Positions 1 to 64,000 of a stretch of 64,000 nucleotides of DNA are shown piece after piece (positions within the stretch are counted from its first letter, which is position 1; each line of letters begins with the position of its first letter). The stretch is taken from assembly GCA_964397565.1 (NCBI GenBank), contig CAYNJC010000025.1:84-64083 (forward strand), written 5' to 3'. A program made the translations under genes and the position numbers. The notes under the pieces are model-generated. The model was given only the letters and a program-made list of their open reading frames with translations, had not been told where the DNA came from and did not search any database. The DNA is from an uncultured bacterium. Its GTDB lineage: Bacteria; Auribacterota; UBA3054; JAPLST01.

Positions 1-1686
1 GTCACGGCGCTGCGCGACGCGCAGAACACCATCATCGGCTATCTGCTGATCGGCACCGACAACACGGCGCGCAAGCAGATCGAGGCAGAGCAGAAGCAGC
101 TCGCCCAGCGCCTGCGCGACCAGCAGTTCTACACGCGCTCCCTGTTCGAATCCAACATCGACGCGCTGATAACCACCGATCCGTCCGGCATCATCACCGA
201 TGTCAACAAACAGATGGAGGCGCTCACCGGGTGCACGCGCGACGAGCTGATTGGCGCGCCGTTCAAGAGCCACTTCACCGATCCAGATCGGGCCGAAGCG
301 GGGATCAAACTGGTCCTGAGCGAGCAGAAGATCACCGACTACGAACTCACCGCGTGTGCCAGGGACGGCAAGGAAACGGTGGTGTCCTACAATGCAACCA
401 CCTTCTGCGATCGTGACCGGCGATTGCAGGGCGTGTTCGCCGCCGCGCGCGACATCACTGAACGCAAACGCCTGGATCAGGTGCTGCTGGAAAAGAACGT
501 CGAACTGGAACACGCCAGTTCCGTGGCGGACAAAGCCAGCCTCGCCAAATCGGATTTCCTTTCCAGCATGAGCCATGAGCTGCGCAGCCCGCTCAATGCA
601 ATCCTCGGTTTCGCGCAACTGATGGAGTCGGCCTCCCCGTTGCCAACGGACGCGCAGAAGGAAAGCATTGCCCAGATTCTCCAGGCAGGATGGCATCTGC
701 TCAAGCTGATCAACGAAATCCTCGATCTCACCATGATCGAGTCCGGCAAGGTGTCACTCTCGCCGGAATCGGTCGCGCTGGCCGAGGTTATGTTCGAATG
801 CCAGGCCATGATGGAGCCGCAGGCGCAACAGCGTGGCATCTGCATGACCTTTCCCCCCTTCGCTGACGATGCCCCGTTATTTGTCAAGGCCGATCGGACG
901 CGCTTGAAACAAATCATCATCAACCTGCTTTCCAACGCGATCAAATACAACAAGGAGCAGGGCACGGTTATTGTAGGTTGCACCGTGCGCACCCCACAAC
1001 GCATTCGTATCAGCGTCGCGGACACGGGTGCGGGATTGCCTTCGGAAAAGCTGGCGCAATTATTCCAGCCGTTCAATCGTCTCGGCCAAGAAGTCGGCGA
1101 TGTGGCCGGCACGGGCATTGGCTTGGTGGTGACAAAGCGCTTGGCCGAACTGATGGATGGCGTCATCGGCGTGGAAAGCACGGTCGGGGTGGGCAGCGTG
1201 TTTTGGTGCGAACTGACCTCGGCGGCGGCGCCCCGCCTTGCAGTCCACCACGACGAAGCCGAGGCCGTTGCCGCAGCGCACATGCCGCATGCTTCGCCAC
1301 TGCGCACCCTCCTCTATGTCGAGGACAACCCGGCCAACCTACAACTGATTGAGCAACTTATCGCGCGCCACCCCGCGCTGCGCCTGCTGACCGCAGTGAA
1401 CGGGACGAGCGGCATCGAGCGCGCACGCGCCTGCCAGCCGGCGGTGATCCTGATGGACATCAATCTGCCGGACATTAACGGCTTCGAAGCCCTGAAAATC
1501 CTGCGGGCAGACCCGGCCACGACGCACATCCCGGTCATTGCCATCAGCGCCAATGCCATGCCGCGTGACATCACCAAGGGCCGGAAGGCAGGCTTTTTCC
1601 ACTATCTCACCAAGCCCATTAAGGTCAAGGAGTTCATGGACACGCTGAACCTGGCCTTGGAATATGCGGAAAAAGGCACGCCATGA
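1..1686 (+). CDS. Hybrid sensor histidine kinase, 5'-partial (PAS - HisKA - HATPase_c - receiver)
   Basis: Frame 1 is open from base 1, so the gene starts upstream of the window. PAS-like segment, H-box SHELRSPLNAILGF, N/G boxes LLSNAIKYN, DTGAGL, GTGIGL. C-terminal receiver domain (LLYVEDNPANL ... ILMDINLPDINGF ... TKPI). Confidence 0.9.
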   Translation, partial: VTALRDAQNTIIGYLLIGTDNTARKQIEAEQKQLAQRLRDQQFYTRSLFESNIDALITTDPSGIITDVNKQMEALTGCTRDELIGAPFKSHFTDPDRAEAGIKLVLSEQKITDYELTACARDGKETVVSYNATTFCDRDRRLQGVFAAARDITERKRLDQVLLEKNVELEHASSVADKASLAKSDFLSSMSHELRSPLNAILGFAQLMESASPLPTDAQKESIAQILQAGWHLLKLINEILDLTMIESGKVSLSPESVALAEVMFECQAMMEPQAQQRGICMTFPPFADDAPLFVKADRTRLKQIIINLLSNAIKYNKEQGTVIVGCTVRTPQRIRISVADTGAGLPSEKLAQLFQPFNRLGQEVGDVAGTGIGLVVTKRLAELMDGVIGVESTVGVGSVFWCELTSAAAPRLAVHHDEAEAVAAAHMPHASPLRTLLYVEDNPANLQLIEQLIARHPALRLLTAVNGTSGIERARACQPAVILMDINLPDINGFEALKILRADPATTHIPVIAISANAMPRDITKGRKAGFFHYLTKPIKVKEFMDTLNLALEYAEKGTP

Positions 1687-2786
1687 CTGCCACCCAGCAG
1701 CAGCAGGCCCCGCACATCCTGATCGTGGACGACACGCCCGCCAATGTGCTGCTGCTGGTGAGAATGCTGACGGAGCGCGGTTACCAACCACGACCGGTGC
1801 TCAGCGGCAAGCTGGCGTTGCAGGCCGCCCGCGCGGAACCGCCTGACCTGATCCTGCTCGACATCACCATGCCGGTGATGAACGGCTACGAAGTCTGCGC
1901 GCAACTCAAGGCCGACGCGGCGTTGAAAGATATCCCCGTCATTTTCATCAGCGCGCTGCATGAAACGATCGACAAGGTGAAAGCGTTCGGTGTGGGTGGG
2001 GTGGACTATGTGACCAAGCCGTTCCACTTTGAAGAAGTCTATGCCCGCATCCAAACGCATCTGCGCCTGCGCCGGCTGGAGAAACTTCGCGACGACCTTA
2101 CCCACATGTTCGTCCACGATCTGTGCAACCCGCTCTCGGTCATCTTATGTTTTCTGGATGCCCTGCAGTTCCAAGAGAGCCAGAACCTTTCCGACAGCAT
2201 CCGGAAATTCGCCACGCTGGCGCACCGCAGCGCCGAGGAGTTGCGCACCATGATCAGTGCCATCCTCGATGTCAGCAAAATGGAGGCGGATGAGATGCAA
2301 CTCCACTGTGAGCCGTGCGACCTCGACGCACTCATCCGCGCCGTGCTGGCCACGACCCAGCCCTTGCCGGACAACCGCACGGTGACGCTCGCTGCGCCGC
2401 AATCGCCATGCACCATCACGGTGGATGTCGGGTTGATTCGCCGGGTGCTCCAGAACCTGCTCAGCAACGCCCTCAAGTACAGCCCGAGCGGCGGCGCGGT
2501 TCGCATGGTCGTCACCCCATCCCGCAGCGAGGTCCGCGTCGCCGTCATGGATGCCGGCCCCGGCATCGCGCCCGAATATCATCAGCGCATCTTCGAAAAG
2601 TTCGGCCAGGTCGAAGACGGCAAAAATCGCTTCGGCACGGGATTGGGATTAACCTTCTGCAAACTGGCCGTCGAAGCCCACGGCGGCCGCATCGGTGTCG
2701 AAAGCGAAGTTGGCAAAGGCTGCACCTTCTGGTTCGTGCTCCCCTGCCGAACGATAGGCGCGGGACGCGCTAAGACAAGCCGCTAG
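1683..2786 (+). CDS. Receiver-domain/histidine kinase hybrid (REC - HisKA - HATPase_c)
   Basis: N-terminal receiver (ILIVDDTPANV, LLDITMPVMNGY, TKPF) followed by a kinase core (VHDLCNPLSV, LLSNALKYS, DAGPGI, GTGLGL). ATGA overlap with the upstream kinase. Confidence 0.85.
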   Translation: MTATQQQQAPHILIVDDTPANVLLLVRMLTERGYQPRPVLSGKLALQAARAEPPDLILLDITMPVMNGYEVCAQLKADAALKDIPVIFISALHETIDKVKAFGVGGVDYVTKPFHFEEVYARIQTHLRLRRLEKLRDDLTHMFVHDLCNPLSVILCFLDALQFQESQNLSDSIRKFATLAHRSAEELRTMISAILDVSKMEADEMQLHCEPCDLDALIRAVLATTQPLPDNRTVTLAAPQSPCTITVDVGLIRRVLQNLLSNALKYSPSGGAVRMVVTPSRSEVRVAVMDAGPGIAPEYHQRIFEKFGQVEDGKNRFGTGLGLTFCKLAVEAHGGRIGVESEVGKGCTFWFVLPCRTIGAGRAKTSR

Positions 2787-3136
2787 TACTCTTCCGGCAA
2801 CAGCAACAATAGAAATCGCGGCACGGGGGCCGCTCCCCTGCTTAGTAATCGGTATTCGGTGTTCAGCATTCAGTCGCAGCCTGAGCCCTGTACCCTGAAT
2901 CCTGATGAATATCGACTATCGAACAGGGAATAGCCAATACTGATGAATGATGCATGTGGAACAAGAAGAACATCATGTCTTGCATGCTGCGCAGACACTC
3001 ATCACTCATCATTCATCACTCATCATTTCTCCTGAATCCTGACGCCAGCCGGCGCGCCTACAGCAATTTGACGCGCGTTTTAGTACAATATTAATGAATG
3101 AGAGACAGATGTACTAGTTCGACCATAGCACCAATC

Positions 3137-4609
3137 ATGGGATCAGACACTATCCGCGTGCGCTTTGCGCCGAGCCCGACCGGCATGCTGCATGTCGGCG
3201 GCGCGCGCACCGCCTTGTTCAACTGGCTGTTCGCGCGCCATTGCGGCGGCGCCTTCATTGTGCGGATCGAAGACACCGACCGCGCCCGCTTTGACGCGCG
3301 CGCCCTCGATGACATAACCGCCAGTTTGCGCTGGCTCGGCCTGCAATGGGACGAGGGCTATGAAGTTGGCGGGCCGTGCGGCCCGTATGTCCAGTCCGAG
3401 CGCAGCGCGCTCTACCTGCGGCACGCACAGCAATTGCTGGACAGTGGTCACGCCTACAAATGCTATTGCACGCCGGACCAGCTCGCGGCCGCGCGCGAGC
3501 AACAGCAACGCGACGGCAGCGCGCCCGGCTATGACCGCGCCTGCCGCGACCTCAGCCCCGACGCACGCGCCGCGCACGACGCGGCCGGCACGCCGTGTGT
3601 CATCCGCTTTCGCATGCCGTTGACGGGCGCGACCACCTTTACGGATGCGATTCGCGGCGTCATTTCGTATCCCAATGCGCAGCAGGATGATTTTGTGTTG
3701 TTGAAGAGCGATGGCTTCCCGACCTATCATTTGGCCAACATCGTGGATGACCATTTGATGCGGATTTCGCATGTGCTGCGCGGCGATGAATGGATCCCGA
3801 GCACACCCAAACATGTGCAGTTGTACGCGGCCTTCGGCTGGCAGCCGCCGGTGTTTGCGCATCTGCCCGTGATTCTGGCGCCGGGCGGCGGCAAGCTCTC
3901 GAAACGGCATGGCGCCGCGGCCGTCTGCGAATACCGCGCGCGCGGCTATCTGCCGGACGCGCTGGTCAATTTCCTGGCCTTGCTGGGCTGGGCAGTCTCG
4001 TCGGATAATGAGATCGTGCCGCGCGCGCAGATGATTAAAGAGTTCACGCTCGAAGGCATCAACAAGACCGGCGCGCAATTCGATCATGAAAAACTGAACT
4101 GGATGAACGGCGCCTACATTCGGCAATTGCCGCTGGCGGAGTTTATCCGCGAAGTAACGCCGTTTCTGACGGCCGCCGGCGTGCTCACGGGCGATGAGGA
4201 CCACGTGCGGGTCGCGCAGGTCTTGCAGATGGAGCAGGCGCGCGTGCATCTCTTGTCGGATGCGCCGGCCGCCTGTGCATTCTTCTTTGCGGACCCGCTC
4301 GAGTATGAGCCGCAGGCGGTCAAGAAAATTCTGCAGAAGGCCGGCACGCGCGCCCATCTGCAGGCCGTGCACGACCTGCTGGCCGGCGTGCCGAGCGACC
4401 AGTTTGACGCGGCGCATCTGGAAACGCTGCTGCAGGAGTATCTGACCCGCAGCGGGCAGCCGCTGAAAAATATCGTGCATCCCTTGCGCGTCGCGGTCAC
4501 CGGCCGGTCCGCCAGCCCGGGCATTTTTGAAACGCTGGTGGGCATCGGCCAAGCGCGCGTCGTGCAACGCCTCGCCTATGCCGTCGAGCATTTGTGCAAC
4601 ACGCCGTAG
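3137..4609 (+). CDS. gltX: Glutamate--tRNA ligase
   Basis: RVRFAPSPTGMLHVGGARTALFNWLFAR (HIGH-type motif) and KLSKRH (KMSKS-type motif). Internal ATG at 3137 preferred over the ORF-track start at 3098. Confidence 0.9.
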   Translation: MGSDTIRVRFAPSPTGMLHVGGARTALFNWLFARHCGGAFIVRIEDTDRARFDARALDDITASLRWLGLQWDEGYEVGGPCGPYVQSERSALYLRHAQQLLDSGHAYKCYCTPDQLAAAREQQQRDGSAPGYDRACRDLSPDARAAHDAAGTPCVIRFRMPLTGATTFTDAIRGVISYPNAQQDDFVLLKSDGFPTYHLANIVDDHLMRISHVLRGDEWIPSTPKHVQLYAAFGWQPPVFAHLPVILAPGGGKLSKRHGAAAVCEYRARGYLPDALVNFLALLGWAVSSDNEIVPRAQMIKEFTLEGINKTGAQFDHEKLNWMNGAYIRQLPLAEFIREVTPFLTAAGVLTGDEDHVRVAQVLQMEQARVHLLSDAPAACAFFFADPLEYEPQAVKKILQKAGTRAHLQAVHDLLAGVPSDQFDAAHLETLLQEYLTRSGQPLKNIVHPLRVAVTGRSASPGIFETLVGIGQARVVQRLAYAVEHLCNTP

Positions 4610-5208
4610 AACAACAATCGGAGCGGGTAGTCAATCTCGCCAACGCCATCACGCTGGTGCGCATCCTGTGCACCCCGGTGTTTGTGGCGCTGCTGGTGCG
4701 GCATCGCTTGGTGCACAATGTCACGCCGGATGCAGCGGTACTGACGTGGTATCGCCATTGCGCGCTGGGCGTGTTTATCTTCGCTTCGCTGTCGGATGCC
4801 GTGGACGGCTACCTGGCGCGCCGCTTTGGCCAGCGCACCACCGTGGGCGCCTGGCTTGATCCCTTGGCCGACAAATTGTTGTTGACGACCGCAGTGCTGA
4901 CGCTGAGTCTGCCCGTGGGCCTGCCGGAGCGCTTTCCGTTTTGGTTTCCAATTGTGACTTTGACGCGCGATTTCATTATTTTGACCGGCACGGTCCTTCT
5001 TTTCATGCTGCGCGGCAGCGTCGAAATAAAACCGGCCTTAGCCGGCAAATTGACGACCTGCGCGCAAATGCTGTGCGTCATTCTGGCATTGCTGGTGGTG
5101 CCGGCAACGGCCTTGTTCTGGGCGCTGGGCGCCGCGACAGTCTTGACCTGTGTGTCGGGCGCGCAGTATGTGGCGCGTGGCTTCCGGCAAATGAACGCGC
5201 AAGGATGA
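4594..5208 (+). CDS. pgsA: CDP-diacylglycerol--glycerol-3-phosphate 3-phosphatidyltransferase (CDP-alcohol phosphatidyltransferase family)
   Basis: Motif DAVDGYLARRFGQRTTVGAWLDPLAD fits D-x2-DG-x2-AR-x8-G-x3-D-x3-D. Multi-TM protein. First codon is GTG, so the exact start is uncertain. Confidence 0.8.
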   Translation: MQHAVEQQSERVVNLANAITLVRILCTPVFVALLVRHRLVHNVTPDAAVLTWYRHCALGVFIFASLSDAVDGYLARRFGQRTTVGAWLDPLADKLLLTTAVLTLSLPVGLPERFPFWFPIVTLTRDFIILTGTVLLFMLRGSVEIKPALAGKLTTCAQMLCVILALLVVPATALFWALGAATVLTCVSGAQYVARGFRQMNAQG

Positions 5209-5212
5209 ACGC

Positions 5213-6547
5213 ATGACCCGCTTCGCAATTGTAGGCCGGCCGAATGTCGGCAAGTCGGCCTTGTTCAACCGCCTGATTGGCCGGCGTCTCGCGATTGTTG
5301 ACGCCGAAAGCGGCGTGACGCGCGATCGCCTGCACGTCGTGTCCGAATGGCAGGGCACGTATTTCGCGCTGATGGACACGGGCGGCTTGGTCAGCCAGCC
5401 GGACGAGCTCGAGACGCATATCGCCCACCAAGTCGCGCAGGCCGTCGCGGAAGCGGATGTGCTCTTGTTCATGGTGGACGGCCAGTGCGGGCGCCTGCCG
5501 CTGGATGACGAGGTGGCGGCGCGCGTGCGCGCGATCAACAAACCCGTCTGGCTGGTGGTGTCGAAGGCCGACACGCAGGCGCTGGACGATGCCTGGACGG
5601 ATTTTGCCGAGTACGGCTTTGCGCGGCGCTTCACCCTCTCGGCCTTGCATGGGCGTGGGATCAACACCCTGCTGGATGCGATGATCGAGGTTGCCGACGA
5701 CGACGTGCCGACCGAGGCACCGGCCAAGATTTCAATCGCCATCTTAGGCCGGCCTAACGCGGGCAAGTCGTCGCTGCTGAATGCGCTGTTGGGCACGGAT
5801 CGTGCGATTGTCAGCCCGATTCCGGGCACGACCCGCGACGCCGTGGACGCCCACGTGTTGTTCGACTACACGCACAAGCGCGCGCTCCTGCGCGAACAGA
5901 TCATCCTGATTGACACGGCCGGCATCCGCCGCAAGCGCACGATCAAGACGACCCTCGAGTATTATGCGATTCATCGCGCGGAAGCCGCCTTGGCGCGCGC
6001 CAGTGTCGCCATCCTGTTGATGGACGCCGAAGCCGGCGTGACCGTGACCGACAAGAAAATCGCTGCGTTGATCGCCGAGGCCGGCAAGGGCTGCGTCATC
6101 GGCGTCAACAAATGGGACCTGATGGAGAAAGCCACAACCACCCGCGCGTTCAGCGCCTGGGTGCGCGCGCAACTGCCGTTTGTGGCCTATGCCCCGCTGG
6201 TGTTCCTCTCGGCCCGGACGGGCGAGAATGTCCGCCCGCTGGTGCAGCGCGCCTGCAGCGTCCACCATTCAACCCATCTGCGCGTCAGCACCGGCGTGTT
6301 GAACGAGCGCCTGCAAAAGATTTTCACCACGACCCCGCCGCCGATGCTGCGCGGCAAACGCTTGAAATATTACTATGCGACCCAAGTCAGCGTCGCACCG
6401 CCGCGGATCGTCTTGTTTGTCAACGATCCGGAACGCGCGCAACAAGCCTATGCGCAGTATGTCACCAATCAACTGCGCACGGCATTTGACTATACCGGCG
6501 CGCCCGTCGTGCTGGAATGGCGCAAGCGCGACGACGCCCACCGCTAA
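5213..6547 (+). CDS. der: Ribosome-associated GTPase Der (EngA)
   Basis: Two tandem G domains (GRPNVGKSALFN and GRPNAGKSSLLN) plus a KH-like C-terminus. AAGGA Shine-Dalgarno upstream. Confidence 0.92.
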   Translation: MTRFAIVGRPNVGKSALFNRLIGRRLAIVDAESGVTRDRLHVVSEWQGTYFALMDTGGLVSQPDELETHIAHQVAQAVAEADVLLFMVDGQCGRLPLDDEVAARVRAINKPVWLVVSKADTQALDDAWTDFAEYGFARRFTLSALHGRGINTLLDAMIEVADDDVPTEAPAKISIAILGRPNAGKSSLLNALLGTDRAIVSPIPGTTRDAVDAHVLFDYTHKRALLREQIILIDTAGIRRKRTIKTTLEYYAIHRAEAALARASVAILLMDAEAGVTVTDKKIAALIAEAGKGCVIGVNKWDLMEKATTTRAFSAWVRAQLPFVAYAPLVFLSARTGENVRPLVQRACSVHHSTHLRVSTGVLNERLQKIFTTTPPPMLRGKRLKYYYATQVSVAPPRIVLFVNDPERAQQAYAQYVTNQLRTAFDYTGAPVVLEWRKRDDAHR

Positions 6548-6550
6548 CGC

Positions 6551-7162
6551 ATGCTGCTGGTCATTGTGGCATATTTGTGCGGCGCGATTCCGGGCGGCTA
6601 TTTGCTGAACCGCCTGCTGTGGCAGCCGTTGACGCCGCGCATGGCGCGCGCGCTGGCCGGCCGACGCGGCGCCGCACTGTTTCTGCGCGTGGCGCCGCGC
6701 GCTTTGTCGGTCATGGCGGATTTCTGCATCGGTGCGCTGGTCACATGGGCCTTGGCGAATCTGGCAGCGCACTTGCGTGGCACGCGCTGGGAATGGACCA
6801 TCCATCCGCTGGTTTCCGACGGCCTGGTCCATGGCGCAACCCTGATCGCGCTGGTCGTCGGGCATGCCCTGTCCGTCTATATTTGCGGCTGGGGCGGCAA
6901 AGGCATTGCCATGGCGCTGGGCGGTTTCATGATCTTGACGCCGATCCCCAGCCTGGTCGCCATCGGCGTCTTTTGCCTGACCACCGGCGTCACGCGACGC
7001 ATCGGGTTGGGCGGTGTGGCCGGCACGCTGGCCTTGCCCCTGGCGATCTGGTATATGGATCATTCCGCGCTGGTCTACATCGCGGTGGCCGGCTTGCTGT
7101 GTTGCTACACCGTGTTGGTACATGCCGTTGATTTTTTGCCCGGCCACCATGACCAGGCCTAG
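6551..7162 (+). CDS. plsY: Glycerol-3-phosphate acyltransferase PlsY
   Basis: N-terminal YLCGAIPGGYLL and GGKGIAMALGG motifs in a small multi-TM protein. Confidence 0.8.
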   Translation: MLLVIVAYLCGAIPGGYLLNRLLWQPLTPRMARALAGRRGAALFLRVAPRALSVMADFCIGALVTWALANLAAHLRGTRWEWTIHPLVSDGLVHGATLIALVVGHALSVYICGWGGKGIAMALGGFMILTPIPSLVAIGVFCLTTGVTRRIGLGGVAGTLALPLAIWYMDHSALVYIAVAGLLCCYTVLVHAVDFLPGHHDQA

Positions 7163-7658
7163 TCACAGCGTGCGCGTGGCCGTGCAAAATCGCCAGCGGG
7201 CGTGCCCGGTAGACTGCGCGGCCGTGCGCGCCCTGGCCCTGTTTGTCTTGGCGCACGAAGGCCGGCCGGCCAGCGCCGGCGCGACCGTGCGCTTGGTCAG
7301 TGACGCCGCCATGATCGCCTTCAACACCCGCTATTTTGGCAAAACCACACCGACGGATGTCATCAGTTTCCCGGACGCAACGACACCCGGCCACGACGCT
7401 ACCGGCGCGTATGTCGGCGACGTGCTCGTGTCGGTCGAACAAGCCCGGCGGTATGCCCAGGCCCATGCGCTCGCGCCGGACGTCGAGCTGGCCCGCTACG
7501 TGATTCACGGCCTGTTGCATTGTCTGGGCTACGACGATCTAGAACCGCGCGCGCGCCGCCGCATGCTGCCGCGCCAGGAAGCCTTGCTGCGCGCATGGCG
7601 GCGCCAGCCGGCCTGCAGGCCGCTCCTCAAAACGCCTGCAATTAAAGCTCCCCTATAG
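7149..7658 (+). CDS. ybeY: rRNA maturation endoribonuclease YbeY
   Basis: HGLLHCLGYDD zinc-binding motif. Internal ATG at 7149 chosen because the longer ORF (7014) runs through plsY in another frame. Confidence 0.85.
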   Translation: MTRPSHSVRVAVQNRQRACPVDCAAVRALALFVLAHEGRPASAGATVRLVSDAAMIAFNTRYFGKTTPTDVISFPDATTPGHDATGAYVGDVLVSVEQARRYAQAHALAPDVELARYVIHGLLHCLGYDDLEPRARRRMLPRQEALLRAWRRQPACRPLLKTPAIKAPL

Positions 7659-7767
7659 CGCCGCAGTCCCGGCCGTGTCTGGCTGCAGCCTGTCCCGTCC
7701 CGCCCACGACGCAGCGCGCGGATCATGCCGTCATATCGGAATTTTAGTGAAAACGCTATACTAATTC

Positions 7768-9054
7768 ATGCACTCGAATTTGATTATGTGTCTGACGAGC
7801 ATCGCAACATGGTTGGCATTGCAGGCGATTGCGGCAGCGGCGGCGGCGATGCGGATTGCCTTCCTGCGCCTGCACGCGCGCGAGGTGATGGAGATTGATG
7901 ATCTCGATCATGCCACCGCCGCGCATTGGTTGAAAGGCGCGCCGCAGATGCGGGCAGCGGCCGTGGTGACCCACGCCGTGTGCAGCGCCGGCGCGGTGGC
8001 CGCCGCCTTGTGGGTGGCGCAGGCTAGCAATGTATTCTGGCCGCAGGGCGGCGTGGCGCCGGCCCGCATCGTGCTGGTGGCGGTGACGATTGTCACGACC
8101 GGCTGCATGCCCTGGTATCTCGGCACGTATTACGCCCACGGGCTGGTGCGCACCTGCACGCACGTCATGTTTGCGTGGGCGACCGTAACGCGCTACCTGA
8201 ATCTGGCCTTGCTGGCGCTGGGCCGCGCGTGCGCCTGGCTGCTGGGCGTGCGCGGCAGCATCCTGCAGCCGTTCCACACCGAGGAGCACGATTCGCCACT
8301 GGCCGAGATCAGCGGCAATGCCGAGGAAATCGAGGCCGAAGAGCACGAGATGATCAAGTCCATCTTCGAATTCGGCGACACCATTGTGCGCGAAGTCATG
8401 ACACCGCGCACGGCCATGTGCGCCGCATCGGCGACCATATCCTTGCGCGATGCGCTGGCGCTGGCGTGCGAGTCCGGCCATTCACGCCTGCCGGTCTATG
8501 ACGAGACCGTTGATAAAATCATCGGTGTGTTGTACGTGCGCGACGCCCTGGCGCATTGGGACGCGCGCGACAGCGCCAGTTTGCCGGCACTGAAAAGCAT
8601 TGCACGCACCCCGCTCTTTGTCCCGGAAACCAAGAAGGTCAATGAGTTGCTGCGCGACTTCCGCGCCAAGCGCACGCAGTTGGCGATTATTGTGGATGAG
8701 TACGGCGGCACCGCCGGCTTGGTCACGCTCGAAGATCTGCTCGAGGAAATCGTCGGCGATATTGATGATGAATTTGACCAGGCCCAACCGGAAGAGTATG
8801 CCCAGACGGCCCACGACACCTTCGAATTGGACGGCAGCATCCCGGTGTTTGATGTCAATGACTCGCTCAATCTGAATTTGCCCGATGATCAAGGCTTTGA
8901 CACCTTGGCCGGCTTCATCATGTACAAACTCGGCCGCCTGCCCGACGAGGGCGAAGAATTGCGCATGCCGGAGTGGACCCTGCAGGTCTTGCGCGTGGAA
9001 GACCGCCGCATCGATCGCGTCAAAATCACTATGCACGCCAAGCCCAGTCCGTAA
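7768..9054 (+). CDS. CNNM/CorC-HlyC family transporter (DUF21 - CBS pair - CorC_HlyC)
   Basis: N-terminal TM region, EEHEMIKSIFEFGDTIVREVMTPR leading into a CBS pair, and a CorC-type C-terminal domain. Sits downstream of ybeY. Confidence 0.85.
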   Translation: MHSNLIMCLTSIATWLALQAIAAAAAAMRIAFLRLHAREVMEIDDLDHATAAHWLKGAPQMRAAAVVTHAVCSAGAVAAALWVAQASNVFWPQGGVAPARIVLVAVTIVTTGCMPWYLGTYYAHGLVRTCTHVMFAWATVTRYLNLALLALGRACAWLLGVRGSILQPFHTEEHDSPLAEISGNAEEIEAEEHEMIKSIFEFGDTIVREVMTPRTAMCAASATISLRDALALACESGHSRLPVYDETVDKIIGVLYVRDALAHWDARDSASLPALKSIARTPLFVPETKKVNELLRDFRAKRTQLAIIVDEYGGTAGLVTLEDLLEEIVGDIDDEFDQAQPEEYAQTAHDTFELDGSIPVFDVNDSLNLNLPDDQGFDTLAGFIMYKLGRLPDEGEELRMPEWTLQVLRVEDRRIDRVKITMHAKPSP

Positions 9055-9080
9055 ATCTCAAATCTCAAATCTCAAATTTT
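9053..9080. repeat. Heptamer tandem repeat (AAATCTC x3 plus a degenerate copy)
   Basis: aaatctc aaatctc aaatctc aaatttt starts inside the TAA stop of the CorC-like gene and ends 2 nt before the next ATG. Confidence 0.9.
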
Positions 9081-9082
9081 CT

Positions 9083-9673
9083 ATGACCCGCCGCACACTC
9101 CGCTACAGTATTCTGATCGTTTTTCTGGTCACCGTCGTGATCCTGACCGGCTATCTGGCCTATGATGCCCGGGTCTGGTGGAAGGTGAACTTCCGCGAAG
9201 TGACGCCCGGCCGCGTCTATCGCGCCGGCATCTACTCGAAAGACTCGCTGCAGCGCATCCTCAAACGCCAGCCGATCCGCACGGTGCTGCAGTTCTCCGG
9301 CGATGTCACGCCGCGCTTCCTCGAATACGACGCCTTCGTCGCCGCCCAGCCCGGCATGCGGCATATCAAAATGCCGCGCTATGTCACCACCGTGCCGAGC
9401 TATCAGGACACGCTGACGGTCATGGCCATTCTGAACGATTCGAACAATTGGCCGGTACTGGTGCATTGCGAGCACGGCAAAGATCGCACGGGCTATTTCA
9501 TCATGCTCTACCGCATCATGCACGACGGCTGGACCTGGGAGCGCGCGTTGCAGGAGGCGGCCGATTGCCGCATGCGCACTAACGGCCGGCCCCAGCTCGT
9601 GTTGCAGCAGATGCCGGCGCTGCTGGCCGAGCTGCGCGCGTCGAACGCCTTCGCCCAAGCGCAGACGCCCTGA
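9083..9673 (+). CDS. Membrane-anchored protein tyrosine/dual-specificity phosphatase
   Basis: CX5R P-loop HCEHGKDRTG and an N-terminal TM helix. Internal ATG at 9083 chosen because the 8885 start overlaps the preceding gene. Confidence 0.75.
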   Translation: MTRRTLRYSILIVFLVTVVILTGYLAYDARVWWKVNFREVTPGRVYRAGIYSKDSLQRILKRQPIRTVLQFSGDVTPRFLEYDAFVAAQPGMRHIKMPRYVTTVPSYQDTLTVMAILNDSNNWPVLVHCEHGKDRTGYFIMLYRIMHDGWTWERALQEAADCRMRTNGRPQLVLQQMPALLAELRASNAFAQAQTP

Positions 9674-9730
9674 ACAGCCGGCGGTCGCAGACGAGCCGTC
9701 TCAGCTCGTTTCCCATGTGCGCGCAGAGAG

Positions 9731-9762
9731 CCCACGACCCCGCCGTTGGCGGGATCGTGGGT
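9731..9762. repeat. REP-like hairpin (CCCACGAyCCCGCC-GTTG-GGCGGGATCGTGGG)
   Basis: 14-nt arms with one mismatch and a 4-nt loop. Shares the CCCGCC-N4-GGCGGGA core with other intergenic copies in the window. Confidence 0.7.
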
Positions 9763-9783
9763 GAATGAGGTATCGCGCTGACT

Positions 9784-9812
9784 TTGACAAGGCAAAGCGG
9801 TTATGCTATAGT
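9784..9812 (+). promoter_or_regulatory. Sigma70-type promoter TTGACA-N17-TATAGT
   Basis: ttgaca at 9784-9789, a 17-nt spacer ending in TGC, tatagt at 9807-9812. Lies upstream of the 9886 gene. Confidence 0.6.
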
Positions 9813-9885
9813 CTCTGCAAGATCACGCCTACTGAAGTATGCACAATGTAGAATAACACGTTAGCCTCACAGAAAGGAACAAGTT

Positions 9886-11067
9886 ATGAAAAACATTGTT
9901 GAAATCAAAAACACGAAGCAAGCGGTGTGGAGCGCGTTGAGGACAAGCGTTTTCGGAGCACTTGTCACCGTCTTGCTTGCCTCAGCCTGGATGTTTGCAC
10001 AAGAAGCTGCGACGAAACCAGGCGTTTCGCCAGAGCAGAAAAAGAGATTGGACCTAATGAAATCCAAAGGAACGGAAGCCTCATTGACCATTCTCCCCGT
10101 CCGACTTGGTGGGAAACCGTTGGCTCAAGAGACCGCACAGGCGAGAGATTTTCGGGCTCGTGTTACCGAAGTTGTGGGACTTTTTCTGGAGCAGCAGGGG
10201 CTGCAGAATATTGAACTTCAGAAAACGGCGTTCGAACCGGCAGCCAAGACCGACATGGCGAGTTTGGCTGCCTCTCTGGCTGAATTCGTCAAGCAGCATC
10301 CAATCACAACTGAATATGTTTTATACGCCGAGTTGCGTACCGACGGGATGAGCGCGCTCGTGGGCGACAAGACCGGCGCGGTCGTATGGTCCGACCGGCT
10401 GACGGCCCAGGATAAACTCTTCAAGAGTGGACCGCCGGAACCGATGGCCGTCATTGCCCTGCTGGTCAAGCGGCTGAGTCCGCAATTGGGTCTCACTGAG
10501 CAAACCAAGAAGGCCGCCAAGCCCGGCAAGATTGCGGCAGTCATGGCGGAGCGCAGCGGAGAGCCCCCCGAGAACGAAACCACGCCGCTCCCTGGACGCC
10601 AGGACGAGATGAAGAAAGCAATGCCCAACGCGACCTTGGTGGTTTTTCCGCCTCGGGTCCGGGTGGCTGAGAATGCCGCAGAAGCCGGGAATGCCGCCGA
10701 CCTTGTGAAACTGATCAATGCTGCGGGATTGTGCAAGGCCGAGCCTGCCAAGCAGTCCCTATTGCTCAAGGCTTCCCAGGCTGATGTGAATGAGGCGAAG
10801 GTGATGTGGGACCTGGCGCGCGAGTTCCGGGACTACGCCAGGAAAAACCCGACAGATGCTGATTACGTTCTCTATGCGGACTACCGATTCAACCCGCAAC
10901 GATGGGAGGCAGGATTTGTGCATTTCATTGTGTGCGACCGCAGGGGCGAGTGGGTCCTCGCGGACCTGGTGAACTCGCATCACCCCGAATACCAGAGCAT
11001 CAAGCCGACATCGAGGGAGGACTGCGACAAGATTCTGGTCAAACGGCTGAAGGATTACCTGAAATGA
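9886..11067 (+). CDS. Hypothetical exported/membrane-anchored protein with internal domain duplication
   Basis: AAAGGA Shine-Dalgarno 7 nt upstream. N-terminal hydrophobic segment VFGALVTVLLASAWMFA. Two ~130-aa halves share motifs (HPITTEYVLYAELR and NPTDADYVLYADYR; VVWSD and WVLAD). No family recognised. Confidence 0.7.
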   Translation: MKNIVEIKNTKQAVWSALRTSVFGALVTVLLASAWMFAQEAATKPGVSPEQKKRLDLMKSKGTEASLTILPVRLGGKPLAQETAQARDFRARVTEVVGLFLEQQGLQNIELQKTAFEPAAKTDMASLAASLAEFVKQHPITTEYVLYAELRTDGMSALVGDKTGAVVWSDRLTAQDKLFKSGPPEPMAVIALLVKRLSPQLGLTEQTKKAAKPGKIAAVMAERSGEPPENETTPLPGRQDEMKKAMPNATLVVFPPRVRVAENAAEAGNAADLVKLINAAGLCKAEPAKQSLLLKASQADVNEAKVMWDLAREFRDYARKNPTDADYVLYADYRFNPQRWEAGFVHFIVCDRRGEWVLADLVNSHHPEYQSIKPTSREDCDKILVKRLKDYLK

Positions 11068-11268
11068 CCCGGCCGGCATGACTCCAGTTTCACGGCCCCT
11101 TGGTCATCGTCGGTCGGGTGCGGCCCTCTGCAGCGTTCGAATGGAATCAGGCGGCGCCTAACAAAATCACTGGAGCGAACGCGGGCGGGCCGCGTCAGTT
11201 GCCAATGCGGACGCGCGGCACCGCCCGCGTCGTTCAGTTCTGGCGTTGGCCAGAAGATAGAGGCAGAT

Positions 11269-11652
11269 ATGGAAGGCAAACCATTGATGTATGCCGACAT
11301 GAGTGAACGAGACCTGCTCACGTGGCAACTCGACTACACGATGCCTATGATCATCAAGGATTTCGAGGCGATTCCCGATGACAAGTTGGGCTGGCGTCCT
11401 GCAGCGAAGGCTCGGTCGGCCGGTCAGATCTTCGGGCATATTATGGCAACGGAACGCGTACACGTTCGCGGCTTCGTTCAGGGAATAGACGATTTTGAAA
11501 AAGACGCACAGTTGTTCCACCGCCTCTCGCGCTGCGCCCCGAGCGCAAACAAAGTTGTGAAAGCCATGGCTTCAAAAGAACAGCTCATTGCCGCATGGCG
11601 TGCGGTGCGCAAACAGACACATGAGTATCTCTCTAAGTGTAGTGTCTCATAA
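11269..11652 (+). CDS. DinB-like (DinB_2-type) protein, probably 3'-truncated
   Basis: Pattern DLLTWQLDY ... GQIFGHIMATERVH resembles the N-terminal half of DinB-fold proteins. It is only 127 aa, and the last six codons plus the stop lie inside the left terminal repeat of the 11633-12232 element. Confidence 0.45.
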   Translation: MEGKPLMYADMSERDLLTWQLDYTMPMIIKDFEAIPDDKLGWRPAAKARSAGQIFGHIMATERVHVRGFVQGIDDFEKDAQLFHRLSRCAPSANKVVKAMASKEQLIAAWRAVRKQTHEYLSKCSVS

Positions 11653-12232
11653 ATACCTTGACAAATCAGAACTGTCCGGATAGGTTGCCTTCGTCATAAC
11701 CTAAATCCCGCTTGCATCTCTCCCGCCGCTGGCGCATGCGCGTCAACTTAAGCGGCTGCAAGCCGCATCTACAACAGATGTTCCTGAAATTCCGCTATAG
11801 GGGAAAATGCGAACCTGACGTGGCCAAATCTGTTGGGGGTCCTGCGCGTGCGTGGCCGGAGGCTGAGGTAGGGCGGTCAGGCCCTGACCGCCGTTGCTGC
11901 ATGCGCGCGCACGCCGGTGCTACCATGGCGCAACAACGACCGCGGCGGTCAAGGGCCTGACCGCCCTACCTGTCTGCGCGCTCTACGCCGGCGGCTCCCG
12001 TTCTTATAGCGGAATTTCAGGACAGATGTTCTTGTTACGTTGACGCGCATGCGCCGCTGGCGGGACTGGCGAAGCCAGCCACCCGACCAGGGAGACCATA
12101 CAGCGCCTGCGCAAGCGCTCCGTCCCCCTGGCGGCGCTTGCGCCGTACCGCCAACGGCGGTAGGGTTGGGGGATTTTTTGCGATTTTGCCTTGGTGGTCA
12201 AATGTAAAGAAATGTTAGAGACACTGCACTAG
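11633..12232. mobile_element. 600-bp non-coding nested-palindrome element (MITE-like)
   Basis: Four sets of inverted repeats. (1) Termini: ctaagtgtagtgtctc at 11633-11648 against gagacactgcactag at 12218-12232. (2) cccgccgctggcgcatgcgcgtcaac at 11722-11747 against its partner at 12039-12064. (3) cctgaaattccgctata near 11783-11799 against tatagcggaatttcagg near 12005-12021. (4) gtagggcggtcagg at 11868-11881 against cctgaccgccctac at 11956-11969. No credible ORF inside. Confidence 0.6.
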
Positions 12233-12378
12233 CGCTCCATTCCCGCCCGCGAGCTTCGCCGTTCCACGGCGACTATGGTATAATCTTCGCAGGCGCTCCA
12301 GCCAGCCGCGGGTCAACGCCCGCGCCGTTATGCAGAGTTACGTTCAATCAGGTACAACCATCACCAGGAGCACATGCT

Positions 12379-13182
12379 ATGCGTGTTGAAGACTACTTTC
12401 GTGACAAAAACTGCGTGGTTACCGGCGCGGCGTCGGGCATTGGCTATGCCGTCTCTGAGGCGCTGCTGCACGCGGGCGCCGTTGTCGTTATGGCGGATCG
12501 GGATGCGCAGACGCTGGCCTCTGCCGTTGCACGACTTGGCGCGCATGCCGATCGCGTGCGTAGCGCGAACGTCGACGTGACGAGCCAAGAGCAGGTGCAA
12601 CAGATGATTCAGGCTGCGGCTGCACCCCCTGGTCGGCTCGACTTTCTCTTCAACAATGCCGGCATCGGTTACGGCATGCCGATCGAGAAGGCAACCTTGG
12701 AGCATTGGCGCCGCATTATTGACATCAACCTCTGGGGTGTCATCTACGGGGTTGACGCGGCCCTGCCGATTATGCGTCACCAGGGCGGTGGGCACATCAT
12801 CAATACGGCGTCAATCGCCGGGATCATCCCATTCGCATACCAAGTTCTGTATTGCGCAACCAAGTATGCGGTGGTGGGTCTGAGCGAAAGCCTGCGCCTT
12901 GAACTCGCGGATGAGGGCATTCATGTCTCCGTCGTCTGCCCCTCAGAGGTCGTCTCCCGCATTTGGGGGAAGAAGGTCCCGGACAGTGCGATTGCCGCCG
13001 AGGAGGCAGCCCAGACCATCCTTGCGGGCGTCGCGAGTAAACAGGGCATCATTGCCCTGCCCGAATCAGCCCGGCAGCTTTGGCTGCAATACCAAACTGC
13101 CCCTGCATCCAGTGAGGAGTTTCTGCTGACGATGGCCAGGGACCGCCGTAAGGCTTGGCAGTCCACGGGCTCCTATTACTAG
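12379..13182 (+). CDS. SDR family oxidoreductase
   Basis: TGAASGIGYA cofactor motif, NNAG, and catalytic YCATKYAVVGL (YxxxK). AGGAG Shine-Dalgarno 9 nt upstream. Confidence 0.88.
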   Translation: MRVEDYFRDKNCVVTGAASGIGYAVSEALLHAGAVVVMADRDAQTLASAVARLGAHADRVRSANVDVTSQEQVQQMIQAAAAPPGRLDFLFNNAGIGYGMPIEKATLEHWRRIIDINLWGVIYGVDAALPIMRHQGGGHIINTASIAGIIPFAYQVLYCATKYAVVGLSESLRLELADEGIHVSVVCPSEVVSRIWGKKVPDSAIAAEEAAQTILAGVASKQGIIALPESARQLWLQYQTAPASSEEFLLTMARDRRKAWQSTGSYY

Positions 13183-13202
13183 GCCTGGCACCTGGAAACC
13201 AA

Positions 13203-13700
13203 ATGATGCCGCTATCGCTTAGGGCTTATATTCGCACGCAAGGAATTTCTGCCGCCATCATTAACGCCGTGCTCAACCCGGCGCTGGCATGGCTCGGCAA
13301 CCGCAAGATGGAGTTTGTGCCGCTCACCGGCGGGCACAGCATTATCATTGATACCGCCGTGACTGCCGTTCTCCTGTCGCTGCTGGTGGCGCTGTTCGTC
13401 ACCGCCGGGTTTCATCGCGATCTTGGGGCCGGGCGGGTCACCGCGGCCAACGTCGTGGGCCGGCAAGGGCGGCTGCTCGGGCGCCTACCGCATCACGCGT
13501 GGGCGCTGGGGCTGCTGCTTGGGTTTGGCATCGCCTTTGTCCTGATACCTCTCCTGCTCGGGCTGTTCCGTGTGACCGGCATGCACGGACTTTCTTTCGT
13601 GGCGTTTGCGCTGTTCAAAGCCGTGTACACTGGGCTATTGGGCTTTGTCGTGACGCGTTGGGTGATTGTCCGGCAGTGGCTGCTGGTGCCCCAGGCGTGA
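13203..13700 (+). CDS. Hypothetical integral membrane protein
   Basis: About four hydrophobic helices. No family recognised. Internal ATG chosen to avoid overlapping the SDR gene. Confidence 0.5.
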   Translation: MMPLSLRAYIRTQGISAAIINAVLNPALAWLGNRKMEFVPLTGGHSIIIDTAVTAVLLSLLVALFVTAGFHRDLGAGRVTAANVVGRQGRLLGRLPHHAWALGLLLGFGIAFVLIPLLLGLFRVTGMHGLSFVAFALFKAVYTGLLGFVVTRWVIVRQWLLVPQA

Positions 13701-13823
13701 GGTGGGCGGCGCGGCACCTTGGTTTGTTGCGTTGCGAAAAACATTATCAAGGATTTGATTTTGCATTGAGTACCTACAGTATGCAACAACATGTTGTCTG
13801 GTGCTGTAATAATGGAGGACCTT

Positions 13824-14345
13824 ATGGTTGGCGCTTCAGCAGAGCAAGATCGCTTGAGGGCAGCACGGCGGCGATTGCACTTCAGGCATGGCGCGAGTCC
13901 GCTCAACGTCTCTGAGGCGGAGTGGCAGACGGCGCTCGCTGCCGCCATGTTCGACGCCGCGGTTGGCATCTGCCACGCAAAAATTTCCGGCGACACTTCC
14001 TATAGCATCCATGTTGCCGCAATCCCCAATCAAGTGGGATGCCACCTGCATCGGAATCCGAACCGCGATCAAGTGAACGACGGCAATGAAGTGTACGTGG
14101 TGGTGTCCGGCCATGGCGTCCTCCATTTCGGCAAGGCCGGGCAAGATGCCGGCGCAGTGCGGGTGGCTGATGGAGAATGGGAGCGGCTCCCGGTGCAGAC
14201 CGGCGATAGTTTTATTATTCCGGCAGGCTTCGCACACCAGCTCAGGCGCCATGGGCCCGGCGCGTTGACCGTTCTGTTTGCCTGTCCGGACGCACACCTC
14301 AAGGATGACCGGGACAGGACCATGCTGCCGGACGCACCCGATTGA
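13824..14345 (+). CDS. Cupin domain protein
   Basis: Two cupin motifs (CHLHRNPN ... EVYVVVSGHG and GDSFIIPAGFAHQL). The ATG at 13824 is preceded by GGAGG at 13814-13818. The ORF-track start at 13791 is also possible. Confidence 0.7.
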   Translation: MVGASAEQDRLRAARRRLHFRHGASPLNVSEAEWQTALAAAMFDAAVGICHAKISGDTSYSIHVAAIPNQVGCHLHRNPNRDQVNDGNEVYVVVSGHGVLHFGKAGQDAGAVRVADGEWERLPVQTGDSFIIPAGFAHQLRRHGPGALTVLFACPDAHLKDDRDRTMLPDAPD

Positions 14346-14390
14346 ACTCATGCGGTGCCACGCGGTGAATTGATTCTTTGCAGCGCCACC

Positions 14391-14611
14391 ACTAATGCGT
14401 GCGCGTTCTCCTTTGCAGCATCCTTGTAGCCGCCTGCGGCGAGGGCGGCTTCTGCAGCCGCGGTCATCCGCGCCGTTGACGGGATCGCCGCCGGTGGCGG
14501 GATCCCCGCCTTTGACGGGACTAGGCTGGTGCCTTAGCTAGCCAGGCCAGCTCCAAGCAGGCGCCCGCGGCCACAATTGAAATGCCAACGAGTAAGCGTA
14601 CTCATTAGTAA
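14391..14611 (+). mobile_element. MITE-like repeat, copy A (long form with 94-bp nested insert at 14469-14562)
   Basis: Terminal inverted repeats ACTAATGcGTgCGC and GCGTACTCATTAGT. The core gtagccgcc-gcgg-gagggcggcttctgcagccgcggtcatc is shared with copies at 20938, 24886 and 52874. Confidence 0.8.
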
Positions 14612-14615
14612 GATG

Positions 14616-14644
14616 TTGCAACGCCATGGATGAATTGCTATAGT
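14616..14644 (+). promoter_or_regulatory. Sigma70-type promoter TTGCAA-N17-(TGc)TATAGT, leaderless configuration
   Basis: ttgcaa at 14616-14621 and tatagt at 14639-14644. Only 7 nt separate the -10 box from the ATG at 14652, and there is no Shine-Dalgarno. The -35 box sits 5 nt downstream of MITE copy A. Confidence 0.6.
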
Positions 14645-14651
14645 ACTCATC

Positions 14652-15680
14652 ATGCACACAACATTGACCGGAGCTTACCTGCGTCTGCGGTGGGCGCTAT
14701 TCACGGTGGGTGGCACCGTCGGGTTGGTGGTGGTGCTGGCTGGTTGCGGGCGCCACGCGTCGGCGCTTGCGGGCACGGCCCGGCCCCTCTATCGGATCGC
14801 ATTCGCCTCGTTCGGGCCGGATCTGGCGGCAGACAATGCCATCCAGGGCTACCTGGACGGCTTGCGCGCCGAAGGCATTGAAGAGGGCCGCAACCTGGCG
14901 GTCATCCGCAAGCACGCCTTTGGCGAAATCAGTCAGTTGCCGCTGATGATGCAGGTCCTCGATGCCCAAGACCTCGATTTGATTGTGCCCATGACGACGC
15001 CGGGGCTGGCGGCTGCGTTCGGGGCGGTCAAGAGCACGCCGATGGTTTTTGTCTACACCTACGATCCGCTCGGTGCGGGCGCGGGCAAGAGCTTCGCCGA
15101 CCATCTGCCGCGCGTCACGGGCGTGGCGTCGTTCCCGCCCATTGAGGAAACCATGGCTGTCATCCTCCAGCTGGTGCCCCATGCCCGGACGGTCGGGACG
15201 CTCTACAACGCCGCGGAAGCCAATTCGGTCAAGGCGGTTGGGGTGGCGCGTGCCGTGCTTGCAGCCAAGGGCGTCGCGCTGGAGGAAGTGACCATCAGCA
15301 GCACGGCTGACGTGCAACTCGGGGCGCAGGCGCTGCTCGCGCGGCACCCGGATGTGATCTGGATCACCGGCGACAACACCGTGCTGCAAGCGCTCGAAGG
15401 CGTGATCAAGCCCGTGACGGACGCCAAGCTGCCGCTCATCCTGAATGATCCCGAGTTTGTCGAGCGCGGTGCCCTGGCCGCTATCGGGATCGGCTGGCAT
15501 GCCAGCGGCATGGCCGCGGGAAAAATGGCGGCCCGCGTTTTGCGCGGCGCGCAGACGGCCACAATGCCCATTGTGGCACTGGCCCAGCGCCGCATTGTCC
15601 TCAATCACGACGTGGCCCGCAAGCTGGGGGTGGTGTTCCCGCCCGCCTTGGCGCGGGAAGCGGCACAGCCGCCACGGTGA
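14652..15680 (+). CDS. ABC transporter substrate-binding protein (ABC_sub_bind/BMP-like family)
   Basis: N-terminal TM/signal segment. YRIAFASFGPD ... LDLIVPMTTPG ... VFVYTYDP pattern resembles the PF04392-type family. No cognate permease or ATPase gene nearby. Confidence 0.65.
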   Translation: MHTTLTGAYLRLRWALFTVGGTVGLVVVLAGCGRHASALAGTARPLYRIAFASFGPDLAADNAIQGYLDGLRAEGIEEGRNLAVIRKHAFGEISQLPLMMQVLDAQDLDLIVPMTTPGLAAAFGAVKSTPMVFVYTYDPLGAGAGKSFADHLPRVTGVASFPPIEETMAVILQLVPHARTVGTLYNAAEANSVKAVGVARAVLAAKGVALEEVTISSTADVQLGAQALLARHPDVIWITGDNTVLQALEGVIKPVTDAKLPLILNDPEFVERGALAAIGIGWHASGMAAGKMAARVLRGAQTATMPIVALAQRRIVLNHDVARKLGVVFPPALAREAAQPPR

Positions 15681-15718
15681 CGACGATTTATGCTATCATA
15701 TCCATATTCACTTACCGG

Positions 15719-16459
15719 ATGAACCCCATGAAACGCATCAAACAATTCCTGATTCTATTGCTGGTGCTGCTGATCGGCGTCGTGCTGCTGCGCAATGTCA
15801 TCGTCCGCCTGGCGCTGCCGCCGCTGGCGCGGGCGCTCGCCGGCGTGCAGGTCGCCGTGGGTAACGTGGCCATTGGCCTGCGCGCGCCGCAGATTGCGCT
15901 GCGGGATGTGCACGTGATGAATCCAGCGGGCTTTCCGTCCGAGCCAATGCTGACCGTGCCGGAAGTGTACCTGCAGTACAGTCGGGCATCCTTGTTGCAG
16001 GACACTGTCCGCGTCCTGAGTGCGCGCCTGCACATCAGCCGCATCGTCATTGGTCGCAATGCGCAGGGCGCCGTCAATGTGCGTGTCCCGCCGGATGGCG
16101 GCAGCGGCAGCAGCACCGGCAGTGGGGCAAAGCCGAAGAAGAATATCGCCTTCGAACGCCTGCATCTGGTCATCGACGACGTGGTGCTGAAAGATTATTC
16201 CGTCACGCCGCCGCGTGAGTTTGTCGTGCCGGTCAACCTGGATGAGGACGTGGCCAACCTCACCAACCATGCCCAAGTGGTGGCGATCATCGTCGAGCGC
16301 GCCATGCAGCGCATTCCGGTTGACATGCTGGCCCAACAGGGCTTGGCGGCGCTCTCGCGCTCGCTGGGCGGCGGCAACGCGATCAACGTCAGCAATGTGC
16401 AGGCGATCATTCGCGACGCAAGCGCCACGCTGAAATCACTGCTCAACAAGAAAAAATAG
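15719..16459 (+). CDS. Hypothetical membrane-anchored protein
   Basis: N-terminal TM (FLILLLVLLIGVVLL). Extended -10 TGCTATCAT at 15691-15699. Start could be 15719 or 15728. No family recognised with confidence. Confidence 0.55.
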   Translation: MNPMKRIKQFLILLLVLLIGVVLLRNVIVRLALPPLARALAGVQVAVGNVAIGLRAPQIALRDVHVMNPAGFPSEPMLTVPEVYLQYSRASLLQDTVRVLSARLHISRIVIGRNAQGAVNVRVPPDGGSGSSTGSGAKPKKNIAFERLHLVIDDVVLKDYSVTPPREFVVPVNLDEDVANLTNHAQVVAIIVERAMQRIPVDMLAQQGLAALSRSLGGGNAINVSNVQAIIRDASATLKSLLNKKK

Positions 16460-16460
16460 C

Positions 16461-17846
16461 ATGAAAGAAACCACCGCAGCAGACGACCAGAGCAACGCGG
16501 CGCTGCCGCTGTCGCCATGGTATCTCGAGCATCCGCTCCGGGCGGCCCGCTTTGTGCATCGCGGCATCTGGCAGATCGAGAGTGCGCGCCTGCCGCGCGC
16601 CAAAGCGCTGTTGCTCAAAATCGCCCGGGTGCTGGTGCTCTCGGCCTTCAAATTTGTCGAGGATAAGTGTCTGTTGCGCGCGGCGGCGTTGACCTTGTAT
16701 CTGTTGCTCTCGCTCGTGCCGCTGGTCGCGCTGGCCTTCGCCATCTCGAAGGGCTTCGGCATGGACGAGCTGTTGCAGAACAAGCTGCAGGAACTGGAGT
16801 TGCAGAAAGAAGTGATTTCGCATATCACCTTGTTTGCCCGCAATCTGCTGGACAAGACCAGCGGCGGCGTGGTCGCCGGCGTCGGCGTCGCGTTCTTGTT
16901 TTGGACCGTGTTGCAGGTGCTGGGCAATATCGAGGAGTCCTTCAACGCCATCTGGGGCATCACCAAGTCGCGCGGCTTCGGGCGCAAATGCACCGACTAT
17001 TCCTCGATCGTCATTCTCTGCCCGCTGCTCTTGATCGTCTCCAGCAGCTTGACCGTCATGATTAACAAACAAGTGCAGTTCATGGCCAGCCAGTTTGAAG
17101 TGCTGGGCATGGTCGCGCCGCTGATCATTCGCGCGCTGCGCTTCTCCACCTATTTGATCATCTGGATTCTGTTCTCCTTCCTGTATCTCTTCATCCCCAA
17201 CACGCGCGTGCGCTGGTCCACTGGCATTATTGCCGGGATTGTCGCCGGCACGATTTTTCAATTGGGCCAGTTCGGTTACGTCACCTTTCAAATCGGCGTG
17301 GCGCGCTATAATGCCATATATGCCGGCTTCGCCGCCCTGCCCTTGTTCATCATCTGGCTGCAAATGAGCTGGATGATCGTGCTGTACGGCGCCGAATTTG
17401 CCTATGCCTGGCAGCATGTGCAACAGTATGAATTTCTCGATGAAAGCTTGCGCGCCAGCGCCGCGACGCGCGCGCGCATGGCCTTGATCATTGTGCGCGC
17501 CATTGTCGCGCGTTTCACGCAGGGGGCCGCGCCGTTCTCGCTGGCCGAGCTGCAGGCCACTCTCGCCCTGCCGCTGCGCCTGTTGCAGCAACAATTGGAC
17601 GCGCTGGTTGCCTGCGGCGTCTTGGCCGAGACGCGCGCCGCCGATCCGGTCGGTATCACGTATCAGCCCGCGCGCGACACCGCCCTGCTCAGTATCAACA
17701 ATGTGCTCAGCGCACTTGAGCAACACGGCGCACAGGACGTCCCCCATGCGCCGACCGCCGAGGCGGCGGCAGTGACCGCAGCGCTGGCTGAGTTGAGCGC
17801 CGCGCGCGCGCAGTCGCCCGCCAACCGCCTCATCCGCAACCTGTGA
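16461..17846 (+). CDS. YihY/BrkB family membrane protein with C-terminal extension
   Basis: FNAIWGITKSRGFGRKCTDY and a multi-TM core typical of the YihY family, plus a ~120-aa soluble tail. Confidence 0.75.
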   Translation: MKETTAADDQSNAALPLSPWYLEHPLRAARFVHRGIWQIESARLPRAKALLLKIARVLVLSAFKFVEDKCLLRAAALTLYLLLSLVPLVALAFAISKGFGMDELLQNKLQELELQKEVISHITLFARNLLDKTSGGVVAGVGVAFLFWTVLQVLGNIEESFNAIWGITKSRGFGRKCTDYSSIVILCPLLLIVSSSLTVMINKQVQFMASQFEVLGMVAPLIIRALRFSTYLIIWILFSFLYLFIPNTRVRWSTGIIAGIVAGTIFQLGQFGYVTFQIGVARYNAIYAGFAALPLFIIWLQMSWMIVLYGAEFAYAWQHVQQYEFLDESLRASAATRARMALIIVRAIVARFTQGAAPFSLAELQATLALPLRLLQQQLDALVACGVLAETRAADPVGITYQPARDTALLSINNVLSALEQHGAQDVPHAPTAEAAAVTAALAELSAARAQSPANRLIRNL

Positions 17847-17958
17847 TGTTGCCCATGCGATGATGCTGTCTTTGTGAGTCTCGTGCCTGCCTGTGGCCAT
17901 GATTCTTCTGCGGCAGGCGCCAATGGCTACAAACGACAAAAAATGTCGATTGTCGAGG

Positions 17959-17983
17959 AAATTCGTTTGCGGCGAACGAATTT
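17959..17983. repeat. Palindromic hairpin repeat AAATTCGTTyGCGGCGAACGAATTT (family 2)
   Basis: 10-11-nt arms. Near-identical copy at 34019-34043 and a related copy at 55972-56006. Confidence 0.8.
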
Positions 17984-18021
17984 AGAACGGGCGCAATAGC
18001 CAACGTCAACACCCTCTGCCC

Positions 18022-18050
18022 AAGTTTCGAGTTTCAAGTTTCAAGTTTCA
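18022..18050. repeat. Heptamer tandem repeat (AGTTTCA x3-4)
   Basis: aagtttcg agtttca agtttca agtttca, immediately upstream of the fucosidase promoter. Confidence 0.85.
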
Positions 18051-18061
18051 TACCCCCGCCA

Positions 18062-18090
18062 TTGACAGCGCGGCGGCGGCATGCTATTAT
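18062..18090 (+). promoter_or_regulatory. Sigma70-type promoter TTGACA-N17-TATTAT
   Basis: ttgaca at 18062-18067, exact 17-nt spacer, tattat at 18085-18090. Upstream of the fucosidase ATG at 18126. Confidence 0.6.
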
Positions 18091-18125
18091 GCTCGCACAT
18101 TGATCTTCACCACCCGGAATTTGCT

Positions 18126-19433
18126 ATGACCGACCCATCCGTCGTTGTTGCGTATCCCAAGCCCGACCCAGCTTGGTTTGTCGCCAGCCGCTTTGGCATG
18201 TTCATCCACTGGGGCACCTACGCTCAGGCCGCACGCAATGAGTGGATGAAAAGCCATGAGCAAATCCCGGCCGACGCCTACATGGCCTACTTTGACCATT
18301 TCTACCCGGACTTGTACGCACCGCAGGAATGGGCCGCGCTGGCCGTCGCAGCGGGGATGAAGTATGTCGTCATCACGGCCAAGCACCACGAGGGTTTCTG
18401 CCTGTGGGACACGCAGTATACCGACTACAAAGCCACCAAGACCCCGTGGGGCAAAGACCTGCTCAAACCGTTTGTCGAGGCCTTCCGCGCGGCCGGCCTG
18501 CGGATCGGTTTTTACTACTCGCTGATTGACTGGCATCATCCGCAGTTCACCATTGACGCAAATCATCCCCTGCGCAACAATGCCGCGGAACGCGCCCGGA
18601 ACACGAGCCGGGATATGCGCATCTACACCCAGTACATGCGCGACCAAGTGCGTGAGTTGCTGACCCAGTTCGGCAAGATCGACATCATTTGGTACGACTT
18701 CTCATATCCGGGCCCGGATGGCAAAGGCCGCGCACAGTGGGAGTCTGAAAAGCTCTATGCCCTGACGCGTGAATTGCAGCCGCAGATTTTGATTGACAAC
18801 CGGCTCGATCTGCCCGGCTCGGGCGATTTCGTCACGCCCGAACAATTTCAGCCAATGGTGCAACCCAACGACGAACACGGCGCACCGGCCGTGTGGGAAG
18901 CCTGCCAAACCTTCAGCGGTTCGTGGGGCTATCACCGCGACGAACAGACTTGGAAATCCGTGCCACAATTGCTCTGGATGCTGATTGACGGCGTTAGCAA
19001 GAATGGCAATTTGTTGTTGAACGTCGGGCCGACCGCGCGGGGCGAGTTTGACGAGCGCGCCACTGAACGTCTGGCCGGCATCGCGACCTGGATGAAGCGG
19101 CACAGCCGCAGCATCTATGGCTGCGGCGCCGCGCCGCCTGAGTTCGCCTGCCCACCTGACTGCCGACTGACCTACAACGCCGCGACCAAGCGCCTTTATG
19201 TGCATGTCCTGAGCTGGCCGATGAGACATTTATGGTTGACCGGCGCCAGCTACTGCCAGCACGTGGCCTACGCCCAATTGCTCCACGATGCCTCGGAAAT
19301 TCAGCGCACCGGTATCGAGCAATGGCAGGAGCAAAACTCCGGCGCAGTCAAAAACGCTGACGTGGTCGGCCTCGTCCTGCCGATCCTCAAGCCGCCGGTC
19401 GCCATCCCTGTGCTTGAGCTTTTCTTGCGCTAA
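18126..19433 (+). CDS. Alpha-L-fucosidase (GH29)
   Basis: FGMFIHWGTYAQ ... KYVVITAKHHEGFCLWDT ... IGFYYSLIDW are typical GH29 catalytic-domain motifs. No obvious signal peptide. Confidence 0.88.
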   Translation: MTDPSVVVAYPKPDPAWFVASRFGMFIHWGTYAQAARNEWMKSHEQIPADAYMAYFDHFYPDLYAPQEWAALAVAAGMKYVVITAKHHEGFCLWDTQYTDYKATKTPWGKDLLKPFVEAFRAAGLRIGFYYSLIDWHHPQFTIDANHPLRNNAAERARNTSRDMRIYTQYMRDQVRELLTQFGKIDIIWYDFSYPGPDGKGRAQWESEKLYALTRELQPQILIDNRLDLPGSGDFVTPEQFQPMVQPNDEHGAPAVWEACQTFSGSWGYHRDEQTWKSVPQLLWMLIDGVSKNGNLLLNVGPTARGEFDERATERLAGIATWMKRHSRSIYGCGAAPPEFACPPDCRLTYNAATKRLYVHVLSWPMRHLWLTGASYCQHVAYAQLLHDASEIQRTGIEQWQEQNSGAVKNADVVGLVLPILKPPVAIPVLELFLR

Positions 19434-19486
19434 GACCGGCGGTGGTCCGACTCCGGCATGTCCTGCCGGAAAATGTTTGTGCTCAC

Positions 19487-20749
19487 CTACTGCCGTGCCC
19501 CCTCAGGATGCGCAGTAACTTCCCTCACGATCCGGCAGGCATCAGCGACTCTCTCTTCCATTGCGCCGGTCAACCGGTTTGTGTCACGAAAGATGAATTC
19601 AATGAAATAGCCGGCTCCGATATCCAGCGTTTCTCTGAGGTGTGCCCTGAAGTCATGCGGATCAAACGTCGCGCCGCAGAGTTTCAAGGGGACCGGTTTT
19701 CTGGACCAGATGATGCCGCTATGGCAATGGGCGGCAAGTTTCTTCTGATCGCACCATGGCGAGACACTTATTTTGCGGAGTCCATGCAGTTCCTGGAGGT
19801 GGGGCATGAAGCCATGGACCGGTTCGCAGCACCCGAATTTCATCAGTCTGAACCGCGCGGCAAGTTTCCGGAAATGAGGCATGAGAAACTCGGCGAACAT
19901 GTCCGGAGAAAGACCGGCAGCTTCCTGTGCTTCAAGATATCCGTACCGGTCTGTGGAAAGGATGGGGTCCCCTGGCGTAATCGCGCGACCCGGAAGGTCG
20001 TCTGAAAATTGCGAACTGCCTGAACAGTACCCCTGATTGCCGTCATGGTTGTGCGTGAGCAGCCCCAGATCTTCCTCCCACTGTCCCAGCGCCATGTTGT
20101 CCTCGGCGAGGAATGTCAGCAGGCGATGAACGGCGGCGGGCTGCATGGCCATCTGGAGATAGAGTTCCTGCATGCCCATCAGATGGACCGCCTTGCCGGT
20201 AATGCCGTCCGAGTAGCACGAGCCACATCGGCCGACCACGACCGGCAAGAGTCCCTGGAAAACATTCGCCGCCAGTTCCGCGTGCGCATCCGTCAACTGC
20301 CTGTTCAGCGTCAGGGTTCTTTTCTTCAGTTTGTCGAAATCACCGTCAATATCCTTGACGGGCTTGTTGGTTGCATATCCGAACAGTCCACCATGGCCGT
20401 CGTCTGCATGAGTGAACTGGAGCGCATCACAGTACGTGCTGATCTCGGTTACCCAGTCGACGACGAATCTGTCCGGTATGATCCGGTCATCATTGATGCG
20501 CTCATAGCTCACGATGGCATGGAGAAGTTGCGCCTCAAGATGTCGCTGCAGCGGATCTTCGCATATCAGCGCCGGGATCAGATCCTGAAGATAGGTGCCA
20601 TTGTCTTCGATGTGAAACGGGAACGTTCGTGCCCGCAGGCCATTATGCAGCCGCCACTTCTGCCTGCGCTGCGCCATGACCTCGCCGAGGGCATATGCCG
20701 CGTACGTGCCGGCGAGACGCCTCAGGTGTGAGCGGCATTGTTCATGCAT
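19487..20749 (-). CDS. Hypothetical protein (possibly URO-D-like TIM-barrel fold)
   Basis: 420-aa ORF with an ATG start and coherent codon usage. My impression of uroporphyrinogen-decarboxylase-like similarity is weak. Confidence 0.5.
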   Translation of the reverse strand: MHEQCRSHLRRLAGTYAAYALGEVMAQRRQKWRLHNGLRARTFPFHIEDNGTYLQDLIPALICEDPLQRHLEAQLLHAIVSYERINDDRIIPDRFVVDWVTEISTYCDALQFTHADDGHGGLFGYATNKPVKDIDGDFDKLKKRTLTLNRQLTDAHAELAANVFQGLLPVVVGRCGSCYSDGITGKAVHLMGMQELYLQMAMQPAAVHRLLTFLAEDNMALGQWEEDLGLLTHNHDGNQGYCSGSSQFSDDLPGRAITPGDPILSTDRYGYLEAQEAAGLSPDMFAEFLMPHFRKLAARFRLMKFGCCEPVHGFMPHLQELHGLRKISVSPWCDQKKLAAHCHSGIIWSRKPVPLKLCGATFDPHDFRAHLRETLDIGAGYFIEFIFRDTNRLTGAMEERVADACRIVREVTAHPEGARQ

Positions 20750-20937
20750 TACGGACCTCGTCTTGCTGGCGAACTACTTCCATGCAGTTACTACTCAGTG
20801 CATGCACTACTTGACATAGAGGGTAAAGAGATGAACAGAGCAACAGGAGCCGGCACATCCTTATGACTGCTGGTTCTCTTCCTGCTCTTTCGACCTCTGG
20901 TCCTCTTCGTTACAGCGCAAAGTAAATGTAAATCTTA

Positions 20938-21066
20938 TTACTAATGAAACCGCTTTCTACGTTGCAGTGTCCGTGTAGCCGCCCGCGGTGAGGGCGGCTT
21001 CTGCAGCCGCGGTCATCGCCCGCGGCCACAATGGGCATGACACCAAGTAAGCGCATGCATTAGTAG
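20938..21066 (+). mobile_element. MITE-like repeat, copy B (short form)
   Basis: TTACTAATGAAACCGCTTTCTAC ... AGTAAGCGCATGCATTAGTAG. By my manual alignment it has 13 mismatches to copy C over 129 positions. Confidence 0.85.
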
Positions 21067-21218
21067 TATCATACGGCATATAGCACAACATGTCAAGACT
21101 ACGCACGTGATTTTCAATCATTTGACAAAGCATTACGCACATGCTACACTGTCACCATCTTGATTTTTTGGCGTAGGTACACTAAAGAACACCTAGTGGA
21201 ACTAAAGGAATCTTACTC

Positions 21219-22622
21219 ATGCGGAATACGACAAATATCGTCGTGATCATCGTAGACACATTGCGCGTGGCGGATGTGGGATGCTACGGGAACGGGCACG
21301 TACACACGCCCCATCTGGATGCGTTGGCCCGACGGAGCCTTCGTTTCACGCGCGCGTATCCGGAGAGCCTCCCCACGATCCCCGTGCGTCGAGCCCTGCA
21401 CACCGGCCGTCGCGCGTATCCTTTTCGCGATTATACAGCCTGCAAGTGGGGAACCGTCTGTACGCCTGGTTGGCAGCCGCTCGCTGAAGATGAAGATACG
21501 CTGGCCGAAAACCTAGCCGCGGCAGGTTATCAGACGGGGTTTGTGTGCACCACGCAGCACTGCTGGAATCCCGGTTTCAACTTTCAGCGCGGCTTTTGGC
21601 AGTGGGAATTTGTGCGCGGTTATTCCGGTGAAGATCGCTGGAATTCGCCGTTCGCCGTTCCCCGCGAAGCGCTGTCACGCTACGGGGCTGCAGATGCGCT
21701 GCTTGCCAAGCCGCATGCCGGACTGGGTGCGCCGATGGTTCTGGCCAACCGCGGCGTCAGCATGATTGACGAAGAAACCGCCACGGCCAAGGCGTTCACC
21801 TGGGCTGCTCGGTTCCTGGCAGATAATCGCGACGTCCCGTTCTACCTGCTGATCGATTCGTTTGCACCCCACGAGCCGTGGGAAGCTCCACAGAAGTACT
21901 ACCAGCTCTACGGGGATCGCGACTACCAGGGGACGAAGCATCTTTGTTCCTGTTACGGACCGGCTGATCGCTATGCCGTTGAGGAACTCAACTACATGAG
22001 GGCGCACTACCAAGGGCTGGTCACTCACGTCGACCACTGGTTCGGGGTCTTCATGGAGACGCTGGACAAGCTGGAACTTGCAAAGAACACGGCGGTGTTG
22101 CTTATCAGCGACCACGGAACCAACTTCTGTGAGAATCCACGAAAGGTGATCGGAAAACCATCCGACTCAATGTATCCAAGCCTCATGCGGCTGCCATTGT
22201 TCCTGAAAACGCCGGAGGAGCACGCCGCCGGAACCGTGTGCCACGAACAGGTCTACAATTTCGACCTGACTGCAACGGTCTATGACTTGGCCGGGGTCGC
22301 GTCGGCCCAGCGCATTTCAGGGCAGAGCCTCTACCCCCTTTGCGGTGGAAGAGGCCAGTGGCAACCACGCGAGTATATTACGTGCCGGTACGCAAACTCG
22401 CTGTGCTACCTGGATGATTCGACCTGGGCGCTGGGCGACATTGACGGACACCTCCAGGAAGTCTTTGATGTAAAAGACGATCCCGAATGCAGATCGCCGC
22501 TGGAGCAAAAGGATGCTGAACCCCGGTGGGAGCGCGCATGGAGACGGTTGCTTGCTGACGCCGGCGGGGAGTTCCCCGACTACCGTGGCGCGCAGAAAAC
22601 GGACGCTCTTGGGCGCCGCTAG
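21219..22622 (+). CDS. Sulfatase-family (alkaline-phosphatase superfamily) protein with Thr at the formylglycine position
   Basis: NIVVIIVDTLRVADVGCYG ... LPTIPVRRALHTGR aligns to the C/S-x-P-x-R-x4-TG sulfatase signature with Thr in place of Cys/Ser. No signal peptide. Confidence 0.75.
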   Translation: MRNTTNIVVIIVDTLRVADVGCYGNGHVHTPHLDALARRSLRFTRAYPESLPTIPVRRALHTGRRAYPFRDYTACKWGTVCTPGWQPLAEDEDTLAENLAAAGYQTGFVCTTQHCWNPGFNFQRGFWQWEFVRGYSGEDRWNSPFAVPREALSRYGAADALLAKPHAGLGAPMVLANRGVSMIDEETATAKAFTWAARFLADNRDVPFYLLIDSFAPHEPWEAPQKYYQLYGDRDYQGTKHLCSCYGPADRYAVEELNYMRAHYQGLVTHVDHWFGVFMETLDKLELAKNTAVLLISDHGTNFCENPRKVIGKPSDSMYPSLMRLPLFLKTPEEHAAGTVCHEQVYNFDLTATVYDLAGVASAQRISGQSLYPLCGGRGQWQPREYITCRYANSLCYLDDSTWALGDIDGHLQEVFDVKDDPECRSPLEQKDAEPRWERAWRRLLADAGGEFPDYRGAQKTDALGRR

Positions 22623-22729
22623 ATGACTCTCAACAATCACATCGAACCTCCGACGTGCACCGCGCTTCATGCGCGCCGTTCGCCAAGCCAGAACGACCGC
22701 TGCGCCGGAGATTCACGGAGGTATGTCGC

Positions 22730-24718
22730 GTGAAAACACAAACAAGTGCAGAACAGAGCATCACCTTGAACCACGGCGTGATCGTGGTGGATGAGAACCA
22801 GCCTGCGTATGTGCAGCATGCCGTCGGGGAACTGGCAGAGTATCTCAAAGAAATCACTGGCAGTGAGATAGGTATAAAAAGTGCACCGGTGCCGGATGCC
22901 CCGCTCCAGATCGTCGTGGGCGGGCCAAGCGTGCAGAAGGTAGCCCCCGATCTCTGGCAGGCACACGCGGAAACTCTGGGGCAGGAGGGCTTCCTGATCC
23001 GCGCGCTGCCGCACGGCCGCGGGACGGCCTTGATCGTGATGGGTGCCACGCCCCAGGGGACCAATTATGGCGTGATCGATCTGATGAAGCGGATTCAGGT
23101 GCGGGAGCAATCGGCCTTTGTCTGCACTACGAACGATGTCATCATCAGACCTTCCTTTCCGGTGCGCGGCATGCATCTGAACGGCTGGGCGTTCAAGTAC
23201 CCGCACACCTTTCGATGCTGGAAAGAGGCTGACTGGCGGCACTACGTGGATCTCCTCGCCTACCAGGGTGTCAACCTTTTCTTCATCTGGCCCTTCATGG
23301 AGATCATGCCGGTGCCCCTCTCGGCGGAAGACGAGGAGTACCTGCACGAGGTGCGGCGCGTCGTAGACTACGCCCAGCGACAGCGCGGCATGGAGGTGTG
23401 GGTGTTCCAGAGTGCGAACCGGGTGGCGGTGTCAGACTGCGGAGTGCGCGATCCGCGCCTGCGCCCCTATTGGGTGTTGCAGGCGCAGGGCGACTTTCCG
23501 GCCGCGGGCCAGGTCGACATGGACCCGGCCAATCCGCAGCAGTTCGAGGCGATCATGCAATCACGCGAGGCGCTGTATCGCATCGTCAACAATGCCGACG
23601 GCTACTGCACGATTGACAACGACCCGGGTGGGATGGAACAGAGTCCCGTCGGCGATTTCATGAAGATCTTTACGGCCTCCCGCGCGCTGCTTGATCGGCT
23701 CGCCGTCCTCGGGCAACGCACGAAATTGATCCAATGGCTGTGGACCGGCTGGGGTGTCGGCGGGCGGTGGTGGGCCGCAGACTGCAACCCGCAGGAGCGG
23801 CATGACTTCATGCGGGAAATGATCCGCGCGATGAAGGAGCTACGGGAACCCTGGTGGATCGTTGCGGGCCGGCGGGAGTATCTGCCGGCATGCGCGGCCG
23901 AAGGGGTATTGGCCAAAACGGTGTACCTGCCCTATAGCATCATCGAGGACGAGCCGTCGCGCCCACGCACGCAGCACAACTTCCCGAACATGCGCGATCA
24001 TTTGGACGCGCTGTCATCCTATCCGGGAATTGCAGGGGTCATGGGCAATGTGCAGACGCCGCTGCTGCAGTTCCCGCACGTCTACAGTTTTCTTTCCTCC
24101 GCCTGGGACTTTGAGTCTCGGCGGCGAAGCCCGCGCGAAGTCCTCCTGGAACTGGCGCGGCACCTCTATCCCGACCAGGCGGAGGTGCTGGCCGACTGCT
24201 GGATAGCCCTGGCGTCGTGCGGTCGAGCGCACATGGACGAACTCGTTGGCTGTCTGGAGCGGTTGACGGCCGAGGACTGCTTGGTCCGACCAGGGATGTT
24301 TGCGCGCAAATTGTTCCCTCATCGTCTACAGATTACGCGGGACTTGCTTTGGCAGTTGAAGGGCCGACTGGCGTTCGAAGCGTTACGGGCGGGCGCAACT
24401 TCCGACGCGCGGCCGGAAACGTGCGCGACGTTGATCGAGGCGTGGCTGGACGCAGAACTGGCGTGGGACCAGCAGCACGGCTGGTCTGTCTATTGGCGCA
24501 CATTGGGTCGCGCGTGGGACCTTATGCCCGTAGCGGACGCGGGATTCCCGCAGATCCTCGCGAACGTGAAGAAGGTCTTGGGGGGCACCGCCGACGAGCC
24601 GACTCTGGATTTGTTCCTGGAGCCGATATGCCAGCGCCTGATGCGCAAATACGACGCATGGGTGGTGGCGCAGTGTGCCATCGCGCCCTTGAAGAAAGCC
24701 ATCCTGGAAGTAAAGTGA
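22730..24718 (+). CDS. Hypothetical protein, putative glycoside hydrolase-like
   Basis: In-frame GTG at 22730 preceded by GGAGG (22717-22721). The N-terminal alpha/beta module followed by a TIM-barrel-like region (PVRGMHLNGW ... YQGVNLFFIWP) is an impression only. Confidence 0.5.
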   Translation: MKTQTSAEQSITLNHGVIVVDENQPAYVQHAVGELAEYLKEITGSEIGIKSAPVPDAPLQIVVGGPSVQKVAPDLWQAHAETLGQEGFLIRALPHGRGTALIVMGATPQGTNYGVIDLMKRIQVREQSAFVCTTNDVIIRPSFPVRGMHLNGWAFKYPHTFRCWKEADWRHYVDLLAYQGVNLFFIWPFMEIMPVPLSAEDEEYLHEVRRVVDYAQRQRGMEVWVFQSANRVAVSDCGVRDPRLRPYWVLQAQGDFPAAGQVDMDPANPQQFEAIMQSREALYRIVNNADGYCTIDNDPGGMEQSPVGDFMKIFTASRALLDRLAVLGQRTKLIQWLWTGWGVGGRWWAADCNPQERHDFMREMIRAMKELREPWWIVAGRREYLPACAAEGVLAKTVYLPYSIIEDEPSRPRTQHNFPNMRDHLDALSSYPGIAGVMGNVQTPLLQFPHVYSFLSSAWDFESRRRSPREVLLELARHLYPDQAEVLADCWIALASCGRAHMDELVGCLERLTAEDCLVRPGMFARKLFPHRLQITRDLLWQLKGRLAFEALRAGATSDARPETCATLIEAWLDAELAWDQQHGWSVYWRTLGRAWDLMPVADAGFPQILANVKKVLGGTADEPTLDLFLEPICQRLMRKYDAWVVAQCAIAPLKKAILEVK

Positions 24719-24885
24719 TCCGTCTGGAAAAAGGAGTGCGCACGAGGGGCCATTGGGTGCTAGTGGGGGCGGACCTAAACACACAGTTGCCCTTCATGGT
24801 GTGGCATCATCAGAAGGGCTGCATTTGACCGATAGACCGCCGTTTTGCACAGCAAAATCGGCCAAATAAGGATACGCGGCCCCTC

Positions 24886-25014
24886 TTACTAATGAAACCG
24901 CTTTCTACATTGCAACGTCCTTATAGCTGCCCGCGGTGAGGGCGGCTTCTGCAGCCGCGGTCAGCGCCCGCGGCTACAGTTGGCATGGCACCTAGTAAGC
25001 GCATTCATTAGTAG
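24886..25014 (+). mobile_element. MITE-like repeat, copy C (short form)
   Basis: Same termini and core as copy B, in the same orientation. Confidence 0.85.
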
Positions 25015-25052
25015 ATACACCTTTGATACACCTTTGCTTGATCAGCGTGCCA

Positions 25053-25142
25053 CGCCGTAGGCGGGATCCACGTCGATGGCGGGATCCACGCCGCTGGCGG
25101 GACTAGGCTGGTGCCTTAGCTAACCAAGCCAGCTCCAAGCAG
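25053..25142 (+). repeat. Free-standing copy of the ~94-bp GGCGGGATC/...CTCCAAGCAG module
   Basis: ggcgggatccacgtcgatggcgggatccacgccgctggcgggactaggctggtgccttagctaaccaagccagctccaagcag is related to the insert nested in MITE copies A and D. Confidence 0.75.
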
Positions 25143-25195
25143 CCAGCTTTGCCTTCGCGGCTGCGCGACTTCGTGGCGAGCACCGCATTGGCGCT

Positions 25196-25224
25196 TTGAT
25201 TGCCGGCGCGTAAAATGATAGACT
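25196..25224 (+). promoter_or_regulatory. Sigma70-type promoter TTGATT-N17-(TGa)TAGACT, leaderless configuration
   Basis: ttgatt at 25196-25201 and tagact at 25219-25224. Only 6 nt to the ATG at 25231 and no Shine-Dalgarno. Confidence 0.5.
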
Positions 25225-25230
25225 ATCCCC

Positions 25231-26712
25231 ATGTCTATCGAATGCCATGCACAAACGACCGGCATGGTCGTCAGTCCTTCAGCCACCGTTGTATTGCATG
25301 CGCCGGTGTTCGTTCACCTGCGCACGTACGGTTGCCAGATGAACGTGCTGGACTCAGAAATTCTCAGCGGCTTGCTCGCGGCACGCGGTTTTGTCATCAC
25401 CGCCGATGAAGAAGCTGCTGATGCCGTGCTGTTCAACACCTGTAGCGTGCGCGACAAGTCCGAGCGCAAAGTGTTGGGCAAACTGGGCATGTTGACGTAT
25501 GCCCGTACCCGGCGGCCTGAATTGGTGCTGGGGGTGCTGGGCTGCATGGCCGAATTGTCCGGCGACGAACTGCTGCGGCGCGCGCCGCAGCTTGATTTTG
25601 TGTGTGGCACGAATCAGCGCCAGCACGTGCCCGCCTTGCTGTATCAGGCGCTGTGCCGGCGCGTGGCGGCAGCGCCGGCTACCCGCCACAACACAGCCTC
25701 GCTCGAGCGTCTGCGCCAAGCCCTCAATGGCCACGCCGCTCAACCTGTGGAACATGCACAGGTGGTCACCGGCCTGGATGCGCACTCGACCGTGGACGAA
25801 CGCGTCGCCGTGCGGGCCCAGCCGTGGCGCGCCTACGTCGAAATCATGCGCGGCTGCAGCAACTTCTGCTCGTATTGCGTCGTGCCCTACGCACGCGGGC
25901 CGGAAGTCAGCCGCGCGACCGACGATATCGTGGTGGAGATCGAACAGCTTGTTGCGCACGGTTGCCGCGAAGTAACGCTGCTGGGCCAAAATGTGAACTC
26001 CTATGGCAAGGATCGTGGGGAGGGACCCGCTGCGTTTCCCGCCTTGTTGCACCGGCTCAATGCCATCGCGGATTTGCGCTGGCTGCGCTTTGTCACCTCC
26101 AATCCGCAGGACGTTTCGGACGCCTTGATTGCCGCGCTGGCCGCGTGCGAGAAAGTATGTCCGCAGATTCATTTTCCGCTGCAATCCGGGTCGGATCGCG
26201 TGTTGCAGCGCATGCACCGCCAGTATAGCTGCGCCGACTATTTCGACCACGTCGCGCAGATACGCGCAGCCGTGCCGGCGATGATGTTCAGCAGCGATTT
26301 CATTGTGGGCTTTCCGGGCGAGACGGACGAGGATTTTCAGGCGACCGTGGCGGCGCTGGAGCAGGTGCGCTTCGCCAGCGCGTTCATCTTCAAATACAGT
26401 CCGCGACCGCGCACCGCCGCCGCGCGCGACCTGCAGGACGACGTGCCGACCGCCGTGAAGGAGGCGCGCCATCAGCAGTTGCTCGCCCGGCAAAACGCGC
26501 ACACCCTGGCACACCATCAGCAGCAGATCGGTACTCGCCAACTCGTGCTCGTGGATGGCCCCAGCAAAACCAACCCGGCCATGCTGCAAGGCCGCAGTGC
26601 GCAACATTTCAACATTGTTTTCCCCGGCGCCGCGCACCTGGCCGGCGCCTTTGTGGCGGTGCACATTACGCATGCCACCGCGTTGACCTTGTACGGAGAA
26701 CAAGCGCCATGA
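25231..26712 (+). CDS. miaB: tRNA-2-methylthio-N6-dimethylallyladenosine synthase (radical SAM methylthiotransferase)
   Basis: LRTYGCQMNVLDSE N-terminal cluster motif, radical SAM motif GCSNFCSYCVVPYARG, and a TRAM-like C-terminus. Confidence 0.88.
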   Translation: MSIECHAQTTGMVVSPSATVVLHAPVFVHLRTYGCQMNVLDSEILSGLLAARGFVITADEEAADAVLFNTCSVRDKSERKVLGKLGMLTYARTRRPELVLGVLGCMAELSGDELLRRAPQLDFVCGTNQRQHVPALLYQALCRRVAAAPATRHNTASLERLRQALNGHAAQPVEHAQVVTGLDAHSTVDERVAVRAQPWRAYVEIMRGCSNFCSYCVVPYARGPEVSRATDDIVVEIEQLVAHGCREVTLLGQNVNSYGKDRGEGPAAFPALLHRLNAIADLRWLRFVTSNPQDVSDALIAALAACEKVCPQIHFPLQSGSDRVLQRMHRQYSCADYFDHVAQIRAAVPAMMFSSDFIVGFPGETDEDFQATVAALEQVRFASAFIFKYSPRPRTAAARDLQDDVPTAVKEARHQQLLARQNAHTLAHHQQQIGTRQLVLVDGPSKTNPAMLQGRSAQHFNIVFPGAAHLAGAFVAVHITHATALTLYGEQAP

Positions 26713-27407
26713 AGTCAGCCAAGCAATCCACGCGTGCCGCCGAGCCGGCCAAAGAGCTGATGCCACGCGAGAAACTTGCCGCGCTCGGCCCCGGTGCCCT
26801 GACGGTCGCGGAATTGCTGGCGATCATTTTTGGCACGGGGCGGCGTGGCGAACCGGTCAAGGAATTGGCTGGTCGGATTTTGCGCGAGTATGGCGCCTTT
26901 GCCTTGCGCGATGCGCGCACCCTTGCGCAGGTGCAGCGCGAAACCGGGTTGCCGCTCGTCAAGTCCTGCCAGTTGCTGGCCTGCTTTGAGCTGGGCGCGC
27001 GCTTGTTCAAGCCACTACCCCACGACAAACAAGCCGTCACCATTCGCACGCCGCAGGATGTCTTTGAGTTTCTGACCGACATGCGCAGCCTGCGCAAGGA
27101 GCAATTGCGCGGCCTGTACCTTAATGCGCGCAATGTCGTGATTCACCAGGAGACCGTCTCGATCGGCACGATCACCGCCAATTTGGTGGATGCCAAGGAA
27201 GTCTTTCGCCCGGCCCTCGAGTATGGCGCCATCAGCGTGATAATCGCCCACAATCATCCGTCCGGCAATCCCGAGCCGAGTGACGAGGACATCGCCGTCA
27301 CGGCCCAGCTTTCGCATGCCGGCAGCATTCTCAGCGTGCGCTTGATTGATCACATCATCATTGCCGGCGAGAGTTTCGTCTCGCTCAACGAGCGGGGTGT
27401 GGTATAA
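26709..27407 (+). CDS. radC: RadC-family JAB-domain protein
   Basis: HNHPSGNPEPSDEDIAVT JAMM motif. ATGA overlap with miaB. Confidence 0.88.
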   Translation: MKSAKQSTRAAEPAKELMPREKLAALGPGALTVAELLAIIFGTGRRGEPVKELAGRILREYGAFALRDARTLAQVQRETGLPLVKSCQLLACFELGARLFKPLPHDKQAVTIRTPQDVFEFLTDMRSLRKEQLRGLYLNARNVVIHQETVSIGTITANLVDAKEVFRPALEYGAISVIIAHNHPSGNPEPSDEDIAVTAQLSHAGSILSVRLIDHIIIAGESFVSLNERGVV

Positions 27408-28207
27408 TGGGCCGGCATGTATCCATGTGGCTTCTGGCATGCAGTGCCCTGGCGGCATGCGTATGCCGGGCCGGGCCGATGGATGACGCCGAACAGTATT
27501 TTCTGCAGCGCAAGTACAGCGCGGCAATTCAGGCTTGTACACAAGCCTTAACCTTTGACTTGAGCGCGCCGAATCGCGCCAGGTGCTGGTATATGCTGGG
27601 CCAATCGTATTTGATGAGCGGCAACGCCAGTAAGGCGCGCAGCGCGTTTCAGACGATTCTGACGGACTATGCCGCCACCGCCTGGCTGCCGCACGCCTAT
27701 CTGGGTGTGGGCGACGTGGCCTTTCATCAAAAAAAGTATGATGACGCGCTGAAGGCCTACAAGAGCTCGATGAGTGCGCAATTTCTGCGGCAATACGGCG
27801 CGAGTGTGTATTATCGTCTGTTGCGCGTCCATCGCGCGCGCGGCGAGACAGCCTTGGTCACGCGCTACGAAAGTGTTTTGCGCAACCAATATCCCAATAG
27901 TCTTGAAGCACGCTTGATGCTGAACGGCAAGGAGACGACGCAGCCGGCGCCCGCGCCCGCCGGCGCCATGCAGTATGCCGTGCAGGTGGCGTTCACGCCG
28001 CGCGCCGATTATGCCCAAGCCGCCGCCACACGCCTCAAGAAGAAGGGCTACAATGCCTATCTCGACACCGCAACCATCAAAGGCAAGGCCGGGTATCGCG
28101 TGCTGGTCGGCCGCTATCAAGGCCGCGAAGCCGCGGATGCTTTGGCCAAGAAACTTGCTGGCGCCGAGAAGATGCCTGGTTTTGTCACCACAATCGCCGC
28201 GGATTGA
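27407..28207 (+). CDS. TPR-repeat plus SPOR-domain protein
   Basis: Signal-like N-terminus and TPR-like repeats. C-terminal SPOR-like segment YAVQVAFTPRADYAQAAATRLKKKGYNAYL ... YRVLVGRYQGREAADALAKKL. Confidence 0.7.
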   Translation: MGRHVSMWLLACSALAACVCRAGPMDDAEQYFLQRKYSAAIQACTQALTFDLSAPNRARCWYMLGQSYLMSGNASKARSAFQTILTDYAATAWLPHAYLGVGDVAFHQKKYDDALKAYKSSMSAQFLRQYGASVYYRLLRVHRARGETALVTRYESVLRNQYPNSLEARLMLNGKETTQPAPAPAGAMQYAVQVAFTPRADYAQAAATRLKKKGYNAYLDTATIKGKAGYRVLVGRYQGREAADALAKKLAGAEKMPGFVTTIAAD

Positions 28208-28250
28208 CCCATGACCAATAACCAATGAACTACTGCCCTTGACCCCGCGC

Positions 28251-30896
28251 ATGGCCACTCCTGATTTCAGCCCGATGATGCGCCAGTATTTGGCGATCAA
28301 ACAGCAGCATCCGGACACGATCCTTCTGTTTCGGCTGGGTGATTTCTATGAAATGTTCTATGCCGACGCGATCGAGGCCGCCCGCCTGCTCAACCTGACG
28401 CTGACGCGCCGTGGCACGCAGAAGGGCGACGATGTCCCAATGTGCGGCGTGCCGTATCATGCCGCCGAAACGTATATCGGCCGCCTGCTGCGCCACAACA
28501 AGCGGATTGCCATTTGCGACCAGGTCGAAGATGCGCGCGCAGCCAAGGGCATTGTCAAACGGCAGGTCACGCGTGTCGTCACGCCCGGCACCACCTTTGA
28601 TGAACGCACGGTGCCGGTGACCGCCAATAATTATCTGGCCGGCATCTATGCACAGCGCAGCAAAGCTGGCGCGATCACGCGCCTCGGTATTGCCGTGCTG
28701 GACGTGACCACCGGCGCGTTCGAAGTCAGCGAAGTGGCGGACGCCGAGACCTTGCGGCAGGAACTGGTGCGCGTCCAGCCGCGCGAGCTGCTGGCGCCGG
28801 CCGACCTGCCGCTCGACGAGCTGCGCGCGCAGCCGGCTGTTGCCAACGCCTTGGTCATCACCCGCGATGCCCTCTTCTTTGATGACGGTCGCAATGTGCT
28901 GCTGAAGCATTTCGGCGTGTTGACCCTGGACGGCTTCGGCTGCGAGAAGATGACCTGCGCGGTCTGCGCGGCCGGCGCCGTCCTGCGTTATGTCCAGGAA
29001 AACCTGCCGGAGGCGAATCTGGCGCACATTCGCGCACTGCGCGTCTTTCAGCGCGAACAGCACATGTTGCTGGATGACGTCTCGCGCCGCAATCTCGAGC
29101 TGGTCCAATCGCTGCGCGATGGTGGCACGGACGGGACGCTCTTCGGCGTCTTGAACCACACGGCCACGGCCATGGGCGCGCGCCTGTTGCGCCAGTGGAT
29201 CATGACGCCCTTGCGCACGGTGCTGCCGATCGTGCAGCGCCAGGAAGTCATTGCCGCCTTGATGCGCGCACAACGCGTGGTGCCGCAATTGCAGCAGACG
29301 TTGAAGTCGGTCAGCGATATTGAACGCCTGACCAGCCGGCTCAGTACCGGCTACGGCACGCCGCGCGACTTGGCCGCCTTGCGCGACACGTTGCAGTGTC
29401 TGCCGCAGGTGCGCGCCGGCGTGCAGGAGGTGCTGAACGCCCGCGCACTGGACTCGCTGCCGGGCACGCCCGCCGCCGTGCATGACGACGCGCCGGACGA
29501 AAACGATCTGCTGGCCGCGCTGCTCACCGACCTGGCGGATGTGCCAGAGTTGTCTGCGACACTGGCCCGCGCACTGGTGGACGACCCGCCGCTCAAGCTG
29601 CAAGACGGCGGCATCATTCGCGCAGGCTACCACGCCGAACTCGATGAAACGCGCGCCCTGGCCCACAGCGGCAAGGATTGGGTTGCCAAGCTGCAGGTCG
29701 CCGAGGCGAACCGCACGGCCATCAAATCCCTCAAAGTCGGCTTCAATAAGGTTTTCGGCTATTACATCGAAGTGACCAAGCCAAATCTGCACTTGGTGCC
29801 CCCGGAATACATTCGCAAACAAACCATCGTCAATGGCGAACGCTTTGTCACACCGGAATTGAAGGAAATGGAGGCGCGCATTTTGCACGCCGACGAGCAC
29901 GCCAAGGAACTTGAATATGATTTGTTTCAACAATTGCGGTTGCTGATCGCCGCGCAGCATGAGGCCTTGCAGCGCAGCGCGCACGCCCTGGCGTTTCTGG
30001 ATGTCAGCCTGAATCTGGCCTGGCTCGCGTTGCAGCGCAATTATTGCCGCCCGCACATGACTGCGGATGACACGCTCGAGATTGTCGCCGGGCGGCATCC
30101 GGTCGTCGAGTGCCTGCTGCCCGAACGCCAGTTTGTGCCCAACGATGTCCGGCTCAACCCGCGCGACGCGCAGATCATGATTCTGACCGGGCCGAATATG
30201 GCCGGCAAGTCCACCTATATTCGCCAAGTTGCGTTGCTGACACTGATGGCCCAGATGGGCAGTTGTATTCCCGCCCAGGCTGCCACCCTCGGCGTGGTTG
30301 ACCGCATCTTCACGCGGGTCGGCGCCAGCGACGAGTTGACCCGCGGCCAGTCCACCTTCATGGTCGAAATGACCGAGACGGCCAATATTCTCAACAACGC
30401 CACGCCGCGCAGCTTGATCATTCTCGACGAGATCGGGCGCGGCACCTCGACCTATGACGGCTTGGCCATCGCCTGGTCGGTCGTCGAATATTTGTACCAC
30501 TGCGCGCCGGTGAAAGCCAAGACCCTGTTCGCCACGCATTACCACGAATTGCTGCAGCTCGAAGCGCAATTGCCGGGCGTGGTCAATTACAATGTCGCCG
30601 TGCGCGAATACCAGGACACCGTCGTCTTTCTGCACGAAATTGTGCGCGGTGGCAGCGACCGCAGCTACGGCATTCATGTCGCGCGCCTGGCCGGCCTGCC
30701 TGCGCCGGTCATCACTCGCGCCCACACCATCCTTGAGCATCTCGAGGCTACGCACCAGGAAAAAGCGCTTGCCACCGGCAGCATGCCGCCCACACCCGCT
30801 GCGCCCGCCACCACGCCTTCATCCGCCGCGCCGGACACCGTCGCCACACCCGCGTCAGCGCCTGCTGACGACCAGTTGCAATTATCCCTTTTTTGA
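28251..30896 (+). CDS. mutS: DNA mismatch repair protein MutS
   Basis: MMRQYLAIKQQHPDTILLFRLGDFYEMF and Walker A TGPNMAGKST. The ORF-track start at 28239 is TTG, so the first in-frame ATG at 28251 was used. Confidence 0.93.
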   Translation: MATPDFSPMMRQYLAIKQQHPDTILLFRLGDFYEMFYADAIEAARLLNLTLTRRGTQKGDDVPMCGVPYHAAETYIGRLLRHNKRIAICDQVEDARAAKGIVKRQVTRVVTPGTTFDERTVPVTANNYLAGIYAQRSKAGAITRLGIAVLDVTTGAFEVSEVADAETLRQELVRVQPRELLAPADLPLDELRAQPAVANALVITRDALFFDDGRNVLLKHFGVLTLDGFGCEKMTCAVCAAGAVLRYVQENLPEANLAHIRALRVFQREQHMLLDDVSRRNLELVQSLRDGGTDGTLFGVLNHTATAMGARLLRQWIMTPLRTVLPIVQRQEVIAALMRAQRVVPQLQQTLKSVSDIERLTSRLSTGYGTPRDLAALRDTLQCLPQVRAGVQEVLNARALDSLPGTPAAVHDDAPDENDLLAALLTDLADVPELSATLARALVDDPPLKLQDGGIIRAGYHAELDETRALAHSGKDWVAKLQVAEANRTAIKSLKVGFNKVFGYYIEVTKPNLHLVPPEYIRKQTIVNGERFVTPELKEMEARILHADEHAKELEYDLFQQLRLLIAAQHEALQRSAHALAFLDVSLNLAWLALQRNYCRPHMTADDTLEIVAGRHPVVECLLPERQFVPNDVRLNPRDAQIMILTGPNMAGKSTYIRQVALLTLMAQMGSCIPAQAATLGVVDRIFTRVGASDELTRGQSTFMVEMTETANILNNATPRSLIILDEIGRGTSTYDGLAIAWSVVEYLYHCAPVKAKTLFATHYHELLQLEAQLPGVVNYNVAVREYQDTVVFLHEIVRGGSDRSYGIHVARLAGLPAPVITRAHTILEHLEATHQEKALATGSMPPTPAAPATTPSSAAPDTVATPASAPADDQLQLSLF

Positions 30897-30902
30897 TATA
30901 AT
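30876..30902 (+). promoter_or_regulatory. Promoter TTGCAA-N15-(TGa)TATAAT, leaderless configuration
   Basis: Extended -10 with tataat at 30897-30902, overlapping the mutS stop codon. Only 7 nt to the ATG at 30910. The 15-nt spacer to the -35 box is short. Confidence 0.45.
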
Positions 30903-30909
30903 AGCCGCT

Positions 30910-32121
30910 ATGAAAACAACATTTCCTTTCTTCGCCATTTTGTGTGCCGCTGTCTGTCTGTCTGCGCAGGCGGATTCCGGCCCGACCCCCAGTGCGCTCG
31001 CCGCCTTGACCACGTCGCAGGTCTCGGTCGCCATGACCGCCTTGCCCGCGCCCGTGGAGCAAGACCTTTCGCGCGTCTTTGCCACCATCGATCAAGGCGC
31101 GGCGCTCCAGCCGGATGATCTTGACGATATCATCAATCTTGCCTGCGAGGCCTGTGAGGCGCCCAATGCCTTCCGCATGGCCGACCGCTGGAACGCGTCC
31201 GGCGCGGGCAATGCCGTGCACATCAGCAAGGATTTTCAGGAATTCCTGTCCATGCTTTTTGGCACCAACATTCCGATGTACACCCTGTATGCCGACATGC
31301 TGCGCTATGCCGCGCCACTCGACCAGGAGCGTTATCGCGAGGCCTTTGAGCGCTGCGTCACCGCACCGGCGCCAGCCGGCACCGTCCGCAGTGCTTCATT
31401 CCTGCGCTATGAGGAAACCACGCCCAATCCCGACGCCGGCTCGGCCTACACCTATACGTCCGCCTGCACGTTCATCCGCACCACTATCGCCGGCCATGAT
31501 GCCTTGATCTTCACCGCCCGCGTGCTGGCCCCGTCATCCATTGGCCTGCGCGGCGTCAATGTCGGCAATCCCTTGTATAACCTTTACTATTACAGCAACA
31601 AGACCGGCACCAATTTGCGCGGCCTGACCTGGGCCGATTCGCAAATTTATGTCACCCGCCTGCTCAGCGTCTTCGTCGATCTCGGCGACCAGCAGACCGC
31701 CCTGTTTTCCTGCACTTGGGTGCGCGCCGGTTGGAATGATTTCAATGTCGTCGCGGCTGACAGTATTTACCAAAGCTTGAGTCGCAGTTTGCAGCGCATG
31801 CGCCTGGTGCGCGAGTATCCGCGCGTGACCAGCGCGATGCTGGCCGCCTGCGCCGAACGCGTGCGCATCATGCCGCCAGCCGAAGTCACGGAAATGTTCA
31901 ATCGCTACTGCGCTTATGTCCGTTATTGCCAGTCGCATCAATCAACCAGTTGGGCGCCGTGGGTGCGCACGCCCTTGCTGACCCAGCTCTACGACCCGGC
32001 CACGCTCCGGCTCACCACGGAGTATCAGAAACGCGCCCTGATTTTGCAGGAATATGTGCGCATTATCGCCGGCCATCCCACCTGGTCGCACGAAGATAAC
32101 TTTCACACCGCGCGCGACTAG
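30910..32121 (+). CDS. Hypothetical secreted protein
   Basis: Signal peptide MKTTFPFFAILCAAVCLSAQA. The ORF-track start at 30592 lies inside mutS and was rejected. No family recognised. Confidence 0.65.
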   Translation: MKTTFPFFAILCAAVCLSAQADSGPTPSALAALTTSQVSVAMTALPAPVEQDLSRVFATIDQGAALQPDDLDDIINLACEACEAPNAFRMADRWNASGAGNAVHISKDFQEFLSMLFGTNIPMYTLYADMLRYAAPLDQERYREAFERCVTAPAPAGTVRSASFLRYEETTPNPDAGSAYTYTSACTFIRTTIAGHDALIFTARVLAPSSIGLRGVNVGNPLYNLYYYSNKTGTNLRGLTWADSQIYVTRLLSVFVDLGDQQTALFSCTWVRAGWNDFNVVAADSIYQSLSRSLQRMRLVREYPRVTSAMLAACAERVRIMPPAEVTEMFNRYCAYVRYCQSHQSTSWAPWVRTPLLTQLYDPATLRLTTEYQKRALILQEYVRIIAGHPTWSHEDNFHTARD

Positions 32122-32129
32122 TAGTAGTC

Positions 32130-33998
32130 ATGGGTTCCTCGGCGTTTCTTGCGCGCCTGCAGCACGGCCTTATTCTTGGCGACGGCGCGCTCGGCACCAT
32201 GTTCTACCATCGCGGCGTGTTCATCAATCGCTGCTACGATGAGCTGAATCTGTCGCAGCCGGCGGATGTCGAGGAGATCCACCGGGCCTACATCGCCGCC
32301 GGCGCCGAATTGATCGAGACCAATACGTTTGGCGCCAACGCCATCGCCCTTTCACGCCACGGCCTGGCCGAGAAAATGGCGCAGATCAACGAGCGTGGCG
32401 CCGCCATCGCCCGTGCCTGCGCCGCCGACACCGCCGTCCTCGTCGCCGGCAGTATTGGTCCCACCGGCCTGATCCTCGAACGCGATCTGCAGCACACCGC
32501 CGATCGCGTCCGCGACGCCTTTCTCACCCAGGCCCAAGCGCTTGTCGCCGGCGGCGTGGATGTCATCATTCTTGAGACCTTTTACTCGCTGGCCGAGTTG
32601 CTGCTCGCCCTCGACGTGATCAAGGCCGCCGTGCCCGTGCCGGTCATCGCCCAAGTCACGTTCGACCCACACAAGCAGGCCGAATACGACATGGCCGCGT
32701 CAACGCCGGCCGAGATTGCACGCACCTTGGCCGCGCATGGCGCCGATGTGGTCGGCACCAACTGCGGCGGCGGCCCGGCCGCGCTTCTGCATATTGTCGA
32801 GGAAATGGCGCGCGCCACGCCCACGCCCGTCAGCGTGTTTGCCAACGCCGGCGTGCCGGAAACGCACGGCGGCCGCTTGCTGTGTCTCGGCACTTCTTCC
32901 GAGTACATCGCCGAATATGCGCGCCGCTACGCGCAAGCCGGCGCGCGCGTGCTCGGCGGCTGCTGCGGCACGACGCCCGAGATGATCAAGGAAATGGCGA
33001 AGTTCTTGAAAGGTGTGACCGCCGCACAACGCTCGCGTGCATTTGTCGCCGGCGCCGCGTCAGCGGCCGCGCGCGCGCCGATCCCGCTCGCGCAACGCTC
33101 CGCCTTCGGCGCAAAATTGTGCGACCGCGCCCGCACGCGCCCGCTGGTCAGCGTTGAACTGTCCCCGCCGCTCGGCACCGACCCGGCCCGCTTGCTGCGC
33201 GGCGCCCAATTGCTCAAGGATGGCGGCGTCGACATCGTCAACATTCCCGATGGGCCGCGCGCCACACCGCGCATGAGCCCAATCGCCTCCGCGCGCTTGA
33301 TTCACGACACGGTTGGCCTCGAAACCCTGGTCCATTATTGCTGTCGCGACCGCAATCTGCTGGGCATGCAAATGGACCTGCTCGGCGCACACGCGCTCGG
33401 CATTCATCACGTGATGCTGATCACCGGCGACCCGCCCAAAATCGGCAACGTCCAAGCTGCCACGCCGGTCTTTGATGTTGACGCAATCGGCTTGATCAAA
33501 ATGGTCAACAACATGAATCGCGGCATCGGCTTGGCCAACACTGATCTGGGCGGCCAGACCCAGTTCGTCATCGGCGCGGGCTGCAATCCCGGCGCGATTG
33601 ATCTCGCGCACGAAGCGCAGCGCTTCGCCCTTAAAGCCGAAGCCGGCGCCGAATTCTTTTTCTGCCAGCCGGTGTATTTGCCGGAATTGCTCGACCGCTT
33701 TCTTGACCTGACCAGAGACCACGCAGCGCTCCCCTTCTTCGTCGGCATCTTGCCGCTGGCCAGCTTGCGCAACGCCGAGTTTTTGCACAACGAGGTGCCC
33801 GGCATGCAGATTCCGGCCGACATCATGGCGCGCCTGCGCGCCGCGCGCTCCAAGGAAGACCAACAGCGCGAAGGCATCCGCATCGCGCAGGACATGCTGC
33901 GCCAGGCCTTGCGCCATCCGCGCGTCACCGGCATCTATCTGTTTCCGCCGTTCGGTCGCTACGAGAGCGCGCTGGAAGTCCTCGCCGCCCTGCCGTAA
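32130..33998 (+). CDS. Bifunctional homocysteine S-methyltransferase-domain / 5,10-methylenetetrahydrofolate reductase protein
   Basis: N-terminal Hcy-binding domain (LILGDGALGTMFY ... GGCCGTTPE) fused to an MTHFR domain (VSVELSPP ... ITGDPP ... FFCQPVY). Confidence 0.82.
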   Translation: MGSSAFLARLQHGLILGDGALGTMFYHRGVFINRCYDELNLSQPADVEEIHRAYIAAGAELIETNTFGANAIALSRHGLAEKMAQINERGAAIARACAADTAVLVAGSIGPTGLILERDLQHTADRVRDAFLTQAQALVAGGVDVIILETFYSLAELLLALDVIKAAVPVPVIAQVTFDPHKQAEYDMAASTPAEIARTLAAHGADVVGTNCGGGPAALLHIVEEMARATPTPVSVFANAGVPETHGGRLLCLGTSSEYIAEYARRYAQAGARVLGGCCGTTPEMIKEMAKFLKGVTAAQRSRAFVAGAASAAARAPIPLAQRSAFGAKLCDRARTRPLVSVELSPPLGTDPARLLRGAQLLKDGGVDIVNIPDGPRATPRMSPIASARLIHDTVGLETLVHYCCRDRNLLGMQMDLLGAHALGIHHVMLITGDPPKIGNVQAATPVFDVDAIGLIKMVNNMNRGIGLANTDLGGQTQFVIGAGCNPGAIDLAHEAQRFALKAEAGAEFFFCQPVYLPELLDRFLDLTRDHAALPFFVGILPLASLRNAEFLHNEVPGMQIPADIMARLRAARSKEDQQREGIRIAQDMLRQALRHPRVTGIYLFPPFGRYESALEVLAALP

Positions 33999-34018
33999 CG
34001 TCCGTATTCGACATGAGG

Positions 34019-34043
34019 AAATTCGTTCGCGGCGAACGAATTT
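34019..34043. repeat. Palindromic hairpin repeat AAATTCGTTCGCGGCGAACGAATTT (family 2)
   Basis: Perfect 11-nt arms around GGC. Lies between two convergent genes and overlaps the lipoprotein gene's stop codon. Confidence 0.85.
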
Positions 34044-34626
34044 ACGGCATGGTCAATTTTTCCAGCGCCTCTTGAAACGCGCTGTTGAGACACGCATTCA
34101 ACATTTCGTCGTCGCTGATGCGTCCTTTGTCATCGTTCGCGCGCTCCTTGCTTACTTGCGCGTCCAGCGACTGCGTCTTGATTATCTTGCTTGACAGCCG
34201 GTCACGCACGGCCACGCGCATCTCGACATACGCGCGAAATTCATCATCCCAAATCCACTCATATTGCTTGACCACTTCGAGGCGCGTAATGTCACACTGG
34301 ATATAATAATCGGCTTGATCCGGATTGGCCACGACAATCTGCCGGTGACGCGCGAGGAATTGGCGCCATTGCCCGATGGCCCATGTCCGCAGGTCGCTCT
34401 CGGTCTTGATCCGCGCCCAGAAGTCGCCCGCCAAGGTCCGCCGAATGCCGATATTGTTGTCCTTCGTCAGCGGCAGCACCAGGCGATCCAGATACAGTTT
34501 CTTGCCCTGACTATTGAACAGCGCCATTTTCTTGACCGGTACCTGCACCGAGCGCACCTGCATGGTGCTGCTGCATGCAACCAGCAGCGCGCTCAGCGCC
34601 AGCGCACACGCATAGGTCGTTCTCAT
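34042..34626 (-). CDS. Hypothetical lipoprotein
   Basis: MRTTYACALALSALLVACSS lipobox. Internal ATG at 34626 chosen. Confidence 0.7.
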   Translation of the reverse strand: MRTTYACALALSALLVACSSTMQVRSVQVPVKKMALFNSQGKKLYLDRLVLPLTKDNNIGIRRTLAGDFWARIKTESDLRTWAIGQWRQFLARHRQIVVANPDQADYYIQCDITRLEVVKQYEWIWDDEFRAYVEMRVAVRDRLSSKIIKTQSLDAQVSKERANDDKGRISDDEMLNACLNSAFQEALEKLTMP

Positions 34627-34632
34627 GCCGAA

Positions 34633-34662
34633 AGTATAGCACGATCCCGGCCTGCTTGTCAA
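34633..34662 (-). promoter_or_regulatory. Sigma70-type promoter TTGACA-N18-(TGc)TATACT, leaderless configuration
   Basis: On the minus strand: ttgaca (34662-34657), tatact (34638-34633), then 6 nt to the ATG at 34626. Confidence 0.6.
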
Positions 34663-34669
34663 TCAGCGC

Positions 34670-34699
34670 TTGACAGCCGTTCCCCGAACACGGTACAAT
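34670..34699 (+). promoter_or_regulatory. Sigma70-type promoter TTGACA-N18-TACAAT
   Basis: ttgaca at 34670-34675 and tacaat at 34694-34699. Divergent from the lipoprotein promoter and upstream of the NYN gene. Confidence 0.55.
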
Positions 34700-34740
34700 T
34701 GTGAGCAACCTCGTAACAAGATTTCAGACGCAGGCTACTT

Positions 34741-35478
34741 ATGAATGAGCAAACAACCCAGAAAATCCTCGCCGTCCTCATCGACGCGGACAATACCACA
34801 CCCACGATCGTCAACGCGCTCTTCGCCGAGATCGCCAAGTACGGCGTGGCCACCGTCAAGCGCATTTATGGCGACTGGACCAATCCCCATCTGAAAGGCT
34901 GGCAGAAAGTCCTGTTTGACTATGCCATCCATCCCGTGCAGCAGTTCAGCTATGCCAAGGGCAAGAACGCCACCGACTGCGCGCTGATCATTGACGCGAT
35001 GGATTTGTTGTACACCAACCGCTTCGAGGGCTTCTGCATTGTGGCCAGCGACAGCGACTACACCCGGCTCGTCTCACGCATTCGCGAGCAGGGCTTGTTG
35101 GTCTATGGCTTTGGCGAAAAGCAATCGCCCTTGCCGCTGGTCAATGCCTGCGACAAATTCATTTACACGGAAATTCTGCGCGAAGGCGCGCGCGAGGAGC
35201 GCGAGAAACCAGCGGACGAGAAATCGCTGCGCCGCGACACCAAGCTCATGCAAGTGCTGCGCGACGCGGCCGAAGCCGTCGCCGATGACGACGGCTGGGC
35301 CTACCTCGGCAGCATCGGCAATCAGATTCTCAAGCAAAGCCCGGCCTTTGATCCGCGCAACTACGGCTACGGCAAACTGCTGAGCTTGTGCCGCGCCACC
35401 GCTTTGTTCGAAATGCGCGAGCGCGCCGTCGAGGGCAGTCCCAGTCAGAAGGCATGGTACATTCGCTGTCGGCCGTAG
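34741..35478 (+). CDS. NYN (LabA-like) nuclease domain protein with C-terminal OST-HTH/LOTUS domain
   Basis: AVLIDADN ... IYGDW ... KNATDCALIIDAMD ... FCIVASDSDYTRLVSRIRE is a NYN-type pattern. The C-terminal ~70 aa (GWAYLGSIGNQILKQSPAFDPRNYGY) resembles OST-HTH. Confidence 0.8.
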   Translation: MNEQTTQKILAVLIDADNTTPTIVNALFAEIAKYGVATVKRIYGDWTNPHLKGWQKVLFDYAIHPVQQFSYAKGKNATDCALIIDAMDLLYTNRFEGFCIVASDSDYTRLVSRIREQGLLVYGFGEKQSPLPLVNACDKFIYTEILREGAREEREKPADEKSLRRDTKLMQVLRDAAEAVADDDGWAYLGSIGNQILKQSPAFDPRNYGYGKLLSLCRATALFEMRERAVEGSPSQKAWYIRCRP

Positions 35479-35510
35479 TCGCTGCCGCTGCCGCTCCCAC
35501 TTTACTACTA

Positions 35511-35624
35511 CTGAAAACCGAAAATCCCGCCGTTGGCGGGACTCCAAGCAGCCGAAAATCCCGCTGCTGGCGGGACGCCACGCAGCTGCAAACTGAAAAC
35601 AACTGCGCCGGCGCCATGCAGTTG
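35511..35624. repeat. Mosaic intergenic repeat (CTGAAAACCGAAAATCCCGCC-N4-GGCGGGACTCCAAGCAG ... CATGCAGTTG)
   Basis: Closely related copy at 52621-52719. Contains two CCCGC-N-GCGGGA hairpins. Confidence 0.75.
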
Positions 35625-35752
35625 ACTTTGCCGCGCCAGAAGCGTACCATGTTCTGCACGTCACGGCCGCTGACCGGCGGCTGGGTGGCGGGATTGCATC
35701 TCCCGCCCCGTGACAGTATCACCCACACGCGGCGCGCGCGCCGAGAGTACTC

Positions 35753-37093
35753 ATGAGCATATTAGCACAGGTGGTCAAGCGCAGTGGCGCCGTCGTTCCG
35801 TTTAGCCGCGACAGAATCATGAATGCCATTTACCGCGCGGCCGTCGCGGTGGGCGGCCGCAATCGCGACAAGGCCGGCCAGATTGCCGATCAAGTCGTGC
35901 AACGTCTTGAAGAGACCTGCCCGGCCGGGCATATCCCGCACATTGAGGAGATTCAGGATATTGTTGAAAAAACGCTGATCGAGAATGGGCATGCCAAGGT
36001 TGCCAAAGAATACATCTTGTACCGCGCCGAACGAAAACGTCGGCGGCAAAAAGACAAACGCTTTTCTTCGCGCCCGTCGGACAATATTCCCTGGTCCAAG
36101 ATCTGGCATGTGCTCGATTGGGCCGTCGATCATAATCTGCATACCATCGCCGCGCTCAACACGCGTCTGGTCAAGGGTGAGTTTGCCCAAATTGTGCAGG
36201 AGTCGGAAAGCGCATATGAAGAGGATCTGGACACGGTGGCCGATGCCATTGCCGAGCGGCAGCGCGAGCTCAAAATGGTCATGATCTGCGGCCCGTCCTC
36301 CTCCGGCAAGACAACCACGACCATCAAACTTGAGCAGCGCTTGCAGCGCATGGGCTTGAAGTTCACGGCCTTGAATGTTGACAATTATTTCTTTAACCTG
36401 GACGTGCATCCCAAGGATGAATTTGGCGATTACGATTTCGAGACGCCGCAGGCGCTGGATTTGGCGCTGATTAACGAGCACCTTGAACAGTTGAGCGACG
36501 GCAAGGAAGTCGCCATTCCTTTTTATAACTTCAAGACCGGGGTGCGCCAGCTGAATCACACGCCCATGCAGCTGGCCGACAAGGCCATTCTCCTGATTGA
36601 CAGTCTGCATGGCTTGTATCCGCCCATGAGCGAAAGCATTTCCAGCGAGAAGAAATTCAAACTCTATCTTGAACCGCTGCTGCAGATCAAGAGTGCCGAT
36701 GGCCATTATGTGCGCTGGACCGACATTCGCATGATCCGGCGGATGTTGCGCGATTCGGTGCAACGCTCCTATAACCCGCAGCAAACCCTGGAGCATTGGC
36801 ACTATGTCCGCACCAGTGAACTGCGCAACATTATCCCCTACAGCAACGCCGCCGACTACATTATCAACAGTGCCATGCCCTATGAACTGGCTCTGTATCG
36901 CGCCCGCATGCTGGAGTTGTTCGCCACCTGGGAACAGGAATATCGCGGCAACCAGCTGCGCGAAGATGCCTATCGCCGCGCGGCCCGCATCCATGCCGTC
37001 CTGAAGAGTGTGGAACCGGTGGCCGACGATGCGGCCGTGCCGGCTGACTCGGTGCTGCGCGAGTTTATCGGCGGGAGCTGTCTGCACTATTGA
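35753..37093 (+). CDS. ATP-cone domain / P-loop nucleoside-kinase-like (Udk/PRK family) fusion protein
   Basis: N-terminal ATP-cone (VVKRSGAVVPFSRDRIMNAIYRA). Walker A ICGPSSSGKTTTT followed by a uridine-kinase-like region. Confidence 0.7.
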   Translation: MSILAQVVKRSGAVVPFSRDRIMNAIYRAAVAVGGRNRDKAGQIADQVVQRLEETCPAGHIPHIEEIQDIVEKTLIENGHAKVAKEYILYRAERKRRRQKDKRFSSRPSDNIPWSKIWHVLDWAVDHNLHTIAALNTRLVKGEFAQIVQESESAYEEDLDTVADAIAERQRELKMVMICGPSSSGKTTTTIKLEQRLQRMGLKFTALNVDNYFFNLDVHPKDEFGDYDFETPQALDLALINEHLEQLSDGKEVAIPFYNFKTGVRQLNHTPMQLADKAILLIDSLHGLYPPMSESISSEKKFKLYLEPLLQIKSADGHYVRWTDIRMIRRMLRDSVQRSYNPQQTLEHWHYVRTSELRNIIPYSNAADYIINSAMPYELALYRARMLELFATWEQEYRGNQLREDAYRRAARIHAVLKSVEPVADDAAVPADSVLREFIGGSCLHY

Positions 37094-37217
37094 GCCGTGC
37101 CGTTAGTCTCTTGCGCCACGGAGTACATTGAAGGCCGAACCAGCGCCTTCAGTGTACCATTTTCCCGCGGCGAGCACAACGGAAATGCAGCGTAACGCGC
37201 TGACACAGGAGACGACA

Positions 37218-39050
37218 ATGGAGCTGAAAAAGCCGCTCGGATTGATCCATGTGTTCTGCATTGCAGCGGGTGCGATGATCAGTTCGGGGATCTTCGTGCT
37301 CCCCGGGCTCGCCTACGCCATGGCTGGTCCTGCGGTTGTATTGTCATACTTACTGGCCGGCGTACTGGCCGCCACAGGACTGTTGAGTACGGCTGAACTT
37401 GCCACCGCTATGCCAAAGGCGGGCAGCGACTATTACTTCATCACCCGGAGTGTGGGTCCGGCATTTGGCACGATTGCGGGCGTACTGAACTGGGTCTCAT
37501 TCTCGCTCAAGAGCGCTTTTGCGCTGGTGGGGATGGCGGCACTGATCCGGCTTCTGGCCCCCATCGATATGCGCGTCAGCGGCGTCATCCTCGGCGCTGT
37601 TTTTGTGGGAATCAACCTGGTTGGGGTCAAAGATGCGGCTCGTCTTCAGGTCTCCCTTGTCCTCGGTCTCATGGCGCTGATGGCGGTCTACATTGTATAC
37701 GGTGTGCCCGCCGTCAGCCTTCGGAACTACGCGCCTTTTAGCCCACGTGGCATGGGCGCCGTATTCTCAACCGCGGGTCTCGTCTTCGTTTCCTACGGAG
37801 GACTGCTCAAGGTGGCGAGTGTCGCCGAAGAGGTGCGGAACCCGGGGCGCACCATCCCCGCCGCGATGATTCTGTCGCTGGTGCTGGTGGGCATCTGCTA
37901 TGCCCTGATGGTCGCGGTGACGGTGGGCGTCGTCAGGCCGGATGCGCTGAGCGGTACACTCACCCCGATCACCGATGGTGCTTTTGTGGTGATGGGCCAG
38001 GCTGGCGCGGTCGCCATGGCTGTTGCGGCTTCTCTGGCATTCCTTACGACGGCTAATGCCGGCATCCTTGCGGGTTCCCGCTACTTGCTGGCCCTTAGCC
38101 GCGACGGCATGCTGCCACCGTCGCTTGCTAATATCAGCGCACGCTTCCATACCCCGCATGTCGCCATCCTTGTGACCGGCGGCCTCGTGATCGTGCCCCT
38201 CTTCATTGATCTCCATATTCTGGTGGAGTCTGCGTCCGTCGGGCTGATTCTGACAAACATGTTCTCGCTTCTCTCGGTGATCATTCTGCGAGAGAGCCGG
38301 TTGCAGAACTATCGCCCGATTTTCCGCGCACCGCTCTATCCCTGGCTGCAGATTATCGGTTTGGCAGGCTTTGCCTTCGTGCTTGTGGAAATGCGCGAAC
38401 AAGCGTTTCTGATCAGCGCGGCGTTGGCAATCACAGGCTTCGCCATTTACTGGTTCTACGGACGGCCCCATGTCGAGCATCAATCCGCCCTTCTTCATGT
38501 TCTTGAGCGGCTTACCGCCCGAAAACTGGTCAATGGAACCCTTGAGGCGGAACTCAAGGAGGTCGTCCGCGAACGTGACGAAATCGTTGCTGACCGCTTC
38601 GACGAACTGACCGAGCAGTGCCCCGTTCTTGATCTGAACGGCACGCTGACCCGAGATGCGTTCTTCGCCAAAGCCGCGGACGCCATGGCCCCCCGGCTAG
38701 GCGTGCCCCGCGAGACGCTTGTCCAGCTCCTGATCAACCGAGAAGAAGAGAGTTCCACGGCACTCGCTCCACACTTGGCGATTCCGCACATTATTATCGA
38801 AGGCTCAAAGCCTTTTGAAATCCTCATCGCACGGTGCAGGCCCGGGGTCTATTTCGGTGAGTCTGATCCGGAGGTACAGGCGGTGATTGTGCTTGCCGGC
38901 CCGCTGCACGAGCGCAATTTCCATTTGCGCTGCCTGGCGGCAATTGCGCAGGTTGTGCAGGCGGCAGACTTTGTGCCGCGCTGGCTGGCCGCCCCCGGAC
39001 AACAAGCGCTTCGGGACCTGTTCGTCCTTTCACGACGCCACCGCAGATAA
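37218..39050 (+). CDS. APC-family amino acid permease fused to a PTS EIIA(Ntr/Fru)-like domain
   Basis: AGGAG 7 nt upstream of the ATG. A ~12-TM permease core, then a C-terminal domain with the LAIPHIIIEG His motif. Confidence 0.75.
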   Translation: MELKKPLGLIHVFCIAAGAMISSGIFVLPGLAYAMAGPAVVLSYLLAGVLAATGLLSTAELATAMPKAGSDYYFITRSVGPAFGTIAGVLNWVSFSLKSAFALVGMAALIRLLAPIDMRVSGVILGAVFVGINLVGVKDAARLQVSLVLGLMALMAVYIVYGVPAVSLRNYAPFSPRGMGAVFSTAGLVFVSYGGLLKVASVAEEVRNPGRTIPAAMILSLVLVGICYALMVAVTVGVVRPDALSGTLTPITDGAFVVMGQAGAVAMAVAASLAFLTTANAGILAGSRYLLALSRDGMLPPSLANISARFHTPHVAILVTGGLVIVPLFIDLHILVESASVGLILTNMFSLLSVIILRESRLQNYRPIFRAPLYPWLQIIGLAGFAFVLVEMREQAFLISAALAITGFAIYWFYGRPHVEHQSALLHVLERLTARKLVNGTLEAELKEVVRERDEIVADRFDELTEQCPVLDLNGTLTRDAFFAKAADAMAPRLGVPRETLVQLLINREEESSTALAPHLAIPHIIIEGSKPFEILIARCRPGVYFGESDPEVQAVIVLAGPLHERNFHLRCLAAIAQVVQAADFVPRWLAAPGQQALRDLFVLSRRHRR

Positions 39051-39382
39051 TCGGCGCGATCCGTTCTGCAGACAACTAGCGCTGGTGCCCATCCTTGCCG
39101 CCGACACCATGCAACAAGCACGGGCGGCTGCGTGCGTCGCCTGATCGCGTCACATACCACTTGCATGCTGGGCATGGGTCGCATTGGGAGTGGGTTTCGG
39201 GTTCGCTCCCGCTGCTCCGCCTTTTTTCACCACGGAACATTCTGTAGAAGCTAAAAGATACGAAAAATGCGTTGGCGTTGTTGACGCAGGCACAATTGCG
39301 CCAGCAGGAGTTCAATATGCTATACTAGGCCTGTTGTAGCGTAGACCGGTGATTCCTCTTTCAGCAGCACTCAGGACACACC

Positions 39383-42300
39383 ATGAAACCAACCTTGCTC
39401 CGCATCCGCGTCATCTCTTTCTTTGTGGTGTTTTCACTTCGGCATGCGGCACACGCGCGTTGGGCGCTGGTCGTGTGTCTGTGCGCCGCGGGCACCGCCT
39501 TGGGCGGCGCACGCATCAATGGCACCGGCGTTGTCTACAGCACCGTGCAGGCCGCCGTGGATGCCGCCCAGCTTGGCAATCGCGTGCACATCGCCACCGG
39601 CCTGTACTTTGGTACCGTGAATGTGCCGCGCTCGCTCACGCTGGCCGGTGGCTATGACACCAACTGCACGGTGACGCTCGGCCGGCGTTCGGCTTTGAGT
39701 GTCAGCGGGCTCGGCAGCGTCTTGGAACTCACGACGGAAACCAACATGGTCACCCTGACCGACCTCGAATTCACCGGCGGCAATGGCTTCCGTGGCGGCG
39801 GCGTCTATCTTGGGTTAGGCAACACCATGTTCATGGACAACTGTCTGGTGCACAGCAACAGCGCGCAGATCGAGGGCGGCGGCATCTGGGGCGGCGTGGG
39901 CAGCAGCCTCATCTGCAGCAACACGATTGTTTGTAGCAATACCGCCGCGTACACCGGCGGCGGCATCGCGTTTCAAGGCAATCTGCTGATGGTACGCGGC
40001 GACCGCATGCGCATTTTCGCCAACCGGGCCGAGAACGGCGGCGGCGTGCACTTTGGTGGCGGTGTCTTCTGGCAAACCGACCAGGCCGATATCTATGCCA
40101 ACGTCGCCTCGAATAGCGGCGGTGGGCTGATGCTGCTAGGCTACGCCACGGCGATTGTCTGCGGCCCGAATTGTACGATCGGCGTGCCCGGCGGCGAGAA
40201 TGTCGCGCTGACCGGCAACGGTGGCGGCGTCTGCGCCACGGTGGCCAGCATGCTGGTTGTCTCGAATGAGGCCGCAGTCCTGCATAATCGCGCCGCCCTC
40301 GACGGCGGCGGCATCTACGCCAGCAACAATATCACCGTGTTGCTTGCGGATCGCGCGTACCTCGGCTACGACTCGCCCTTCGTCACCAATCTGGCCGGTC
40401 GCAACGGCGGCGGGCTGTGCGCGTTGCGCTCGATCGTCCTGCTGACCAACGCCGTGCGCGTGTCACGCGGCGTGGCCGAAGCCGGCGGCGGGCTCTATCT
40501 TGGTCTCGGCACGCGCTGTGACATTGTTGATTCCAAGGTGCTCACCAATCGCGCCGAGACCGGCGGCGGCATCCGCTGCGTCGGCGCGTCTCTGCGCATT
40601 GCCGGTGAAGACACGGATGTTCGCGACAATTACGCGCTCGAAGGTGGCGGCGTCTCGTGCAGCGGCGGCACGTTCGTGCAAGAGACCGGCGCGGATATCC
40701 ATGCCAATATTGCCGTCACCTTTGGCGGCGGCGCATTTCTGGCCGACGGCGTCACCGGTGTTGTGCGTGGCAGTGGCACGGCCATCGGTTTGCTGCCGCG
40801 CTATGACAACATGGTGACCAATGGCGACGGCGGCGGCATGTATCTTGAAAATGCGTGGCTGGTGATCAGCAACAGCGTAGGCTTCGCGCGCAACAGTGCT
40901 TCCCGCGACGGCGGTGCGCTGTATGCCGTGAACAGCATGATTGAATGCTATGACGGCGTCTCATTTGGCACGGGCAACAGTGCCAGCACCAACAGCGCCG
41001 GGCGCGATGGCGGCGGCGTGTTCGCCGATGCCTGCGGGCTGACGTGCAGTGGCAACGTCGGCTTCGAGTGCGGTGTCGCCGGGCGCGACGGCGGCGCGTG
41101 TCGCATGGTCAACAGCACCGGCGTGTTCATATTGTGCGAGATGCTCCACAACCGGGCTGATCGCGGCGGCGCACTCTTCGCCGATGGTGCCTCCTTCGTC
41201 CAGATGTCAAGTTCGTGCGTGGCATGGAATTGGGCCACCAATTATGGCGGCATCGGCCTGACGGACACGCGCAGCCAGCTCAGTGTGGATGCCAGCGACA
41301 TTGTCAGCAATTACGCCCACACCTTCGTCGGTGGGCTCTATTGCGCCGCGCCGCTGATGGCGTCCGACGTGCGCATCAGCGCCAATCGCGCCAGCGGCAT
41401 GGGCGGTTGTTATCTGGTGAGCTGTACCGCCACGTTCACCAACTGTGAATTCAACAACAACACGGCGGCCATGGACGCCGGCGGCCTGCAGGTCGCCAGC
41501 GCGATGGTCACCCTGCGTGATACCTCGTTTGCCGACAACGTCGCCGGCATGGGCGGCTATGGCTTTGGCGACGGCGGCGCGGCGGTCATCAACAACTCGC
41601 ACATCTCGTACGAGCCGCTCAGCGCCAATTGCAGTTTCGCGCGCAATGCCGCCTGGAACGGCGGCGCGATTTACGCCGATGCCGCGGAACTCGACATTAT
41701 CGCGCCCGCCAATCGCTTCACGACCTTCTTCAACAACACGGCCAGCAACTGCGGCGGCGCCGTCTATCTGCGCGGCGGCAGCACGCTGAATGTGCAGGGC
41801 AACGTCCGCTTCACCGGCAATGACGCGCTGCACGGCGGCGGTCTGTGCGTCATGACGCAGGGCACGGTTTGGGTGGCGGTCTCCAACAATTACGCGCCGC
41901 GCTTCTACGCCAACACGGCGCGCGGCAGTGGCGGCGCAATCTACGCCGCGGGCCCGGTCTGGCTCTCGCTTCTGGGCGTCGAGATTGGCGCGCCGAATTT
42001 CGGCAATCGCGCGGGCGCCACGGCCGGCACGAGTGGCGGCGGCGGCCTGGCGCTGTTTGACCGCGCCGCCATGCTGGGCATCAACTGTGCCGTGTGCGAG
42101 AACAGCAGTGCCAATCTCGGCGGCGGTCTGCTCGCCTTGGGCGGCTGCGATGTGCGCTTCGACAGCGATGTCCCCGCGCCCGTTGCCGGGCCGCTGCCGC
42201 CCTCCGTGTTCCTCGGCAATTACTCCTCCAATTCCGCCGGTGGCGCGTTTATCGGCGATGACTCATTCGCGCGCTTTGCCAGCACCTGCATCGCCAGCAA

Positions 42301-43198
42301 TCGCGCCATTGTGTTTGGCGCCGGTGGCATCTACTTCAGCCGCAGCACGGGCGAATTGGTCAATGTCGTCATGGCGCGCAACAATTCGGCGAGCGAAGGC
42401 GACGGCATTTATTGTTATGAAAACCGCGCGTTGCGCCTGCTGCACTGCACCATCGCCGACAATTCCTCGTACGGCGTGTATAGTCCCAGTAACCCGTTGA
42501 GCGCCACCAACTGCATTGTTTGGGGCCACTTTGCCGAGCAAATCAGCAGCGGCAAATCCGTGGCATATTCTGACGTCGAAGACGGCTATGCCGGCACGGG
42601 CAATCTGAACGCCAATCCCCTCTTCGTCAGCGCCGGCCTGTTGAACTATGCCCTGCAAAACGGCTCGCCGTGCATCAACACCGGTGTGTTTGCCGGCGTG
42701 ACGGAGGACATTCTCGGCTACCCACGCCCGTTTGGTCCGCGCGTTGATCTCGGCGCGTATGAATTCGTGCCGGAGCCGGGCGGCGCACTGCTGCTCATGG
42801 CGCTGGCCGGCATGGCGGCGCGCATGCGGCGCCGGGCACGGCGTGCTGATGGCGTGTGCCGGCATACGCCGCCCGCACCGGCGGCGTGGCGGCACCGCAC
42901 GACCAATGGCCTACGGCGCGACAGTTGTACTGCCTGTGTCTGCAGGCGGCACGACGTGCGTGAAGCGCCGCGCCAGGATCATCACATACTCGACGATGTC
43001 TGTGCGAACGGCACTCGGCCCGTGCGGCACTTCGCCGCGGAAAAACAGGCAATCACCACTGCCCAAGCGATAGATGGTGCCGGCATGGCTGTAGTCCAGC
43101 ATGCCTTTCACCACATAGATAAACTGGTCGCCTGGCGCTGTGTTGGAGATGGGCTTGAAACTGCGGCGCTTGAGTCGCACCAGGAACGGGTTGAATAA
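39383..43198 (+). CDS. Giant Pmp-repeat/right-handed beta-helix surface protein with internal PEP-CTERM motif
   Basis: Many GGG(I/V/A)-type and FxxN repeats (FARNSASRDGGALYA, FFNNTASNCGGAVYL, FTGNDALHGGGLCV). VPEP-GGALLLMALAGMAA-RMRRRARR lies at 42770-42844, but the frame stays open for 117 more codons. Confidence 0.8.
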   Translation: MKPTLLRIRVISFFVVFSLRHAAHARWALVVCLCAAGTALGGARINGTGVVYSTVQAAVDAAQLGNRVHIATGLYFGTVNVPRSLTLAGGYDTNCTVTLGRRSALSVSGLGSVLELTTETNMVTLTDLEFTGGNGFRGGGVYLGLGNTMFMDNCLVHSNSAQIEGGGIWGGVGSSLICSNTIVCSNTAAYTGGGIAFQGNLLMVRGDRMRIFANRAENGGGVHFGGGVFWQTDQADIYANVASNSGGGLMLLGYATAIVCGPNCTIGVPGGENVALTGNGGGVCATVASMLVVSNEAAVLHNRAALDGGGIYASNNITVLLADRAYLGYDSPFVTNLAGRNGGGLCALRSIVLLTNAVRVSRGVAEAGGGLYLGLGTRCDIVDSKVLTNRAETGGGIRCVGASLRIAGEDTDVRDNYALEGGGVSCSGGTFVQETGADIHANIAVTFGGGAFLADGVTGVVRGSGTAIGLLPRYDNMVTNGDGGGMYLENAWLVISNSVGFARNSASRDGGALYAVNSMIECYDGVSFGTGNSASTNSAGRDGGGVFADACGLTCSGNVGFECGVAGRDGGACRMVNSTGVFILCEMLHNRADRGGALFADGASFVQMSSSCVAWNWATNYGGIGLTDTRSQLSVDASDIVSNYAHTFVGGLYCAAPLMASDVRISANRASGMGGCYLVSCTATFTNCEFNNNTAAMDAGGLQVASAMVTLRDTSFADNVAGMGGYGFGDGGAAVINNSHISYEPLSANCSFARNAAWNGGAIYADAAELDIIAPANRFTTFFNNTASNCGGAVYLRGGSTLNVQGNVRFTGNDALHGGGLCVMTQGTVWVAVSNNYAPRFYANTARGSGGAIYAAGPVWLSLLGVEIGAPNFGNRAGATAGTSGGGGLALFDRAAMLGINCAVCENSSANLGGGLLALGGCDVRFDSDVPAPVAGPLPPSVFLGNYSSNSAGGAFIGDDSFARFASTCIASNRAIVFGAGGIYFSRSTGELVNVVMARNNSASEGDGIYCYENRALRLLHCTIADNSSYGVYSPSNPLSATNCIVWGHFAEQISSGKSVAYSDVEDGYAGTGNLNANPLFVSAGLLNYALQNGSPCINTGVFAGVTEDILGYPRPFGPRVDLGAYEFVPEPGGALLLMALAGMAARMRRRARRADGVCRHTPPAPAAWRHRTTNGLRRDSCTACVCRRHDVREAPRQDHHILDDVCANGTRPVRHFAAEKQAITTAQAIDGAGMAVVQHAFHHIDKLVAWRCVGDGLETAALESHQERVE

Positions 43199-43516
43199 CT
43201 TGCGGCCGTACCCCTCGCTGACCAAGGGTGCGAACGAGTTCCACGGCGTTTTCGGCGACGCGATGAAACGATGCGCGCGGGCACGTGTGTGCGATATTTC
43301 TGCCACGCCCTCCTCCTGGAAAAATGCACTGATGTGCACGTCGAGCGCATCCGCGATTTTGCTTAACGTCGCAATCGGCGGGCTGACCAAGCCATTTTCG
43401 ATGCGCGACAGCAGGGCTTTGGAAAGACCGGTTCTCTCCGCCACAATCGCCAGGGTAAAGTCGCTGGCAACCCGCAGATTGTGGATCAGTGCGCCGACAT
43501 ATTTGTCATCAACCAT
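42911..43516 (-). CDS. XRE-family HTH / cupin-domain transcriptional regulator
   Basis: HTH segment LAIVAERTGLSKALLSRIENG plus a cupin domain (GDQFIYVVKGMLDY ... GDCLFFRGEVPHG). Internal ATG at 43516. Confidence 0.8.
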   Translation of the reverse strand: MVDDKYVGALIHNLRVASDFTLAIVAERTGLSKALLSRIENGLVSPPIATLSKIADALDVHISAFFQEEGVAEISHTRARAHRFIASPKTPWNSFAPLVSEGYGRKLFNPFLVRLKRRSFKPISNTAPGDQFIYVVKGMLDYSHAGTIYRLGSGDCLFFRGEVPHGPSAVRTDIVEYVMILARRFTHVVPPADTGSTTVAP

Positions 43517-43552
43517 GGGTGATCCGGGGTGATCGTTCGTGTGTGCGTGGCC

Positions 43553-43581
43553 AGTATAGCGAAGTGCCGGCCAGCTGTCAA
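43553..43581 (-). promoter_or_regulatory. Sigma70-type promoter TTGACA-N17-TATACT (regulator gene)
   Basis: On the minus strand: ttgaca (43581-43576), 17-nt spacer, tatact (43558-43553). Confidence 0.6.
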
Positions 43582-43613
43582 CAAACCATCGAGTTGCACA
43601 ACAAACAATATAG

Positions 43614-43642
43614 TTGATTTTCGTGCAACAATATGCTATATT
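43614..43642 (+). promoter_or_regulatory. Sigma70-type promoter TTGATT-N17-(TGc)TATATT
   Basis: ttgatt at 43614-43619 and tatatt at 43637-43642. Overlaps the TGCA(C)AACAA-AATAT direct repeats. Upstream of the 43745 gene. Confidence 0.55.
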
Positions 43643-43744
43643 GAATGCTGATGCGCGCCAGTCCGTGCCGCTGGCACTGCGGGCTATCCTGCCGACACCG
43701 CACGGTTGGCGCGCGCGTATGATAACTCTCACGCGAGACTCACG

Positions 43745-46678
43745 ATGAACGTTTCTCACTCCACGTTTTCAATCCGCCCGTTGTTGCTGTGTCTCGGCAC
43801 TGTGCTGGCGTCAGGCATTGGCTTGGCTGCGGATGCCTACGTTGCCAAATGGGGCAGCGACGCCAGCGACGGCCTGTCATGGGCCATGGCCAAACTGACC
43901 GTCAACGCTGCCTTAGGCGTCGCCACGACAGCCGGCAACACGATCTACGTCGGTACCGGCACGTATAGCGGCGCCGGCAACGTCGACCTGAGCTGGAGCG
44001 CCCGCAATGGCGTCAACCTGATCGGCACAGGTCCCACCAAGACCACGTTCGTGCTGACCGGCACGCAACGCTTGATCACCGGCCTCGAGAACAAAACCAT
44101 CGCGCCGCTGTTGGCTAGTTTTAAGATTGACGGCAGCGCCAAAGACGACGGCTTCGATGGCTCCGCCAGTCTCCTGTATGCCGACAATGCCATTCCGTTG
44201 AATCTGGTGTTTTCCAACCTGTGGCTGGTGGGCCGCTATGACGGCGATCAAGTGAACAATGTCAAGGGCACGGCCGAGAAACAGAACGGCACGGGCATCG
44301 AGTTGAACTGGTATGGCAATGCTGCCTATACCGGGTATGTCACCATGACGCACTGCTTGTTCGAGCGGCTGGGCCGCGCGTTCTACGCCGATGATGACAA
44401 CGGTGGTTTTTCGTGTTACACGGCGCGCTTCGTGCGCTGCACCTTTGTCAACAACGCCGACACGCGCAACAACGCGTATGGCGACCGCGCGACGGTGTTC
44501 ATGCGCGGCGCTACGGCGGGTCGTTGGATGTTCTTTGACAAGTGCGTCATGAGCCACACCGCGCAGGACTCGTTGAGTGCCAGCGGGTATGGCATCTATT
44601 ATAATCCCAACGTCACCACGCGTGTGTTCTGCAATGACGATCTGTTCTACACCAACACCATCGGCCGCGGCGCCGACAACTGCTATGGCCCGGGCATCAA
44701 CCGTTACGTGGGCTATGGCACCGACCTGGTCACCAATGCGCCGACCTATGTGCCGTATCTAGGCCAGGCCTACACTTTGCAGATTCCTGAAGCCGGCACA
44801 GAGCGCGGCTGGAATTGCACGACCAATCAGAACGTGCCCTGGCTGGTGATTGCGCCGGCGAACCGCTGGGTGCCGCGCAGCACCACGGCCTATACATTGC
44901 TGGCGGGCACATCCGGCAACATGGTGGGCATGCTTGCCTGGCACAACGCCAACAACGACGAGCGTGGTGCCATTGCCGCTGTAGCGTCTTGGAGTGTCGC
45001 GGCGGTACCACTGGGGCTGGGCAACAATCTCATCACCGTTTCCGGCACGAATGCCAGCGGCGACGCAGCCAGCGCGAGCGTCACGGTCATGCGCGATCTG
45101 ACGCTGCCGATGGTGACTGTTGCGCCATTCGAGATATGGGTTGAAAACCATATTGCCGACCTGGCGCTGAATGGCGTGCCCAGCAATGTCGCTGAAGCGA
45201 TCGCGTGGCAGAACACCGCCACGGGGGCAGGCGGCACGGTGCCGAGCACGACGCCGTTTATCATCCCTGCCATCAGCGTGAACGTCGGCACGAATTACAT
45301 CGTTGTCTCGGCGACCAACATGTACGGTGACAGCAGCGTGCAGACGGTCGTGGTCTATCGCACCGGCGTGCCCACCAACTACTATGTCAACCTGATGGGC
45401 AGCGACGTGACGGGCAGCGGGTCGCTGGGCAACCCGTGGCTAACGATCAACAAGGCCATCGGCACGGCGCCCAATGGCACCTTCATGCAGCCCACGCTGA
45501 TCAACGTCGCCGCCGGTACCTACACCAATGAAACTACCGGCGGCAACTGGGTGATGACCATTGCCAGCAAGCAGTATTTCATCATCGCAGGCGCCGGCCC
45601 GACCAACACACTCCTGAGAAAGGGCGCGCTCATCCTGAGCTTGCCGGTCGTGCGCATTGACAATTCGCGCTTTACGGCCCTGCGCGGGATGAATCTGGAC
45701 ATGAGTGCCGAGACCGTCGCTTGGAGCGATAACAACAGCGCGTTGCGCATGCAAACGTATGAGCACGTGGTGCTGGAGGACTTGTGGCTGAAAGGGCCCG
45801 TGACCACAGCCCAGCGCAACGGGCATGGTCTGCAATTGGTCAGCGCCACCACGACGAGGAACGTCACGGCGCGGCGCGTCCTGGTGGACGGCTTTGGCCG
45901 CGGCGTGTACGTGCAGAACAACTCCGCCACCGCGCCAGCCACAATGCTGATTGACCAGTGCACCCTTGTCAATCAGAATGGCAGCAATCCACCCGACGAT
46001 TCGCGCGCGATCTGGACACGCGCCAACGCCAGCGGGAACGGCAAAGATTCGATTGCGGTCAAGAATTGTGTCGTGGCGAACGTGCAGCGCGGATTGTGCA
46101 GTGACAACGAGGTCGGCAATGTCAATAGCATCGGGGTGAAGCTCTTTGTGCAATCCTATGGCAATGCCTACTCGAATGTGCTCAACGGGTTATATAATGG
46201 CGTGGGCATTCAAAACAGCGGCGCAGCGCTGAACGATCTTCAGATCGCACCGCTCTTCACGACACTGCCCGACACGCGGCCGTATGTGGCCACGGGCGTC
46301 TACGGCAAAGGCTGGGTGACGTACAGCGAGAACACCCTTGCACCGCGCGCGATTGGCGCCGGCACCAATGTGCCGCCGGGTGGCTCGGTGTACATCCTCA
46401 CCAACGCACCCGCGACGTTTACCGGTACTAAACCATTGATGTCCTACCTGCTGCTGAATAGTAGTATGCAGAACGCCGGCTGGACTGACACGACCTGGTC
46501 GGTGACTATGCCCTTGCCGCCTGCGGGCATGGTCGCAACGAATCGGTTGGCGTTTATTGGCAGTCCGATGTCGCCGGAGACGTTAATCATCATGCAGCAA
46601 ATCCCGGAACCGCTGGTGGGTGGCTTGCTGCTGCTGGGTGTCGCGCTGCTGCGCTGCCACCGCGATCTGTATATGTGA
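43745..46678 (+). CDS. PEP-CTERM beta-helix surface protein
   Basis: Signal peptide (LLLCLGTVLASGIGLAADA), two beta-helix modules, Ig-like repeats, and C-terminal IPEP-LVGGLLLLGVALL-RCHR close to the stop. Confidence 0.8.
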   Translation: MNVSHSTFSIRPLLLCLGTVLASGIGLAADAYVAKWGSDASDGLSWAMAKLTVNAALGVATTAGNTIYVGTGTYSGAGNVDLSWSARNGVNLIGTGPTKTTFVLTGTQRLITGLENKTIAPLLASFKIDGSAKDDGFDGSASLLYADNAIPLNLVFSNLWLVGRYDGDQVNNVKGTAEKQNGTGIELNWYGNAAYTGYVTMTHCLFERLGRAFYADDDNGGFSCYTARFVRCTFVNNADTRNNAYGDRATVFMRGATAGRWMFFDKCVMSHTAQDSLSASGYGIYYNPNVTTRVFCNDDLFYTNTIGRGADNCYGPGINRYVGYGTDLVTNAPTYVPYLGQAYTLQIPEAGTERGWNCTTNQNVPWLVIAPANRWVPRSTTAYTLLAGTSGNMVGMLAWHNANNDERGAIAAVASWSVAAVPLGLGNNLITVSGTNASGDAASASVTVMRDLTLPMVTVAPFEIWVENHIADLALNGVPSNVAEAIAWQNTATGAGGTVPSTTPFIIPAISVNVGTNYIVVSATNMYGDSSVQTVVVYRTGVPTNYYVNLMGSDVTGSGSLGNPWLTINKAIGTAPNGTFMQPTLINVAAGTYTNETTGGNWVMTIASKQYFIIAGAGPTNTLLRKGALILSLPVVRIDNSRFTALRGMNLDMSAETVAWSDNNSALRMQTYEHVVLEDLWLKGPVTTAQRNGHGLQLVSATTTRNVTARRVLVDGFGRGVYVQNNSATAPATMLIDQCTLVNQNGSNPPDDSRAIWTRANASGNGKDSIAVKNCVVANVQRGLCSDNEVGNVNSIGVKLFVQSYGNAYSNVLNGLYNGVGIQNSGAALNDLQIAPLFTTLPDTRPYVATGVYGKGWVTYSENTLAPRAIGAGTNVPPGGSVYILTNAPATFTGTKPLMSYLLLNSSMQNAGWTDTTWSVTMPLPPAGMVATNRLAFIGSPMSPETLIIMQQIPEPLVGGLLLLGVALLRCHRDLYM

Positions 46679-46683
46679 ATACC

Positions 46684-46720
46684 GCGGGAACGGCGCGCCG
46701 TCACGGCGCGCCGTTCCCGC
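46684..46720 (+). terminator. Perfect 17-bp-stem hairpin between two PEP-CTERM genes
   Basis: gcgggaacggcgcgccg-tca-cggcgcgccgttcccgc. No U-tract follows, so terminator function is uncertain. Confidence 0.35.
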
Positions 46721-46747
46721 TCATTGCCTCTCTACACGAGCCCCCCC

Positions 46748-49700
46748 ATGCGGACTATTCCAATTTGGTTTGCGTTCTTTGCCGCGCTTATTTCGGCACC
46801 TGCGTATGCCAATGCGCTGACGACCGGTCTTTGGTCAACCCACACACAATCCGCCACCCTGCGCGCGGATCTGCTGCTCACCAACCAAGGTCATTTCATC
46901 TGGGCCACTAGCCCGGTGGCGCCACGCAAGCTGGTGGTCGTTGTTTTGGATGGCTATCGGGCCAATAGCGTGTTGCTGTCCGACTCGCCCGGCGTCGTCT
47001 ACAGAGACCCGGAAGACATGGCGCGCGAATACATGCGCGACATGTTCATCAGCAGCCACGGGCACGTGCGCTATGACGCCATCGAGGTGATTGTCAGCTC
47101 CAATGTGCCGACCCGCAAGCTCGGCGCGGCGGAAGGCAGCGTCTACACCAATTTTACGATTGACGCCTACTACGACCGCTGCGTCGACAATCCCACCCAC
47201 GGGCCGCTGACGGTGGACAACGACGGCTCGACTATGGACGCCACCTGCATCACGTCCATGCTGCACCGCCTCGCCATGCGCAGTGGCATCTCGCTGTTTA
47301 CCGCCGCCACGAACGCCGCGGTCCATGAAATTCTCTACTTCGGGCCACACAAAGCCTATCAATGGGAAGCCAGCATGTGTGGCGCCCGTCCGCTCTCGAT
47401 CAACGGCGCGACTGCCACGATTCCCAACAGTCCGCATTTCGTGATCCTGGCCTGCAACACGGGCCGCGGGATTGCGGAGATGATTCACAACAACTTCCAT
47501 CGCTGGGAAAATGTCGCGCCCAACATGTACGCTAATGCGAAATCGGTTGGCTGGAAATACGAATGGTCCTACAAGTGGGACACCACCACGCCCGCGCCCT
47601 ACACCGAACTGCAGCGACAGACATTGTTCACCGACAAGTATAATGCGTGGGAACAGTTCTCCGCCCTCTATCTTGCGCTGCACACGAACATCAACAGTGT
47701 CGGCCAGACACTGGCGGGCATCGGCGATTGCCATTACCCGGTAAATGTGCAGGCCAAGGTCGATGGCGCTTATATTTATAACAGCCCACGTGCCGCCTAT
47801 TCCACGTACCGCTATTGGCGGCAACCGCGGCTTGTGTTGAATTACAACCGCGCGCCCGACCCACGCAATGGCTCGACTACCAATGTTTCATATCTGACAT
47901 GGCGTAACGAAGTGAAGTGGAGCCCCGCTTCTACTGATGACCAACGTTCCTTCATTAACTGGGCGTACTGTGCCATGCCGCACGGCCCAGGCCAACACAA
48001 GAACATCACGGCCCAGGAAGTCCCCGGCGAAACGCCCAACTATGTGCACAACAACTGGTGGGGCTACTTTTCCGATCATGACTATTTTCTCGAGCCCATC
48101 CGCGCGGTGCGCCGCGCCGGCCAGATGGTCAATAGTTTTGCCGAAGCGGCCTGGACCAACAGCACCCTGATTCCTATGACCAACCTGTGGGGCGAACTCG
48201 GGCTGCCGCGCACCGCGCATGATGTGCAGGTGGCCGCCAGCGGCTCGGGTGTTATTGGCGGCACGGGTGTTTTCTTTTGGGGCAGCAGTACGCTGCTCAC
48301 CGCGTCGCCCCCGGCGTATATGTGGATTCACAACACGGCCACCAATTTCTGCACCGACTGGTTCCCGCTGCTGGTGACGAACGCATCGCTCGTGCAGGTT
48401 GTGTTCCAACCCTATCCCGAGAATGCCATCACCAACCCGGCCTCCACCAGCATTACCATGCCGACCGCGGTGGAAACGTACGCGCTGGCCGGTGTCAATG
48501 CCAATGCGCTGGCGGCTTGGTGGACGAATCTCACCACCGGCGCGCACGGGCCGCTCGCGCTCGGCGGCTGGTCCACCACCGTTGCGCTGGTCAAAGGAAA
48601 AAACGTCATCGTGGTCTACGCGACCAATCAATGGTTCTCCACCAGCGCGGGTGTCGAGATTACGCGCCAATCACCCTTGTATGTGGCCAAGTGGGGAAAC
48701 GATGCCAATGGCGGGCGTTCATGGGCAAACGCAAAACTAACCGTCAACAGCGCCTTAACTGCCGCTATCGCCGGGGATATGATCTATGTCGGCACCGGCA
48801 CCTACAGCGGTGCCGGCAATCAAAACTTGAGTTGGTCGGGGCGCAACGGTGTGGCGCTGATTGGTGACAGCCCGGTCAGCACGGTCTTTGTGGTTTCCGG
48901 CGGCAACAATTTCATCAATGGCCTTGAAGGCAAAACCACGCCGACGTTGTTTGCCAGCTTCAAGGTGGACGGCAGCGCCAAGAGTGACGGGCTTGATGGC
49001 GGCGCCAGCTTGTTGTATGCCGGCGACAGCACCGCGCTGAATCTGATCTTCTCGAATCTCTGGCTGAAAGGACGTTATGACGGCAACCAGAGCACCGGCA
49101 GTGCCGGCACCGCCGGACAGGCCAACGGCTCCGGCATTGAACTGAACTGGTATGGCACGAGTGCCGCGTATGCGGGCGAAGTAACTGTGACGCACTGCTT
49201 GTTGGAGCGGTTGGGCCGCGCGTTCTATGCCGATGATGACAGCGGCTCATCGTGCTACACGGTGCGCTTCACGCGCTGTACGTTTGTCAACAACGCCGAT
49301 ACGCGCATGTCGCCGGCCGGCGACATGTCCACGATCTGGCTGCGCGGCAATAACACCGGCCGCTGGCTGATGATGGATCGCTGTGTGATGAGTCATTGCG
49401 CAGGTGACAATACCACCTCCGCAAAATCCGGCATGTATTGCCAGCCGAGCGCAGCGCGTGTCATCCACAACGACAATCTGTTGTACTCAAGCAGCATTGG
49501 TGTTGGCGAGAACAATGTGTATGGATCCGACATCAGCAAACACAGCGGGTATGCTGGAAATTCAGTGACGGTCGACCCGGCGTATGTGACCTACGACGGC
49601 CGGGATTACAGTCTGCAGGTGCTGGCCGGACAAGCCAAGCGCGGGTGGAGCATTGCGGAGGACACGACCCCGCCGACGATCGCTGACACTGCACTCCTGT

Positions 49701-50125
49701 ATCCTGCCGCGTTCAGCCTGGTCGAGCAGGGCATGCCCACCAATGTGCAGTGGAATCCGGCGCTGATCAACGATGACCATGATGGCAGCAATTGCTGGGT
49801 CGTGCAGTTCGATGTGTTGTATAGCAACACCCTGGCGATTGCTCAAGTCATTGCTGCGCCCGTCAGCAACACCGTCGGGCAGCATCCCTGGGTGCCGGCG
49901 GCGCTGGGGCACACCTACCCGGACGAGATGTTTGTGCTGCGCATCGTGGCGCAAGATTCTGCCGGCAACAGCGCCAGTAACATCATGTGGAACAATCGCT
50001 TCTACATCATGCCCGAGCCGGGCGTAGCGTTGCTTGCGGCGCTGCTGTCCCTTATGCTGCCGCGCTGTCGCACGTTTCGTGCACCTATGCGCCGCCGGGC
50101 ACGGAGTGCCGGAGCAACGGAGTAG
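46748..50125 (+). CDS. PEP-CTERM surface protein (unknown N-terminal region plus beta-helix module)
   Basis: Signal peptide IWFAFFAALISAPAYA. The ~600-aa N-terminal part is unrecognised. Module 48680-49651 is paralogous to 43838-44815. C-terminal MPEP-GVALLAALLSLMLP-RCR. Confidence 0.8.
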   Translation: MRTIPIWFAFFAALISAPAYANALTTGLWSTHTQSATLRADLLLTNQGHFIWATSPVAPRKLVVVVLDGYRANSVLLSDSPGVVYRDPEDMAREYMRDMFISSHGHVRYDAIEVIVSSNVPTRKLGAAEGSVYTNFTIDAYYDRCVDNPTHGPLTVDNDGSTMDATCITSMLHRLAMRSGISLFTAATNAAVHEILYFGPHKAYQWEASMCGARPLSINGATATIPNSPHFVILACNTGRGIAEMIHNNFHRWENVAPNMYANAKSVGWKYEWSYKWDTTTPAPYTELQRQTLFTDKYNAWEQFSALYLALHTNINSVGQTLAGIGDCHYPVNVQAKVDGAYIYNSPRAAYSTYRYWRQPRLVLNYNRAPDPRNGSTTNVSYLTWRNEVKWSPASTDDQRSFINWAYCAMPHGPGQHKNITAQEVPGETPNYVHNNWWGYFSDHDYFLEPIRAVRRAGQMVNSFAEAAWTNSTLIPMTNLWGELGLPRTAHDVQVAASGSGVIGGTGVFFWGSSTLLTASPPAYMWIHNTATNFCTDWFPLLVTNASLVQVVFQPYPENAITNPASTSITMPTAVETYALAGVNANALAAWWTNLTTGAHGPLALGGWSTTVALVKGKNVIVVYATNQWFSTSAGVEITRQSPLYVAKWGNDANGGRSWANAKLTVNSALTAAIAGDMIYVGTGTYSGAGNQNLSWSGRNGVALIGDSPVSTVFVVSGGNNFINGLEGKTTPTLFASFKVDGSAKSDGLDGGASLLYAGDSTALNLIFSNLWLKGRYDGNQSTGSAGTAGQANGSGIELNWYGTSAAYAGEVTVTHCLLERLGRAFYADDDSGSSCYTVRFTRCTFVNNADTRMSPAGDMSTIWLRGNNTGRWLMMDRCVMSHCAGDNTTSAKSGMYCQPSAARVIHNDNLLYSSSIGVGENNVYGSDISKHSGYAGNSVTVDPAYVTYDGRDYSLQVLAGQAKRGWSIAEDTTPPTIADTALLYPAAFSLVEQGMPTNVQWNPALINDDHDGSNCWVVQFDVLYSNTLAIAQVIAAPVSNTVGQHPWVPAALGHTYPDEMFVLRIVAQDSAGNSASNIMWNNRFYIMPEPGVALLAALLSLMLPRCRTFRAPMRRRARSAGATE

Positions 50126-50242
50126 CGGCGTCGCGGAGTGATGTATGGGAACAAGCGGCGCGGCACGCAGGTCGCTTCGAAGTGCTGCCCGCAATTCCGT
50201 TTGACATGGCGGCGGTTGAAGCGTACAATGTTGCCCAGCACC

Positions 50243-51082
50243 ATGACGCAGACCACGACCATAATCGCGCCGCCACGCCGCTGGCTTTCCTTCAACTGGC
50301 GCGAGTTGTGGCGCTATCGTGATTTGTTCATCGTCCTGGCGTGGCGCGATATCAGCGTGCGTTACAAACAGACCGTGTTCGGCGTGGCCTGGGCCGTGTT
50401 TCAGCCGATCAGCGCCATGGTCATCTTCACCTTCATCTTCAACCGCGTCGCCAAGATCGAGAGCGGCGACGGCACGCCCTATCCGGTCTTCTTGTACACC
50501 GGCTTGCTGCTGTGGCAGTACTTCGCCGGCATTCTTTCAAAGGCCAGCAATGCGTTGGTCGCCAATGCCTACCTGCTCCAAAAAGTTTATTTCCCACGCG
50601 TGATCATTCCGGCCACCACCGCCGCAACCGGGCTGGTGGAGCTGGGCATCGCCGCGATAGTGCTGGCTGGATTGATGCTGTGGTACGGCTGCGCGGTGCA
50701 CTGGCTCGGCCTGGCGCTGCTGCCGCTGTTACTATTGATCACGATGTCGGCAGCGCTCGGCTGCGGCTTGTTTTTGAGCGCCGTGCACATCAAGTATCGC
50801 GACGTCGGCCACGTGCTGCCGTTTCTGATCCAGCTTCTCATGTATGTGACGCCGGTGCTGTATCCGGTCAGCATGCTGGCGCGCTATCCGACCATTCGCG
50901 CGCTGATGCGCTGGCTCAATCCGATCGCGGCGGTCATCACCACTGCGCGCGCCGGCTTGCTCGGCCACGCGGCGGTGGACTGGTCCTCGCTGGGCATTGC
51001 CGCGGTCTCGGCGCTGGTGATGTTCGTCGGCGGGCTGTGCTATTTCCGCAACACGGAGCGCTACTTTGCAGACCTGGCATGA
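50243..51082 (+). CDS. wzm: ABC-2 type polysaccharide export permease
   Basis: WRELWRYRDLFIVLAWRDISVRYKQTVFGVAWAVFQP is typical of Wzm/TagG/KpsM permeases, with ~6 TM. Start uncertain (50228 or 50243). Confidence 0.8.
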   Translation: MTQTTTIIAPPRRWLSFNWRELWRYRDLFIVLAWRDISVRYKQTVFGVAWAVFQPISAMVIFTFIFNRVAKIESGDGTPYPVFLYTGLLLWQYFAGILSKASNALVANAYLLQKVYFPRVIIPATTAATGLVELGIAAIVLAGLMLWYGCAVHWLGLALLPLLLLITMSAALGCGLFLSAVHIKYRDVGHVLPFLIQLLMYVTPVLYPVSMLARYPTIRALMRWLNPIAAVITTARAGLLGHAAVDWSSLGIAAVSALVMFVGGLCYFRNTERYFADLA

Positions 51083-51132
51083 GCACCGGCGGCGCGGAGC
51101 GAGCCGTCAGTTTCTTTGTGGCACTGGTCCCC

Positions 51133-51159
51133 TTCAATGTTCAATGTTCAATGTTAATG
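51133..51159. repeat. Heptamer tandem repeat (TTCAATG x3 plus a degenerate copy)
   Basis: ttcaatg ttcaatg ttcaatg ttaatg, between the permease and ATPase genes. Confidence 0.9.
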
Positions 51160-51175
51160 TGAAACCTAGTTAAGC

Positions 51176-52474
51176 ATGCCCTCCCCCGCCATTACCGTCT
51201 CCGGTCTCAGCAAAGTGTATCGCATTGGTGCACCGCGCGAACCGTATTTGACATTGCGCGACAGCGTCGCCGGCGCAGCCACACAGGTCATGCGGCAGGT
51301 TGCGCGCCTGGCGACGGGCGCGGCGCGCGGCGCACGCGACGGCGAAGAGTTGTGGGCGCTCACGAATGTCAGTTTCGAAGTCAACCAGGGCGAATGCTTC
51401 GGCATCATTGGCCGCAATGGCGCGGGCAAGACGACTTTGCTGAAGATTCTCAGCCAGATCACTCCGCCAACAGCCGGGCGGATCATTTGTCGCGGCCGCG
51501 TCGCCAGTCTGCTGGGTGTCGGCACAGGCTTTCATCCCGAACTGACCGGGCGCGAGAATATTTTTCTGAACGGCACGATTCTGGGCATGACGCGCGCCGA
51601 GGTGCGGCGGAAGTTTGACGAAATTGTCGCCTTTGCCGAGATCGAGCGCTTCCTGGAGACGCCCGTCAAGCGCTACTCGAGCGGCATGTATGTGCGCCTG
51701 GCATTTGCCGTTGCGGCCCATCTCGAGCCGGAGATTTTGGTGGTAGACGAAGTACTGGCGGTGGGCGACACGGCCTTTCAGAAGAAGTGTCTGGGCAAAA
51801 TGGAAGCTGTCGCCAGTCATGGGCGCACGGTGTTGTTTGTCAGCCACAACATGGCGGTCATTGCGGCGTTATGCAAGCAAGCGGTTCTGTTGGAGAGCGG
51901 CCGCGTGGCCGCAGCGGGCCGCGCGGACGACGTGGTGCGCGCGTATCTGACCACGGCGGCGGCCGAAGGTACGTCGGCGCAAGCGTACCAGACGATCGCG
52001 CCGGTAGAGCATGACGCGGCGTGGGGCGGCACCAGCCGCATTGCGTTTCGCTCGATCCGACTGGTGAATAATGCCTATCCGACCTTCACGGTGCACTGGA
52101 AGGAACCGATCACGCTCGAAGTCGAGTTTGCAGTGCAACAGCCGGCGCGCAATGTCGTGTTCTCCCTAACGGTCTCCACGCTCGAGGGCGTTGGCATATT
52201 TCGCGTGCACAGCAATGATGCAGGCGGGCGCTTGTTCTCCTTCGAGCCGGGCAGTCACCGGATCAGCTTGGTGGTCGAGAATGCGCTGCAAGCCGGCAAT
52301 TACGTTGTGGCGCTGGACGGCACCACGGCGGTGGGCAACGTGCCGCTCGCTCGCGTTGCAAGAGCGGCGGGGCTGGAAGTGTTGGATGTCGCGTTGGGCG
52401 AGGAACTCTCGCCGCAGCGCGGCGGGCATTTGGTTAACGGCGCGGCCTTGTGGTCGGAGCCGGTGCGGTGCTGA
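51176..52474 (+). CDS. wzt: Polysaccharide ABC exporter ATP-binding protein with Wzt-like C-terminal domain
   Basis: Walker A GRNGAGKTT, signature YSSGMYVRL, Walker B ILVVDE, plus a ~170-aa beta-rich C-terminal extension. Confidence 0.82.
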   Translation: MPSPAITVSGLSKVYRIGAPREPYLTLRDSVAGAATQVMRQVARLATGAARGARDGEELWALTNVSFEVNQGECFGIIGRNGAGKTTLLKILSQITPPTAGRIICRGRVASLLGVGTGFHPELTGRENIFLNGTILGMTRAEVRRKFDEIVAFAEIERFLETPVKRYSSGMYVRLAFAVAAHLEPEILVVDEVLAVGDTAFQKKCLGKMEAVASHGRTVLFVSHNMAVIAALCKQAVLLESGRVAAAGRADDVVRAYLTTAAAEGTSAQAYQTIAPVEHDAAWGGTSRIAFRSIRLVNNAYPTFTVHWKEPITLEVEFAVQQPARNVVFSLTVSTLEGVGIFRVHSNDAGGRLFSFEPGSHRISLVVENALQAGNYVVALDGTTAVGNVPLARVARAAGLEVLDVALGEELSPQRGGHLVNGAALWSEPVRC

Positions 52475-52620
52475 GCCGAAAACCGAAAACTGCTGCCGCA
52501 ACCGCACTCCTTTCTCTCACAAAGGCACAAAGCCACGAAGGATGTTGCATGGTAAACAGTAATCAGTGATCGGTGATTGAAGTGTGGAATAATGGCGGGC
52601 TGGAAGTATCAATGCTGATT

Positions 52621-52719
52621 ACTGAAAACTGAAAACCGAAAATCTCGCCGCCGGCGGGACTCCAAGCAGCTGAAAACCGCTGCCCGCACGCCACGCGCTC
52701 CGCGCGGGGCATGCAGTTG
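52621..52719. repeat. Mosaic intergenic repeat, second copy
   Basis: actgaaaactgaaaaccgaaaatctcgccgccggcgggactccaagcagctgaaaaccgctgc ... catgcagttg, related to 35511-35624. Confidence 0.75.
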
Positions 52720-52873
52720 CTGCCATTCTTCTCACAAAGACACCACGGCACAAAGAAGCGACACGCATAGTTGCCGTTTGCAATCGACATTTTATGTCGT
52801 TTGCATCGCCGGTTGTAGCCACGCCGCCCGGCGTGGATGCTGCCGCTGCCACTTATCCCTTATTCATTCCTTA

Positions 52874-53096
52874 TTACTAATGAGAGCGCTTTCTACTTTG
52901 CAGCGTCCTTGTAGCCGCCCGCGGTGAGGGCGGCTTATGCAGCCGCGGTCATCCGCGCCGTTGACGGGATCGCCGCCGGTGGCGGGATCCCCGCCTTTGA
53001 CGGGACTAGGCTGGTGCCTTAGCTAGCCAGGCCAGCTCCAAGCAGGCGCCCGCGGCCACAACTGGCATGACAACAAGTAAGTGCTTTCATTAGTAA
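52874..53096 (+). mobile_element. MITE-like repeat, copy D (long form with 94-bp nested insert at 52954-53047)
   Basis: TTACTAATGAGAGCGCTTTCTAC ... AGTAAGTGCTTTCATTAGTAA. By my reading the insert is identical to the one in copy A. Confidence 0.85.
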
Positions 53097-53248
53097 TTCT
53101 CGCGCCGCGCGAGAATTATGCGGCAGCGATTGTATCCGCAGACGGCGCCGATGCCACCGATGTTTTAATGGCAACAAATTACCATTGTGCGCCGAAGCCA
53201 TTAAGAAAGCCGCGCATGCAACCTTACATTATTTCGCCGCGAAAGAAT

Positions 53249-53662
53249 TTATCGTCGTTTCTTCACCGTGCTGCGTGGCTGGCGGCGTGGATGATACTCG
53301 CCCGGACCATCGGCGGCAATAGACGCGGCTGGCACGCCGACAGGATACACCGACACACCTTCCCGACGCGCGACCATGAGGAGCGGCTGCCACGCTTGCT
53401 CCGCATATTGCCGCACGCCAACGCCAATGGGTTCGATGCGCGTGTCCACGCGCCAGACCATGTGCCACAGCGTGTCCAACGCAGCTTCACGGTCCTTGCC
53501 GTCGAACGCAGGCGAAACCACCACCAGATCAATATCGCTTTCCGGCCGCTGGCATCCGCGCGCACACGAACCGAAGATGACGCCCCGGTCAACCACAATG
53601 CCGGCTTCCGCGACTTTCGCCAGATACTTCCGCACCACGCTCACAATTGCATCATCAACCAT
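53249..53662 (-). CDS. Nucleotidyltransferase-domain protein (MNT-type antitoxin candidate)
   Basis: VIFGSCARGCQRPESDIDLVVVS matches the GSxxRG ... DxD minimal nucleotidyltransferase motif. Confidence 0.8.
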   Translation of the reverse strand: MVDDAIVSVVRKYLAKVAEAGIVVDRGVIFGSCARGCQRPESDIDLVVVSPAFDGKDREAALDTLWHMVWRVDTRIEPIGVGVRQYAEQAWQPLLMVARREGVSVYPVGVPAASIAADGPGEYHPRRQPRSTVKKRR

Positions 53663-54036
53663 CTGAAAACCTCCTTCGCCCTCTTCACGCGCGCCTGTGC
53701 CGAACGAATTGGCACCGGTTGATTCTTTTCGTCAGGATAACGTCCCGCAATATTGAAGCGACCGGTTTCGCCCAGAACGTCTCGCATCCCGGCACTAATC
53801 GTCAGTCCGCTCAGTTCAGCCAAGCGGGTGAGCGAATGGATCTTGGGCGCAACGTCCTTTGTGGCGCGCGTCACATGCGCCTTGAGGACTTTTTCAAGCG
53901 CCAGATGGATGAAGAACAAGCCCTGACGCCCGTGCCCGCTGCGCACCAGCACTTCGCCGCTCGCCAAATCCTCAACGGCGTTGGCGCGCCAGTACCCGAC
54001 CTGCCGCTCAATGTCTTGTGCGCTTATCATATACAT
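53641..54036 (-). CDS. HEPN-domain protein (toxin candidate)
   Basis: HEPN-like helices (FFIHLALEKVLKAHV ... NIAGRYPDE). Overlaps the downstream MNT gene by 22 nt. Confidence 0.7.
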   Translation of the reverse strand: MYMISAQDIERQVGYWRANAVEDLASGEVLVRSGHGRQGLFFIHLALEKVLKAHVTRATKDVAPKIHSLTRLAELSGLTISAGMRDVLGETGRFNIAGRYPDEKNQPVPIRSAQARVKRAKEVFRWLMMQL

Positions 54037-54040
54037 GCTG

Positions 54041-54317
54041 ATCTATCATGTCATATCATGTCGTTTCTGTCAAGCATGTAAAGTACCGCGCCTATAATGG
54101 GCGCACTTCACCTTTGCCGGTCTTGCCTAACCGGGCGCTGCAAAAGGCACGCATAATGTTGTCACAGTCCGCAATCGCTTCCATGAGGTTCCCAATCCGT
54201 TTCATATTTTTCGACAGGATTTACATGATTAAACATGATTGAATCCTGCACTAATTAAGATTCTTGTTTGTGTTCGGCGCTTTTCTCATCATGTAACATC
54301 ATGTCAATCCTGTCAAG
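54041..54317. repeat. Three copies of a ~32-bp unit (TTGACAGGATTGACATGATGTTACATGATG-like)
   Basis: Unit at 54041-54074 (minus sense), 54211-54241 (plus sense) and 54286-54317 (minus sense). Each has a TTGACA-like box followed by two ACATGAT half-sites. Confidence 0.65.
54092..54205 (-). pseudogene. N-terminal fragment resembling a bacterial reverse transcriptase (RNA-directed DNA polymerase)
   Basis: The 37 codons MKRIGNLMEAIADCDNIMRAFCSARLGKTGKGEVRPL* match, from memory, the MKRxGNL(W/Y)ExI ... N(L/I)xxA(F/Y)xxARxGK start of many stand-alone bacterial RTs. No RT domain follows. Confidence 0.35.
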
Positions 54318-54463
54318 AAAACTGTGCTCCAAAAAGAATGTTCGCCCGAACTGACGAATTCACGCTGCACCGTCAACACCCGGTGCGTCGCGAGAAATGC
54401 ATTCAACTCGCGCTCGGTTTCACCGACGTTTTTAATCGGTATGACGAAGAAACTCTATTTCAT
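54299..54463 (-). pseudogene. Small ORF interrupted by an in-frame TAG at codon 3
   Basis: ATG AAA TAG then SFFVIPIKNVGETERELNAFLATHRVLTVQREFVSSGEHSFWSTVFLTGLT*. Looks like a real small protein. No alternative start codon follows the TAG. Confidence 0.3.
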
Positions 54464-54747
54464 ACAATTACTCAACTCTTGCAGCCCATGCCTGCCACGG
54501 CAACATCGGCGTCGCGCCGAGGGGAACGCGGCACACCCGTGCCGCTGATGGTCGGCGGGATTTCCATATCCCGCAAGTACACCAGGAGCTGCGATCTGGA
54601 GATCGCACCTACCTTCGGCCGATCTGGAGATCGGCGTTCCCGGCGCGACGCGGCGTGCCGCCGCGCCGCCAGAACCAGAACCAGACCGCAGGGCGCCCGG
54701 CAGGTGCGGCTCCGCGCGCACCTGCCAGCACCCTGCTCACGCTAACC

Positions 54748-55938
54748 TCAACGACGCACACAACGGAAGCCAATACCTTCGTCCGCGCCGTCCGGCGTGT
54801 AGTAGCTGCGGGACGCCACGCGGCAGCGGTTCGAGCTGTAGGCCCAACCGCCGCCGCGCAGCACGCGGTCCGAGCCAGAAGAAGGTCCGCATGTGTCATT
54901 TTGCGTCGCACCCGTATTACTGTACCAACTTGCATCATACCGGTCCCAACACCATTCCCAGACATTGCCGGCCATGTCGTATAAGCCATAGCCATTCGGC
55001 GCGAAATAGCCGACCGGACTGGTGTAGGGCATTGGTTCGTTGGTAAACGCCGGATTGTAGCCGTTCGGACCTAAGTCGTATGCGTAAGCTGTATTACCAT
55101 AATAATTCGCGCGCGAATTCGTGATCGCATTCGCATCGCTCCACGGGAAGCGCATGCCAACCGCGCCGCCGCGCGCCGCTTTCTCCCATTCGGCCTCGGT
55201 CGGCAGGCGATAGCCGTTGGCACTCCAGTTCACCCATTCGTTCGACAGATTTGCTGACCCGCCGCGGTACACCAGGGTCTGGGCCGCATTGGTATAATAG
55301 CATGGCGTCAGGCCTTCTTTCTCACTGCGCGCATTGCACCACTTGACACAGTTGTACCAGTTCACCATCTGCACTGGGTGATTCGGCACTTTGCCAGCGC
55401 CGGGATTTGTAAACGCGTAGCCGTTGTTCGTGGCCCAGATATACACATCCTGCCACTGCTGCGACGTCACCTCGTGTTTGTCCATGAAAAAGGCGCTGAG
55501 GGTCACGGTATGATTCGGTTGTGCAGACGTTCCGTCGTCGGTGAAGTTCGTGCCCATCTGAAACGGGCCGGCCGGGATCAGCGCCATATCATCCATGGCC
55601 GTCACGCGCACGCGGGCCGTGACACCGCTGGCCTCCGGCAGATCGCCCGCCGCAAACCAGACGACCTGCTTATTCGTGCCGGTCGTGACGGTCGCGCCAA
55701 CCGCGCCGCTGAAATTCGTGCAGGCCAATGAATACGTTGCGCCGGCGTTGGTGGAGACATTGATTGCAACCGTATGGATACCACCGCTCGGATTCAGCAG
55801 ATCATAGGCAATGTCCACAATCGCCGCGCCTATCCGTTGGGCGGCCGTGACATTCGTGACCGTCACCGGCCCGGCTACGGCGGTGAACGCGCCCAGCGCA
55901 AGGGACAGAATGATGGCGGTGATTGGTGTTGATTTCAT
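54748..55938 (-). CDS. Secreted FGE-sulfatase (SUMF1/EgtB/PvdO-type) domain protein
   Basis: Signal peptide and an Ig-like N-terminal module, followed by MALIPAGPFQMG ... GYRLPTEAEWEKAARGG ... GNVWEWCWD ... RVLRGGGW. Confidence 0.88.
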   Translation of the reverse strand: MKSTPITAIILSLALGAFTAVAGPVTVTNVTAAQRIGAAIVDIAYDLLNPSGGIHTVAINVSTNAGATYSLACTNFSGAVGATVTTGTNKQVVWFAAGDLPEASGVTARVRVTAMDDMALIPAGPFQMGTNFTDDGTSAQPNHTVTLSAFFMDKHEVTSQQWQDVYIWATNNGYAFTNPGAGKVPNHPVQMVNWYNCVKWCNARSEKEGLTPCYYTNAAQTLVYRGGSANLSNEWVNWSANGYRLPTEAEWEKAARGGAVGMRFPWSDANAITNSRANYYGNTAYAYDLGPNGYNPAFTNEPMPYTSPVGYFAPNGYGLYDMAGNVWEWCWDRYDASWYSNTGATQNDTCGPSSGSDRVLRGGGWAYSSNRCRVASRSYYTPDGADEGIGFRCVRR

Positions 55939-55971
55939 GGTTGATCTCCTGACAAACGGTTGCAGGCACGC

Positions 55972-56006
55972 GGATTACATTCGTGCGCGGCGAACGAATG
56001 TAATCC
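55972..56006. repeat. Palindromic hairpin repeat (family 2 variant) GGATTACATTCGTGCGCGGCGAACGAATGTAATCC
   Basis: Shares the TTCGT-GCG-GCGAACGAA core with 17959 and 34019. Followed by the perfect palindrome ccggacatgcatgtccgg (56005-56022). Confidence 0.75.
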
Positions 56007-56028
56007 GGACATGCATGTCCGGCCACAT

Positions 56029-56202
56029 TCACTTGCGCCGCAGCAACAGCCAGAGCGGCAGCGCGGCGGCCAGAATCAGCGCCGGTTCCGGCACGGTCGT
56101 GTCCAGCGTAAAATCCGGCGATTCGGCCTGGCCCCAATCGGCCAGACAGGGCAAGGTCCAGATTACCAGAATCGCCAGCAGAATCATTAGTTTTGTGTGC
56201 AT
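56029..56202 (-). CDS. Minimal PEP-CTERM protein (57 aa)
   Basis: GGAG 7 nt upstream of the ATG. MHTKLMILLAILVIWTLPCLA signal peptide, a 15-aa middle part (DWGQAESPDFTLDTT), then VPEP-ALILAAALPLWLLL-RRK. Confidence 0.65.
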   Translation of the reverse strand: MHTKLMILLAILVIWTLPCLADWGQAESPDFTLDTTVPEPALILAAALPLWLLLRRK

Positions 56203-56292
56203 GGTTTTTCTCCCCAATAAATGTTGCTGTACGCAGGTAAAATAGCATAGCACAAACGCCGACAAAAGGCAAAGGCCGGCGCAGGCCGGTCG

Positions 56293-57522
56293 TCACTGCG
56301 GCGTGTCCGCCAGCCAGTGGTGGAGCGTATGCTTGCTGCGCGCGCGCGGCGTCAGTGTCGTGGCGCCGCGCCATAAGTTGAAGACCGTGCGCCCATAGCG
56401 TGCCAGCAACGTCATCAGGCGAACAGGATAGTAGAGGTACAGCACGGGCGAGGTCGCACGTACGCCATAGAGCCGCGCGAGGACTGCCTTGGGTACGCAG
56501 ACGTTGTGCACGAACAGCGAGATTTTCTTGTGCCACACGGCATCGTGCCACGCCACCACATTGGGCGACAGCGCCGCGTCCGCGGTCACATCCGTGAGGA
56601 TTTGTGTCCGGGCGCAGAACAGCACGGGGTCTGGCAAAGAATCTGGGCGCAGCTCGCGCAGAACCTGCGCAGGCACGGCGGCGCCAACCATGTCGTGCGC
56701 CAGTTGCAGCGCCAGAAAGACACCGCGCGTCCAGCGCCACGCCCGCGCGCGCGCCACCACATCCGGCCACGCCAGGCTCTCGTGCTGCCATCGTATGATC
56801 TGCGCAATATCACAGAACGGGCGCAAACCAAACTCGAATTCGTGCTGATAAGCCGCATGGAAACAGGCATAGAGCAGGAGATCCTCGGCGCACAAGCCCA
56901 GGACGCTGTTATCGCCGATGCGCACCGGCACGGCACGCTGCCACAGGTCACCGGGTTCAATCGAATAGACGTGCCGCGGCGCAGTGATGTTCCAGTGCAG
57001 CTCGATCGTGGTGCGGCCTTGCTGCGCGAAGGGCGGCAGATGCAAGTTGCCGTCGAAGAACGCCTGGTCGAGCACATACGGGAACTGCGCCGCGTAGCCG
57101 TGGCGCTCCAGAACGTGCGCGACGCGCGCCAGGTTGCCGCGTGGCACCAGCAGATCAATATCCACCATTTGCCGCGCGCCGAGGTCGTCATAGACGCCAA
57201 AGGCAAGATGTGCGCCTTTGAGCAGCACGACCGGCTGATGGTCGGCGTGGAGCGCGGCCGCGATGTCGTGCAGCTCATTGCGGATGCGAAGATTGCGCAC
57301 CGCGTTTGATGCGTAGAACGTCTGCAACGTGTGCAGGGCGTCACGGGCCGGCGGCCCCGTGATGCCGAGCGCCTTGATGCGCTGGTACACAAGGCCGACC
57401 ACTTGCTGCGCCAGCGCGTCGTGCAGCAGCGCCTGCCACTCGTTTGCTTGCAGGGCTGCCAGGTGCGCGGCCGTCGCACGCTCATTGCCCGGACGCAGGC
57501 AGTCGAGCAGCAGCTCGGTCAT
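56293..57522 (-). CDS. Nucleotidyltransferase family protein (PF14907/NTP_transf_5-like)
   Basis: MVDIDLLVPRG motif, size and context. The ATG at 57522 forms an ATGA overlap with the upstream gene. Confidence 0.55.
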   Translation of the reverse strand: MTELLLDCLRPGNERATAAHLAALQANEWQALLHDALAQQVVGLVYQRIKALGITGPPARDALHTLQTFYASNAVRNLRIRNELHDIAAALHADHQPVVLLKGAHLAFGVYDDLGARQMVDIDLLVPRGNLARVAHVLERHGYAAQFPYVLDQAFFDGNLHLPPFAQQGRTTIELHWNITAPRHVYSIEPGDLWQRAVPVRIGDNSVLGLCAEDLLLYACFHAAYQHEFEFGLRPFCDIAQIIRWQHESLAWPDVVARARAWRWTRGVFLALQLAHDMVGAAVPAQVLRELRPDSLPDPVLFCARTQILTDVTADAALSPNVVAWHDAVWHKKISLFVHNVCVPKAVLARLYGVRATSPVLYLYYPVRLMTLLARYGRTVFNLWRGATTLTPRARSKHTLHHWLADTPQ

Positions 57523-58490
57523 GACAAGCACTTCCGCATGGGGATGCGCCGGCGGCCGTAGTGCTCGACGTCGGCGGCCAGCTCTGCTGCGAGTGCCGCG
57601 ATGGTCACGCGTTCGAAGCCAAGTTTCTCATAGAGGGCGCGGGCGGGACAATTGTCCTCGAAGACGGTCAAGAGCAGCTCCTGGGCGCCGGCAGCCGTGG
57701 CTTGGTCAATCACGTGGCGGACCAATTCTGCGCCAATGCCCATGCCGCGATAGCGTGTTCTGACGGTCAGACTGTAGAGCCAATGGCCGACCCGCGGGGT
57801 ATCGCCGGCGGGGTGCCGCATCAGCCGGACGAAGCCCAGCAACTCTGTGCCGCGCGTGGCGACGTAGTTGGTCAGGCCTGGCGGAGCAGTCGGCGCGGCG
57901 GCGGGCAGGTCACGCGCGGCGGACAGATCGAGCCATGCGGCCACGCGAACAAGCTCCGCGGGCGTGGCTTCTCGGATGACGAAGGTGGGGCGGCAGCGAT
58001 GCAGCAGTGCGCGCAATAATGGGCTGCGCTGCAGGCGCCCGAGCGCGCGGCCGCTGGCGTGCCGCAGCCATCTCGTCAGCGCGCACAGCCACGCGATCAG
58101 CGGTGCACAGCATGTGCAGACCAGGCCGGCGAACCACCAAGCGCCGCGGTCGAGTGTGCGGCTGCGCCCGGCGTGGGTGGCGTGCGTCACCGTGCCGAGC
58201 AGGTCGCGCGGCGCGAGCGGCCCCGCGCGGTGAGTCTGCGCGTCACCGCGCAGCCAGACGCCCTCGCCACGCACACGCACCACGCGATGGACCACGTACC
58301 GTGCGGGCGCGGACTCGGCCAGCACAATGTCGCCCCGCGCCGGCGCAGCACACTGGGGCGCCAGCTCGATGACATCACCGTCGTGAATGATCGGCCACAT
58401 GCTGTTGCCGTTGACCGTCATGCGCACGCATTGCCCGCGTGCCAGCGCCGCGCGGATGACCGGCATCATGGCATGGCCGGGGATCGTCAT
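57519..58490 (-). CDS. S24/S26-type (signal-peptidase-like) peptidase - TM - GNAT acetyltransferase fusion
   Basis: GNSMWP nucleophile motif, HRVVRV where bacterial SPase I has KR, then LRGD. A hydrophobic segment WWFAGLVCTCCAPLIAWLCAL. GNAT motif A YRGMGIGAELVRHVIDQA ... ALYEKLGFE. ATGA overlap with the kinase gene. Confidence 0.6.
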   Translation of the reverse strand: MTIPGHAMMPVIRAALARGQCVRMTVNGNSMWPIIHDGDVIELAPQCAAPARGDIVLAESAPARYVVHRVVRVRGEGVWLRGDAQTHRAGPLAPRDLLGTVTHATHAGRSRTLDRGAWWFAGLVCTCCAPLIAWLCALTRWLRHASGRALGRLQRSPLLRALLHRCRPTFVIREATPAELVRVAAWLDLSAARDLPAAAPTAPPGLTNYVATRGTELLGFVRLMRHPAGDTPRVGHWLYSLTVRTRYRGMGIGAELVRHVIDQATAAGAQELLLTVFEDNCPARALYEKLGFERVTIAALAAELAADVEHYGRRRIPMRKCLS

Positions 58491-59389
58491 AGCGCCGCAC
58501 GCACGAGCGGAATGACGGCCTTCTCCGCGCGGCAGCGCAGGCGGAAGACGGGCGTGCGCGCCAAAATCGTGTTGAGATTGGTCAGCGCGCGTTGCAGCAG
58601 CGGCGCATCCCAATACGGCAGAAATGTGCGCGCCAGCAGCAGCGGCGCGGCCGCCGTCGGTGCGAGTTGTTCGATCCGGTTCTCCGGCGCTTGTTCCAGC
58701 AGAATGATGGCACGCAGTGGCGCGGCATGATTGCGGGCAATATTGGCCGTGCCACCCCAGGGCGTGCCGTAGCACATGGCGGTGTGTGCGTTGACGCGTA
58801 CGGCGATGCGGTCGTCGTTCATGGCGATCACGCCCGGCTCCTGGGTCCACAGGCACGCGTGTGTGCTCTTGCCGGCGCCGGAATGCCCGACGAAGACAAG
58901 GCCCTGGCCGTGGTCGTCAATGCCGGACGCGTGAAAAACCAGACCATCGGTGAAGAGCACGGCGGTGCGCAGCAGCAGTTCGCCCGCGCCGATGTTAAGG
59001 ACGCTCTGCCACGTCGTGCCGTGCGGTCGCCCGGCCGGGACGCTGCGCTGTTCGGTCAGCGTCAGATCGTTCCACGCGGCATTGGCGCGCAGGACGCTGT
59101 GCATCTGCGCCGGCTGCTTGTCATCATGATACGTAATCGCGGCGTAGAACTCGGCGCCGTCGCGATACATGCGCCAGATCGAGCCCGGGTCGTACACCAA
59201 GGTGCCGCGCGGCTCGGGCGTGTCCGCGCTTTCCTCCCAGTGCAGCACGACGCGCGCCAGCGGCTGTGGCGTCAGGCCGAAGAATGGGCCGAGGCGTTGT
59301 TCGATCCCCAATTCGGCGGCGGACAGCGGGCTGTGCAGCTCGATCACAATGTCGGCGATCGAAATCGGTATGTTATGTTGGTTGGCCAT
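58487..59389 (-). CDS. HPr kinase/phosphorylase-related kinase
   Basis: P-loop LVFVGHSGAGKSTHACLW followed by NDD, as in the HprK C-terminal domain. Start is ATG at 59389 or TTG at 59413, and both overlap the 3' end of the rSAM gene. Confidence 0.7.
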   Translation of the reverse strand: MANQHNIPISIADIVIELHSPLSAAELGIEQRLGPFFGLTPQPLARVVLHWEESADTPEPRGTLVYDPGSIWRMYRDGAEFYAAITYHDDKQPAQMHSVLRANAAWNDLTLTEQRSVPAGRPHGTTWQSVLNIGAGELLLRTAVLFTDGLVFHASGIDDHGQGLVFVGHSGAGKSTHACLWTQEPGVIAMNDDRIAVRVNAHTAMCYGTPWGGTANIARNHAAPLRAIILLEQAPENRIEQLAPTAAAPLLLARTFLPYWDAPLLQRALTNLNTILARTPVFRLRCRAEKAVIPLVRAAL

Positions 59390-60443
59390 GCTGTTCCTTG
59401 CGCGCCCAGGCAACTTCGCACAGATACGGCACCGGTTCGTTCAACGTATGCGTCTCGAGCAACGACCAAGCCGGGCAGCGCGGGCAGTAGACGCGCGCGC
59501 CGCAGTTCCGGCAGGCATCAGCCAGCGGCGGTGCCGTGTCAACATAGCGCTGCGTCTGTTCCCATGCCGCGCGAAAGCCAACCTCCAGCGGGCGCGCGGC
59601 CGGCAGCGGCAAGTCCATGCAGACGTTCATCTCCCCGCGCGGATTGATGACAAACGAAGCCGCGCCAGCCTGACAGTGGAAATTGCGATCATGGGCCGGC
59701 GCGACTGCGTGCCGCGCCGTTTCAGTCCACCCTCTGGCCGAGATTTGGTCGGTCGCTTCGAGTGCGACACATGCGGACGGTGACAGGCGGCAGTGCTCCA
59801 CCTCGGAACACGCGCCATCGCGGCGCTGGGACAGCAGCCAGCCGCCCGAGAACGGCACACCCCAGTTGCGCGCCATCTGCCGCATTGCATCCAGTTCGCC
59901 CACGTTTTGCCGCGTGACCGTCGTCTTGAGCCCGAGCGGCACACGCCGCCGCACGAGCGCCTCAATCCCGGCGCAGCAGCGCGCGTAACTGCCGGCGACA
60001 CCGGTGATCGCCTCGTAGGTCGCCGTAGTGGCGCCGTAGAGCGTGATCTCCGTCCGGCTCGGCGGCGCTTCCGCCAGGCGTTGCGCCAGCGCCTCGCTGA
60101 CCAACGTCCCATTGCTGAACAGCGTCAGCAGCAGACCCATTCTGGTCAGCGGCGTGTAAATCTCAAAAAAATCGGGCCGCAGGAGAACTTCGCCGCCCGT
60201 CAGCAGCAGAAAGAGCATGCCCTCGTCAACGGCCGCGCGCGCCAGTGTCAGCCATGCCGCCGCCGTCAGCTCCTCCGCGCGCACCGTGGCGTCGCCGCCA
60301 GATTGGCTGATGTAGCACATGCGGCAGGCCAAGTTGCAGCGCGCCGTGAGTTCAAAGGTGCCATTGACGGGCTGGCGGCGCGCGGCGGCGCGCGCGTGCA
60401 GTTCACGCACCAGATCGCCATACTCGCACGGCAGGCTGCTCAT
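59373..60443 (-). CDS. Radical SAM/SPASM domain peptide-modifying enzyme
   Basis: CNLACRMC (CX3CX2C) near the N-terminus. C-terminal SPASM cysteines (CQAG ... NVC ... CRNCGARVYCPRC). ATGA overlap with the PqqD-like gene. Confidence 0.85.
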   Translation of the reverse strand: MSSLPCEYGDLVRELHARAAARRQPVNGTFELTARCNLACRMCYISQSGGDATVRAEELTAAAWLTLARAAVDEGMLFLLLTGGEVLLRPDFFEIYTPLTRMGLLLTLFSNGTLVSEALAQRLAEAPPSRTEITLYGATTATYEAITGVAGSYARCCAGIEALVRRRVPLGLKTTVTRQNVGELDAMRQMARNWGVPFSGGWLLSQRRDGACSEVEHCRLSPSACVALEATDQISARGWTETARHAVAPAHDRNFHCQAGAASFVINPRGEMNVCMDLPLPAARPLEVGFRAAWEQTQRYVDTAPPLADACRNCGARVYCPRCPAWSLLETHTLNEPVPYLCEVAWARKEQHGQPT

Positions 60444-60706
60444 CCGTCAACCATGCCCAGCGGCGCGATCTCATCGAGAAAGGTTTGCACATCGGCGCGG
60501 GCGCGCACCGGCTCGACGGCAAACCGTTCGACCACGATGGCTGTCAGTTCATCCAGCGTGCGCTCTTCTGCCAGCAGCTCCCACACACAGCAGGCCGTGT
60601 CGTTTAGGATCACCAAGCCATTCATCTCCATAACCTGGGCGCCCAGCGGCGTCAGCAGAGCGACGCCTCCAACATTCTGTAGCATGAATTTCTCACTGCG
60701 TTTCAT
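60440..60706 (-). CDS. PqqD-family protein (RiPP recognition element candidate)
   Basis: 88 aa. NDTACCVWELLAEERTLDELTAIVVERFAVEPVRARADVQTFLDEI is a typical PqqD-like pattern. The ATG at 60706 lies just downstream of the attenuator. Confidence 0.8.
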   Translation of the reverse strand: MKRSEKFMLQNVGGVALLTPLGAQVMEMNGLVILNDTACCVWELLAEERTLDELTAIVVERFAVEPVRARADVQTFLDEIAPLGMVDG

Positions 60707-60751
60707 CTTCTTGCCTTGGTTGGAACCCGACGAAACATCAGTCCGGGCCAC

Positions 60752-60794
60752 AAATAAAAAAGCTGGCCTGCATCCTTTTCACGGTGCGGCCAGC
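60752..60794 (-). terminator. Intrinsic terminator/attenuator between the precursor and maturase genes
   Basis: Minus-strand GCTGGCCGCA ... TGCAGGCCAGC stem (one bulge) followed by TTTTTTATTT. Confidence 0.6.
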
Positions 60795-60923
60795 AGCTTC
60801 TTGATGAAACCTTTTCCGGCGAATGTTACCACGCCTCGCCACTGTCCCGTGTACCAATATCGTGCTCCCTTCGCCGATTGGTACGTGCCACGAGCAGCGG
60901 ACTACGCGGTAGACAAACGCCGC

Positions 60924-61088
60924 TTACGAGCCACTCGGCCCGTTTGAGCATGTCCTCGGGTCGGTCTTCAAACAGCCCAGCAATCTCTCCTCCAGCTTAA
61001 GCGGGACAAAGGTTGCCTTGGGCGCCTCATAGGGCTGCTTGTGCGATGCCTGCGCCGCAGTGGTCACGGTGATGTGCTGCTTTTCCAT
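60924..61088 (-). CDS. Candidate precursor peptide (54 aa), not in the ORF track
   Basis: GGAGAG-ttagc-ATG. Sequence MEKQHITVTTAAQASHKQPYEAPKATFVPLKLEERLLGCLKTDPRTCSNGPSGS*. Lies directly upstream of PqqD and the rSAM gene on the same strand, with a consensus promoter at 61146-61174. Confidence 0.7.
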   Translation of the reverse strand: MEKQHITVTTAAQASHKQPYEAPKATFVPLKLEERLLGCLKTDPRTCSNGPSGS

Positions 61089-61145
61089 GCTAACTCTCCA
61101 TACCGTTGAATAACCAGCAATTTTCTTGTAAAAATACTTTTGTTA

Positions 61146-61174
61146 AGTATACCAAGAACGGCCACTTTTGTCAA
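61146..61174 (-). promoter_or_regulatory. Sigma70-type promoter TTGACA-N17-TATACT (peptide operon)
   Basis: On the minus strand: ttgaca (61174-61169), exact 17-nt spacer, tatact (61151-61146). About 55 nt of 5' UTR before the peptide ATG. Confidence 0.65.
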
Positions 61175-61219
61175 GGATGGCTTTTGACAGGGTGGTTTTG
61201 CCTCATGAGGCAGTCCATA

Positions 61220-61248
61220 TTGCAAAATCAGCCGGGCTATGGTATACT
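61220..61248 (+). promoter_or_regulatory. Sigma70-type promoter TTGCAA-N17-TATACT (ssrA)
   Basis: ttgcaa at 61220-61225 and tatact at 61243-61248. About 18 nt upstream of the mature tmRNA 5' end. Confidence 0.65.
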
Positions 61249-61266
61249 GAGGTAGATCTTTGGTAT

Positions 61267-61621
61267 GGGGGCGCACTGGGTTCGACTGGAGTCGATGCTG
61301 TACCGTGGCGTGCCGCGGACGTCCGTTGGCCGCGTTACCAATCGGGCACAAACAACAAACGCGAACGAAGAACTCGCACTTGCTGCGTAATTTAACGTAG
61401 CCGCTCGGTCGTCGTGCTGCCTGTCAGGGCGACATGAGCGACGATTACAGGCTGGCGCGGATGATCGGCTGGGAGCCATCCGCGTGAGACACTTCCCGGC
61501 TCGACCGGCGGTGGCCTGCTGATGGGCAACCAATGGTTTAAACTCAATCCACCAGCTACGCGCGTAGAAGCGGTACGGATAGATGTTCAGGACGCGGGTT
61601 CAACTCCCGCCGCCTCCACCA
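61267..61621 (+). ncRNA. ssrA: Transfer-messenger RNA
   Basis: The 5' GGGGGCG pairs with the 3' CGCCUCC (G3-U wobble) followed by ACCA. T-arm GGACGCGGGTTCAACTCCCGCC. Tag reading frame at 61346-61390: gca caa aca aca aac gcg aac gaa gaa ctc gca ctt gct gcg taa, encoding AQTTNANEELALAA*. Confidence 0.92.
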
Positions 61622-61696
61622 CTTTTCTGCATTCTGTATTCAGGGTTCAGTGGCAACGTTGCCGCACTGATCACTGACGCACCCTTTTCCGACCTA

Positions 61697-61725
61697 TTGA
61701 CTTTCCCATCTTGGTTGGCTATCAT
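61697..61725 (+). promoter_or_regulatory. Sigma70-type promoter TTGACT-N17-TATCAT
   Basis: ttgact at 61697-61702 and tatcat at 61720-61725. Upstream of the ATG at 61770. Confidence 0.55.
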
Positions 61726-61769
61726 CACTGGCCGGTCTGTTGCAGCCGCACAGATCAGCACCCTAACGC

Positions 61770-62927
61770 ATGGCTGACCAGCTTCACATCCACGTCGTCG
61801 AGACCGCGCGTGACCGCGCCGCATTCCTCGATCTTCCTTGGCGCATCTATGCCGGCTCGCCGTGCTGGGTGCCGCCACTCCGGCGCATCATCCGTCACCA
61901 ACTTGATTTTCGCGCGCACCCCTTTTGGCAGCATGCCGAGGGCTGCCTGTTCATCGCCTGCCGCGGCGCCGCAGTGCTCGGCCGCATATGCGCGCAGATT
62001 GACCACGCTTACATTGCGCAATGGCACGAGCCGGTCGGCTCGTTCGGTTTCTTTGAATGTGTGGATGAGGTCGCCGTGGCGCGCGCGCTGGTGCAGGCAG
62101 CGGCGGCCTGGCTGCAGCAGCGCGGCATGCGCGTGCTGCGCGGCCCGATGAGCCCCTCGTGTCATGGCGAATGGGGCCTGCTGATCGAGGGCTTCGCGCG
62201 GCCGCCGACCTTACTGATGCCGTACAACCCGCCCTACTATCGCGCCCTGCTGGAGGCCTGCGGCTTGCGCCCGGTCAAGACGGTGCTGGCCTATGAAAAA
62301 ACGCAGGACAGTCAGAGCCCGGCGGTACTCGCACGCATCGCCGCGCGGCTCCTGCGCAATTCACACGTGCGCATCGAGTGCCTGCGCAAGGCCGAGCTGA
62401 AGCACAGGGCGGAAACTGTGCGCCTGCTGTACAATGCCACCTGGAGCGCGCAGTGGGGTTTTACGCCGCTCAGCGCGGGTGAAATGAACGAGTTTCTCGA
62501 CGCGGTGCGCTTCTTCGGCCGCGAAGAGCTGGCGTGGCTGGCCTTTTATGACGACCAACCAGCGGGGCTGTGCATCACCCTGCCCGATATCAATGAAATC
62601 CTGCGCGATGCCAACGGACGACTCGGCCTGCGCACGCTCTGGCGCCTGCTATTTCAGCAGCGGCGCATCACGGGCTGCCGCACGATGTTGGTCGGGTTTT
62701 TGCCGCAATTCCGGCGCACCGGTCTGCCGGCTTTGCTCTATCACATATCCGAGCCGTATATCCGCGCGCACTTCCAGCGGGCCGAGTTCTCGTGGATTTT
62801 GGAGGATAATCTGCCGATGCAAATGCTGATCGGCGCCATCGGTGCGACGGTCAGTAAACGCTACCAGCTCTTTGAATTGCAGCTGCCTGTATCACCGCCG
62901 ATTCCGCTCTTCGATGAACATCGCTGA
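61770..62927 (+). CDS. Hypothetical protein, probable GNAT-like N-acetyltransferase family
   Basis: The N-terminal pattern RAAFLDLPWRIYAGSPCWVPPL ... resembles a widespread uncharacterised acyltransferase-like family. Assignment is from memory only. Confidence 0.45.
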   Translation: MADQLHIHVVETARDRAAFLDLPWRIYAGSPCWVPPLRRIIRHQLDFRAHPFWQHAEGCLFIACRGAAVLGRICAQIDHAYIAQWHEPVGSFGFFECVDEVAVARALVQAAAAWLQQRGMRVLRGPMSPSCHGEWGLLIEGFARPPTLLMPYNPPYYRALLEACGLRPVKTVLAYEKTQDSQSPAVLARIAARLLRNSHVRIECLRKAELKHRAETVRLLYNATWSAQWGFTPLSAGEMNEFLDAVRFFGREELAWLAFYDDQPAGLCITLPDINEILRDANGRLGLRTLWRLLFQQRRITGCRTMLVGFLPQFRRTGLPALLYHISEPYIRAHFQRAEFSWILEDNLPMQMLIGAIGATVSKRYQLFELQLPVSPPIPLFDEHR

Positions 62928-63453
62928 CACGACTGCGCTGGTGTTGATTGATGTGCAGGCATCACTGGCGCCGCTGATGTTCGAGGCCGCGCTGTTGCGC
63001 GCCAATTTGCGCAAAGTGCTGGCGGGCGCCCGTCTGCTCGGCGTGCCAGTGCTGTGGTGCGAACAACATCCACGCCATTTGGGCGGCACGCTGCCGGAGC
63101 TGGCCGCGCTACTGCCGGACCAGCAGCCAATTTCCAAGATGACGTTCAGTTGTTGCGGCTGTCCGCCGTTCATGCAGGCCGTGCGCGCCCTGGGCCGCCC
63201 AACTATGGTGCTGACCGGTATCGAAACCCATGTCTGTGTCTATCAAACCGCGCGCGATCTGATGGCCGACGGCTATCGCGTCGAAGTCGTGGCCGATGCG
63301 GTCTCGTCGCGCACCGCGCTCAACCGCACGATCGGCCTGCAGCGCGTGCAGCAGCTCGGCGCGGTTGTGACCTGCACCGAAATGCTCTTGTTGGAATTGC
63401 TCGGCAGTGCCGAACATCCAGCGTTCAAGGCGATCCTGCAACTGATTAAGTGA
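62914..63453 (+). CDS. Isochorismatase-family hydrolase
   Basis: ALVLIDVQ ... VLTGIETHVCVYQTARDL, with the catalytic Cys context. Internal ATG at 62914. Confidence 0.8.
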   Translation: MNIADTTALVLIDVQASLAPLMFEAALLRANLRKVLAGARLLGVPVLWCEQHPRHLGGTLPELAALLPDQQPISKMTFSCCGCPPFMQAVRALGRPTMVLTGIETHVCVYQTARDLMADGYRVEVVADAVSSRTALNRTIGLQRVQQLGAVVTCTEMLLLELLGSAEHPAFKAILQLIK

Positions 63454-63584
63454 GTTGTTACTATAGTAGACGTCTCGTAACAGAAGCACCATTTCTGAAG
63501 GCTCCCCACGGTCTCGCCGCTGGCGTGACCGCGGCTGAATCAGATTGAGCAGAACCACGCGCCCGCTCTTTTCAATACCTGCTT

Positions 63585-63616
63585 CCACCGATCCCGCCAC
63601 CGGCGGGATCGGTGGG
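63585..63616. repeat. REP-like hairpin CCACCGATCCCGCC-ACCG-GGCGGGATCGGTGG
   Basis: Perfect 14-nt arms with the same CCCGCC/GGCGGG core as the other copies. Confidence 0.8.
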
Positions 63617-63742
63617 GAGACGGAACTGCACAACATGACCATATGGGTGCGGGTAACTTCATTGCGTTGCTACTACAATTTCTAGTATTGCGAGACGGTT
63701 ACTACCACTGAAATGCGCCAATCACTAACCTTGGGAGTTTGT

Positions 63743-64000
63743 ATGGAAAAAACATGGATGGGTATTGTGCTGGCGTGGCTGCTGGTAGTGCGCAGTGCTT
63801 GCGCCGACAGCGTCTGGGCGCTTGAGGCCAACGGCATTTTGCGCGAGATCAATCCGGCCACCGGTGGCGAAATTGCGCAACACACATTAGCCGGAGGCGC
63901 CATTGGCTATGGCGGTCTGGCATATGGCCAGGGCTATCTGTGGGCGGCGCACACCAATGGCGTGCTGCAAAAGTTTGATGTAGCGACCTCGGCGCAAAGC
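63743..64000 (+). CDS. Hypothetical secreted protein, 3'-partial
   Basis: ATG at 63743 with GGGAG upstream. Signal peptide MEKTWMGIVLAWLLVVRSACA. The frame is open to the window end. Confidence 0.5.
   Translation, partial: MEKTWMGIVLAWLLVVRSACADSVWALEANGILREINPATGGEIAQHTLAGGAIGYGGLAYGQGYLWAAHTNGVLQKFDVATSAQS

Follow-up and report, generated by a model that had tools for sequence, protein, structure and literature searches.

The question and its most likely answer

Four copies of a short palindromic repeat lie in the same orientation in the stretch of DNA analyzed here (the window, 64,000 nucleotides from an uncultured bacterium represented solely by metagenome bins), which raises the question of whether they are mobile elements or modules with a function in RNA or regulation. 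A sequence-only reading had described them as a MITE-like family and had suggested, from their shared orientation, a structured RNA or a regulatory function. The results presented below made it likely that the repeats belong to a high-copy family of non-autonomous MITEs that inserts at TA, was mobilized by an IS630-type enzyme, includes long copies bearing a cassette and shows a single orientation in the window by chance. The genome carrying the window is referred to as G000, and that of one other species of the genus as G001.

Structure of the four copies in the window

When the window was searched with nhmmer, four matches were obtained, all on the + strand and with no others (14391-14610, 20938-21065, 24886-25013 and 52874-53095), so that the copies were found where the sequence-only reading had placed them. 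The features of the window were the following:

11721-11850, strand not assigned: one copy of another dispersed repeat, with CTTAAG at 11746-11751
14391-14611, + strand: copy A, long form of 221 bp, arm haplotype "H1"
14469-14562, + strand: central cassette of copy A, 94 bp, boundaries ±2 nt
20938-21065, + strand: copy B, 128-bp basic unit, TA on both flanks
24886-25013, + strand: copy C, 128-bp basic unit, TA on both flanks
25040-25102, + strand: free-standing REP-like hairpin array (ggcgggatccacgNcg...), 27 bp past the right end of copy C
52874-53095, + strand: copy D, long form of 222 bp, intact termini TTACTAATGAG...TTTCATTAGTAA
52954-53047, + strand: central cassette of copy D, 94 bp, letter-identical to that of copy A

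The basic unit of 128 bp formed one long imperfect palindrome, with a perfect 9-bp terminal inverted repeat (TIR), TACTAATGA, contained in a longer inverted repeat that extends imperfectly over about 45 nt and is complementary at about 29 of 44 positions; the GC-rich core has two local hairpins. Both GC hairpins noticed earlier (gccgccc/gggcggc and gccgcgg/ccgcggc) were invariant in the four copies, and the recomputed comparison of B and C gave again 13 differences in 129 positions (89.92% identity). The long imperfect hairpin proposed for the element as a whole was also borne out, with z-scores from -4.2 to -6.0 on both strands. In an RNAalifold analysis of 106 distinct copies only the central hairpins were predicted, and not the long stem; the pair table revealed modest covariation at three pairs (11/119, 12/118 and 24/106) and many conserved mismatches.

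Copies A and D corresponded to the basic unit, as present in B and C, plus a 94-bp insert. In copy A this cassette comprised three 18-nt REP-like hairpin units (CGCCGNTGRCGGGATCNN) followed by TAGGCTGGTGCCTTAGC, TAGCCAGGCCAG and CTCCAAGCAGGC; the arms of A and D differed at 17 positions, while their cassettes were identical. The free-standing array beside copy C indicated that cassette modules exist outside the MITE too. The imperfect termini described before were recovered as TTACTAATGA...TCATTAGTAA in D and as ...CATTAGTAG at the end of B and C, and the left end of A read cCACTAATGCG in place of TTACTAATGAG. Because of this decayed terminus, copy A is considered an old and probably immobile one. 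Copy B may have arisen from a long copy by deletion, since it carries a T at model position 79, a state otherwise linked to the cassette. All four copies had been considered intergenic, which held with respect to Pfam-supported ORFs; nevertheless, the last 16 nt of D overlapped a 213-aa ORF without a family match.

Copy number and distribution of the family

The search of the whole G000 genome produced 220 nhmmer matches, an abundance far in excess of chance. Once matches less than 300 bp apart were joined, about 184 loci were obtained, and hence the repeat was not confined to this region; 108 were full length. The family accounted for 0.59% of the 4.47-Mb genome, with units ranging from about 115 to 260 bp. 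Only one or two of the matches were contained in called genes. Convergent gene pairs flanked 42 copies, compared with about 20-23 expected, but the gene positions came from a crude caller of our own (coding density 77%) and the statistics of gene context are therefore approximate.

The family was also present in G001 and absent from the 39 other relatives searched; it is a previously undescribed family restricted to the genus. One insertion was common to both genomes (L016 versus C1:158264) and another was found in G001 alone (L024 versus C5:85072), a presence/absence difference between the two species; at the G000 empty site opposite the G001 copy, the ends were decayed and the TA was not clean. 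Additionally, 52 of 56 elements recurred without any difference in other JGI metagenome datasets, chiefly in contigs of Ga0268276, Ga0268280 and Ga0268284. A total of 48 matches had a contig end within 300 bp; therefore, the repeat breaks the assembly, and it explains many of the contig breaks of the genome bin.

Insertion at TA

The dinucleotide TA was invariant at both ends of 97 full copies, the next outer base being T on the left in 63% and A on the right in 59% of them. The termini TACTAATGA/TCATTAGTA were complementary and 88-99% conserved, and the ends of the family together with their flanks can be written as (T/A)TA, then CTAATGAG...CTCATTAG, then TA(A/T). The check for target-site duplications was positive in paralogous empty sites, where a single TA became two upon insertion. 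In at least eight independent insertions, the flanks rejoined with a single TA aligned without gaps to uninterrupted paralogues. Examples of such empty sites were CTTAAG (five empty copies), TTTTAATG, CGCTAAGA, TTATAACA and GTTATGCG, and the target preference was (T/A)TA(A/T), often TTAA. One of them lies in the window itself: the CTTAAG at 11746-11751 is the uninterrupted form of a site that bears the MITE in three other copies of that dispersed repeat (G000 C31:29024, C4:166237 and C27:28910).

The change from one TA to two is the signature of IS630/Tc1-mariner-type transposition. Given the palindromic ends, such a duplication is formally indistinguishable from the insertion of an element that itself brings one TA along. 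The description of the repeats as a MITE-like family was thus backed by copy number, TIRs, TA duplication and empty sites.

Orientation and the possibility of a functional RNA

The agreement of the four window copies in orientation was real, but it did not extend to the genome, where 94 merged loci were on the + strand and 90 on the - strand. In tandem gene pairs, 39 copies were co-oriented with the flanking genes and 49 anti-oriented; adjacent merged copies had the same orientation in 67 cases versus 53 (p=0.24). The two-sided probability of finding four out of four copies in one orientation is 0.125, and the pattern seen in the window is a sampling accident. An apparent clustering of orientations before merging (99 same-orientation neighbors versus 57, p=0.001; heterogeneity among contigs, p=0.0004) was discarded, since fragments of one element had been counted as neighbors. 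After merging at less than 300 bp the heterogeneity among contigs fell to p=0.11, and for full-length copies alone the neighbors were in the same orientation in 34 cases versus 22 (p=0.14). Trends with GC skew were not significant (p=0.07-0.09), and orientation had no link to local gene strand.

If the repeat were a functional structured RNA or a cis-regulatory module, such as a terminator, an attenuator, an sRNA or a protein-binding site, its orientation would be fixed relative to transcription. This explanation could draw on the very stable fold (z of -4 to -6), on the core (positions 41-89), where divergence was about one third of that in the outer arms (4.1% versus 13%), on an orthologous copy in G001 with 96.9% identity between flanks of 87.7%, and on the enrichment of copies between convergent genes. 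Nevertheless, orientation was unbiased relative to flanking genes, contigs and neighbors, and the element folded equally well on both strands. In the Rfam search of the window only the tmRNA at 61267-61621 reached the gathering score, and no covariance model matched the element, not even at E<=1 over 20800-25150. Hairpins were not followed by a T-run, no promoter or terminator consensus sites were present inside B or C, and many positions of the long hairpin were conserved mismatches rather than compensated pairs. Moreover, TA duplication and empty sites showed that the copies arose by transposition, and gene conversion, or an origin of the copies from a few masters, could also explain the conserved core. 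The unbiased orientation, the Rfam result and the equal folding of both strands thus left the RNA or regulatory reading unsupported, and we consider it very improbable. Annotators should be warned that these hairpins are very probably not RNA genes.

Search for a mobilizing transposase

The earlier observation that no transposase is present was extended to the whole contig of the window, which had no DDE_3, Y1_Tnp, DDE_Tnp_1 or DDE_Tnp_1_2 matches. No DDE_3 domain was detected in a six-frame search of G000 and G001. The search for an IS with matching termini was unsuccessful in both genomes, and no autonomous IS with the same TIRs was found in 80 metagenome loci, plasmids or phages. Four pairs of termini 0.3-6 kb apart were located in the genome, all around ordinary genes and with no transposase, and tblastn of the 80 metagenome loci (653 kb) with an IS630 transposase detected no partner. 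Since metagenome bins often lose multi-copy ISs, the absence of a partner is weak evidence.

Two IS630-type features were relevant in this respect:

G000 C35:5872-6147: decayed IS630-type relic, a 92-aa N-terminal HTH fragment
L040:1343-2464: intact TA-flanked IS630-type IS, in the genome of another genus of the same order

The relic was 70% identical to the intact 343-aa transposase of L040 and had the same HTH domain families, the L040 protein also containing DDE_3 and HTH_33. The TIRs of the L040 IS begin with CTAAT, as do those of the MITE; beyond TA+CTAAT the similarity was weak (17-18 of 34 positions, shuffle p of about 0.04-0.11). The relic cannot be attributed to the MITE family because its own terminus has been lost.

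Mobilization by another DDE family was also weighed, either one with very short TA-containing duplications (the ISL2 and IS427 groups of the IS5 family) or an undescribed one. Some IS5 subgroups are listed in ISfinder with short duplications, which, together with the missing IS630 partner and the weak TIR similarity to the nearest IS630 element, would suit this proposal. On the other side, DDE_Tnp_1_2 had no match in either genome, and the genome does hold an IS630-type relic. The sole DDE_Tnp_1 (IS4/5-type) element of G000 was rejected as a parent, its TIRs (ATTACAACTGATC...) being unrelated and without any match to the MITE termini. Furthermore, a strict 2-bp TA is the hallmark of IS630/Tc1-mariner elements, as for RUP and IS630-Spn1 (PMC2229807). 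Mobilization by another DDE family is accordingly regarded as improbable.

Even less credit, the least of all the alternatives, was given to a REPIN-like doublet or IS200/IS605-type derivative moved as single-stranded DNA by a Y1 (HUH) transposase or RAYT. Like REPINs, the element is a palindrome able to form a hairpin; REP-like hairpins make up its cassette, its left junction reads TTAC followed by TAATG, and Y1_Tnp, unlike DDE_3, does occur in both genomes (13 matches in G000 and 12 in G001). However, no family copy lay within 1.5 kb of any of the 13 Y1 genes of G000, and the three classical short RAYTs were flanked by REP arrays of their own, unrelated to the MITE; an association of the family with RAYTs was rejected on these grounds. 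Y1 elements such as IS608 and ISDra2 require a fixed sequence of four or five nucleotides, next to which they insert with a strand bias and without duplicating the target, whereas a TA is added when the MITE inserts and neither orientation is preferred (94+/90-, clustering not significant). In addition, the MITE ends are true inverted repeats and not direct subterminal hairpins.

The preferred explanation is then a MITE that inserts at TA and has TA on both sides afterward, a step that the empty sites document, and that would be mobilized in trans, by cut and paste, through an IS630/Tc1-mariner-type DDE transposase, as suggested by the TA insertion. As the assembly holds only a decayed IS630-type fragment, the family may have lost its mobility, or a transposase copy that failed to assemble may still serve it.

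The central cassette

All 49 long copies carried the cassette at the same model position (79/80), where the second GC hairpin has its loop. The cassettes formed a modular, nested series, with lengths between 15 and 130 nt that fell into at least 14 classes, and were composed of the genome's own REP-like hairpin modules, of which 645 units were found at 383 loci genome-wide. The distribution of the cassette is independent of the arm haplotype: no arm site was associated with it (r2<=0.02, p>0.18), while the left arm was linked to the right one (p<1e-3 for 19 of 96 site pairs), and the presence of the cassette required 33 changes on the arm tree compared with 35.7 in shuffles. Within the 28-nt and 40-nt classes the cassettes differed by 0-0.7% and the arms by 7-10%. 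Assembly chimerism is unlikely to be behind this mixing, because the same sequences recur in other JGI metagenome datasets.

Exchange between copies through ectopic gene conversion, together with slippage, would explain how the cassette spreads or changes. A bolder and rather doubtful proposal sees in it a second, independent selfish or convertible module, a REP-like mosaic specific to the loop of one GC hairpin of the MITE. Site-specific insertion or gene conversion of short tracts would carry this "parasite within a parasite" from one MITE copy to another at a pace exceeding the divergence of the MITE lineages. The orthologous copy common to G000 and G001 evolved about four times slower than its flanks; this, together with the conserved core, would fit such a module and would point to concerted evolution of the center of the element or to selection on it. 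The way in which a nearly identical modular cassette is combined with the different arm lineages offers a data set for ectopic gene conversion or secondary colonization among dispersed bacterial repeats.

Comparison with known repeat families

A close parallel was found in the Correia/NEMIS elements of Neisseria, small palindromic MITEs that have long TIRs and bear TA at either end, are high-copy and mostly intergenic, would form long stem-loops in transcripts, occur in a short form of about 107 bp and a long one of about 155 bp set apart by an internal segment and have no known autonomous partner (PMC2229807, PMC3184786). The window family shares with them the palindromic structure, TIRs, terminal TA, high copy number, short and long forms and the absence of an autonomous partner. 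Nevertheless, the sequences are unrelated (TIR TACTAATGAG... in the window family), the core of the window family is GC-rich, a variable REP-like cassette takes the place of a fixed 50-bp block, and no evidence of promoters or IHF sites was found.

RUP of Streptococcus pneumoniae and Nezha of cyanobacteria are MITEs of about 107-170 bp with about 100 copies, inserted at TA and attributed to IS630-family transposases (PMC2229807, PMC3184786), and are thus also similar as small MITEs inserting at TA. The TIRs of RUP match those of the resident IS630-Spn1, whereas the assembly of the window family holds no resident IS with matching TIRs; its nearest IS630 traces are the 92-codon relic and the IS in another genus of the order (TA+CTAAT). 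With the BIMEs and REP arrays of enterobacteria, the cassette and its free-standing relatives have in common that they are mosaics of a GC-rich hairpin unit and a few motifs in variable number. Unlike in BIMEs, no RAYT was tied to the cassette hairpin family at the Y1 loci of G000, and the mosaic occupies a single fixed position within a TIR-type MITE.

The understanding of MITEs in general is unchanged by this family, whose insertions can be used as markers of polymorphism among strains in the lake metagenomes where the population occurs.

Among MiaB homologues bearing an organism name, those above about 50% identity were all designated simply "bacterium," and the nearest named ones, at about 44% identity, came from planctomycetes. 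Concerning the genes of the window, the ORF at 39383-43198 was found to encode a beta-helix repeat protein, and not RpoB.

The MITE family and its distribution

The four MITE-like sequences of the window belong to a family that is real, abundant and restricted to its genus. They matched the description given in the sequence-only reading, and a profile search of the window recovered exactly these four, all on the plus strand. Alignment with MAFFT delimited them as follows:

Copy A, 14391-14611, + strand: long form, the basic unit plus 94 bp in its middle
Copy B, 20938-21065, + strand: basic unit of 128 bp
Copy C, 24886-25013, + strand: basic unit of 128 bp
Copy D, 52874-53095, + strand: long form, the basic unit plus 94 bp in its middle

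B and C differed at 13 of 129 positions, as that reading had stated; the two GC hairpins were invariant in all four copies. The left end of copy A was decayed. The extra DNA of the long forms (hereafter the cassette) was identical in A and D, and the arms on either side of it differed at 17 positions.

In the genome bin that contains the window as its contig C25 (G000; 4.47 Mb, 60% G+C, 106 contigs, 89.7% complete), an iterated nhmmer profile gave 435 matches, which were reduced to 220 after de-duplicating the two strands of the palindrome; 108 of these were full-length. When fragments were merged, the genome-wide copy number that had been proposed as a check came to 184 loci, which together occupy 0.59% of the genome, confirming an abundant family. 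The following size classes were observed:

About 128 bp: 56 copies
About 156 bp: 10 copies
About 168 bp: 5 copies
About 184-187 bp: 20 copies
About 210-230 bp: 9 copies

Forty-eight hits lay at most 300 bp from a contig end, and many contigs ended about 53 nt into an element; the repeat is thus a source of breaks in the assembly. The family was likewise abundant in G001, a Lac Pavin metagenome bin labelled 'bacterium' that represents the second of the two species in the genus. It was absent from 39 other relatives, the sister genus included, and no match was found among 72,556 plasmids or 50,697 phage records. The same population was present in the JGI metagenome datasets Ga0268276, Ga0268280 and Ga0268284.

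Anatomy and insertion site

The unit was a single long imperfect palindrome (register i + j = 130), running from CTAATGAG to CTCATTAG with a TA directly outside each end and with a perfect 9-bp terminus, TACTAATGA. Its paired blocks were 13-18, 20-21, 28-29, 36-39, 41-45, 48-50, 52-54 and 57-62. The mismatches between these blocks were conserved across copies, and the two arms were therefore distinguishable; the reverse strand scored only about 71% identity. The long imperfect hairpin that had been predicted was borne out by RNA folding, which was strong on both strands (z -4.2 to -6.0), and the long form also folded as DNA (z = -3.7). Divergence of the core (41-89) was three times lower than that of the outer arms, with little data behind this figure.

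The TA was invariant at both ends of the 97 full copies; on the left side, the base outside it was T in 63% of cases, and on the right it was A in 59%. Target-site duplication was checked by joining the flanks of each copy through a single TA and searching the product against the genome. Uninterrupted paralogous sequences, gapless across the junction, were recovered for at least eight independent insertions; insertion therefore makes two TA from one, at a target (T/A)TA(A/T). Because the ends are palindromic, this is formally inseparable from an element bringing one TA with it, and duplication is the standard reading of such junctions. Copy number, terminal inverted repeats (TIRs), TA duplication and empty sites thus all agreed with the MITE-like identification. 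The family works as the Correia, RUP and Nezha elements do, but by sequence belongs to none of the three.

One CTTAAG in another dispersed repeat had received three separate MITE insertions. These struck it independently, at different copies of the repeat, so this sequence is an insertion hot spot. Five copies of this repeat, which has at least six in all, are still empty; the one at 11721-11850 of the window is among them.

Between G000 and G001, one insertion was held in common (C1:158264 and L016), and one, with decayed ends, was present only in G001. The orthologous copies (C1:158264 and L016:2001-2129) were 96.9% identical and their flanks (733 nt) 87.7% (n=1); this difference may reflect concerted evolution or selection, or else two independent insertions into a hot spot.

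Orientation and the regulatory reading

The shared orientation of the four window copies had been taken as a possible sign of a structured RNA or a regulatory function. It did not hold as a property of the family: 94 merged loci were in the plus and 90 in the minus orientation, and for all four copies of one window to agree, p = 0.125. Between tandem genes, 39 copies were co-oriented with the genes and 49 anti-oriented. Orientation was unrelated to the strand of local genes and not significantly related to GC skew, and an apparent clustering of like-oriented neighbours was gone once fragments of single elements had been merged. Furthermore, the Rfam check gave no match for the MITE, and no consensus promoter or terminator was found inside B or C. 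With orientation unbiased, no Rfam match and folding on both strands, the structured-RNA or regulatory reading was not sustained. Copies between convergent genes numbered 42, against about 20-23 expected from crude gene calls; such an excess is usual for tolerated insertions.

Candidate mobilising enzymes

IS630/Tc1-mariner transposases have as their signature a strict TA duplication together with long TIRs. The RUP element of pneumococcus was attributed to IS630-Spn1 on the grounds of TA duplication and TIRs (PMC2229807). The suggested search for an IS with matching termini yielded no partner: no DDE_3 domain was detected in either genome of the genus, no pair of MITE termini enclosed a transposase, and the only IS4/5-type element of G000 had unrelated ends.

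IS630-type genes were found in 12 of 61 relatives. A complete 1.1-kb IS630-type IS, flanked by TA and encoding a 343-aa HTH + DDE_3 protein, was located in the same order (L040:1343-2464). Its TIRs start CTAAT, as do those of the MITE; beyond TA+CTAAT, the two resembled each other weakly, with 17-18 of 34 positions in common (p about 0.04-0.11). In G000, an IS630-family relic at C35:5872-6147 retained only the first 92 codons, 70% identical to the L040 protein (tblastn), and had lost its own terminus. The TA duplication, the L040 IS and this relic thus make an IS630-type enzyme the best-supported mover, its cognate copy being unseen in the searches. Two MITE copies lie within 1 kb of the relic.

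Y1_Tnp matches (Y1/RAYT-type genes) numbered 13 in G000 and 12 in G001, some of them in proteins of 260-430 aa, and no MITE copy was near any of the 13 in G000. Three of those in G000 were classical short RAYT/IS200-type Y1 transposase genes, all outside the window:

C38:17028-17372
C18:69455-69790
C4:128707-129042

On both sides of each stood long arrays of a REP family peculiar to that gene, e.g. ttcgaccccgcgcggggtcgaatgtgaatagccgtgggtgcaacccacgga, and different from the MITE family.

The central cassette and its REP-like modules

The sole unusual feature of the family is its modular, independently assorting cassette, which is worth a note rather than a headline. In all 49 long copies the extra DNA lay at model position 79/80, the loop of the second GC hairpin, and the inserts formed a nested series of modules:

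18-nt hairpin units, TCCACGCCGNTGGCGGGA, in one to five copies
TAGGCTGGTGCCTTAGC, present or absent
TAGCCARGCCAG, present or absent
CTCCAAGCAG, once or twice

Cassette state was unrelated to arm lineage, each main arm haplotype occurring without a cassette and with most cassette classes. Cassette presence was not associated with any arm site (r2 <= 0.02, p > 0.18). Linkage was seen across the cassette, between sites of the left and the right arm: 19 of 96 site pairs reached p < 1e-3, with r2 as high as 0.41. Cassette changes on the arm tree numbered 33 versus 35.7 in shuffles. The 28-nt and 40-nt cassette classes differed by 0-0.7%, and their arms by 7-10%. An assembly artefact is unlikely as the cause of this mixing, since 52 of 56 elements recurred letter for letter in contigs from other JGI metagenome datasets; at one of two differing loci, the difference was a 22-nt module. 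At C46:6946-7115 of G000, the cassette was 22 nt longer, with an extra CTGGCTTGGGAGCTGCTTGGAG, at the same locus in Ga0268284 (L069) and Ga0268276 (L129), which is either a cassette polymorphism within the population or an assembly difference.

The simplest reading of the pattern is short-tract gene conversion plus slippage among about 200 homologous copies with an invariant core. The more novel alternative would be a mobile REP-like block inserting repeatedly in a site-specific manner. The low core divergence and the conserved orthologous copy point the same way, on little data. The REP-like hairpin, (T)CC-CGCC-NNN-GGCG-GGA, had 645 copies at 383 loci in G000, only 128 of them within MITEs. 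It often stood in 18-nt tandem units and formed BIME-like mosaics with CTCCAAGCAG and other short motifs. Free-standing blocks with the module order of the cassette were found, one adjoining copy C, and no RAYT assignable to this hairpin family was found among the Y1/RAYT genes of the genome. In the window, the hairpin occurred at the following sites:

9741, 11721, 12052, 25053, 25089, 35525, 52646 and 63592

Other features of the window

The protein encoded at 39383-43198 is 1271 aa long and contains right-handed beta-helix repeats (PF13229), on which grounds its assignment as RpoB was rejected; its sole close relative, 71% identical, was in a JGI metagenome. Additionally, a tmRNA gene was identified at 61267-61621 (Rfam RF00023, 167 bits).

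Follow-up and report, generated by a model that had tools for sequence, protein, structure and literature searches.

Linear polyphosphorylated peptide (LPP) clusters of Bacillota encode LppA, LppK, LppB, LppS, LppD, and LppN, and their core set, published in May 2026, comprises a discrete RiPP recognition element (RRE), an HprK-like kinase, a signal-peptidase-I-like leader peptidase, and an NTP transferase (Popov et al., Nat Commun 2026, PMC13381572). LppK, LppS, and LppB account for phosphorylation and for RRE-assisted leader cleavage by a Ser/His/Asp signal-peptidase-I-like peptidase. Specifically, LppK modifies core residue Ser3, a phosphosite that adjoins the cleavage site, the leader is cut inefficiently unless the peptide is phosphorylated, and LppN activity was undetectable in heterologous expression; the clusters have no radical-SAM (rSAM) enzyme, a term absent from the report (PMC13381572). 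In lasso-peptide clusters of the paeninodin and pseudomycoidin type, the kinases PadeK and PsmK phosphorylate the Ser at the precursor's C-terminus; a hexose on the phosphate requires PsmN (PMC6993621).

Here we describe, in a 64,000-nucleotide stretch of DNA from an uncultured bacterium of the Auribacterota (the window), a six-gene operon whose product is very probably a small modified peptide. We put at roughly 0.7 the probability that it is a RiPP biosynthetic operon, of a family without a described function, working by the mechanism proposed below. Each enzymatic step of that mechanism is one that we infer.

As judged by published descriptions of the Lpp, Pade, and Psm proteins (PDB sequence searches returned nothing close), the locus most closely recalls LPP clusters. 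Both have a discrete PqqD-type RRE predicted to read a Y-x-x-P leader, an HprK-like kinase, a signal-peptidase-I-like peptidase with Ser, His, and Asp residues (S30/H66/D81 here, S29/H68/D93 in LppS), and an uncharacterised NTP transferase. Polysaccharide loci lie nearby in both (here a Wzm/Wzt transporter, ~4 kb from the operon), and relatives such as L082 have an MsbA-like exporter. The differences are extensive: the rSAM enzyme, which LPP clusters lack, is the most conserved component of the present family, and its translation is coupled to that of the RRE; the leader continues after Y-x-x-P as FVPLKLEERL rather than VLxHQxIxFETxxS; the predicted phosphosite is the C-terminal Ser rather than Ser3; the cores are ~16–20 aa long and contain Cys, whereas the LPP core has 45 aa; the family occurs in at least 10 other phyla and in archaea, whereas LPP is reported from Bacillota only; and the present operon has a GNAT fusion and, among its six genes (56293–61174), no exporter gene.

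Paeninodin and pseudomycoidin clusters likewise pair an HprK-like kinase with a Ser-ending precursor and have an accessory, uncharacterised nucleotidyltransferase (NTase) acting after phosphorylation (PMC6993621), and there too a Y/W-x-x-P leader motif is read by a discrete RRE. The present operon differs in having neither a macrolactam synthetase nor a B2 protease, in having a serine peptidase as predicted leader remover, and in having an rSAM/SPASM protein as primary modification enzyme. Sactipeptide and ranthipeptide maturases (SkfB, AlbA, CteB, and PapB) share with the locus a full seven-Cys SPASM domain, RRE-dependent recognition, and short Cys-containing cores. Their RRE, however, is an N-terminal domain and not a separate protein, identity to any of them is at most 20%, and the present cores have just two Cys and lack any conserved acceptor residue; we know of no phosphorylation and NTase module from these classes. 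The SynChlorMet (SCM) cassette of NCBIfam/TIGRFAMs, defined bioinformatically only, comprises ScmC, a PqqD homologue, ScmE, and ScmF. As in the present family, an HprK-like ScmC-family protein (PF27840) adjoins a PqqD homologue and rSAM/SPASM enzymes, and the phyletic spread is patchy, including Chlorobium, syntrophs, and methanogen-related archaea. However, SCM has two rSAM enzymes where the present operon has one, the present family has in addition a peptidase, NTase, and GNAT, and a precursor family is identifiable; for SCM, to our knowledge and per its TIGRFAMs description, no precursor has been identified.

Operon structure and family distribution

The original prediction of six tightly coupled minus-strand genes downstream of a consensus promoter is confirmed, and the operon is real: it spans the promoter (from 61174) to the NTase stop (56293), with all six ORFs in place (Table 1). 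The promoter is indeed near-consensus, and both its −35 and −10 boxes are kept in the relative L008 (84% identical). The ATGA overlaps of PqqD with rSAM (60443–60440), kinase with peptidase (58490–58487), and peptidase with NTase (57522–57519) can all be read from the sequence. The rSAM and kinase genes, noted as overlapping by at least 17 nt, overlap by exactly 17 nt (rSAM stop 59373), the kinase start being corrected to the ATG at 59389. The NTase start had been placed at a GTG at 57531; the ATG at 57522, which overlaps the peptidase stop, is the most likely start.

Table 1. Features of the operon, in window coordinates
Feature	Position	Strand	Basis
Sigma-70-type promoter, TTGACA / 17 nt / TG-TATACT	61146..61174	−	11/12 consensus matches plus TG extension
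Precursor gene, 54 aa, MEKQHITVTTAAQASHKQPYEAPKATFVPLKLEERLLGCLKTDPRTCSNGPSGS	60924..61088	−	ORF; homologous small ORFs upstream of PqqD/rSAM in many loci
Hairpin GCUGGCC … GGCCAGC, then UUUUUUAUUU	60752..60797	−	Between precursor and PqqD genes
Discrete PqqD-like RRE, 88 aa	60440..60706	−	PF05402, E 6.7e-13
Radical-SAM/SPASM peptide maturase, 356 aa	59373..60443	−	Radical_SAM PF04055, E 4e-16
HPr-kinase-like P-loop protein (Pfam ScmC family), 300 aa	58487..59389	−	Precomputed Pfam PF27840
Peptidase-GNAT fusion, 323 aa	57519..58490	−	Peptidase_S24 E 8e-8, Acetyltransf_1 E 1e-17
PF14907 (NTP_transf_5) nucleotidyltransferase, 409 aa	56293..57522	−	Pfam E 5.5e-63
Terminator-like hairpin, weak	56276..56289	−	Pattern scan, directly 3′ of NTase stop

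Nucleotide homology to L008 extends over exactly 61176–56291, with the −35 box and the NTase stop at its two ends, and the flanks are unrelated; these sharp ends indicate that the gene module is discrete. The limits of this homology, together with conservation of the small ORF's protein sequence across phyla, place the operon beyond chance. The hairpin that follows the NTase gene is weak evidence of its end, because terminator-like sites are no commoner in the region than in shuffled sequence. Within the operon, the 231-nt spacer from precursor to PqqD has a folding z of −4.1, with the upstream hairpin of Table 1 inside the minimum-energy structure and its stem and U-run kept in L008. This hairpin is probably a leaky terminator or attenuator, which would keep precursor mRNA in excess. 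Of a suggested link to exosortase loci, there remains a tail resembling PEP-CTERM that visual inspection picked out in the next ORF; no model confirms the tail.

The trio of precursor, RRE, and rSAM occurs in more than 100 loci of many phyla. A genome scan gave 61 loci, in Gammaproteobacteria, Desulfobacterota, Chloroflexota, Planctomycetota, Acidobacteriota, and Armatimonadota, as well as in Chlorobium, Nitrospirota, WOR-3, and archaea, and a metagenome scan gave 440 relatives. Co-occurrence was counted over the 44 related loci with enough flank: the PqqD-like RRE gene is present in 40, S24 peptidase in 25, kinase in 24, NTase in 11 (never without the kinase), ABC exporter in 7, and GNAT in 2, the GNAT fusion being restricted across these loci to the present operon, L008, and L011. 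Precursor, discrete PqqD-type RRE, and rSAM/SPASM enzyme form a constant core. The kinase and the signal-peptidase-I-like protease, which nearly always occur together, form an optional module, and NTase, GNAT, and ABC exporter are sometimes added.

Precursor, recognition element, and radical-SAM enzyme

The precursor ATG at 61088 has a GGAG 8 nt 5′ of it. The peptide matches no Pfam or NCBIfam model and comprises a leader, with Y-x-x-P followed by FVPLKLEERL, and a core of the form C-x-K-T…C…G-S. Precursors of the family have in common the Y-x-x-P…FVPLKLEERL leader and two Cys, and the distance from the Tyr to the first Cys is exactly 19 residues in 39 of 48 distinct precursors. Sequence after the leader is hypervariable, and several loci hold 2–3 paralogous precursors; hypervariable, multi-copy precursors are usual for RiPP natural products. 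The best NCBIfam matches of the RRE are lasso-peptide PqqD chaperones (31 bits versus a cut-off of 70). By analogy with lasso and LPP RREs, the first step would in all likelihood be binding of the leader Y-x-x-P by the RRE, which would present the peptide to its partner enzymes.

In the rSAM enzyme, the CX3CX2C motif (C36/C40/C43) and the seven-Cys SPASM motif (C257, C275, C311, C314, C320, C323, and C342) are invariant in 24 homologues. These motifs and full-length alignment to MftC-type models bear out the proposed rSAM/SPASM assignment, although the Pfam SPASM model did not fire. The enzyme has more than 1,700 database relatives, the top 120 at least 66% identical, and falls below every NCBIfam cut-off. 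The structures nearest its AF2 model (pLDDT 70) are SkfB, PqqE, SuiB, and anSME, with SkfB the top PDB match both by sequence and by Foldseek and anSME giving the best TM-scores (0.66/0.65). The reactions of its structural neighbours differ: thioether formation, C–C crosslinking, Cys oxidation, and epimerisation.

As a second step, the rSAM enzyme can be predicted with good confidence to modify the core in some way. The likeliest product, which we propose tentatively, would be sactionine- or ranthionine-type thioether crosslinks on the two near-invariant Cys. We consider it unlikely that the product is instead an LPP-type phosphopeptide in which the rSAM enzyme epimerises, forms a C–C or C–N crosslink with the conserved Lys or Thr, or oxidises Cys in the manner of anSME, the two Cys then being a disulfide or metal ligands. 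The structural neighbours include EpeE, which is an epimerase, SuiB, which crosslinks Lys and Trp, and anSME; no acceptor residue for a thioether is conserved across the precursor cores; and C-x-K-T is kept in kinase-linked precursors, all of which suit such chemistry. However, the conserved Lys tracks the kinase and not the rSAM enzyme, the Cys pair is the sole core feature common to all rSAM-containing loci, kinase present or absent, its first Cys being set a constant number of residues from the leader motif, and the enzyme that tops both PDB searches, SkfB, forms thioethers.

Kinase, peptidase, and nucleotidyltransferase

The HPr-kinase-like protein weakly matches the NCBIfam models HprK_rel_B, ScmC, and HprK_rel_A. 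Its Walker A (GHSGAGKST) and N-D-D-R motifs show little or no variation, and its AF2 model (pLDDT 90) matched HprK/P catalytic domains and PEP carboxykinase at probability 1.0; we predict that it is a peptide Ser kinase. A terminal Ser is present in 27/31 distinct precursors with a kinase versus 2/17 without (Fisher p = 4e-7), and C-x(0–2)-K in 26/31 versus 2/17 (p = 1e-6), phylogeny not being formally corrected for in either comparison. Four of the 31 kinase-linked precursors lack the terminal Ser, two of which look truncated, and the kinase-less loci L028 and L095 have it. Mapped on an rSAM tree, the kinase has been gained or lost at least 8 times, and the terminal Ser tracks it. In a distant rSAM tier (29–42% identity), the kinase gene still adjoins the rSAM gene, and the adjacent Y/W-x-x-P precursor has a terminal Ser in 20 of 27 loci. 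The third step, by analogy with PadeK and PsmK, would thus probably be phosphorylation, perhaps repeated, of the C-terminal Ser side chain.

LppK acts at core Ser3 and not at the C-terminus, so site choice in the kinase family is not fixed. The ScmC-like protein could, like LppK, phosphorylate a different residue close to the cleavage site, could activate the C-terminal Ser for elimination and a crosslink with the conserved Lys, or could serve the peptidase as a non-catalytic ATPase or scaffold. The near-constant pairing of kinase and peptidase is consistent with such roles, as are the dependence of LPP cleavage on a phosphosite beside the cleavage site (PMC13381572), the covariation of the Lys motif with the kinase, as strong as that of the terminal Ser, and scores far under the curated HprK-related cut-offs. 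We nevertheless judge these roles improbable: besides the terminal-Ser counts in both tiers, Ser is conserved at no other core position, the kinase motifs and HprK/P fold are retained, and lasso-peptide kinases provide a precedent for C-terminal Ser phosphorylation (PMC6993621).

With C-terminal Ser phosphorylation as the preferred third step, the PF14907 NTase may, in a fourth, attach a further group to the Ser phosphate, as the PsmN-dependent hexose would suggest. The peptidase fusion comprises an S24/S26 signal-peptidase-I-like domain (residues 1 to ~105, containing Ser30, His66, and Asp81), a hydrophobic helix (~118–140, mean hydropathy 2.1), and a GNAT domain (~165–323), and its G-x-S-M-x-P, H-R, and G-D motifs are kept in 17 homologues. 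Its assignment as S26-type fits the conserved Ser/His/Asp motifs, which mark signal peptidases of the archaeal type (S26B), whereas the Pfam name is S24. By analogy with LppS and LppB, this membrane-tethered peptidase would quite probably, in the fifth step and aided by the RRE, cut off the leader, with cleavage predicted near EERLL-x-C. In a sixth step, which is rather doubtful, the fused GNAT might acetylate the new N-terminus or the conserved Lys.

Relation to known families

Curated NCBIfam cut-offs were applied to all operon proteins and none was reached, which excludes the PQQ, mycofactocin, SCM cassette, and HprK-related A and B systems. In particular, the rSAM enzyme scored 68 against a cut-off of 381 for PqqE, 81 against 265 for MftC, and 81.6 and 78 against 400 each for ScmE and ScmF; the PqqD-like protein scored 19 against 46 for PQQ-type PqqD; and the kinase scored 24.6 against 125 for ScmC and 16.7 and 35.3 bits against 200 for HprK_rel_A (TIGR04352) and HprK_rel_B (TIGR04355). 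Both of the latter models exist, the first as named in the original prediction, but the kinase is a member of neither, and the matches of the PqqD protein at E ≤ 0.01 did not include the HPr-rel-A PqqD model. The prediction of a RiPP-like operon had set two tests beforehand, one on whether the maturase was a bona fide known one and one on conservation of the gene set with a small upstream ORF. It survives both: scores for PqqE, PqqD, MftC, ScmE, and ScmF are all far under the cut-offs, and gene set and ORF are conserved in dozens of phylogenetically scattered loci.

A peptide-derived redox cofactor such as PQQ or mycofactocin, instead of a peptide natural product, is very improbable. The order of precursor, PqqD-like, and rSAM/SPASM genes is, as had been pointed out, that of mftA-mftB-mftC, and the MftC model covers rSAM residues 24–338, nearly the full length. 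Against a cofactor stand the MftC, PqqE, and PqqD scores, a precursor with neither C-terminal Gly-Val-Tyr nor Glu-x3-Tyr, the hypervariable, multi-copy cores, the absence of mftD, mftE, mftF, pqqB, or pqqC tailoring genes downstream, and the ABC exporters of some relatives. An incomplete or degenerate paeninodin-type lasso-peptide cluster would account for the leader Y-x-x-P, the RRE matches, and the kinase, NTase, and C-terminal Ser (the kinase–NTase pairing, PsmK/PadeK with PsmN, being known from lasso clusters, as predicted; PMC6993621), but has a very low probability, as the ORFs of 56293–61174, all accounted for, include no macrolactam synthetase or B2 cysteine protease, in agreement with the original prediction, the family core is the rSAM enzyme and not a cyclase, and the cores lack a conserved Asp/Glu ring acceptor at position 7–9.

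The RiPP operon that we favour belongs to a family that is widespread and whose function is undescribed in the literature. The original prediction knew of no characterised pathway in which an rSAM/SPASM enzyme is combined with such a tailoring set; the set itself matches that described for LPP in May 2026 (PMC13381572). What is new relative to LPP is that the set for phosphorylation, leader cutting, and nucleotidyl transfer is joined to a radical-SAM enzyme.

Operon organization and encoded proteins

The operon comprises six co-directional ORFs encoding, in order, a 54-aa precursor, a PqqD-like RiPP recognition element (RRE), a radical SAM enzyme with a SPASM domain (rSAM), an HprK-like kinase, an S24/S26 peptidase-GNAT fusion, and a PF14907 nucleotidyltransferase (NTase). 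The closest relative, locus L008 in another genome, is 84% identical at the nucleotide level from exactly 61176 to 56291 and has unrelated flanks, indicating that the coordinates of the original prediction mark a real, discrete module. The three ATGA junctions claimed for this module, and the claimed rSAM/kinase overlap of at least 17 nt, were all confirmed, the kinase ATG and the rSAM stop lying 17 nt apart. The precursor and PqqD genes are separated by a 215-nt spacer with an unusually stable fold (z = -4.1), and we infer that the hairpin in this spacer acts as a leaky terminator, leaving an excess of precursor mRNA.

Features of the operon and its surroundings (window coordinates unless a locus is named)
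Feature	Coordinates	Strand	Remarks
Operon	61174-56293	-	six co-directional ORFs
Promoter	61174-61146	-	TTGACA, 17 nt, TG-TATACT; 11/12 match; both boxes conserved in L008
Precursor gene	61088-60924	-	GGAG 8 nt 5′ of ATG
Hairpin, then UUUUUUAUUU	60797-60752	-	precursor-PqqD spacer; hairpin conserved in L008
PqqD/rSAM junction	60443-60440	-	ATGA overlap
rSAM/kinase junction	59389 (kinase ATG), 59373 (rSAM stop)	-	overlapping genes
Kinase/peptidase junction	58490-58487	-	ATGA overlap
Peptidase/NTase junction	57522-57519	-	ATGA overlap
tmRNA (ssrA)	61267-61621	+	tag ANEELALAA; 93 nt from operon -35 box, divergent
57-aa ORF	56029-56202	-	next downstream of operon
FGE-sulfatase/GldK-like gene	54748-55938	-	best NCBIfam match GldK/PorK, 131 bits, under cut-off
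HEPN and minimal nucleotidyltransferase pair	53641-54036 and adjacent gene (L001 16408-17195)	-	toxin-antitoxin type; beyond FGE-sulfatase gene
MITE-like element, ~230 bp	11781-12020		TIRs CTGAAATTCCGCTATA … TATAGCGGAATTTCAG; internal palindrome

The PqqD-like protein (88 aa) matches PF05402 (E = 7e-13) and comes closest in NCBIfam to lasso-peptide PqqD chaperones, under their cut-offs. The rSAM (356 aa) matches PF04055 and contains a CX3CX2C motif (C36/C40/C43) and the SPASM pattern C257-x12-G-x4-C275 … C311-x2-C314-x5-C320-x2-C323 … C342; the cluster Cys and the seven C-terminal SPASM Cys are invariant across 24 homologues. The rSAM is a peptide-type SPASM enzyme. Its AF2 model is of moderate confidence (pLDDT 70), and the closest PDB folds (SkfB, PqqE, SuiB, BlsE, and anSME) span several chemistries, so the structure does not decide the reaction.

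The kinase-like protein (300 aa) has the precomputed Pfam call PF27840 "ScmC", as do all 120 of its homologues listed. AF2 modelled the protein with confidence (pLDDT 90), and Foldseek matched this model to HprK/P (1kkl, 1jb1, and 3tqf) and PEPCK (1yvy) at a probability of 1.0 and a target-normalised TM of ~0.5. In particular, the protein has a P-loop catalytic domain of the HprK/P-PEPCK type, with a Walker A motif (GHSGAGKST) and a later acidic motif (N-D-D-R) that are invariant or nearly so; we take the N-D-D-R to correspond to the acidic A-D-D-R of HprK/P. In the pseudomycoidin lasso-peptide kinase PsmK, the D-D pair is essential (PMC6993621). Sequence searches of the PDB with the RRE and the kinase returned nothing usable and did not recover the structures of LppB, the RRE of the linear polyphosphorylated peptide (LPP) clusters of Bacillota.

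The peptidase-GNAT fusion (323 aa) matches Peptidase_S24 (E = 8e-8) and Acetyltransf_1 (E = 1e-17). Across 17 homologues, the peptidase retains the motifs G-x-S-M-x-P, H-R, and G-D, which point to an archaeal- or SipW-type triad (Ser30/His66/Asp81). The fusion has no N-terminal signal or anchor sequence, and beyond its peptidase domain lies a hydrophobic helix (~118-140); on sequence grounds, the protease domain is predicted to be cytoplasmic and membrane-tethered. The NTase (409 aa) matches PF14907 (E = 5.5e-63).

Genomic islands usually integrate at the 3′ end of ssrA, whereas the operon lies on its 5′ side; the tmRNA was the only hit of an Rfam scan. In L008, a 94%-identical copy of the MITE-like element (2198-2393) lies upstream of the homologous operon, ~70 bp away, the operon flanks being otherwise unrelated between the window and L008. 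Immediately downstream of the operon, the 57-aa ORF has its own ribosome-binding site and encodes a signal peptide followed by a mature part that is very short; its tail (VPEP…hydrophobic…RRK) resembles a PEP-CTERM sorting signal, a reading for which there was no Pfam or NCBIfam match. This ORF is not conserved beside the operon in L008 and was therefore excluded from the system. The FGE-sulfatase gene is curious beside an rSAM with a fold resembling the anaerobic sulfatase-maturing enzyme, and a similar gene lies near the cassette of L095 (10332-11159, minus strand). We rejected it as a functional partner because it falls outside the conserved module and recurs at that one other locus only; its presence near the operon is probably coincidence. 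A Wzm/Wzt polysaccharide exporter is also encoded downstream, together with the FGE-sulfatase gene and the HEPN/nucleotidyltransferase pair. In the WOR-3 locus L006, the cassette is flanked by similar HepT/MNT and ParE pairs.

Precursors and their covariation with the kinase

In most loci, BLAST and motif scans identified a small ORF adjoining the PqqD or rSAM gene. The 54-aa precursor itself had only 11 relatives in the protein database, because small ORFs are rarely called; precursors were collected by ORF and motif scans of the retrieved loci. The leader is strikingly conserved, (K/R)-Q-P-Y-E-P-P-K-A-T-F-V-P-L-K-L-E-E-R-L-(L/M)-x-C, and includes [Y/W]-x-x-P-x-[L/V/I/F/A], the motif bound by discrete lasso and LPP RREs (PMC13381572). 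Exactly 19 residues lead from the Tyr to the first Cys in 39 of 48 distinct precursors, two Cys are present in 42 of the 48, and the sequence is hypervariable past the first Cys. At several loci (L011, L026, L029, and L036), the precursor has two or three paralogues. A comparison of the window with L008 shows mainly synonymous codon differences in the leader, and substitutions and an in-frame 3-nt indel in the core. The conserved leader, variable core, paralogues, and codon changes are typical of RiPP natural products, not of cofactor precursors. The RiPP-like reading of the original prediction was essentially right, and the operon is real, uncharacterised but placeable.

The window precursor terminates in …NGPSGS, and its relatives are mostly Ser-terminated. 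The terminal Ser tracks the kinase: it is present in 27 of 31 precursors with a linked kinase versus 2 of 17 precursors without one at loci with enough flank (Fisher p = 4e-7, kinship ignored). The motif C-x(0-2)-K at the first Cys behaves similarly (26 of 31 versus 2 of 17; Fisher p = 1e-6, kinship ignored). Four kinase-linked precursors lack the terminal Ser, and two of them (L019 and L035) look truncated. Parsimony on a neighbour-joining rSAM tree gives at least eight changes of kinase state, and the terminal Ser follows them, suggesting that the association is not a single inherited event. Specifically, L011 and L082, each with kinase and Ser, have as sisters L012 and L022, each with neither; and L005 lacks both features, which its sisters, the window and L008, possess. 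The covariation of precursor and enzyme yields a concrete, directly testable prediction: phosphorylation of the C-terminal Ser.

Family spread and gene content

Database searches with the rSAM recovered more than 1,700 relatives, and the 120 top clusters share at least 66% identity with it. Without exception, the homologues listed have the annotation "hypothetical protein" or the generic "radical SAM protein". A scan of species-representative genomes with the rSAM yielded 61 loci, from Competibacter, Methylococcaceae, Lamprocystis purpurea DSM 4197, and Chromatiaceae; Desulfomonilaceae, Syntrophaceae, Desulfocapsa, Chloroflexota, Pirellulales, Acidobacteriota, and Nitrospirota; and Chthonomonas and other Armatimonadota, Chlorobium, Ignavibacteriaceae, WOR-3, and archaea. 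A metagenome scan yielded 440 relatives, 80 of which were retrieved. The host belongs to a freshwater-type MAG lineage, and its closest relative is a Lac Pavin MAG. Kinase homologues also occur in cable bacteria, and the kinase profile matched 431, 7,052, and 11,694 clusters (50% identity) at E <= 1e-30, 1e-10, and 1e-3, respectively.

Gene content was counted in 44 loci having an rSAM identity of at least 45% and at least 4 kb downstream. PqqD is present in 40 loci; the S24 peptidase in 25; the kinase in 24, nearly always together with the peptidase; the NTase in 11, only where the kinase is present; an MsbA-like ABC exporter in 7 (e.g., L082, L040, and L095); and the GNAT fusion in 2 (L008 and L011), in addition to the window. 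In L082, genes for precursor, PqqD, rSAM, kinase, peptidase, NTase, and exporter are consecutive. This pattern indicates that the family is modular, with a core of precursor, RRE, and rSAM and an optional phosphorylation/processing module.

In a Pirellulales MAG (L019, 6743-8920), PqqD, rSAM, and kinase read as a single 725-aa ORF, and database proteins (P0096 and P0193) are PqqD-rSAM (458 aa) and rSAM-kinase (496 aa) fusions; these are either natural fusions supporting functional coupling or long-read frameshift errors at overlapping junctions. In a Rhodospirillales MAG (L005, JADJQT010000008.1), the core lies amid integrase, IS91, DDE transposase, and conjugative-transfer genes (TrbL and VirB4), with an IS directly after the rSAM gene, at the position otherwise occupied by the kinase. 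These surroundings suggest that the cassette moves on mobile elements.

Loci of a distant tier (L044-L068 and L120-L148), with rSAMs 29-42% identical to that of the window, have an adjacent kinase and often the peptidase and NTase too. Taxa include Marinacidobacterales, Vicinamibacteria, Oscillospiraceae, Peptococcaceae, and Omnitrophota. The gene order is rSAM, precursor, kinase, and the precursors follow the pattern …Y-x-K-P-E-…-E-E-S-L-A-A-G-C-K-T-…-C-…-C-F-x-I-G-S (for example, L046 8116-8295 and L121 3239-3403), with a terminal Ser in 20 of the 27 loci where the precursor is identifiable by eye. Ten distant-tier proteins were compared with NCBIfam, and none exceeded a curated cut-off.

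Relation to known systems and proposed mechanism

The operon has in common with LPP clusters four of their five core functions and also the Y-x-x-P logic: an SpI-like Ser/His/Asp peptidase, an RRE that is a separate protein, a kinase resembling HprK, and an NTP transferase are adjacent here, matched by function. However, membership in LPP fails on leader consensus, exporter, taxonomic range, and the class-defining rSAM. Specifically, only Y-x-x-P is common to the LPP leader YxxPxVLxHQxIxFETxxS and the leader here, which continues K-A-T-F-V-P-L-K-L-E-E-R-L-L. The LPP core cluster includes an MsbA-like exporter, whereas the operon has none; an exporter query against the 64-kb window matched only the ATPase domain of a Wzt-type ABC gene. 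LPP products are linear, with phosphorylation as the primary modification and no other class-defining enzyme, whereas the operon has an RRE-coupled rSAM/SPASM that is its most conserved gene. Radical SAM is not mentioned in the LPP paper (Popov et al. 2026, PMC13381572).

Paeninodin-type lasso clusters have the kinase, the NTase, and the terminal Ser in common with the operon, and a Ser-terminated precursor is paired with an HprK-like kinase both in the window and for the 27 of 31 kinase-linked precursors. Neither the macrolactam synthetase (C) nor the B2 leader protease is in the operon, bearing out, for the operon ORFs, the earlier statement that lasso cyclase and B2 protease are missing. 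With sactipeptides and ranthipeptides, the operon shares an rSAM with a seven-Cys SPASM domain and core Cys, of which 42 of the 48 precursors have two. The SynChlorMet (SCM) cassette, known from bioinformatics only, has two rSAMs, not the single one found here, which scores 81.6 bits for ScmE and 78 bits for ScmF against cut-offs of 400; the kinase scores 24.6 bits against 125 for the ScmC equivalog (TIGR04249). The kinase matches to ScmC and to HprK-related kinases A and B (TIGR04352, 16.7 bits; TIGR04355, 35.3 bits; cut-off 200) are weak and partial, those to kinases A and B lying around the P-loop only. The rSAM aligns over nearly its full length with the mycofactocin MftC equivalog (TIGR03962), but at 81.3 bits versus a cut-off of 265, and the precursor terminus is not Gly-Val-Tyr. 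PQQ synthesis is dismissed by PqqE (TIGR02109, 67.9 versus 381 bits), PqqD (TIGR03859, 18.8 versus 46 bits), and a precursor lacking Glu-x3-Tyr. The rSAM is also far under the NCBIfam cut-offs for AlbA and SkfB. Overall, none of the six operon proteins passes a curated NCBIfam cut-off that would file it under PQQ, mycofactocin, SCM, GeoRSP, or HprK-related A/B, or mark it as a bona fide PqqE/PqqD, MftC, or other curated maturase, which leaves the original prediction standing on this point.

Literature searches found no paper combining HprK with SPASM or ScmC with radical SAM, and searches for PF14907 and for radical SAM with signal peptidase and kinase gave no description of the operon's combination. 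The family is an rSAM RiPP joined with a phosphorylation and SpI module, for which we found no description in the searched literature.

Precedents for the individual steps come from lasso and LPP enzymes. The kinases PadeK (paeninodin) and PsmK phosphorylate the C-terminal Ser side chain of lasso precursors, repeatedly, prior to cyclisation, and PsmN, an uncharacterised NTase, is required for one or two hexoses on that phosphate (PMC6993621). LppK polyphosphorylates a Ser; the SpI-like LppS (S29/H68/D93) cuts the leader only with the RRE LppB presenting it; and leader removal works poorly on the unphosphorylated precursor (PMC13381572). In the mechanism proposed here, the RRE would bind leader Y20-E-A-P23, the RRE-coupled rSAM would act on the Cys39/Cys47 core, the kinase would phosphorylate Ser54, and the NTase would elaborate the Ser54 phosphate. 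The peptidase would cut near E-E-R-L-L-G-C, speculatively after ~position +15 if the LPP spacing from Tyr holds, and the fused GNAT may cap the new N-terminus or Lys41. Among several candidate chemistries, thioether formation would be the most economical role for the rSAM, since of all core features only the Cys pair tracks the rSAM itself; the Lys tracks the kinase.

On a reading that we regard as unlikely, at roughly one chance in eight, the operon would be the first example of a new RiPP class of very wide distribution (many bacterial phyla, some archaea, and the distant tier) that combines an rSAM-crosslinked Cys core with C-terminal Ser phosphorylation and possibly glycosylation or nucleotidylation. 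If true, it would provide a first function for the ScmC/HprK-like family (which at E <= 1e-10 numbers at least 7,000 clusters at 50% identity) and for the orphan SCM-type cassettes as well. As part of this reading, the kinase's strict and joint covariation with the C-terminal Ser and with a Lys located two residues past the first Cys hints that the phospho-Ser might serve as an activated intermediate, undergoing elimination and capture by the Lys in a lysinoalanine-like link. If so, the macrocycle would be closed in a way that is not known among rSAM RiPPs. At 4.9 kb, the operon is a compact, self-contained unit, making it a practical target for heterologous expression.

To our knowledge, peptide phosphorylation is rare in natural products and has so far been tied to lasso peptides, to cyanobactins, and, in Bacillota, to the LPP peptides. 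Here, the same module (kinase, NTase, RRE, and a protease resembling signal peptidase) is attached to a radical-SAM maturase, in a family that extends across environmental bacteria and archaea. ScmC-type cassettes, orphans since they were first catalogued, gain a defined precursor family, and RRE-guided leader removal by a signal-peptidase-like enzyme, as predicted here, would extend past Bacillota.

Follow-up and report, generated by a model that had tools for sequence, protein, structure and literature searches.

The operon studied here raises the question of why a predicted protease and an N-acetyltransferase should be joined in one polypeptide, and what such a protein may contribute to the maturation of the peptide encoded next to it. 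The gene (P0001) occupies positions 57519..58490 on the minus strand of the window, the whole 64,000-nucleotide stretch of DNA that was analyzed, which originates from an uncultured Gram-negative-type MAG, and it encodes a protein of 323 residues. A preliminary description had proposed a signal-peptidase-like protease with His as general base, fused through a transmembrane (TM) segment to a complete GNAT domain, and had regarded a combined leader peptidase and acetyltransferase as plausible in the adjacent peptide pathway. We lean towards the view that the protein indeed performs two tailoring steps in a RiPP pathway of the radical-SAM type, with a leader peptidase and a GNAT that would acetylate the released core. 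Most likely, it removes the leader and, coupled to this, acetylates the peptide that is set free.

A peptidase-GNAT fusion in a conserved RiPP cassette

The ATG at 58490 with which the gene starts shares an ATGA with the TGA that ends the upstream kinase-like gene, and homologues have the same start position. The peptidase domain (aa 1-112; 58155..58490, minus strand) is composed of an N-terminal alpha helix (aa 5-17) and a clan-SF beta-barrel, and is followed by a linker (aa 113-170; 57981..58154, minus strand) with a hydrophobic helix-Pro-helix element at aa 116-141 and then a basic helix. The C-terminal GNAT domain (aa 171-323; 57522..57980, minus strand) matches Acetyltransf_1 (PF00583) over aa 203-292 with an E-value of 1e-17 (64.9 bits against a threshold of 20.7), and its acetyl-CoA motif, R248-G-M-G-I-G253 (57732-57749), is intact and nearly invariant among homologues, confirming that a complete GNAT is present. 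The closest structures to this domain are N-alpha-acetyltransferases, such as RimI, NAA60 and Ard1, the neighbors being generic GNATs, and the curated GNAT families score below their cut-offs (HaaN, 18.8 bits vs 250; RimI, 48 vs 86).

A description of an LppS-type peptidase fused to a GNAT was not found in the literature; the architecture is common to approximately 40 metagenomic protein clusters and, judging from these sequences, the GNAT fusion is conserved. On the matter of a single origin of the fusion, a FastTree phylogeny of the peptidase domain (112 columns; 57 fused and 126 unfused rows) yielded 34 state changes, a figure that we do not trust considering the short alignment, the fusion-biased sampling and the possibility that some 'stand-alone' proteins are truncated. 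Separate GNAT genes were not detected in 13 loci with stand-alone peptidases using an HMM of the fusion-family GNAT, which is a weak probe for divergent GNATs.

The fusion is encoded by the fifth gene of a six-gene operon. Downstream of a promoter-like site (61146..61174, minus strand; 11/12 consensus positions), the first gene specifies a precursor peptide of 54 residues that ends in Ser (60924..61088, minus strand), with a leader containing ...PYEAPKATFVPLKLEERL and the core LGCLKTDPRTCSNGPSGS. It is followed by a PqqD-family RRE (60440..60751, minus strand), by analogy to LppB the predicted leader-presenting partner of the peptidase, and by a radical SAM/SPASM maturase (59373..60443, minus strand) that was assigned through profile matches, those to ScmE/ScmF being at sub-threshold scores. 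Next are a ScmC/HprK-related kinase-like protein (58487..59413, minus strand), which matches ScmC (TIGR04249) and whose homologues carry PF27840, the fusion itself, and finally a nucleotidyltransferase of the NTP_transf_5 type (PF14907; 56293..57531, minus strand; E 5.5e-63). The terminator-like hairpin found just after the stop codon of the latter (56276..56289, minus strand) is weak, as the scan returned about as many terminator-like sites as expected by chance. An exporter gene, MsbA-like ones included, is missing from the window's operon. A gene for a small PEP-CTERM protein follows just downstream.

The arrangement precursor-PqqD-radical SAM-ScmC-fusion recurs in seven other loci (L001, L004/5, L006, L008, L009, L011 and L023), and in the loci examined, which span several phyla, the fusion keeps strict synteny with the RiPP cassette. 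A search for related loci with the whole fusion protein recovered only a MAG of the same genus. The precursors of the recurrent cassettes (L001, L004, L006, L008, L009, L011 and L023) belong to the same family as that of the window, sharing a YxxP leader (PYEAP in the window) and an EERL-x-x-C-x-K motif, together with a variable core that ends in Ser.

Relationship of the peptidase domain to LppS

Both motifs highlighted in the preliminary description are present, GNSMWP as G28-N-S30-M-W-P33 and HRVVRV as H68-R-V-V-R-V73. In a profile of 22 homologous N-domains, S30, H68 and D83 align with S56, H96 and D116 of SEC11A (chain numbering +1). Thus Ser30 (codon 58401..58403, minus strand), equivalent to S29 of LppS, is the predicted nucleophile, and His68 (codon 58287..58289, minus strand), equivalent to H68 of LppS, the predicted general base; the latter also aligns with the catalytic Lys (AKR) of the bacterial signal peptidase I 4me8. 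The proposed location of the His at the general-base position, as well as the Ser/His arrangement of the ER/SipW type, is hence borne out by profile alignment to SEC11A/C and, for the former, signal peptidase I. Across 188 family members, counting rows without a gap, S30 is kept in 185/185, H68 in 184/184, and R69 and D83 each in 183/184, a conservation far beyond chance.

What kind of clan-SF enzyme this represents cannot be deduced from the fold alone, which does not separate S24 from S26. The N-domain, modelled apart with AF2 (pLDDT 87.7, pTM 0.82), retrieved LexA, SipA, SEC11C and SpsB as its top Foldseek matches with TM-scores of 0.52-0.67, while the full-length model returned GNATs only; a PDB search with the single N-domain sequence gave one weak match, 4me8 (E 0.18). 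In Pfam, Peptidase_S24 (PF00717) covers aa 9-88 with 32.4 bits (gathering threshold 23.3). The comparison to LppS was more informative. This SipW-like protein (WP_029196374.1, 151 aa; 'archaeal-type SpI') removes the leader of a class of RiPPs from Bacillota, the linear polyphosphorylated peptides (LPPs; Popov et al., Nat Commun 2026, PMC13381572). Deletion of lppS stops leader removal, cleavage requires the RRE LppB, the alpha1 helix of LppS contacts the RRE/leader sheet, and no cleavage occurs with the S29A, H68A and D93A forms, identifying S29/H68/D93 as catalytic (PMC13381572). The peptidase domain of the window protein aligns with LppS over aa 8-109 in BLASTP (E 2e-9, 25% identity over 107 columns) and with 98.8% probability in hhalign (E 1.3e-16), and LppS reaches 65.2 bits with the A2 profile (E 4e-13 for a library of 1.84 billion), compared to 25.6 bits for SEC11C, 22.5 for signal peptidase I and 21.7 for LexA. 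By these scores the closest characterized relative is LppS, rather than SEC11 or LexA. Analogously, the predicted and conserved helix at aa 5-17 may be the counterpart of the RRE/leader-docking alpha1 of LppS.

The peptidase family is large, with approximately 9,000 clusters (50% identity) scoring at or below E 1e-10, and members are also encoded in radical-SAM cassettes from uncultured Gram-negative lineages. Other representatives have the peptidase domain fused to PqqD or to NTP_transf_5 (PF14907), and thus it travels with peptide-recognition and tailoring modules. It was not until 2026 that SipW-like Ser/His peptidases were recognized to remove RiPP leaders, and then only for the LPP clusters of Bacillota. 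With this peptidase type known from RiPP clusters since a publication of May 2026, only the GNAT fusion and the radical SAM context are new here.

The TM segment that had been proposed between the two domains stood in part. A hydrophobic stretch is indeed present at aa 120-138, with a Kyte-Doolittle mean over 19 residues of 2.12, but TM character is not supported for the family as a whole: homologues have two to three Arg in the segment, at positions 119, 127 and 137, and the tails of stand-alone relatives, to which the linker is homologous, reach a median maximum hydropathy of 1.1, with only 20/118 at or above 1.6 (LppS, 1.32). We therefore regard the segment, based on sequence comparison, as the conserved C-terminal tail of LppS-type peptidases rather than a demonstrable TM helix. 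Furthermore, a hydrophobic segment ahead of Ser30 is absent from the window protein and present in a single one of 118 stand-alone relatives, which together with the mostly non-TM tails fits a cytoplasmic enzyme.

Predicted role of the two domains and competing explanations

Considering the homology to LppS and the conserved precursor/PqqD/radical SAM/kinase cassette, the suggested participation of a leader peptidase in the adjacent peptide pathway is strongly, although indirectly, supported. The peptidase would belong to clan SF, with Ser/His(/acid) catalysis like SipW and SEC11, and is predicted to be soluble or only peripherally associated with the membrane; it has no N-terminal anchor. By homology, the N-terminal helix would dock PqqD in complex with the leader, which contains YxxP, and Ser30/His68 would cut the leader somewhere in the stretch that runs from the invariant KLEERL to the first Cys; judged by its motif, the LppA site F-E-T↓ would correspond to L-E-E↓R or E-E-R↓L. 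We also considered, and dropped as a predictor, the signal-peptidase rule of small residues in positions -3 and -1 relative to the first Cys; position -1 holds G, A, M, V or R, and with this variation no clear rule for the cleavage site emerges. The GNAT, using acetyl-CoA, would then acetylate the released core, with the new alpha-amine as the likeliest target and the conserved Lys of the C-x-K motif as an alternative. The radical SAM/SPASM protein may cross-link the Cys-containing core, and the ScmC kinase-like protein and NTP_transf_5 may decorate a Ser, with all steps presumably taking place in the cytoplasm. Such a peptidase-acetyltransferase fusion would remove the leader and cap the product in one step, which would be useful for RiPP engineering, and the fusion serves as a genome-mining handle for an uncharacterized radical SAM/phospho-tailored peptide family.

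The main complication is residue 89. Ala89 (codon GCG, 58224..58226, minus strand; read from a single MAG assembly) is located at the position of Asp93 in LppS and Asp122 in SEC11A, and thus the third catalytic residue of LppS has no acidic equivalent in the window protein, where Ser30 and His68 are present. Asp or Glu is found here in 167/184 relatives (91%), Ala in only three of the 184, and the orthologue of the same genus (P0002) has Glu. As D93A abolished cleavage by LppS in vitro, the window copy may, by analogy, be weakly active or inactive. This opens for the explanation that the peptidase domain is dead or crippled and only docks the RRE-bound precursor for the GNAT, with the leader being left in place or taken off by a different protease, a reading with which the conserved, putatively RRE-docking helix is also consistent. 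We nevertheless judge it to be unlikely, as Ser30, His68, Arg69 and Gly82-Asp83 are all intact, and a second LppS-type peptidase was not found in the genome. Moreover, about 9% of the family is devoid of an acid at position 89, and the aligned homologues of the fusion keep all other motifs, save one with Asn at Asp83 (P0035), suggesting that a Ser/His dyad may suffice. The Ala89 variant thus represents a natural experiment on whether the third residue of the triad is needed.

A comparably minor possibility is that the peptidase operates as proposed, while the GNAT acetylates the Lys of the C-x-K motif, or confers self-protection through acetylation of the mature product. Lys is placed two residues past the first Cys in all nine precursors of fusion-type cassettes, and a cluster-encoded GNAT, AlbT, acetylates a Lys of the lasso peptide albusnodin (PMC8498205). 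However, L024, a cassette in which the peptidase stands alone and a GNAT was not detected, also has a precursor with Cys-Lys, there adjacent as C-K rather than C-x-K, and so the Lys is not tied to the GNAT. In addition, the fusion places the GNAT beside the scissile bond, and the nearest structures are N-alpha-acetyltransferases, albeit this is weak evidence; both observations speak against this possibility.

Slightly less probable still is a combination in which the fusion arose as a 'cleave-and-cap' machine, but the protease of the window's lineage has lost its acid (Asp/Glu to Ala89) and now acts purely as an RRE/leader docking adaptor for the acetyltransferase. If true, a transition from enzyme to adaptor would have been caught within one genus.

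Returning to the bifunctional leader peptidase and acetyltransferase, two readings that place the peptidase outside leader processing fare far worse. It is very improbable that the protein is a SipW/archaeal-type membrane signal peptidase for secreted proteins, such as the neighboring PEP-CTERM protein, with a genuine TM helix and a cytoplasmic GNAT. The hydropathy of the window segment and the gene just downstream would agree with such a function, and there are matches to the archaeal/ER-type signal peptidase I model sigpep_I_arch (TIGR02228, 28.3 bits) and to sigpep_I_bact (TIGR02227, 28.4 bits); these are however weak and well below the curated cut-offs of 51.85 and 47, respectively. Against it are also the missing N-terminal anchor, a segment that is not TM-like in most homologues, the 65 bits to the cytoplasmic LppS vs 26 to SEC11, and the strict synteny with the RiPP cassette. 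Least probable of all is a LexA/UmuD-like self-cleaving S24 domain that controls the GNAT by autoproteolysis. Peptidase_S24 is the best Pfam model, LexA C-domains lead the Foldseek matches by E-value and the size is that of LexA, yet an invariant His occupies the base position where all known S24 autoproteases have Lys. Furthermore, a DNA-binding domain is absent, the putative RRE-docking helix takes the place of a conserved Ala-Gly/Cys-Gly self-cleavage loop before the core, and the closest characterized relative acts in trans on a peptide.

Comparison with known systems

The GNAT domain shares its fold and acetyl-CoA motif with RimI and with GNATs of RiPP pathways, such as HaaN, MdnD of microviridin and AlbT of albusnodin, none of which is fused to a peptidase, unlike the window protein. 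The peptidase domain is as compact (approximately 100 aa) as the S24 C-domains of LexA, UmuD and lambda cI and has the same beta-barrel, but these are Ser/Lys self-cleavers, whereas an invariant His and a peptide-maturation context are found here. With the S26B enzymes (SEC11A/C, yeast Sec11 and B. subtilis SipW) it has in common the Ser/His/Asp positions, the boxes SM-x-P, HR and GD, and the fold (TM-score 0.60-0.67). However, its sequence similarity to them amounts to only about 25 bits, it is devoid of an N-terminal TM anchor and of complex subunits, it presumably does not reside outside the cytoplasm, and the predicted substrate, by analogy, is an RRE-presented RiPP leader rather than a signal peptide.

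At the level of the operon, the combination of PqqD, radical SAM/SPASM and ScmC resembles the SynChlorMet (SCM) cassette (ScmC, ScmE/ScmF of the radical SAM-SPASM type and the PqqD-like ScmD), although all scores are far below the equivalog cut-offs; the SCM cassette is not known to include a peptidase/GNAT fusion. The presence of an HprK-like kinase and NTP_transf_5 is reminiscent of the lasso accessory set. Also in the lasso B1/B2 system an RRE presents the leader to a peptidase, which is often fused to a tailoring enzyme; known are fusions of the B2 protease with a PF14907 nucleotidyltransferase, as well as paeninodin PadeK and pseudomycoidin PsmK/PsmN (PMC8498205). B2 is however a Cys protease of the transglutaminase fold, a lasso cyclase is absent here, and the fused partner is a GNAT.

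The closest parallel is the LPP system, from which the locus differs in several respects. LPP clusters (LppA/K/B/S/D/N) are from Bacillota, yield a linear product and are devoid of radical SAM proteins and of cross-linking enzymes in general, whereas a radical SAM/SPASM protein and Cys-containing cores are present here, in an uncultured Gram-negative-type MAG with 61% GC. LPP kinases phosphorylate Ser3 of the core (PMC13381572), while the precursors here have an invariant C-terminal Ser and at least two Cys; as Ser3 has no counterpart, the pathway is not a straightforward LPP one. Compared to the stand-alone LppS, the tail of the window protein continues into the GNAT, and Ala89 replaces the essential Asp93. 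Nonetheless, the two peptidases share the N-terminal alpha1 helix, Ser at about position 29/30, His68, the GD box, the hydrophobic helix-Pro-helix tail and the lack of an N-terminal anchor, and in both types of cluster the precursor has a YxxP leader and is accompanied by a separate PqqD-type RRE, an HprK-like kinase and a nucleotidyltransferase.

The fusion gene and its catalytic residues

The fusion gene occupies 57519-58490 on the minus strand as a stop-free frame encoding 323 amino acids (P0001), its ATG overlapping the TGA of the upstream gene (ATGA). Since homologues begin at the same residue as P0001, a longer GTG-initiated frame was rejected as the gene. Pfam assigns residues 9-88 to Peptidase_S24 (32.4 bits, cut-off 23.3) and residues 203-292 to a GNAT domain (Acetyltransf_1, E 1e-17), and in NCBIfam bacterial and archaeal signal peptidase I and the Ni-SOD maturation protease were matched, all sub-threshold. 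Both motifs singled out in the preliminary description, the nucleophile motif GNSMWP and HRVVRV, are indeed present, as G28-N-S30-M-W-P33 and H68-R-V-V-R-V73.

A profile of 22 homologous N-terminal peptidase domains (A2), searched against all PDB sequences, ranked two subunits of the human ER signal peptidase highest, SEC11C at E 7.7e-5 and SEC11A at E 2.1e-4; bacterial signal peptidase I (4me8) came next at 7.2e-4, then LexA of M. tuberculosis at 1.2e-3. In the profile alignment, S30 falls on the serine of SGSM (SEC11A S56), H68-R69 on VHRV with H68 on SEC11A H96, G82-D83 on KGDNN with D83 on D116, and position 89 on D122; H68 also coincides with the catalytic Lys of AKR in bacterial signal peptidase I. 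The proposed histidine at the general-base position, and with it the Ser/His arrangement of S26B type, is hence borne out. Across the non-gap rows of an hmmalign alignment of 188 family members, S30 is kept in 185/185, H68 in 184/184, and R69 and D83 each in 183/184. The label 'S26B-like' nevertheless derives from the catalytic residues and not from overall similarity, as the A2 bit scores to S26B, S26A and S24 lie within only ~4 bits of one another, and the predicted fold of the domain (pLDDT 87.7) resembles LexA, lambda cI, UmuD', SipA, SEC11 and SpsB about equally (TM-scores 0.52-0.67).

Judged by sequence, the closest characterised relative of the peptidase domain is LppS, the leader peptidase of linear polyphosphorylated peptides (LPP) in Bacillota, whose sequence was taken from Supplementary Data 1 of Popov et al., Nat Commun 2026 (PMC13381572). 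P0001 matches LppS by BLASTP at E 2e-9 across residues 8-109, and LppS aligns with A2 at 98.8% hhalign probability (E 1.3e-16), scoring 65.2 bits against the A2 HMM (E 4e-13 at a library size of 1.84 billion) versus 25.6 bits for SEC11C. The lppS gene shares its clusters with genes for an exporter and for LppB (a discrete RRE), LppK (an HprK-like kinase) and LppN (an NTP transferase). Leaders are no longer removed when lppS is deleted, LppB is required for cell-free cleavage, and none of the mutants S29A, H68A and D93A cleaved (PMC13381572). In an AlphaFold3 model that mutagenesis supports, LppS touches the RRE/leader beta-sheet through its N-terminal alpha1 helix; the leader motif YxxPxVLxHQxIxFET is cut after T-1 (PMC13381572).

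S30, H68 and D83 of P0001 map to S29, H68 and D87 of LppS, whereas the essential Asp93 is replaced by Ala89 (codon GCG, 58224-58226, minus strand). Asp or Glu occupies this position in 167 of 184 relatives (91%) and Ala in only three; Glu is the residue in P0002, an orthologue from the same genus with 81% identity, and in P0004 (72%). Considering that 17 relatives lack the acid, and that among the fusion's aligned homologues all other motifs are kept in all but P0035 (Asn at Asp83), the Ser/His dyad may be sufficient without an acid at this position. Alternatively, Ala89 may impair the peptidase of P0001. A single base change, GAG to GCG, would explain the codon.

The hydrophobic segment

The segment described as transmembrane is present at residues 120-138, with a Kyte-Doolittle mean of 2.12, but does not qualify as a demonstrable transmembrane helix, given the arginines and low hydropathy of the homologues. 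The homologues' consensus reads W-R-L-A-G-x-x-W-x-[RS]-C-x-P-x-G-x-W-L-L-R-L..RR, with Arg at 119, 127 and 137, and the tails of 118 stand-alone relatives show a median maximum hydropathy of 1.1, only 20 reaching 1.6 and only three 2.0. No N-terminal membrane anchor was found in the peptidase family. LppS, with a tail hydropathy of 1.32, likewise carries a hydrophobic helix-Pro-helix after its peptidase domain (...YVWGQIVLAFPMISQLLRGYLNRRE), and thus the segment belongs to the peptidase family rather than having been invented as a linker. The AF2 model of P0001 places helices at 116-127, 129-154 and 157-165 (pLDDT 74-83). With a true single-pass transmembrane helix, the peptidase would lie outside the cell but the acetyl-CoA-dependent GNAT inside it, a topology that fits poorly with cytoplasmic radical SAM and kinase chemistry and with LppS activity in a membrane-free cell-free system. 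We instead infer that the tail is amphipathic and may dip into the membrane surface.

Spread of the domain and of the fusion

Among representative proteins (clusters at 50% identity), the A2 profile search matched 31,385 at E <=1e-3 and 8,976 at <=1e-10, and LppS would belong to the latter set. Of the best 147 representatives, 143 contain G-x-S-M-x-P followed by HR, 108 measure 130-200 aa and 118 at most 230 aa; ~12-18 have the length and motif of the GNAT fusion, five are NTP_transf_5 fusions, and in one (P0192) a PqqD domain stands at the N-terminus. In P0050, P0061, P0070, P0083 and P0169, a C-terminal PF14907 nucleotidyltransferase is fused to an LppS-type peptidase domain. These metagenomic peptidase-PF14907 and PqqD-peptidase fusions have counterparts in lasso peptide clusters, where B2 is fused to a nucleotidyltransferase or to B1.

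In 13 genomes of the phylum to which the P0001 genome belongs, stand-alone homologues adjoin a radical SAM and a ScmC-like gene, with NTP_transf_5 and PqqD frequently close by, and no relative of the P0001 GNAT was found at these loci. A search for the fused architecture (word-indexed) returned ~40 clusters at 90% identity, all of metagenomic or MAG origin, whose annotations go no further than 'GNAT family N-acetyltransferase', 'RimI-like' or 'signal peptidase I'. The text of the LppS paper makes no mention of GNAT, acetylation or radical SAM, and only 9 of its 126 neighbourhoods hold Acetyltransf_1 (PMC13381572); no description of the fusion was found in the literature searched. The peptidase type has been known since 2026, and the GNAT fusion with its radical SAM cassette is an undescribed variant.

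The operon and a proposed maturation route

The fusion gene stands fifth in a row of six co-directional minus-strand genes, which encode a 54-aa precursor (60924-61088), a PqqD RRE (60440-60751), a radical SAM/SPASM enzyme (59373-60443), a ScmC/HprK-related protein (58487-59413), the fusion (57519-58490) and NTP_transf_5 (56293-57531). A promoter-like site (61174-61146) precedes the six genes and a terminator-like hairpin (56289-56276) follows them, both on the minus strand. Genes 1-5 recur in the same order at other loci (L001, L004/L005, L006, L008, L009, L011, L023), with NTP_transf_5 and an ABC exporter being optional (L006, L011, L023). The pattern ...[PS]Y-x-x-P-x-x-x-F-V-P-L-K-[LM]-E-E-R-L-x-x-C-x-K is common to nine precursors; after it comes a core that contains Cys, varies in sequence and always has Ser as its final residue. 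At L009 (2368-3779), three tandem precursor genes precede one maturation cassette, with near-identical leaders (…PRRPYAPPTA[TI]FVPLKLEERL) and differing Cys-containing cores, all ending in Ser. Candidate precursors of stand-alone-peptidase cassettes from the phylum of the P0001 genome (L024, 9398-9577, …LPYEKP…EEVLGIGCK…S; L025, 3862-4056, …SYVKP…AGRTCC…S) both retain Y-x-x-P in the leader and Ser at the C-terminus. In a distant fusion subgroup (P0031, P0034, P0035, P0038), a PqqD gene precedes and several radical SAM genes surround the fusion; at L002 (1387-11715) and L003, such a pair lies among 4-5 radical SAM genes, one fused to a ScmC-like domain, with a 71-aa Cys-rich precursor ending in Ser.

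Around the operon, a tmRNA gene with the tag …ANEELALAA (61267-61621, plus) is oriented divergently to the promoter-like site, and a 385-aa ORF (61770-62927, plus) had no Pfam or NCBIfam match at E 0.01. Downstream, an FGE-sulfatase/GldK-like protein (54748-55938, minus; PF03781, E 7.7e-56) has a signal-peptide-like N-terminus, and two overlapping small ORFs (53249-54036, minus), which by their translations resemble a minimal nucleotidyltransferase (…GSCARG…DIDLVVV…) and a HEPN-type partner, form a candidate MNT/HEPN toxin-antitoxin pair. Translations also show two stretches that resemble PEP-CTERM sorting signals, in a 78-aa ORF ending in VPEP, a hydrophobic helix and RRK (56029-56265, minus) and in a 1133-aa protein ending MPEPGVALLAALLSLMLPRCR (46724-50125, plus), which makes an exosortase system probable in this organism.

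Overall, the initial observation is confirmed and its interpretation supported, with two corrections, the lack of a demonstrable transmembrane helix and the missing catalytic acid. By homology with LppS/LppB, the PqqD protein would bind the YxxP leader and the complex would dock on the fusion's helix at residues 5-17, with Ser30/His68 cutting near the end of the invariant KLEERL. If the leaders are anchored on the Pro that lies five residues before the LppA site (P-V-R-F-E-T|), the cut would fall at P-L-K-L-E-E|R, where, as in LppA, position -3 is hydrophobic and -2 is Glu; counting from Tyr would yield E-E-R|L. The tethered GNAT, with RimI, NAA60 and Ard1 as nearest structures, would then acetylate the core, for which the fresh alpha-amine would be the simplest target and the Lys of C-x-K an alternative. 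The radical SAM/SPASM enzyme presumably cross-links Cys residues, and for ScmC and NTP_transf_5 the presumed site of decoration is the invariant Ser at the C-terminus. Such a decoration would resemble that of paeninodin and pseudomycoidin (PMC8498205), and would differ from the action of LppK, which phosphorylates Ser3 of the core (PMC13381572).
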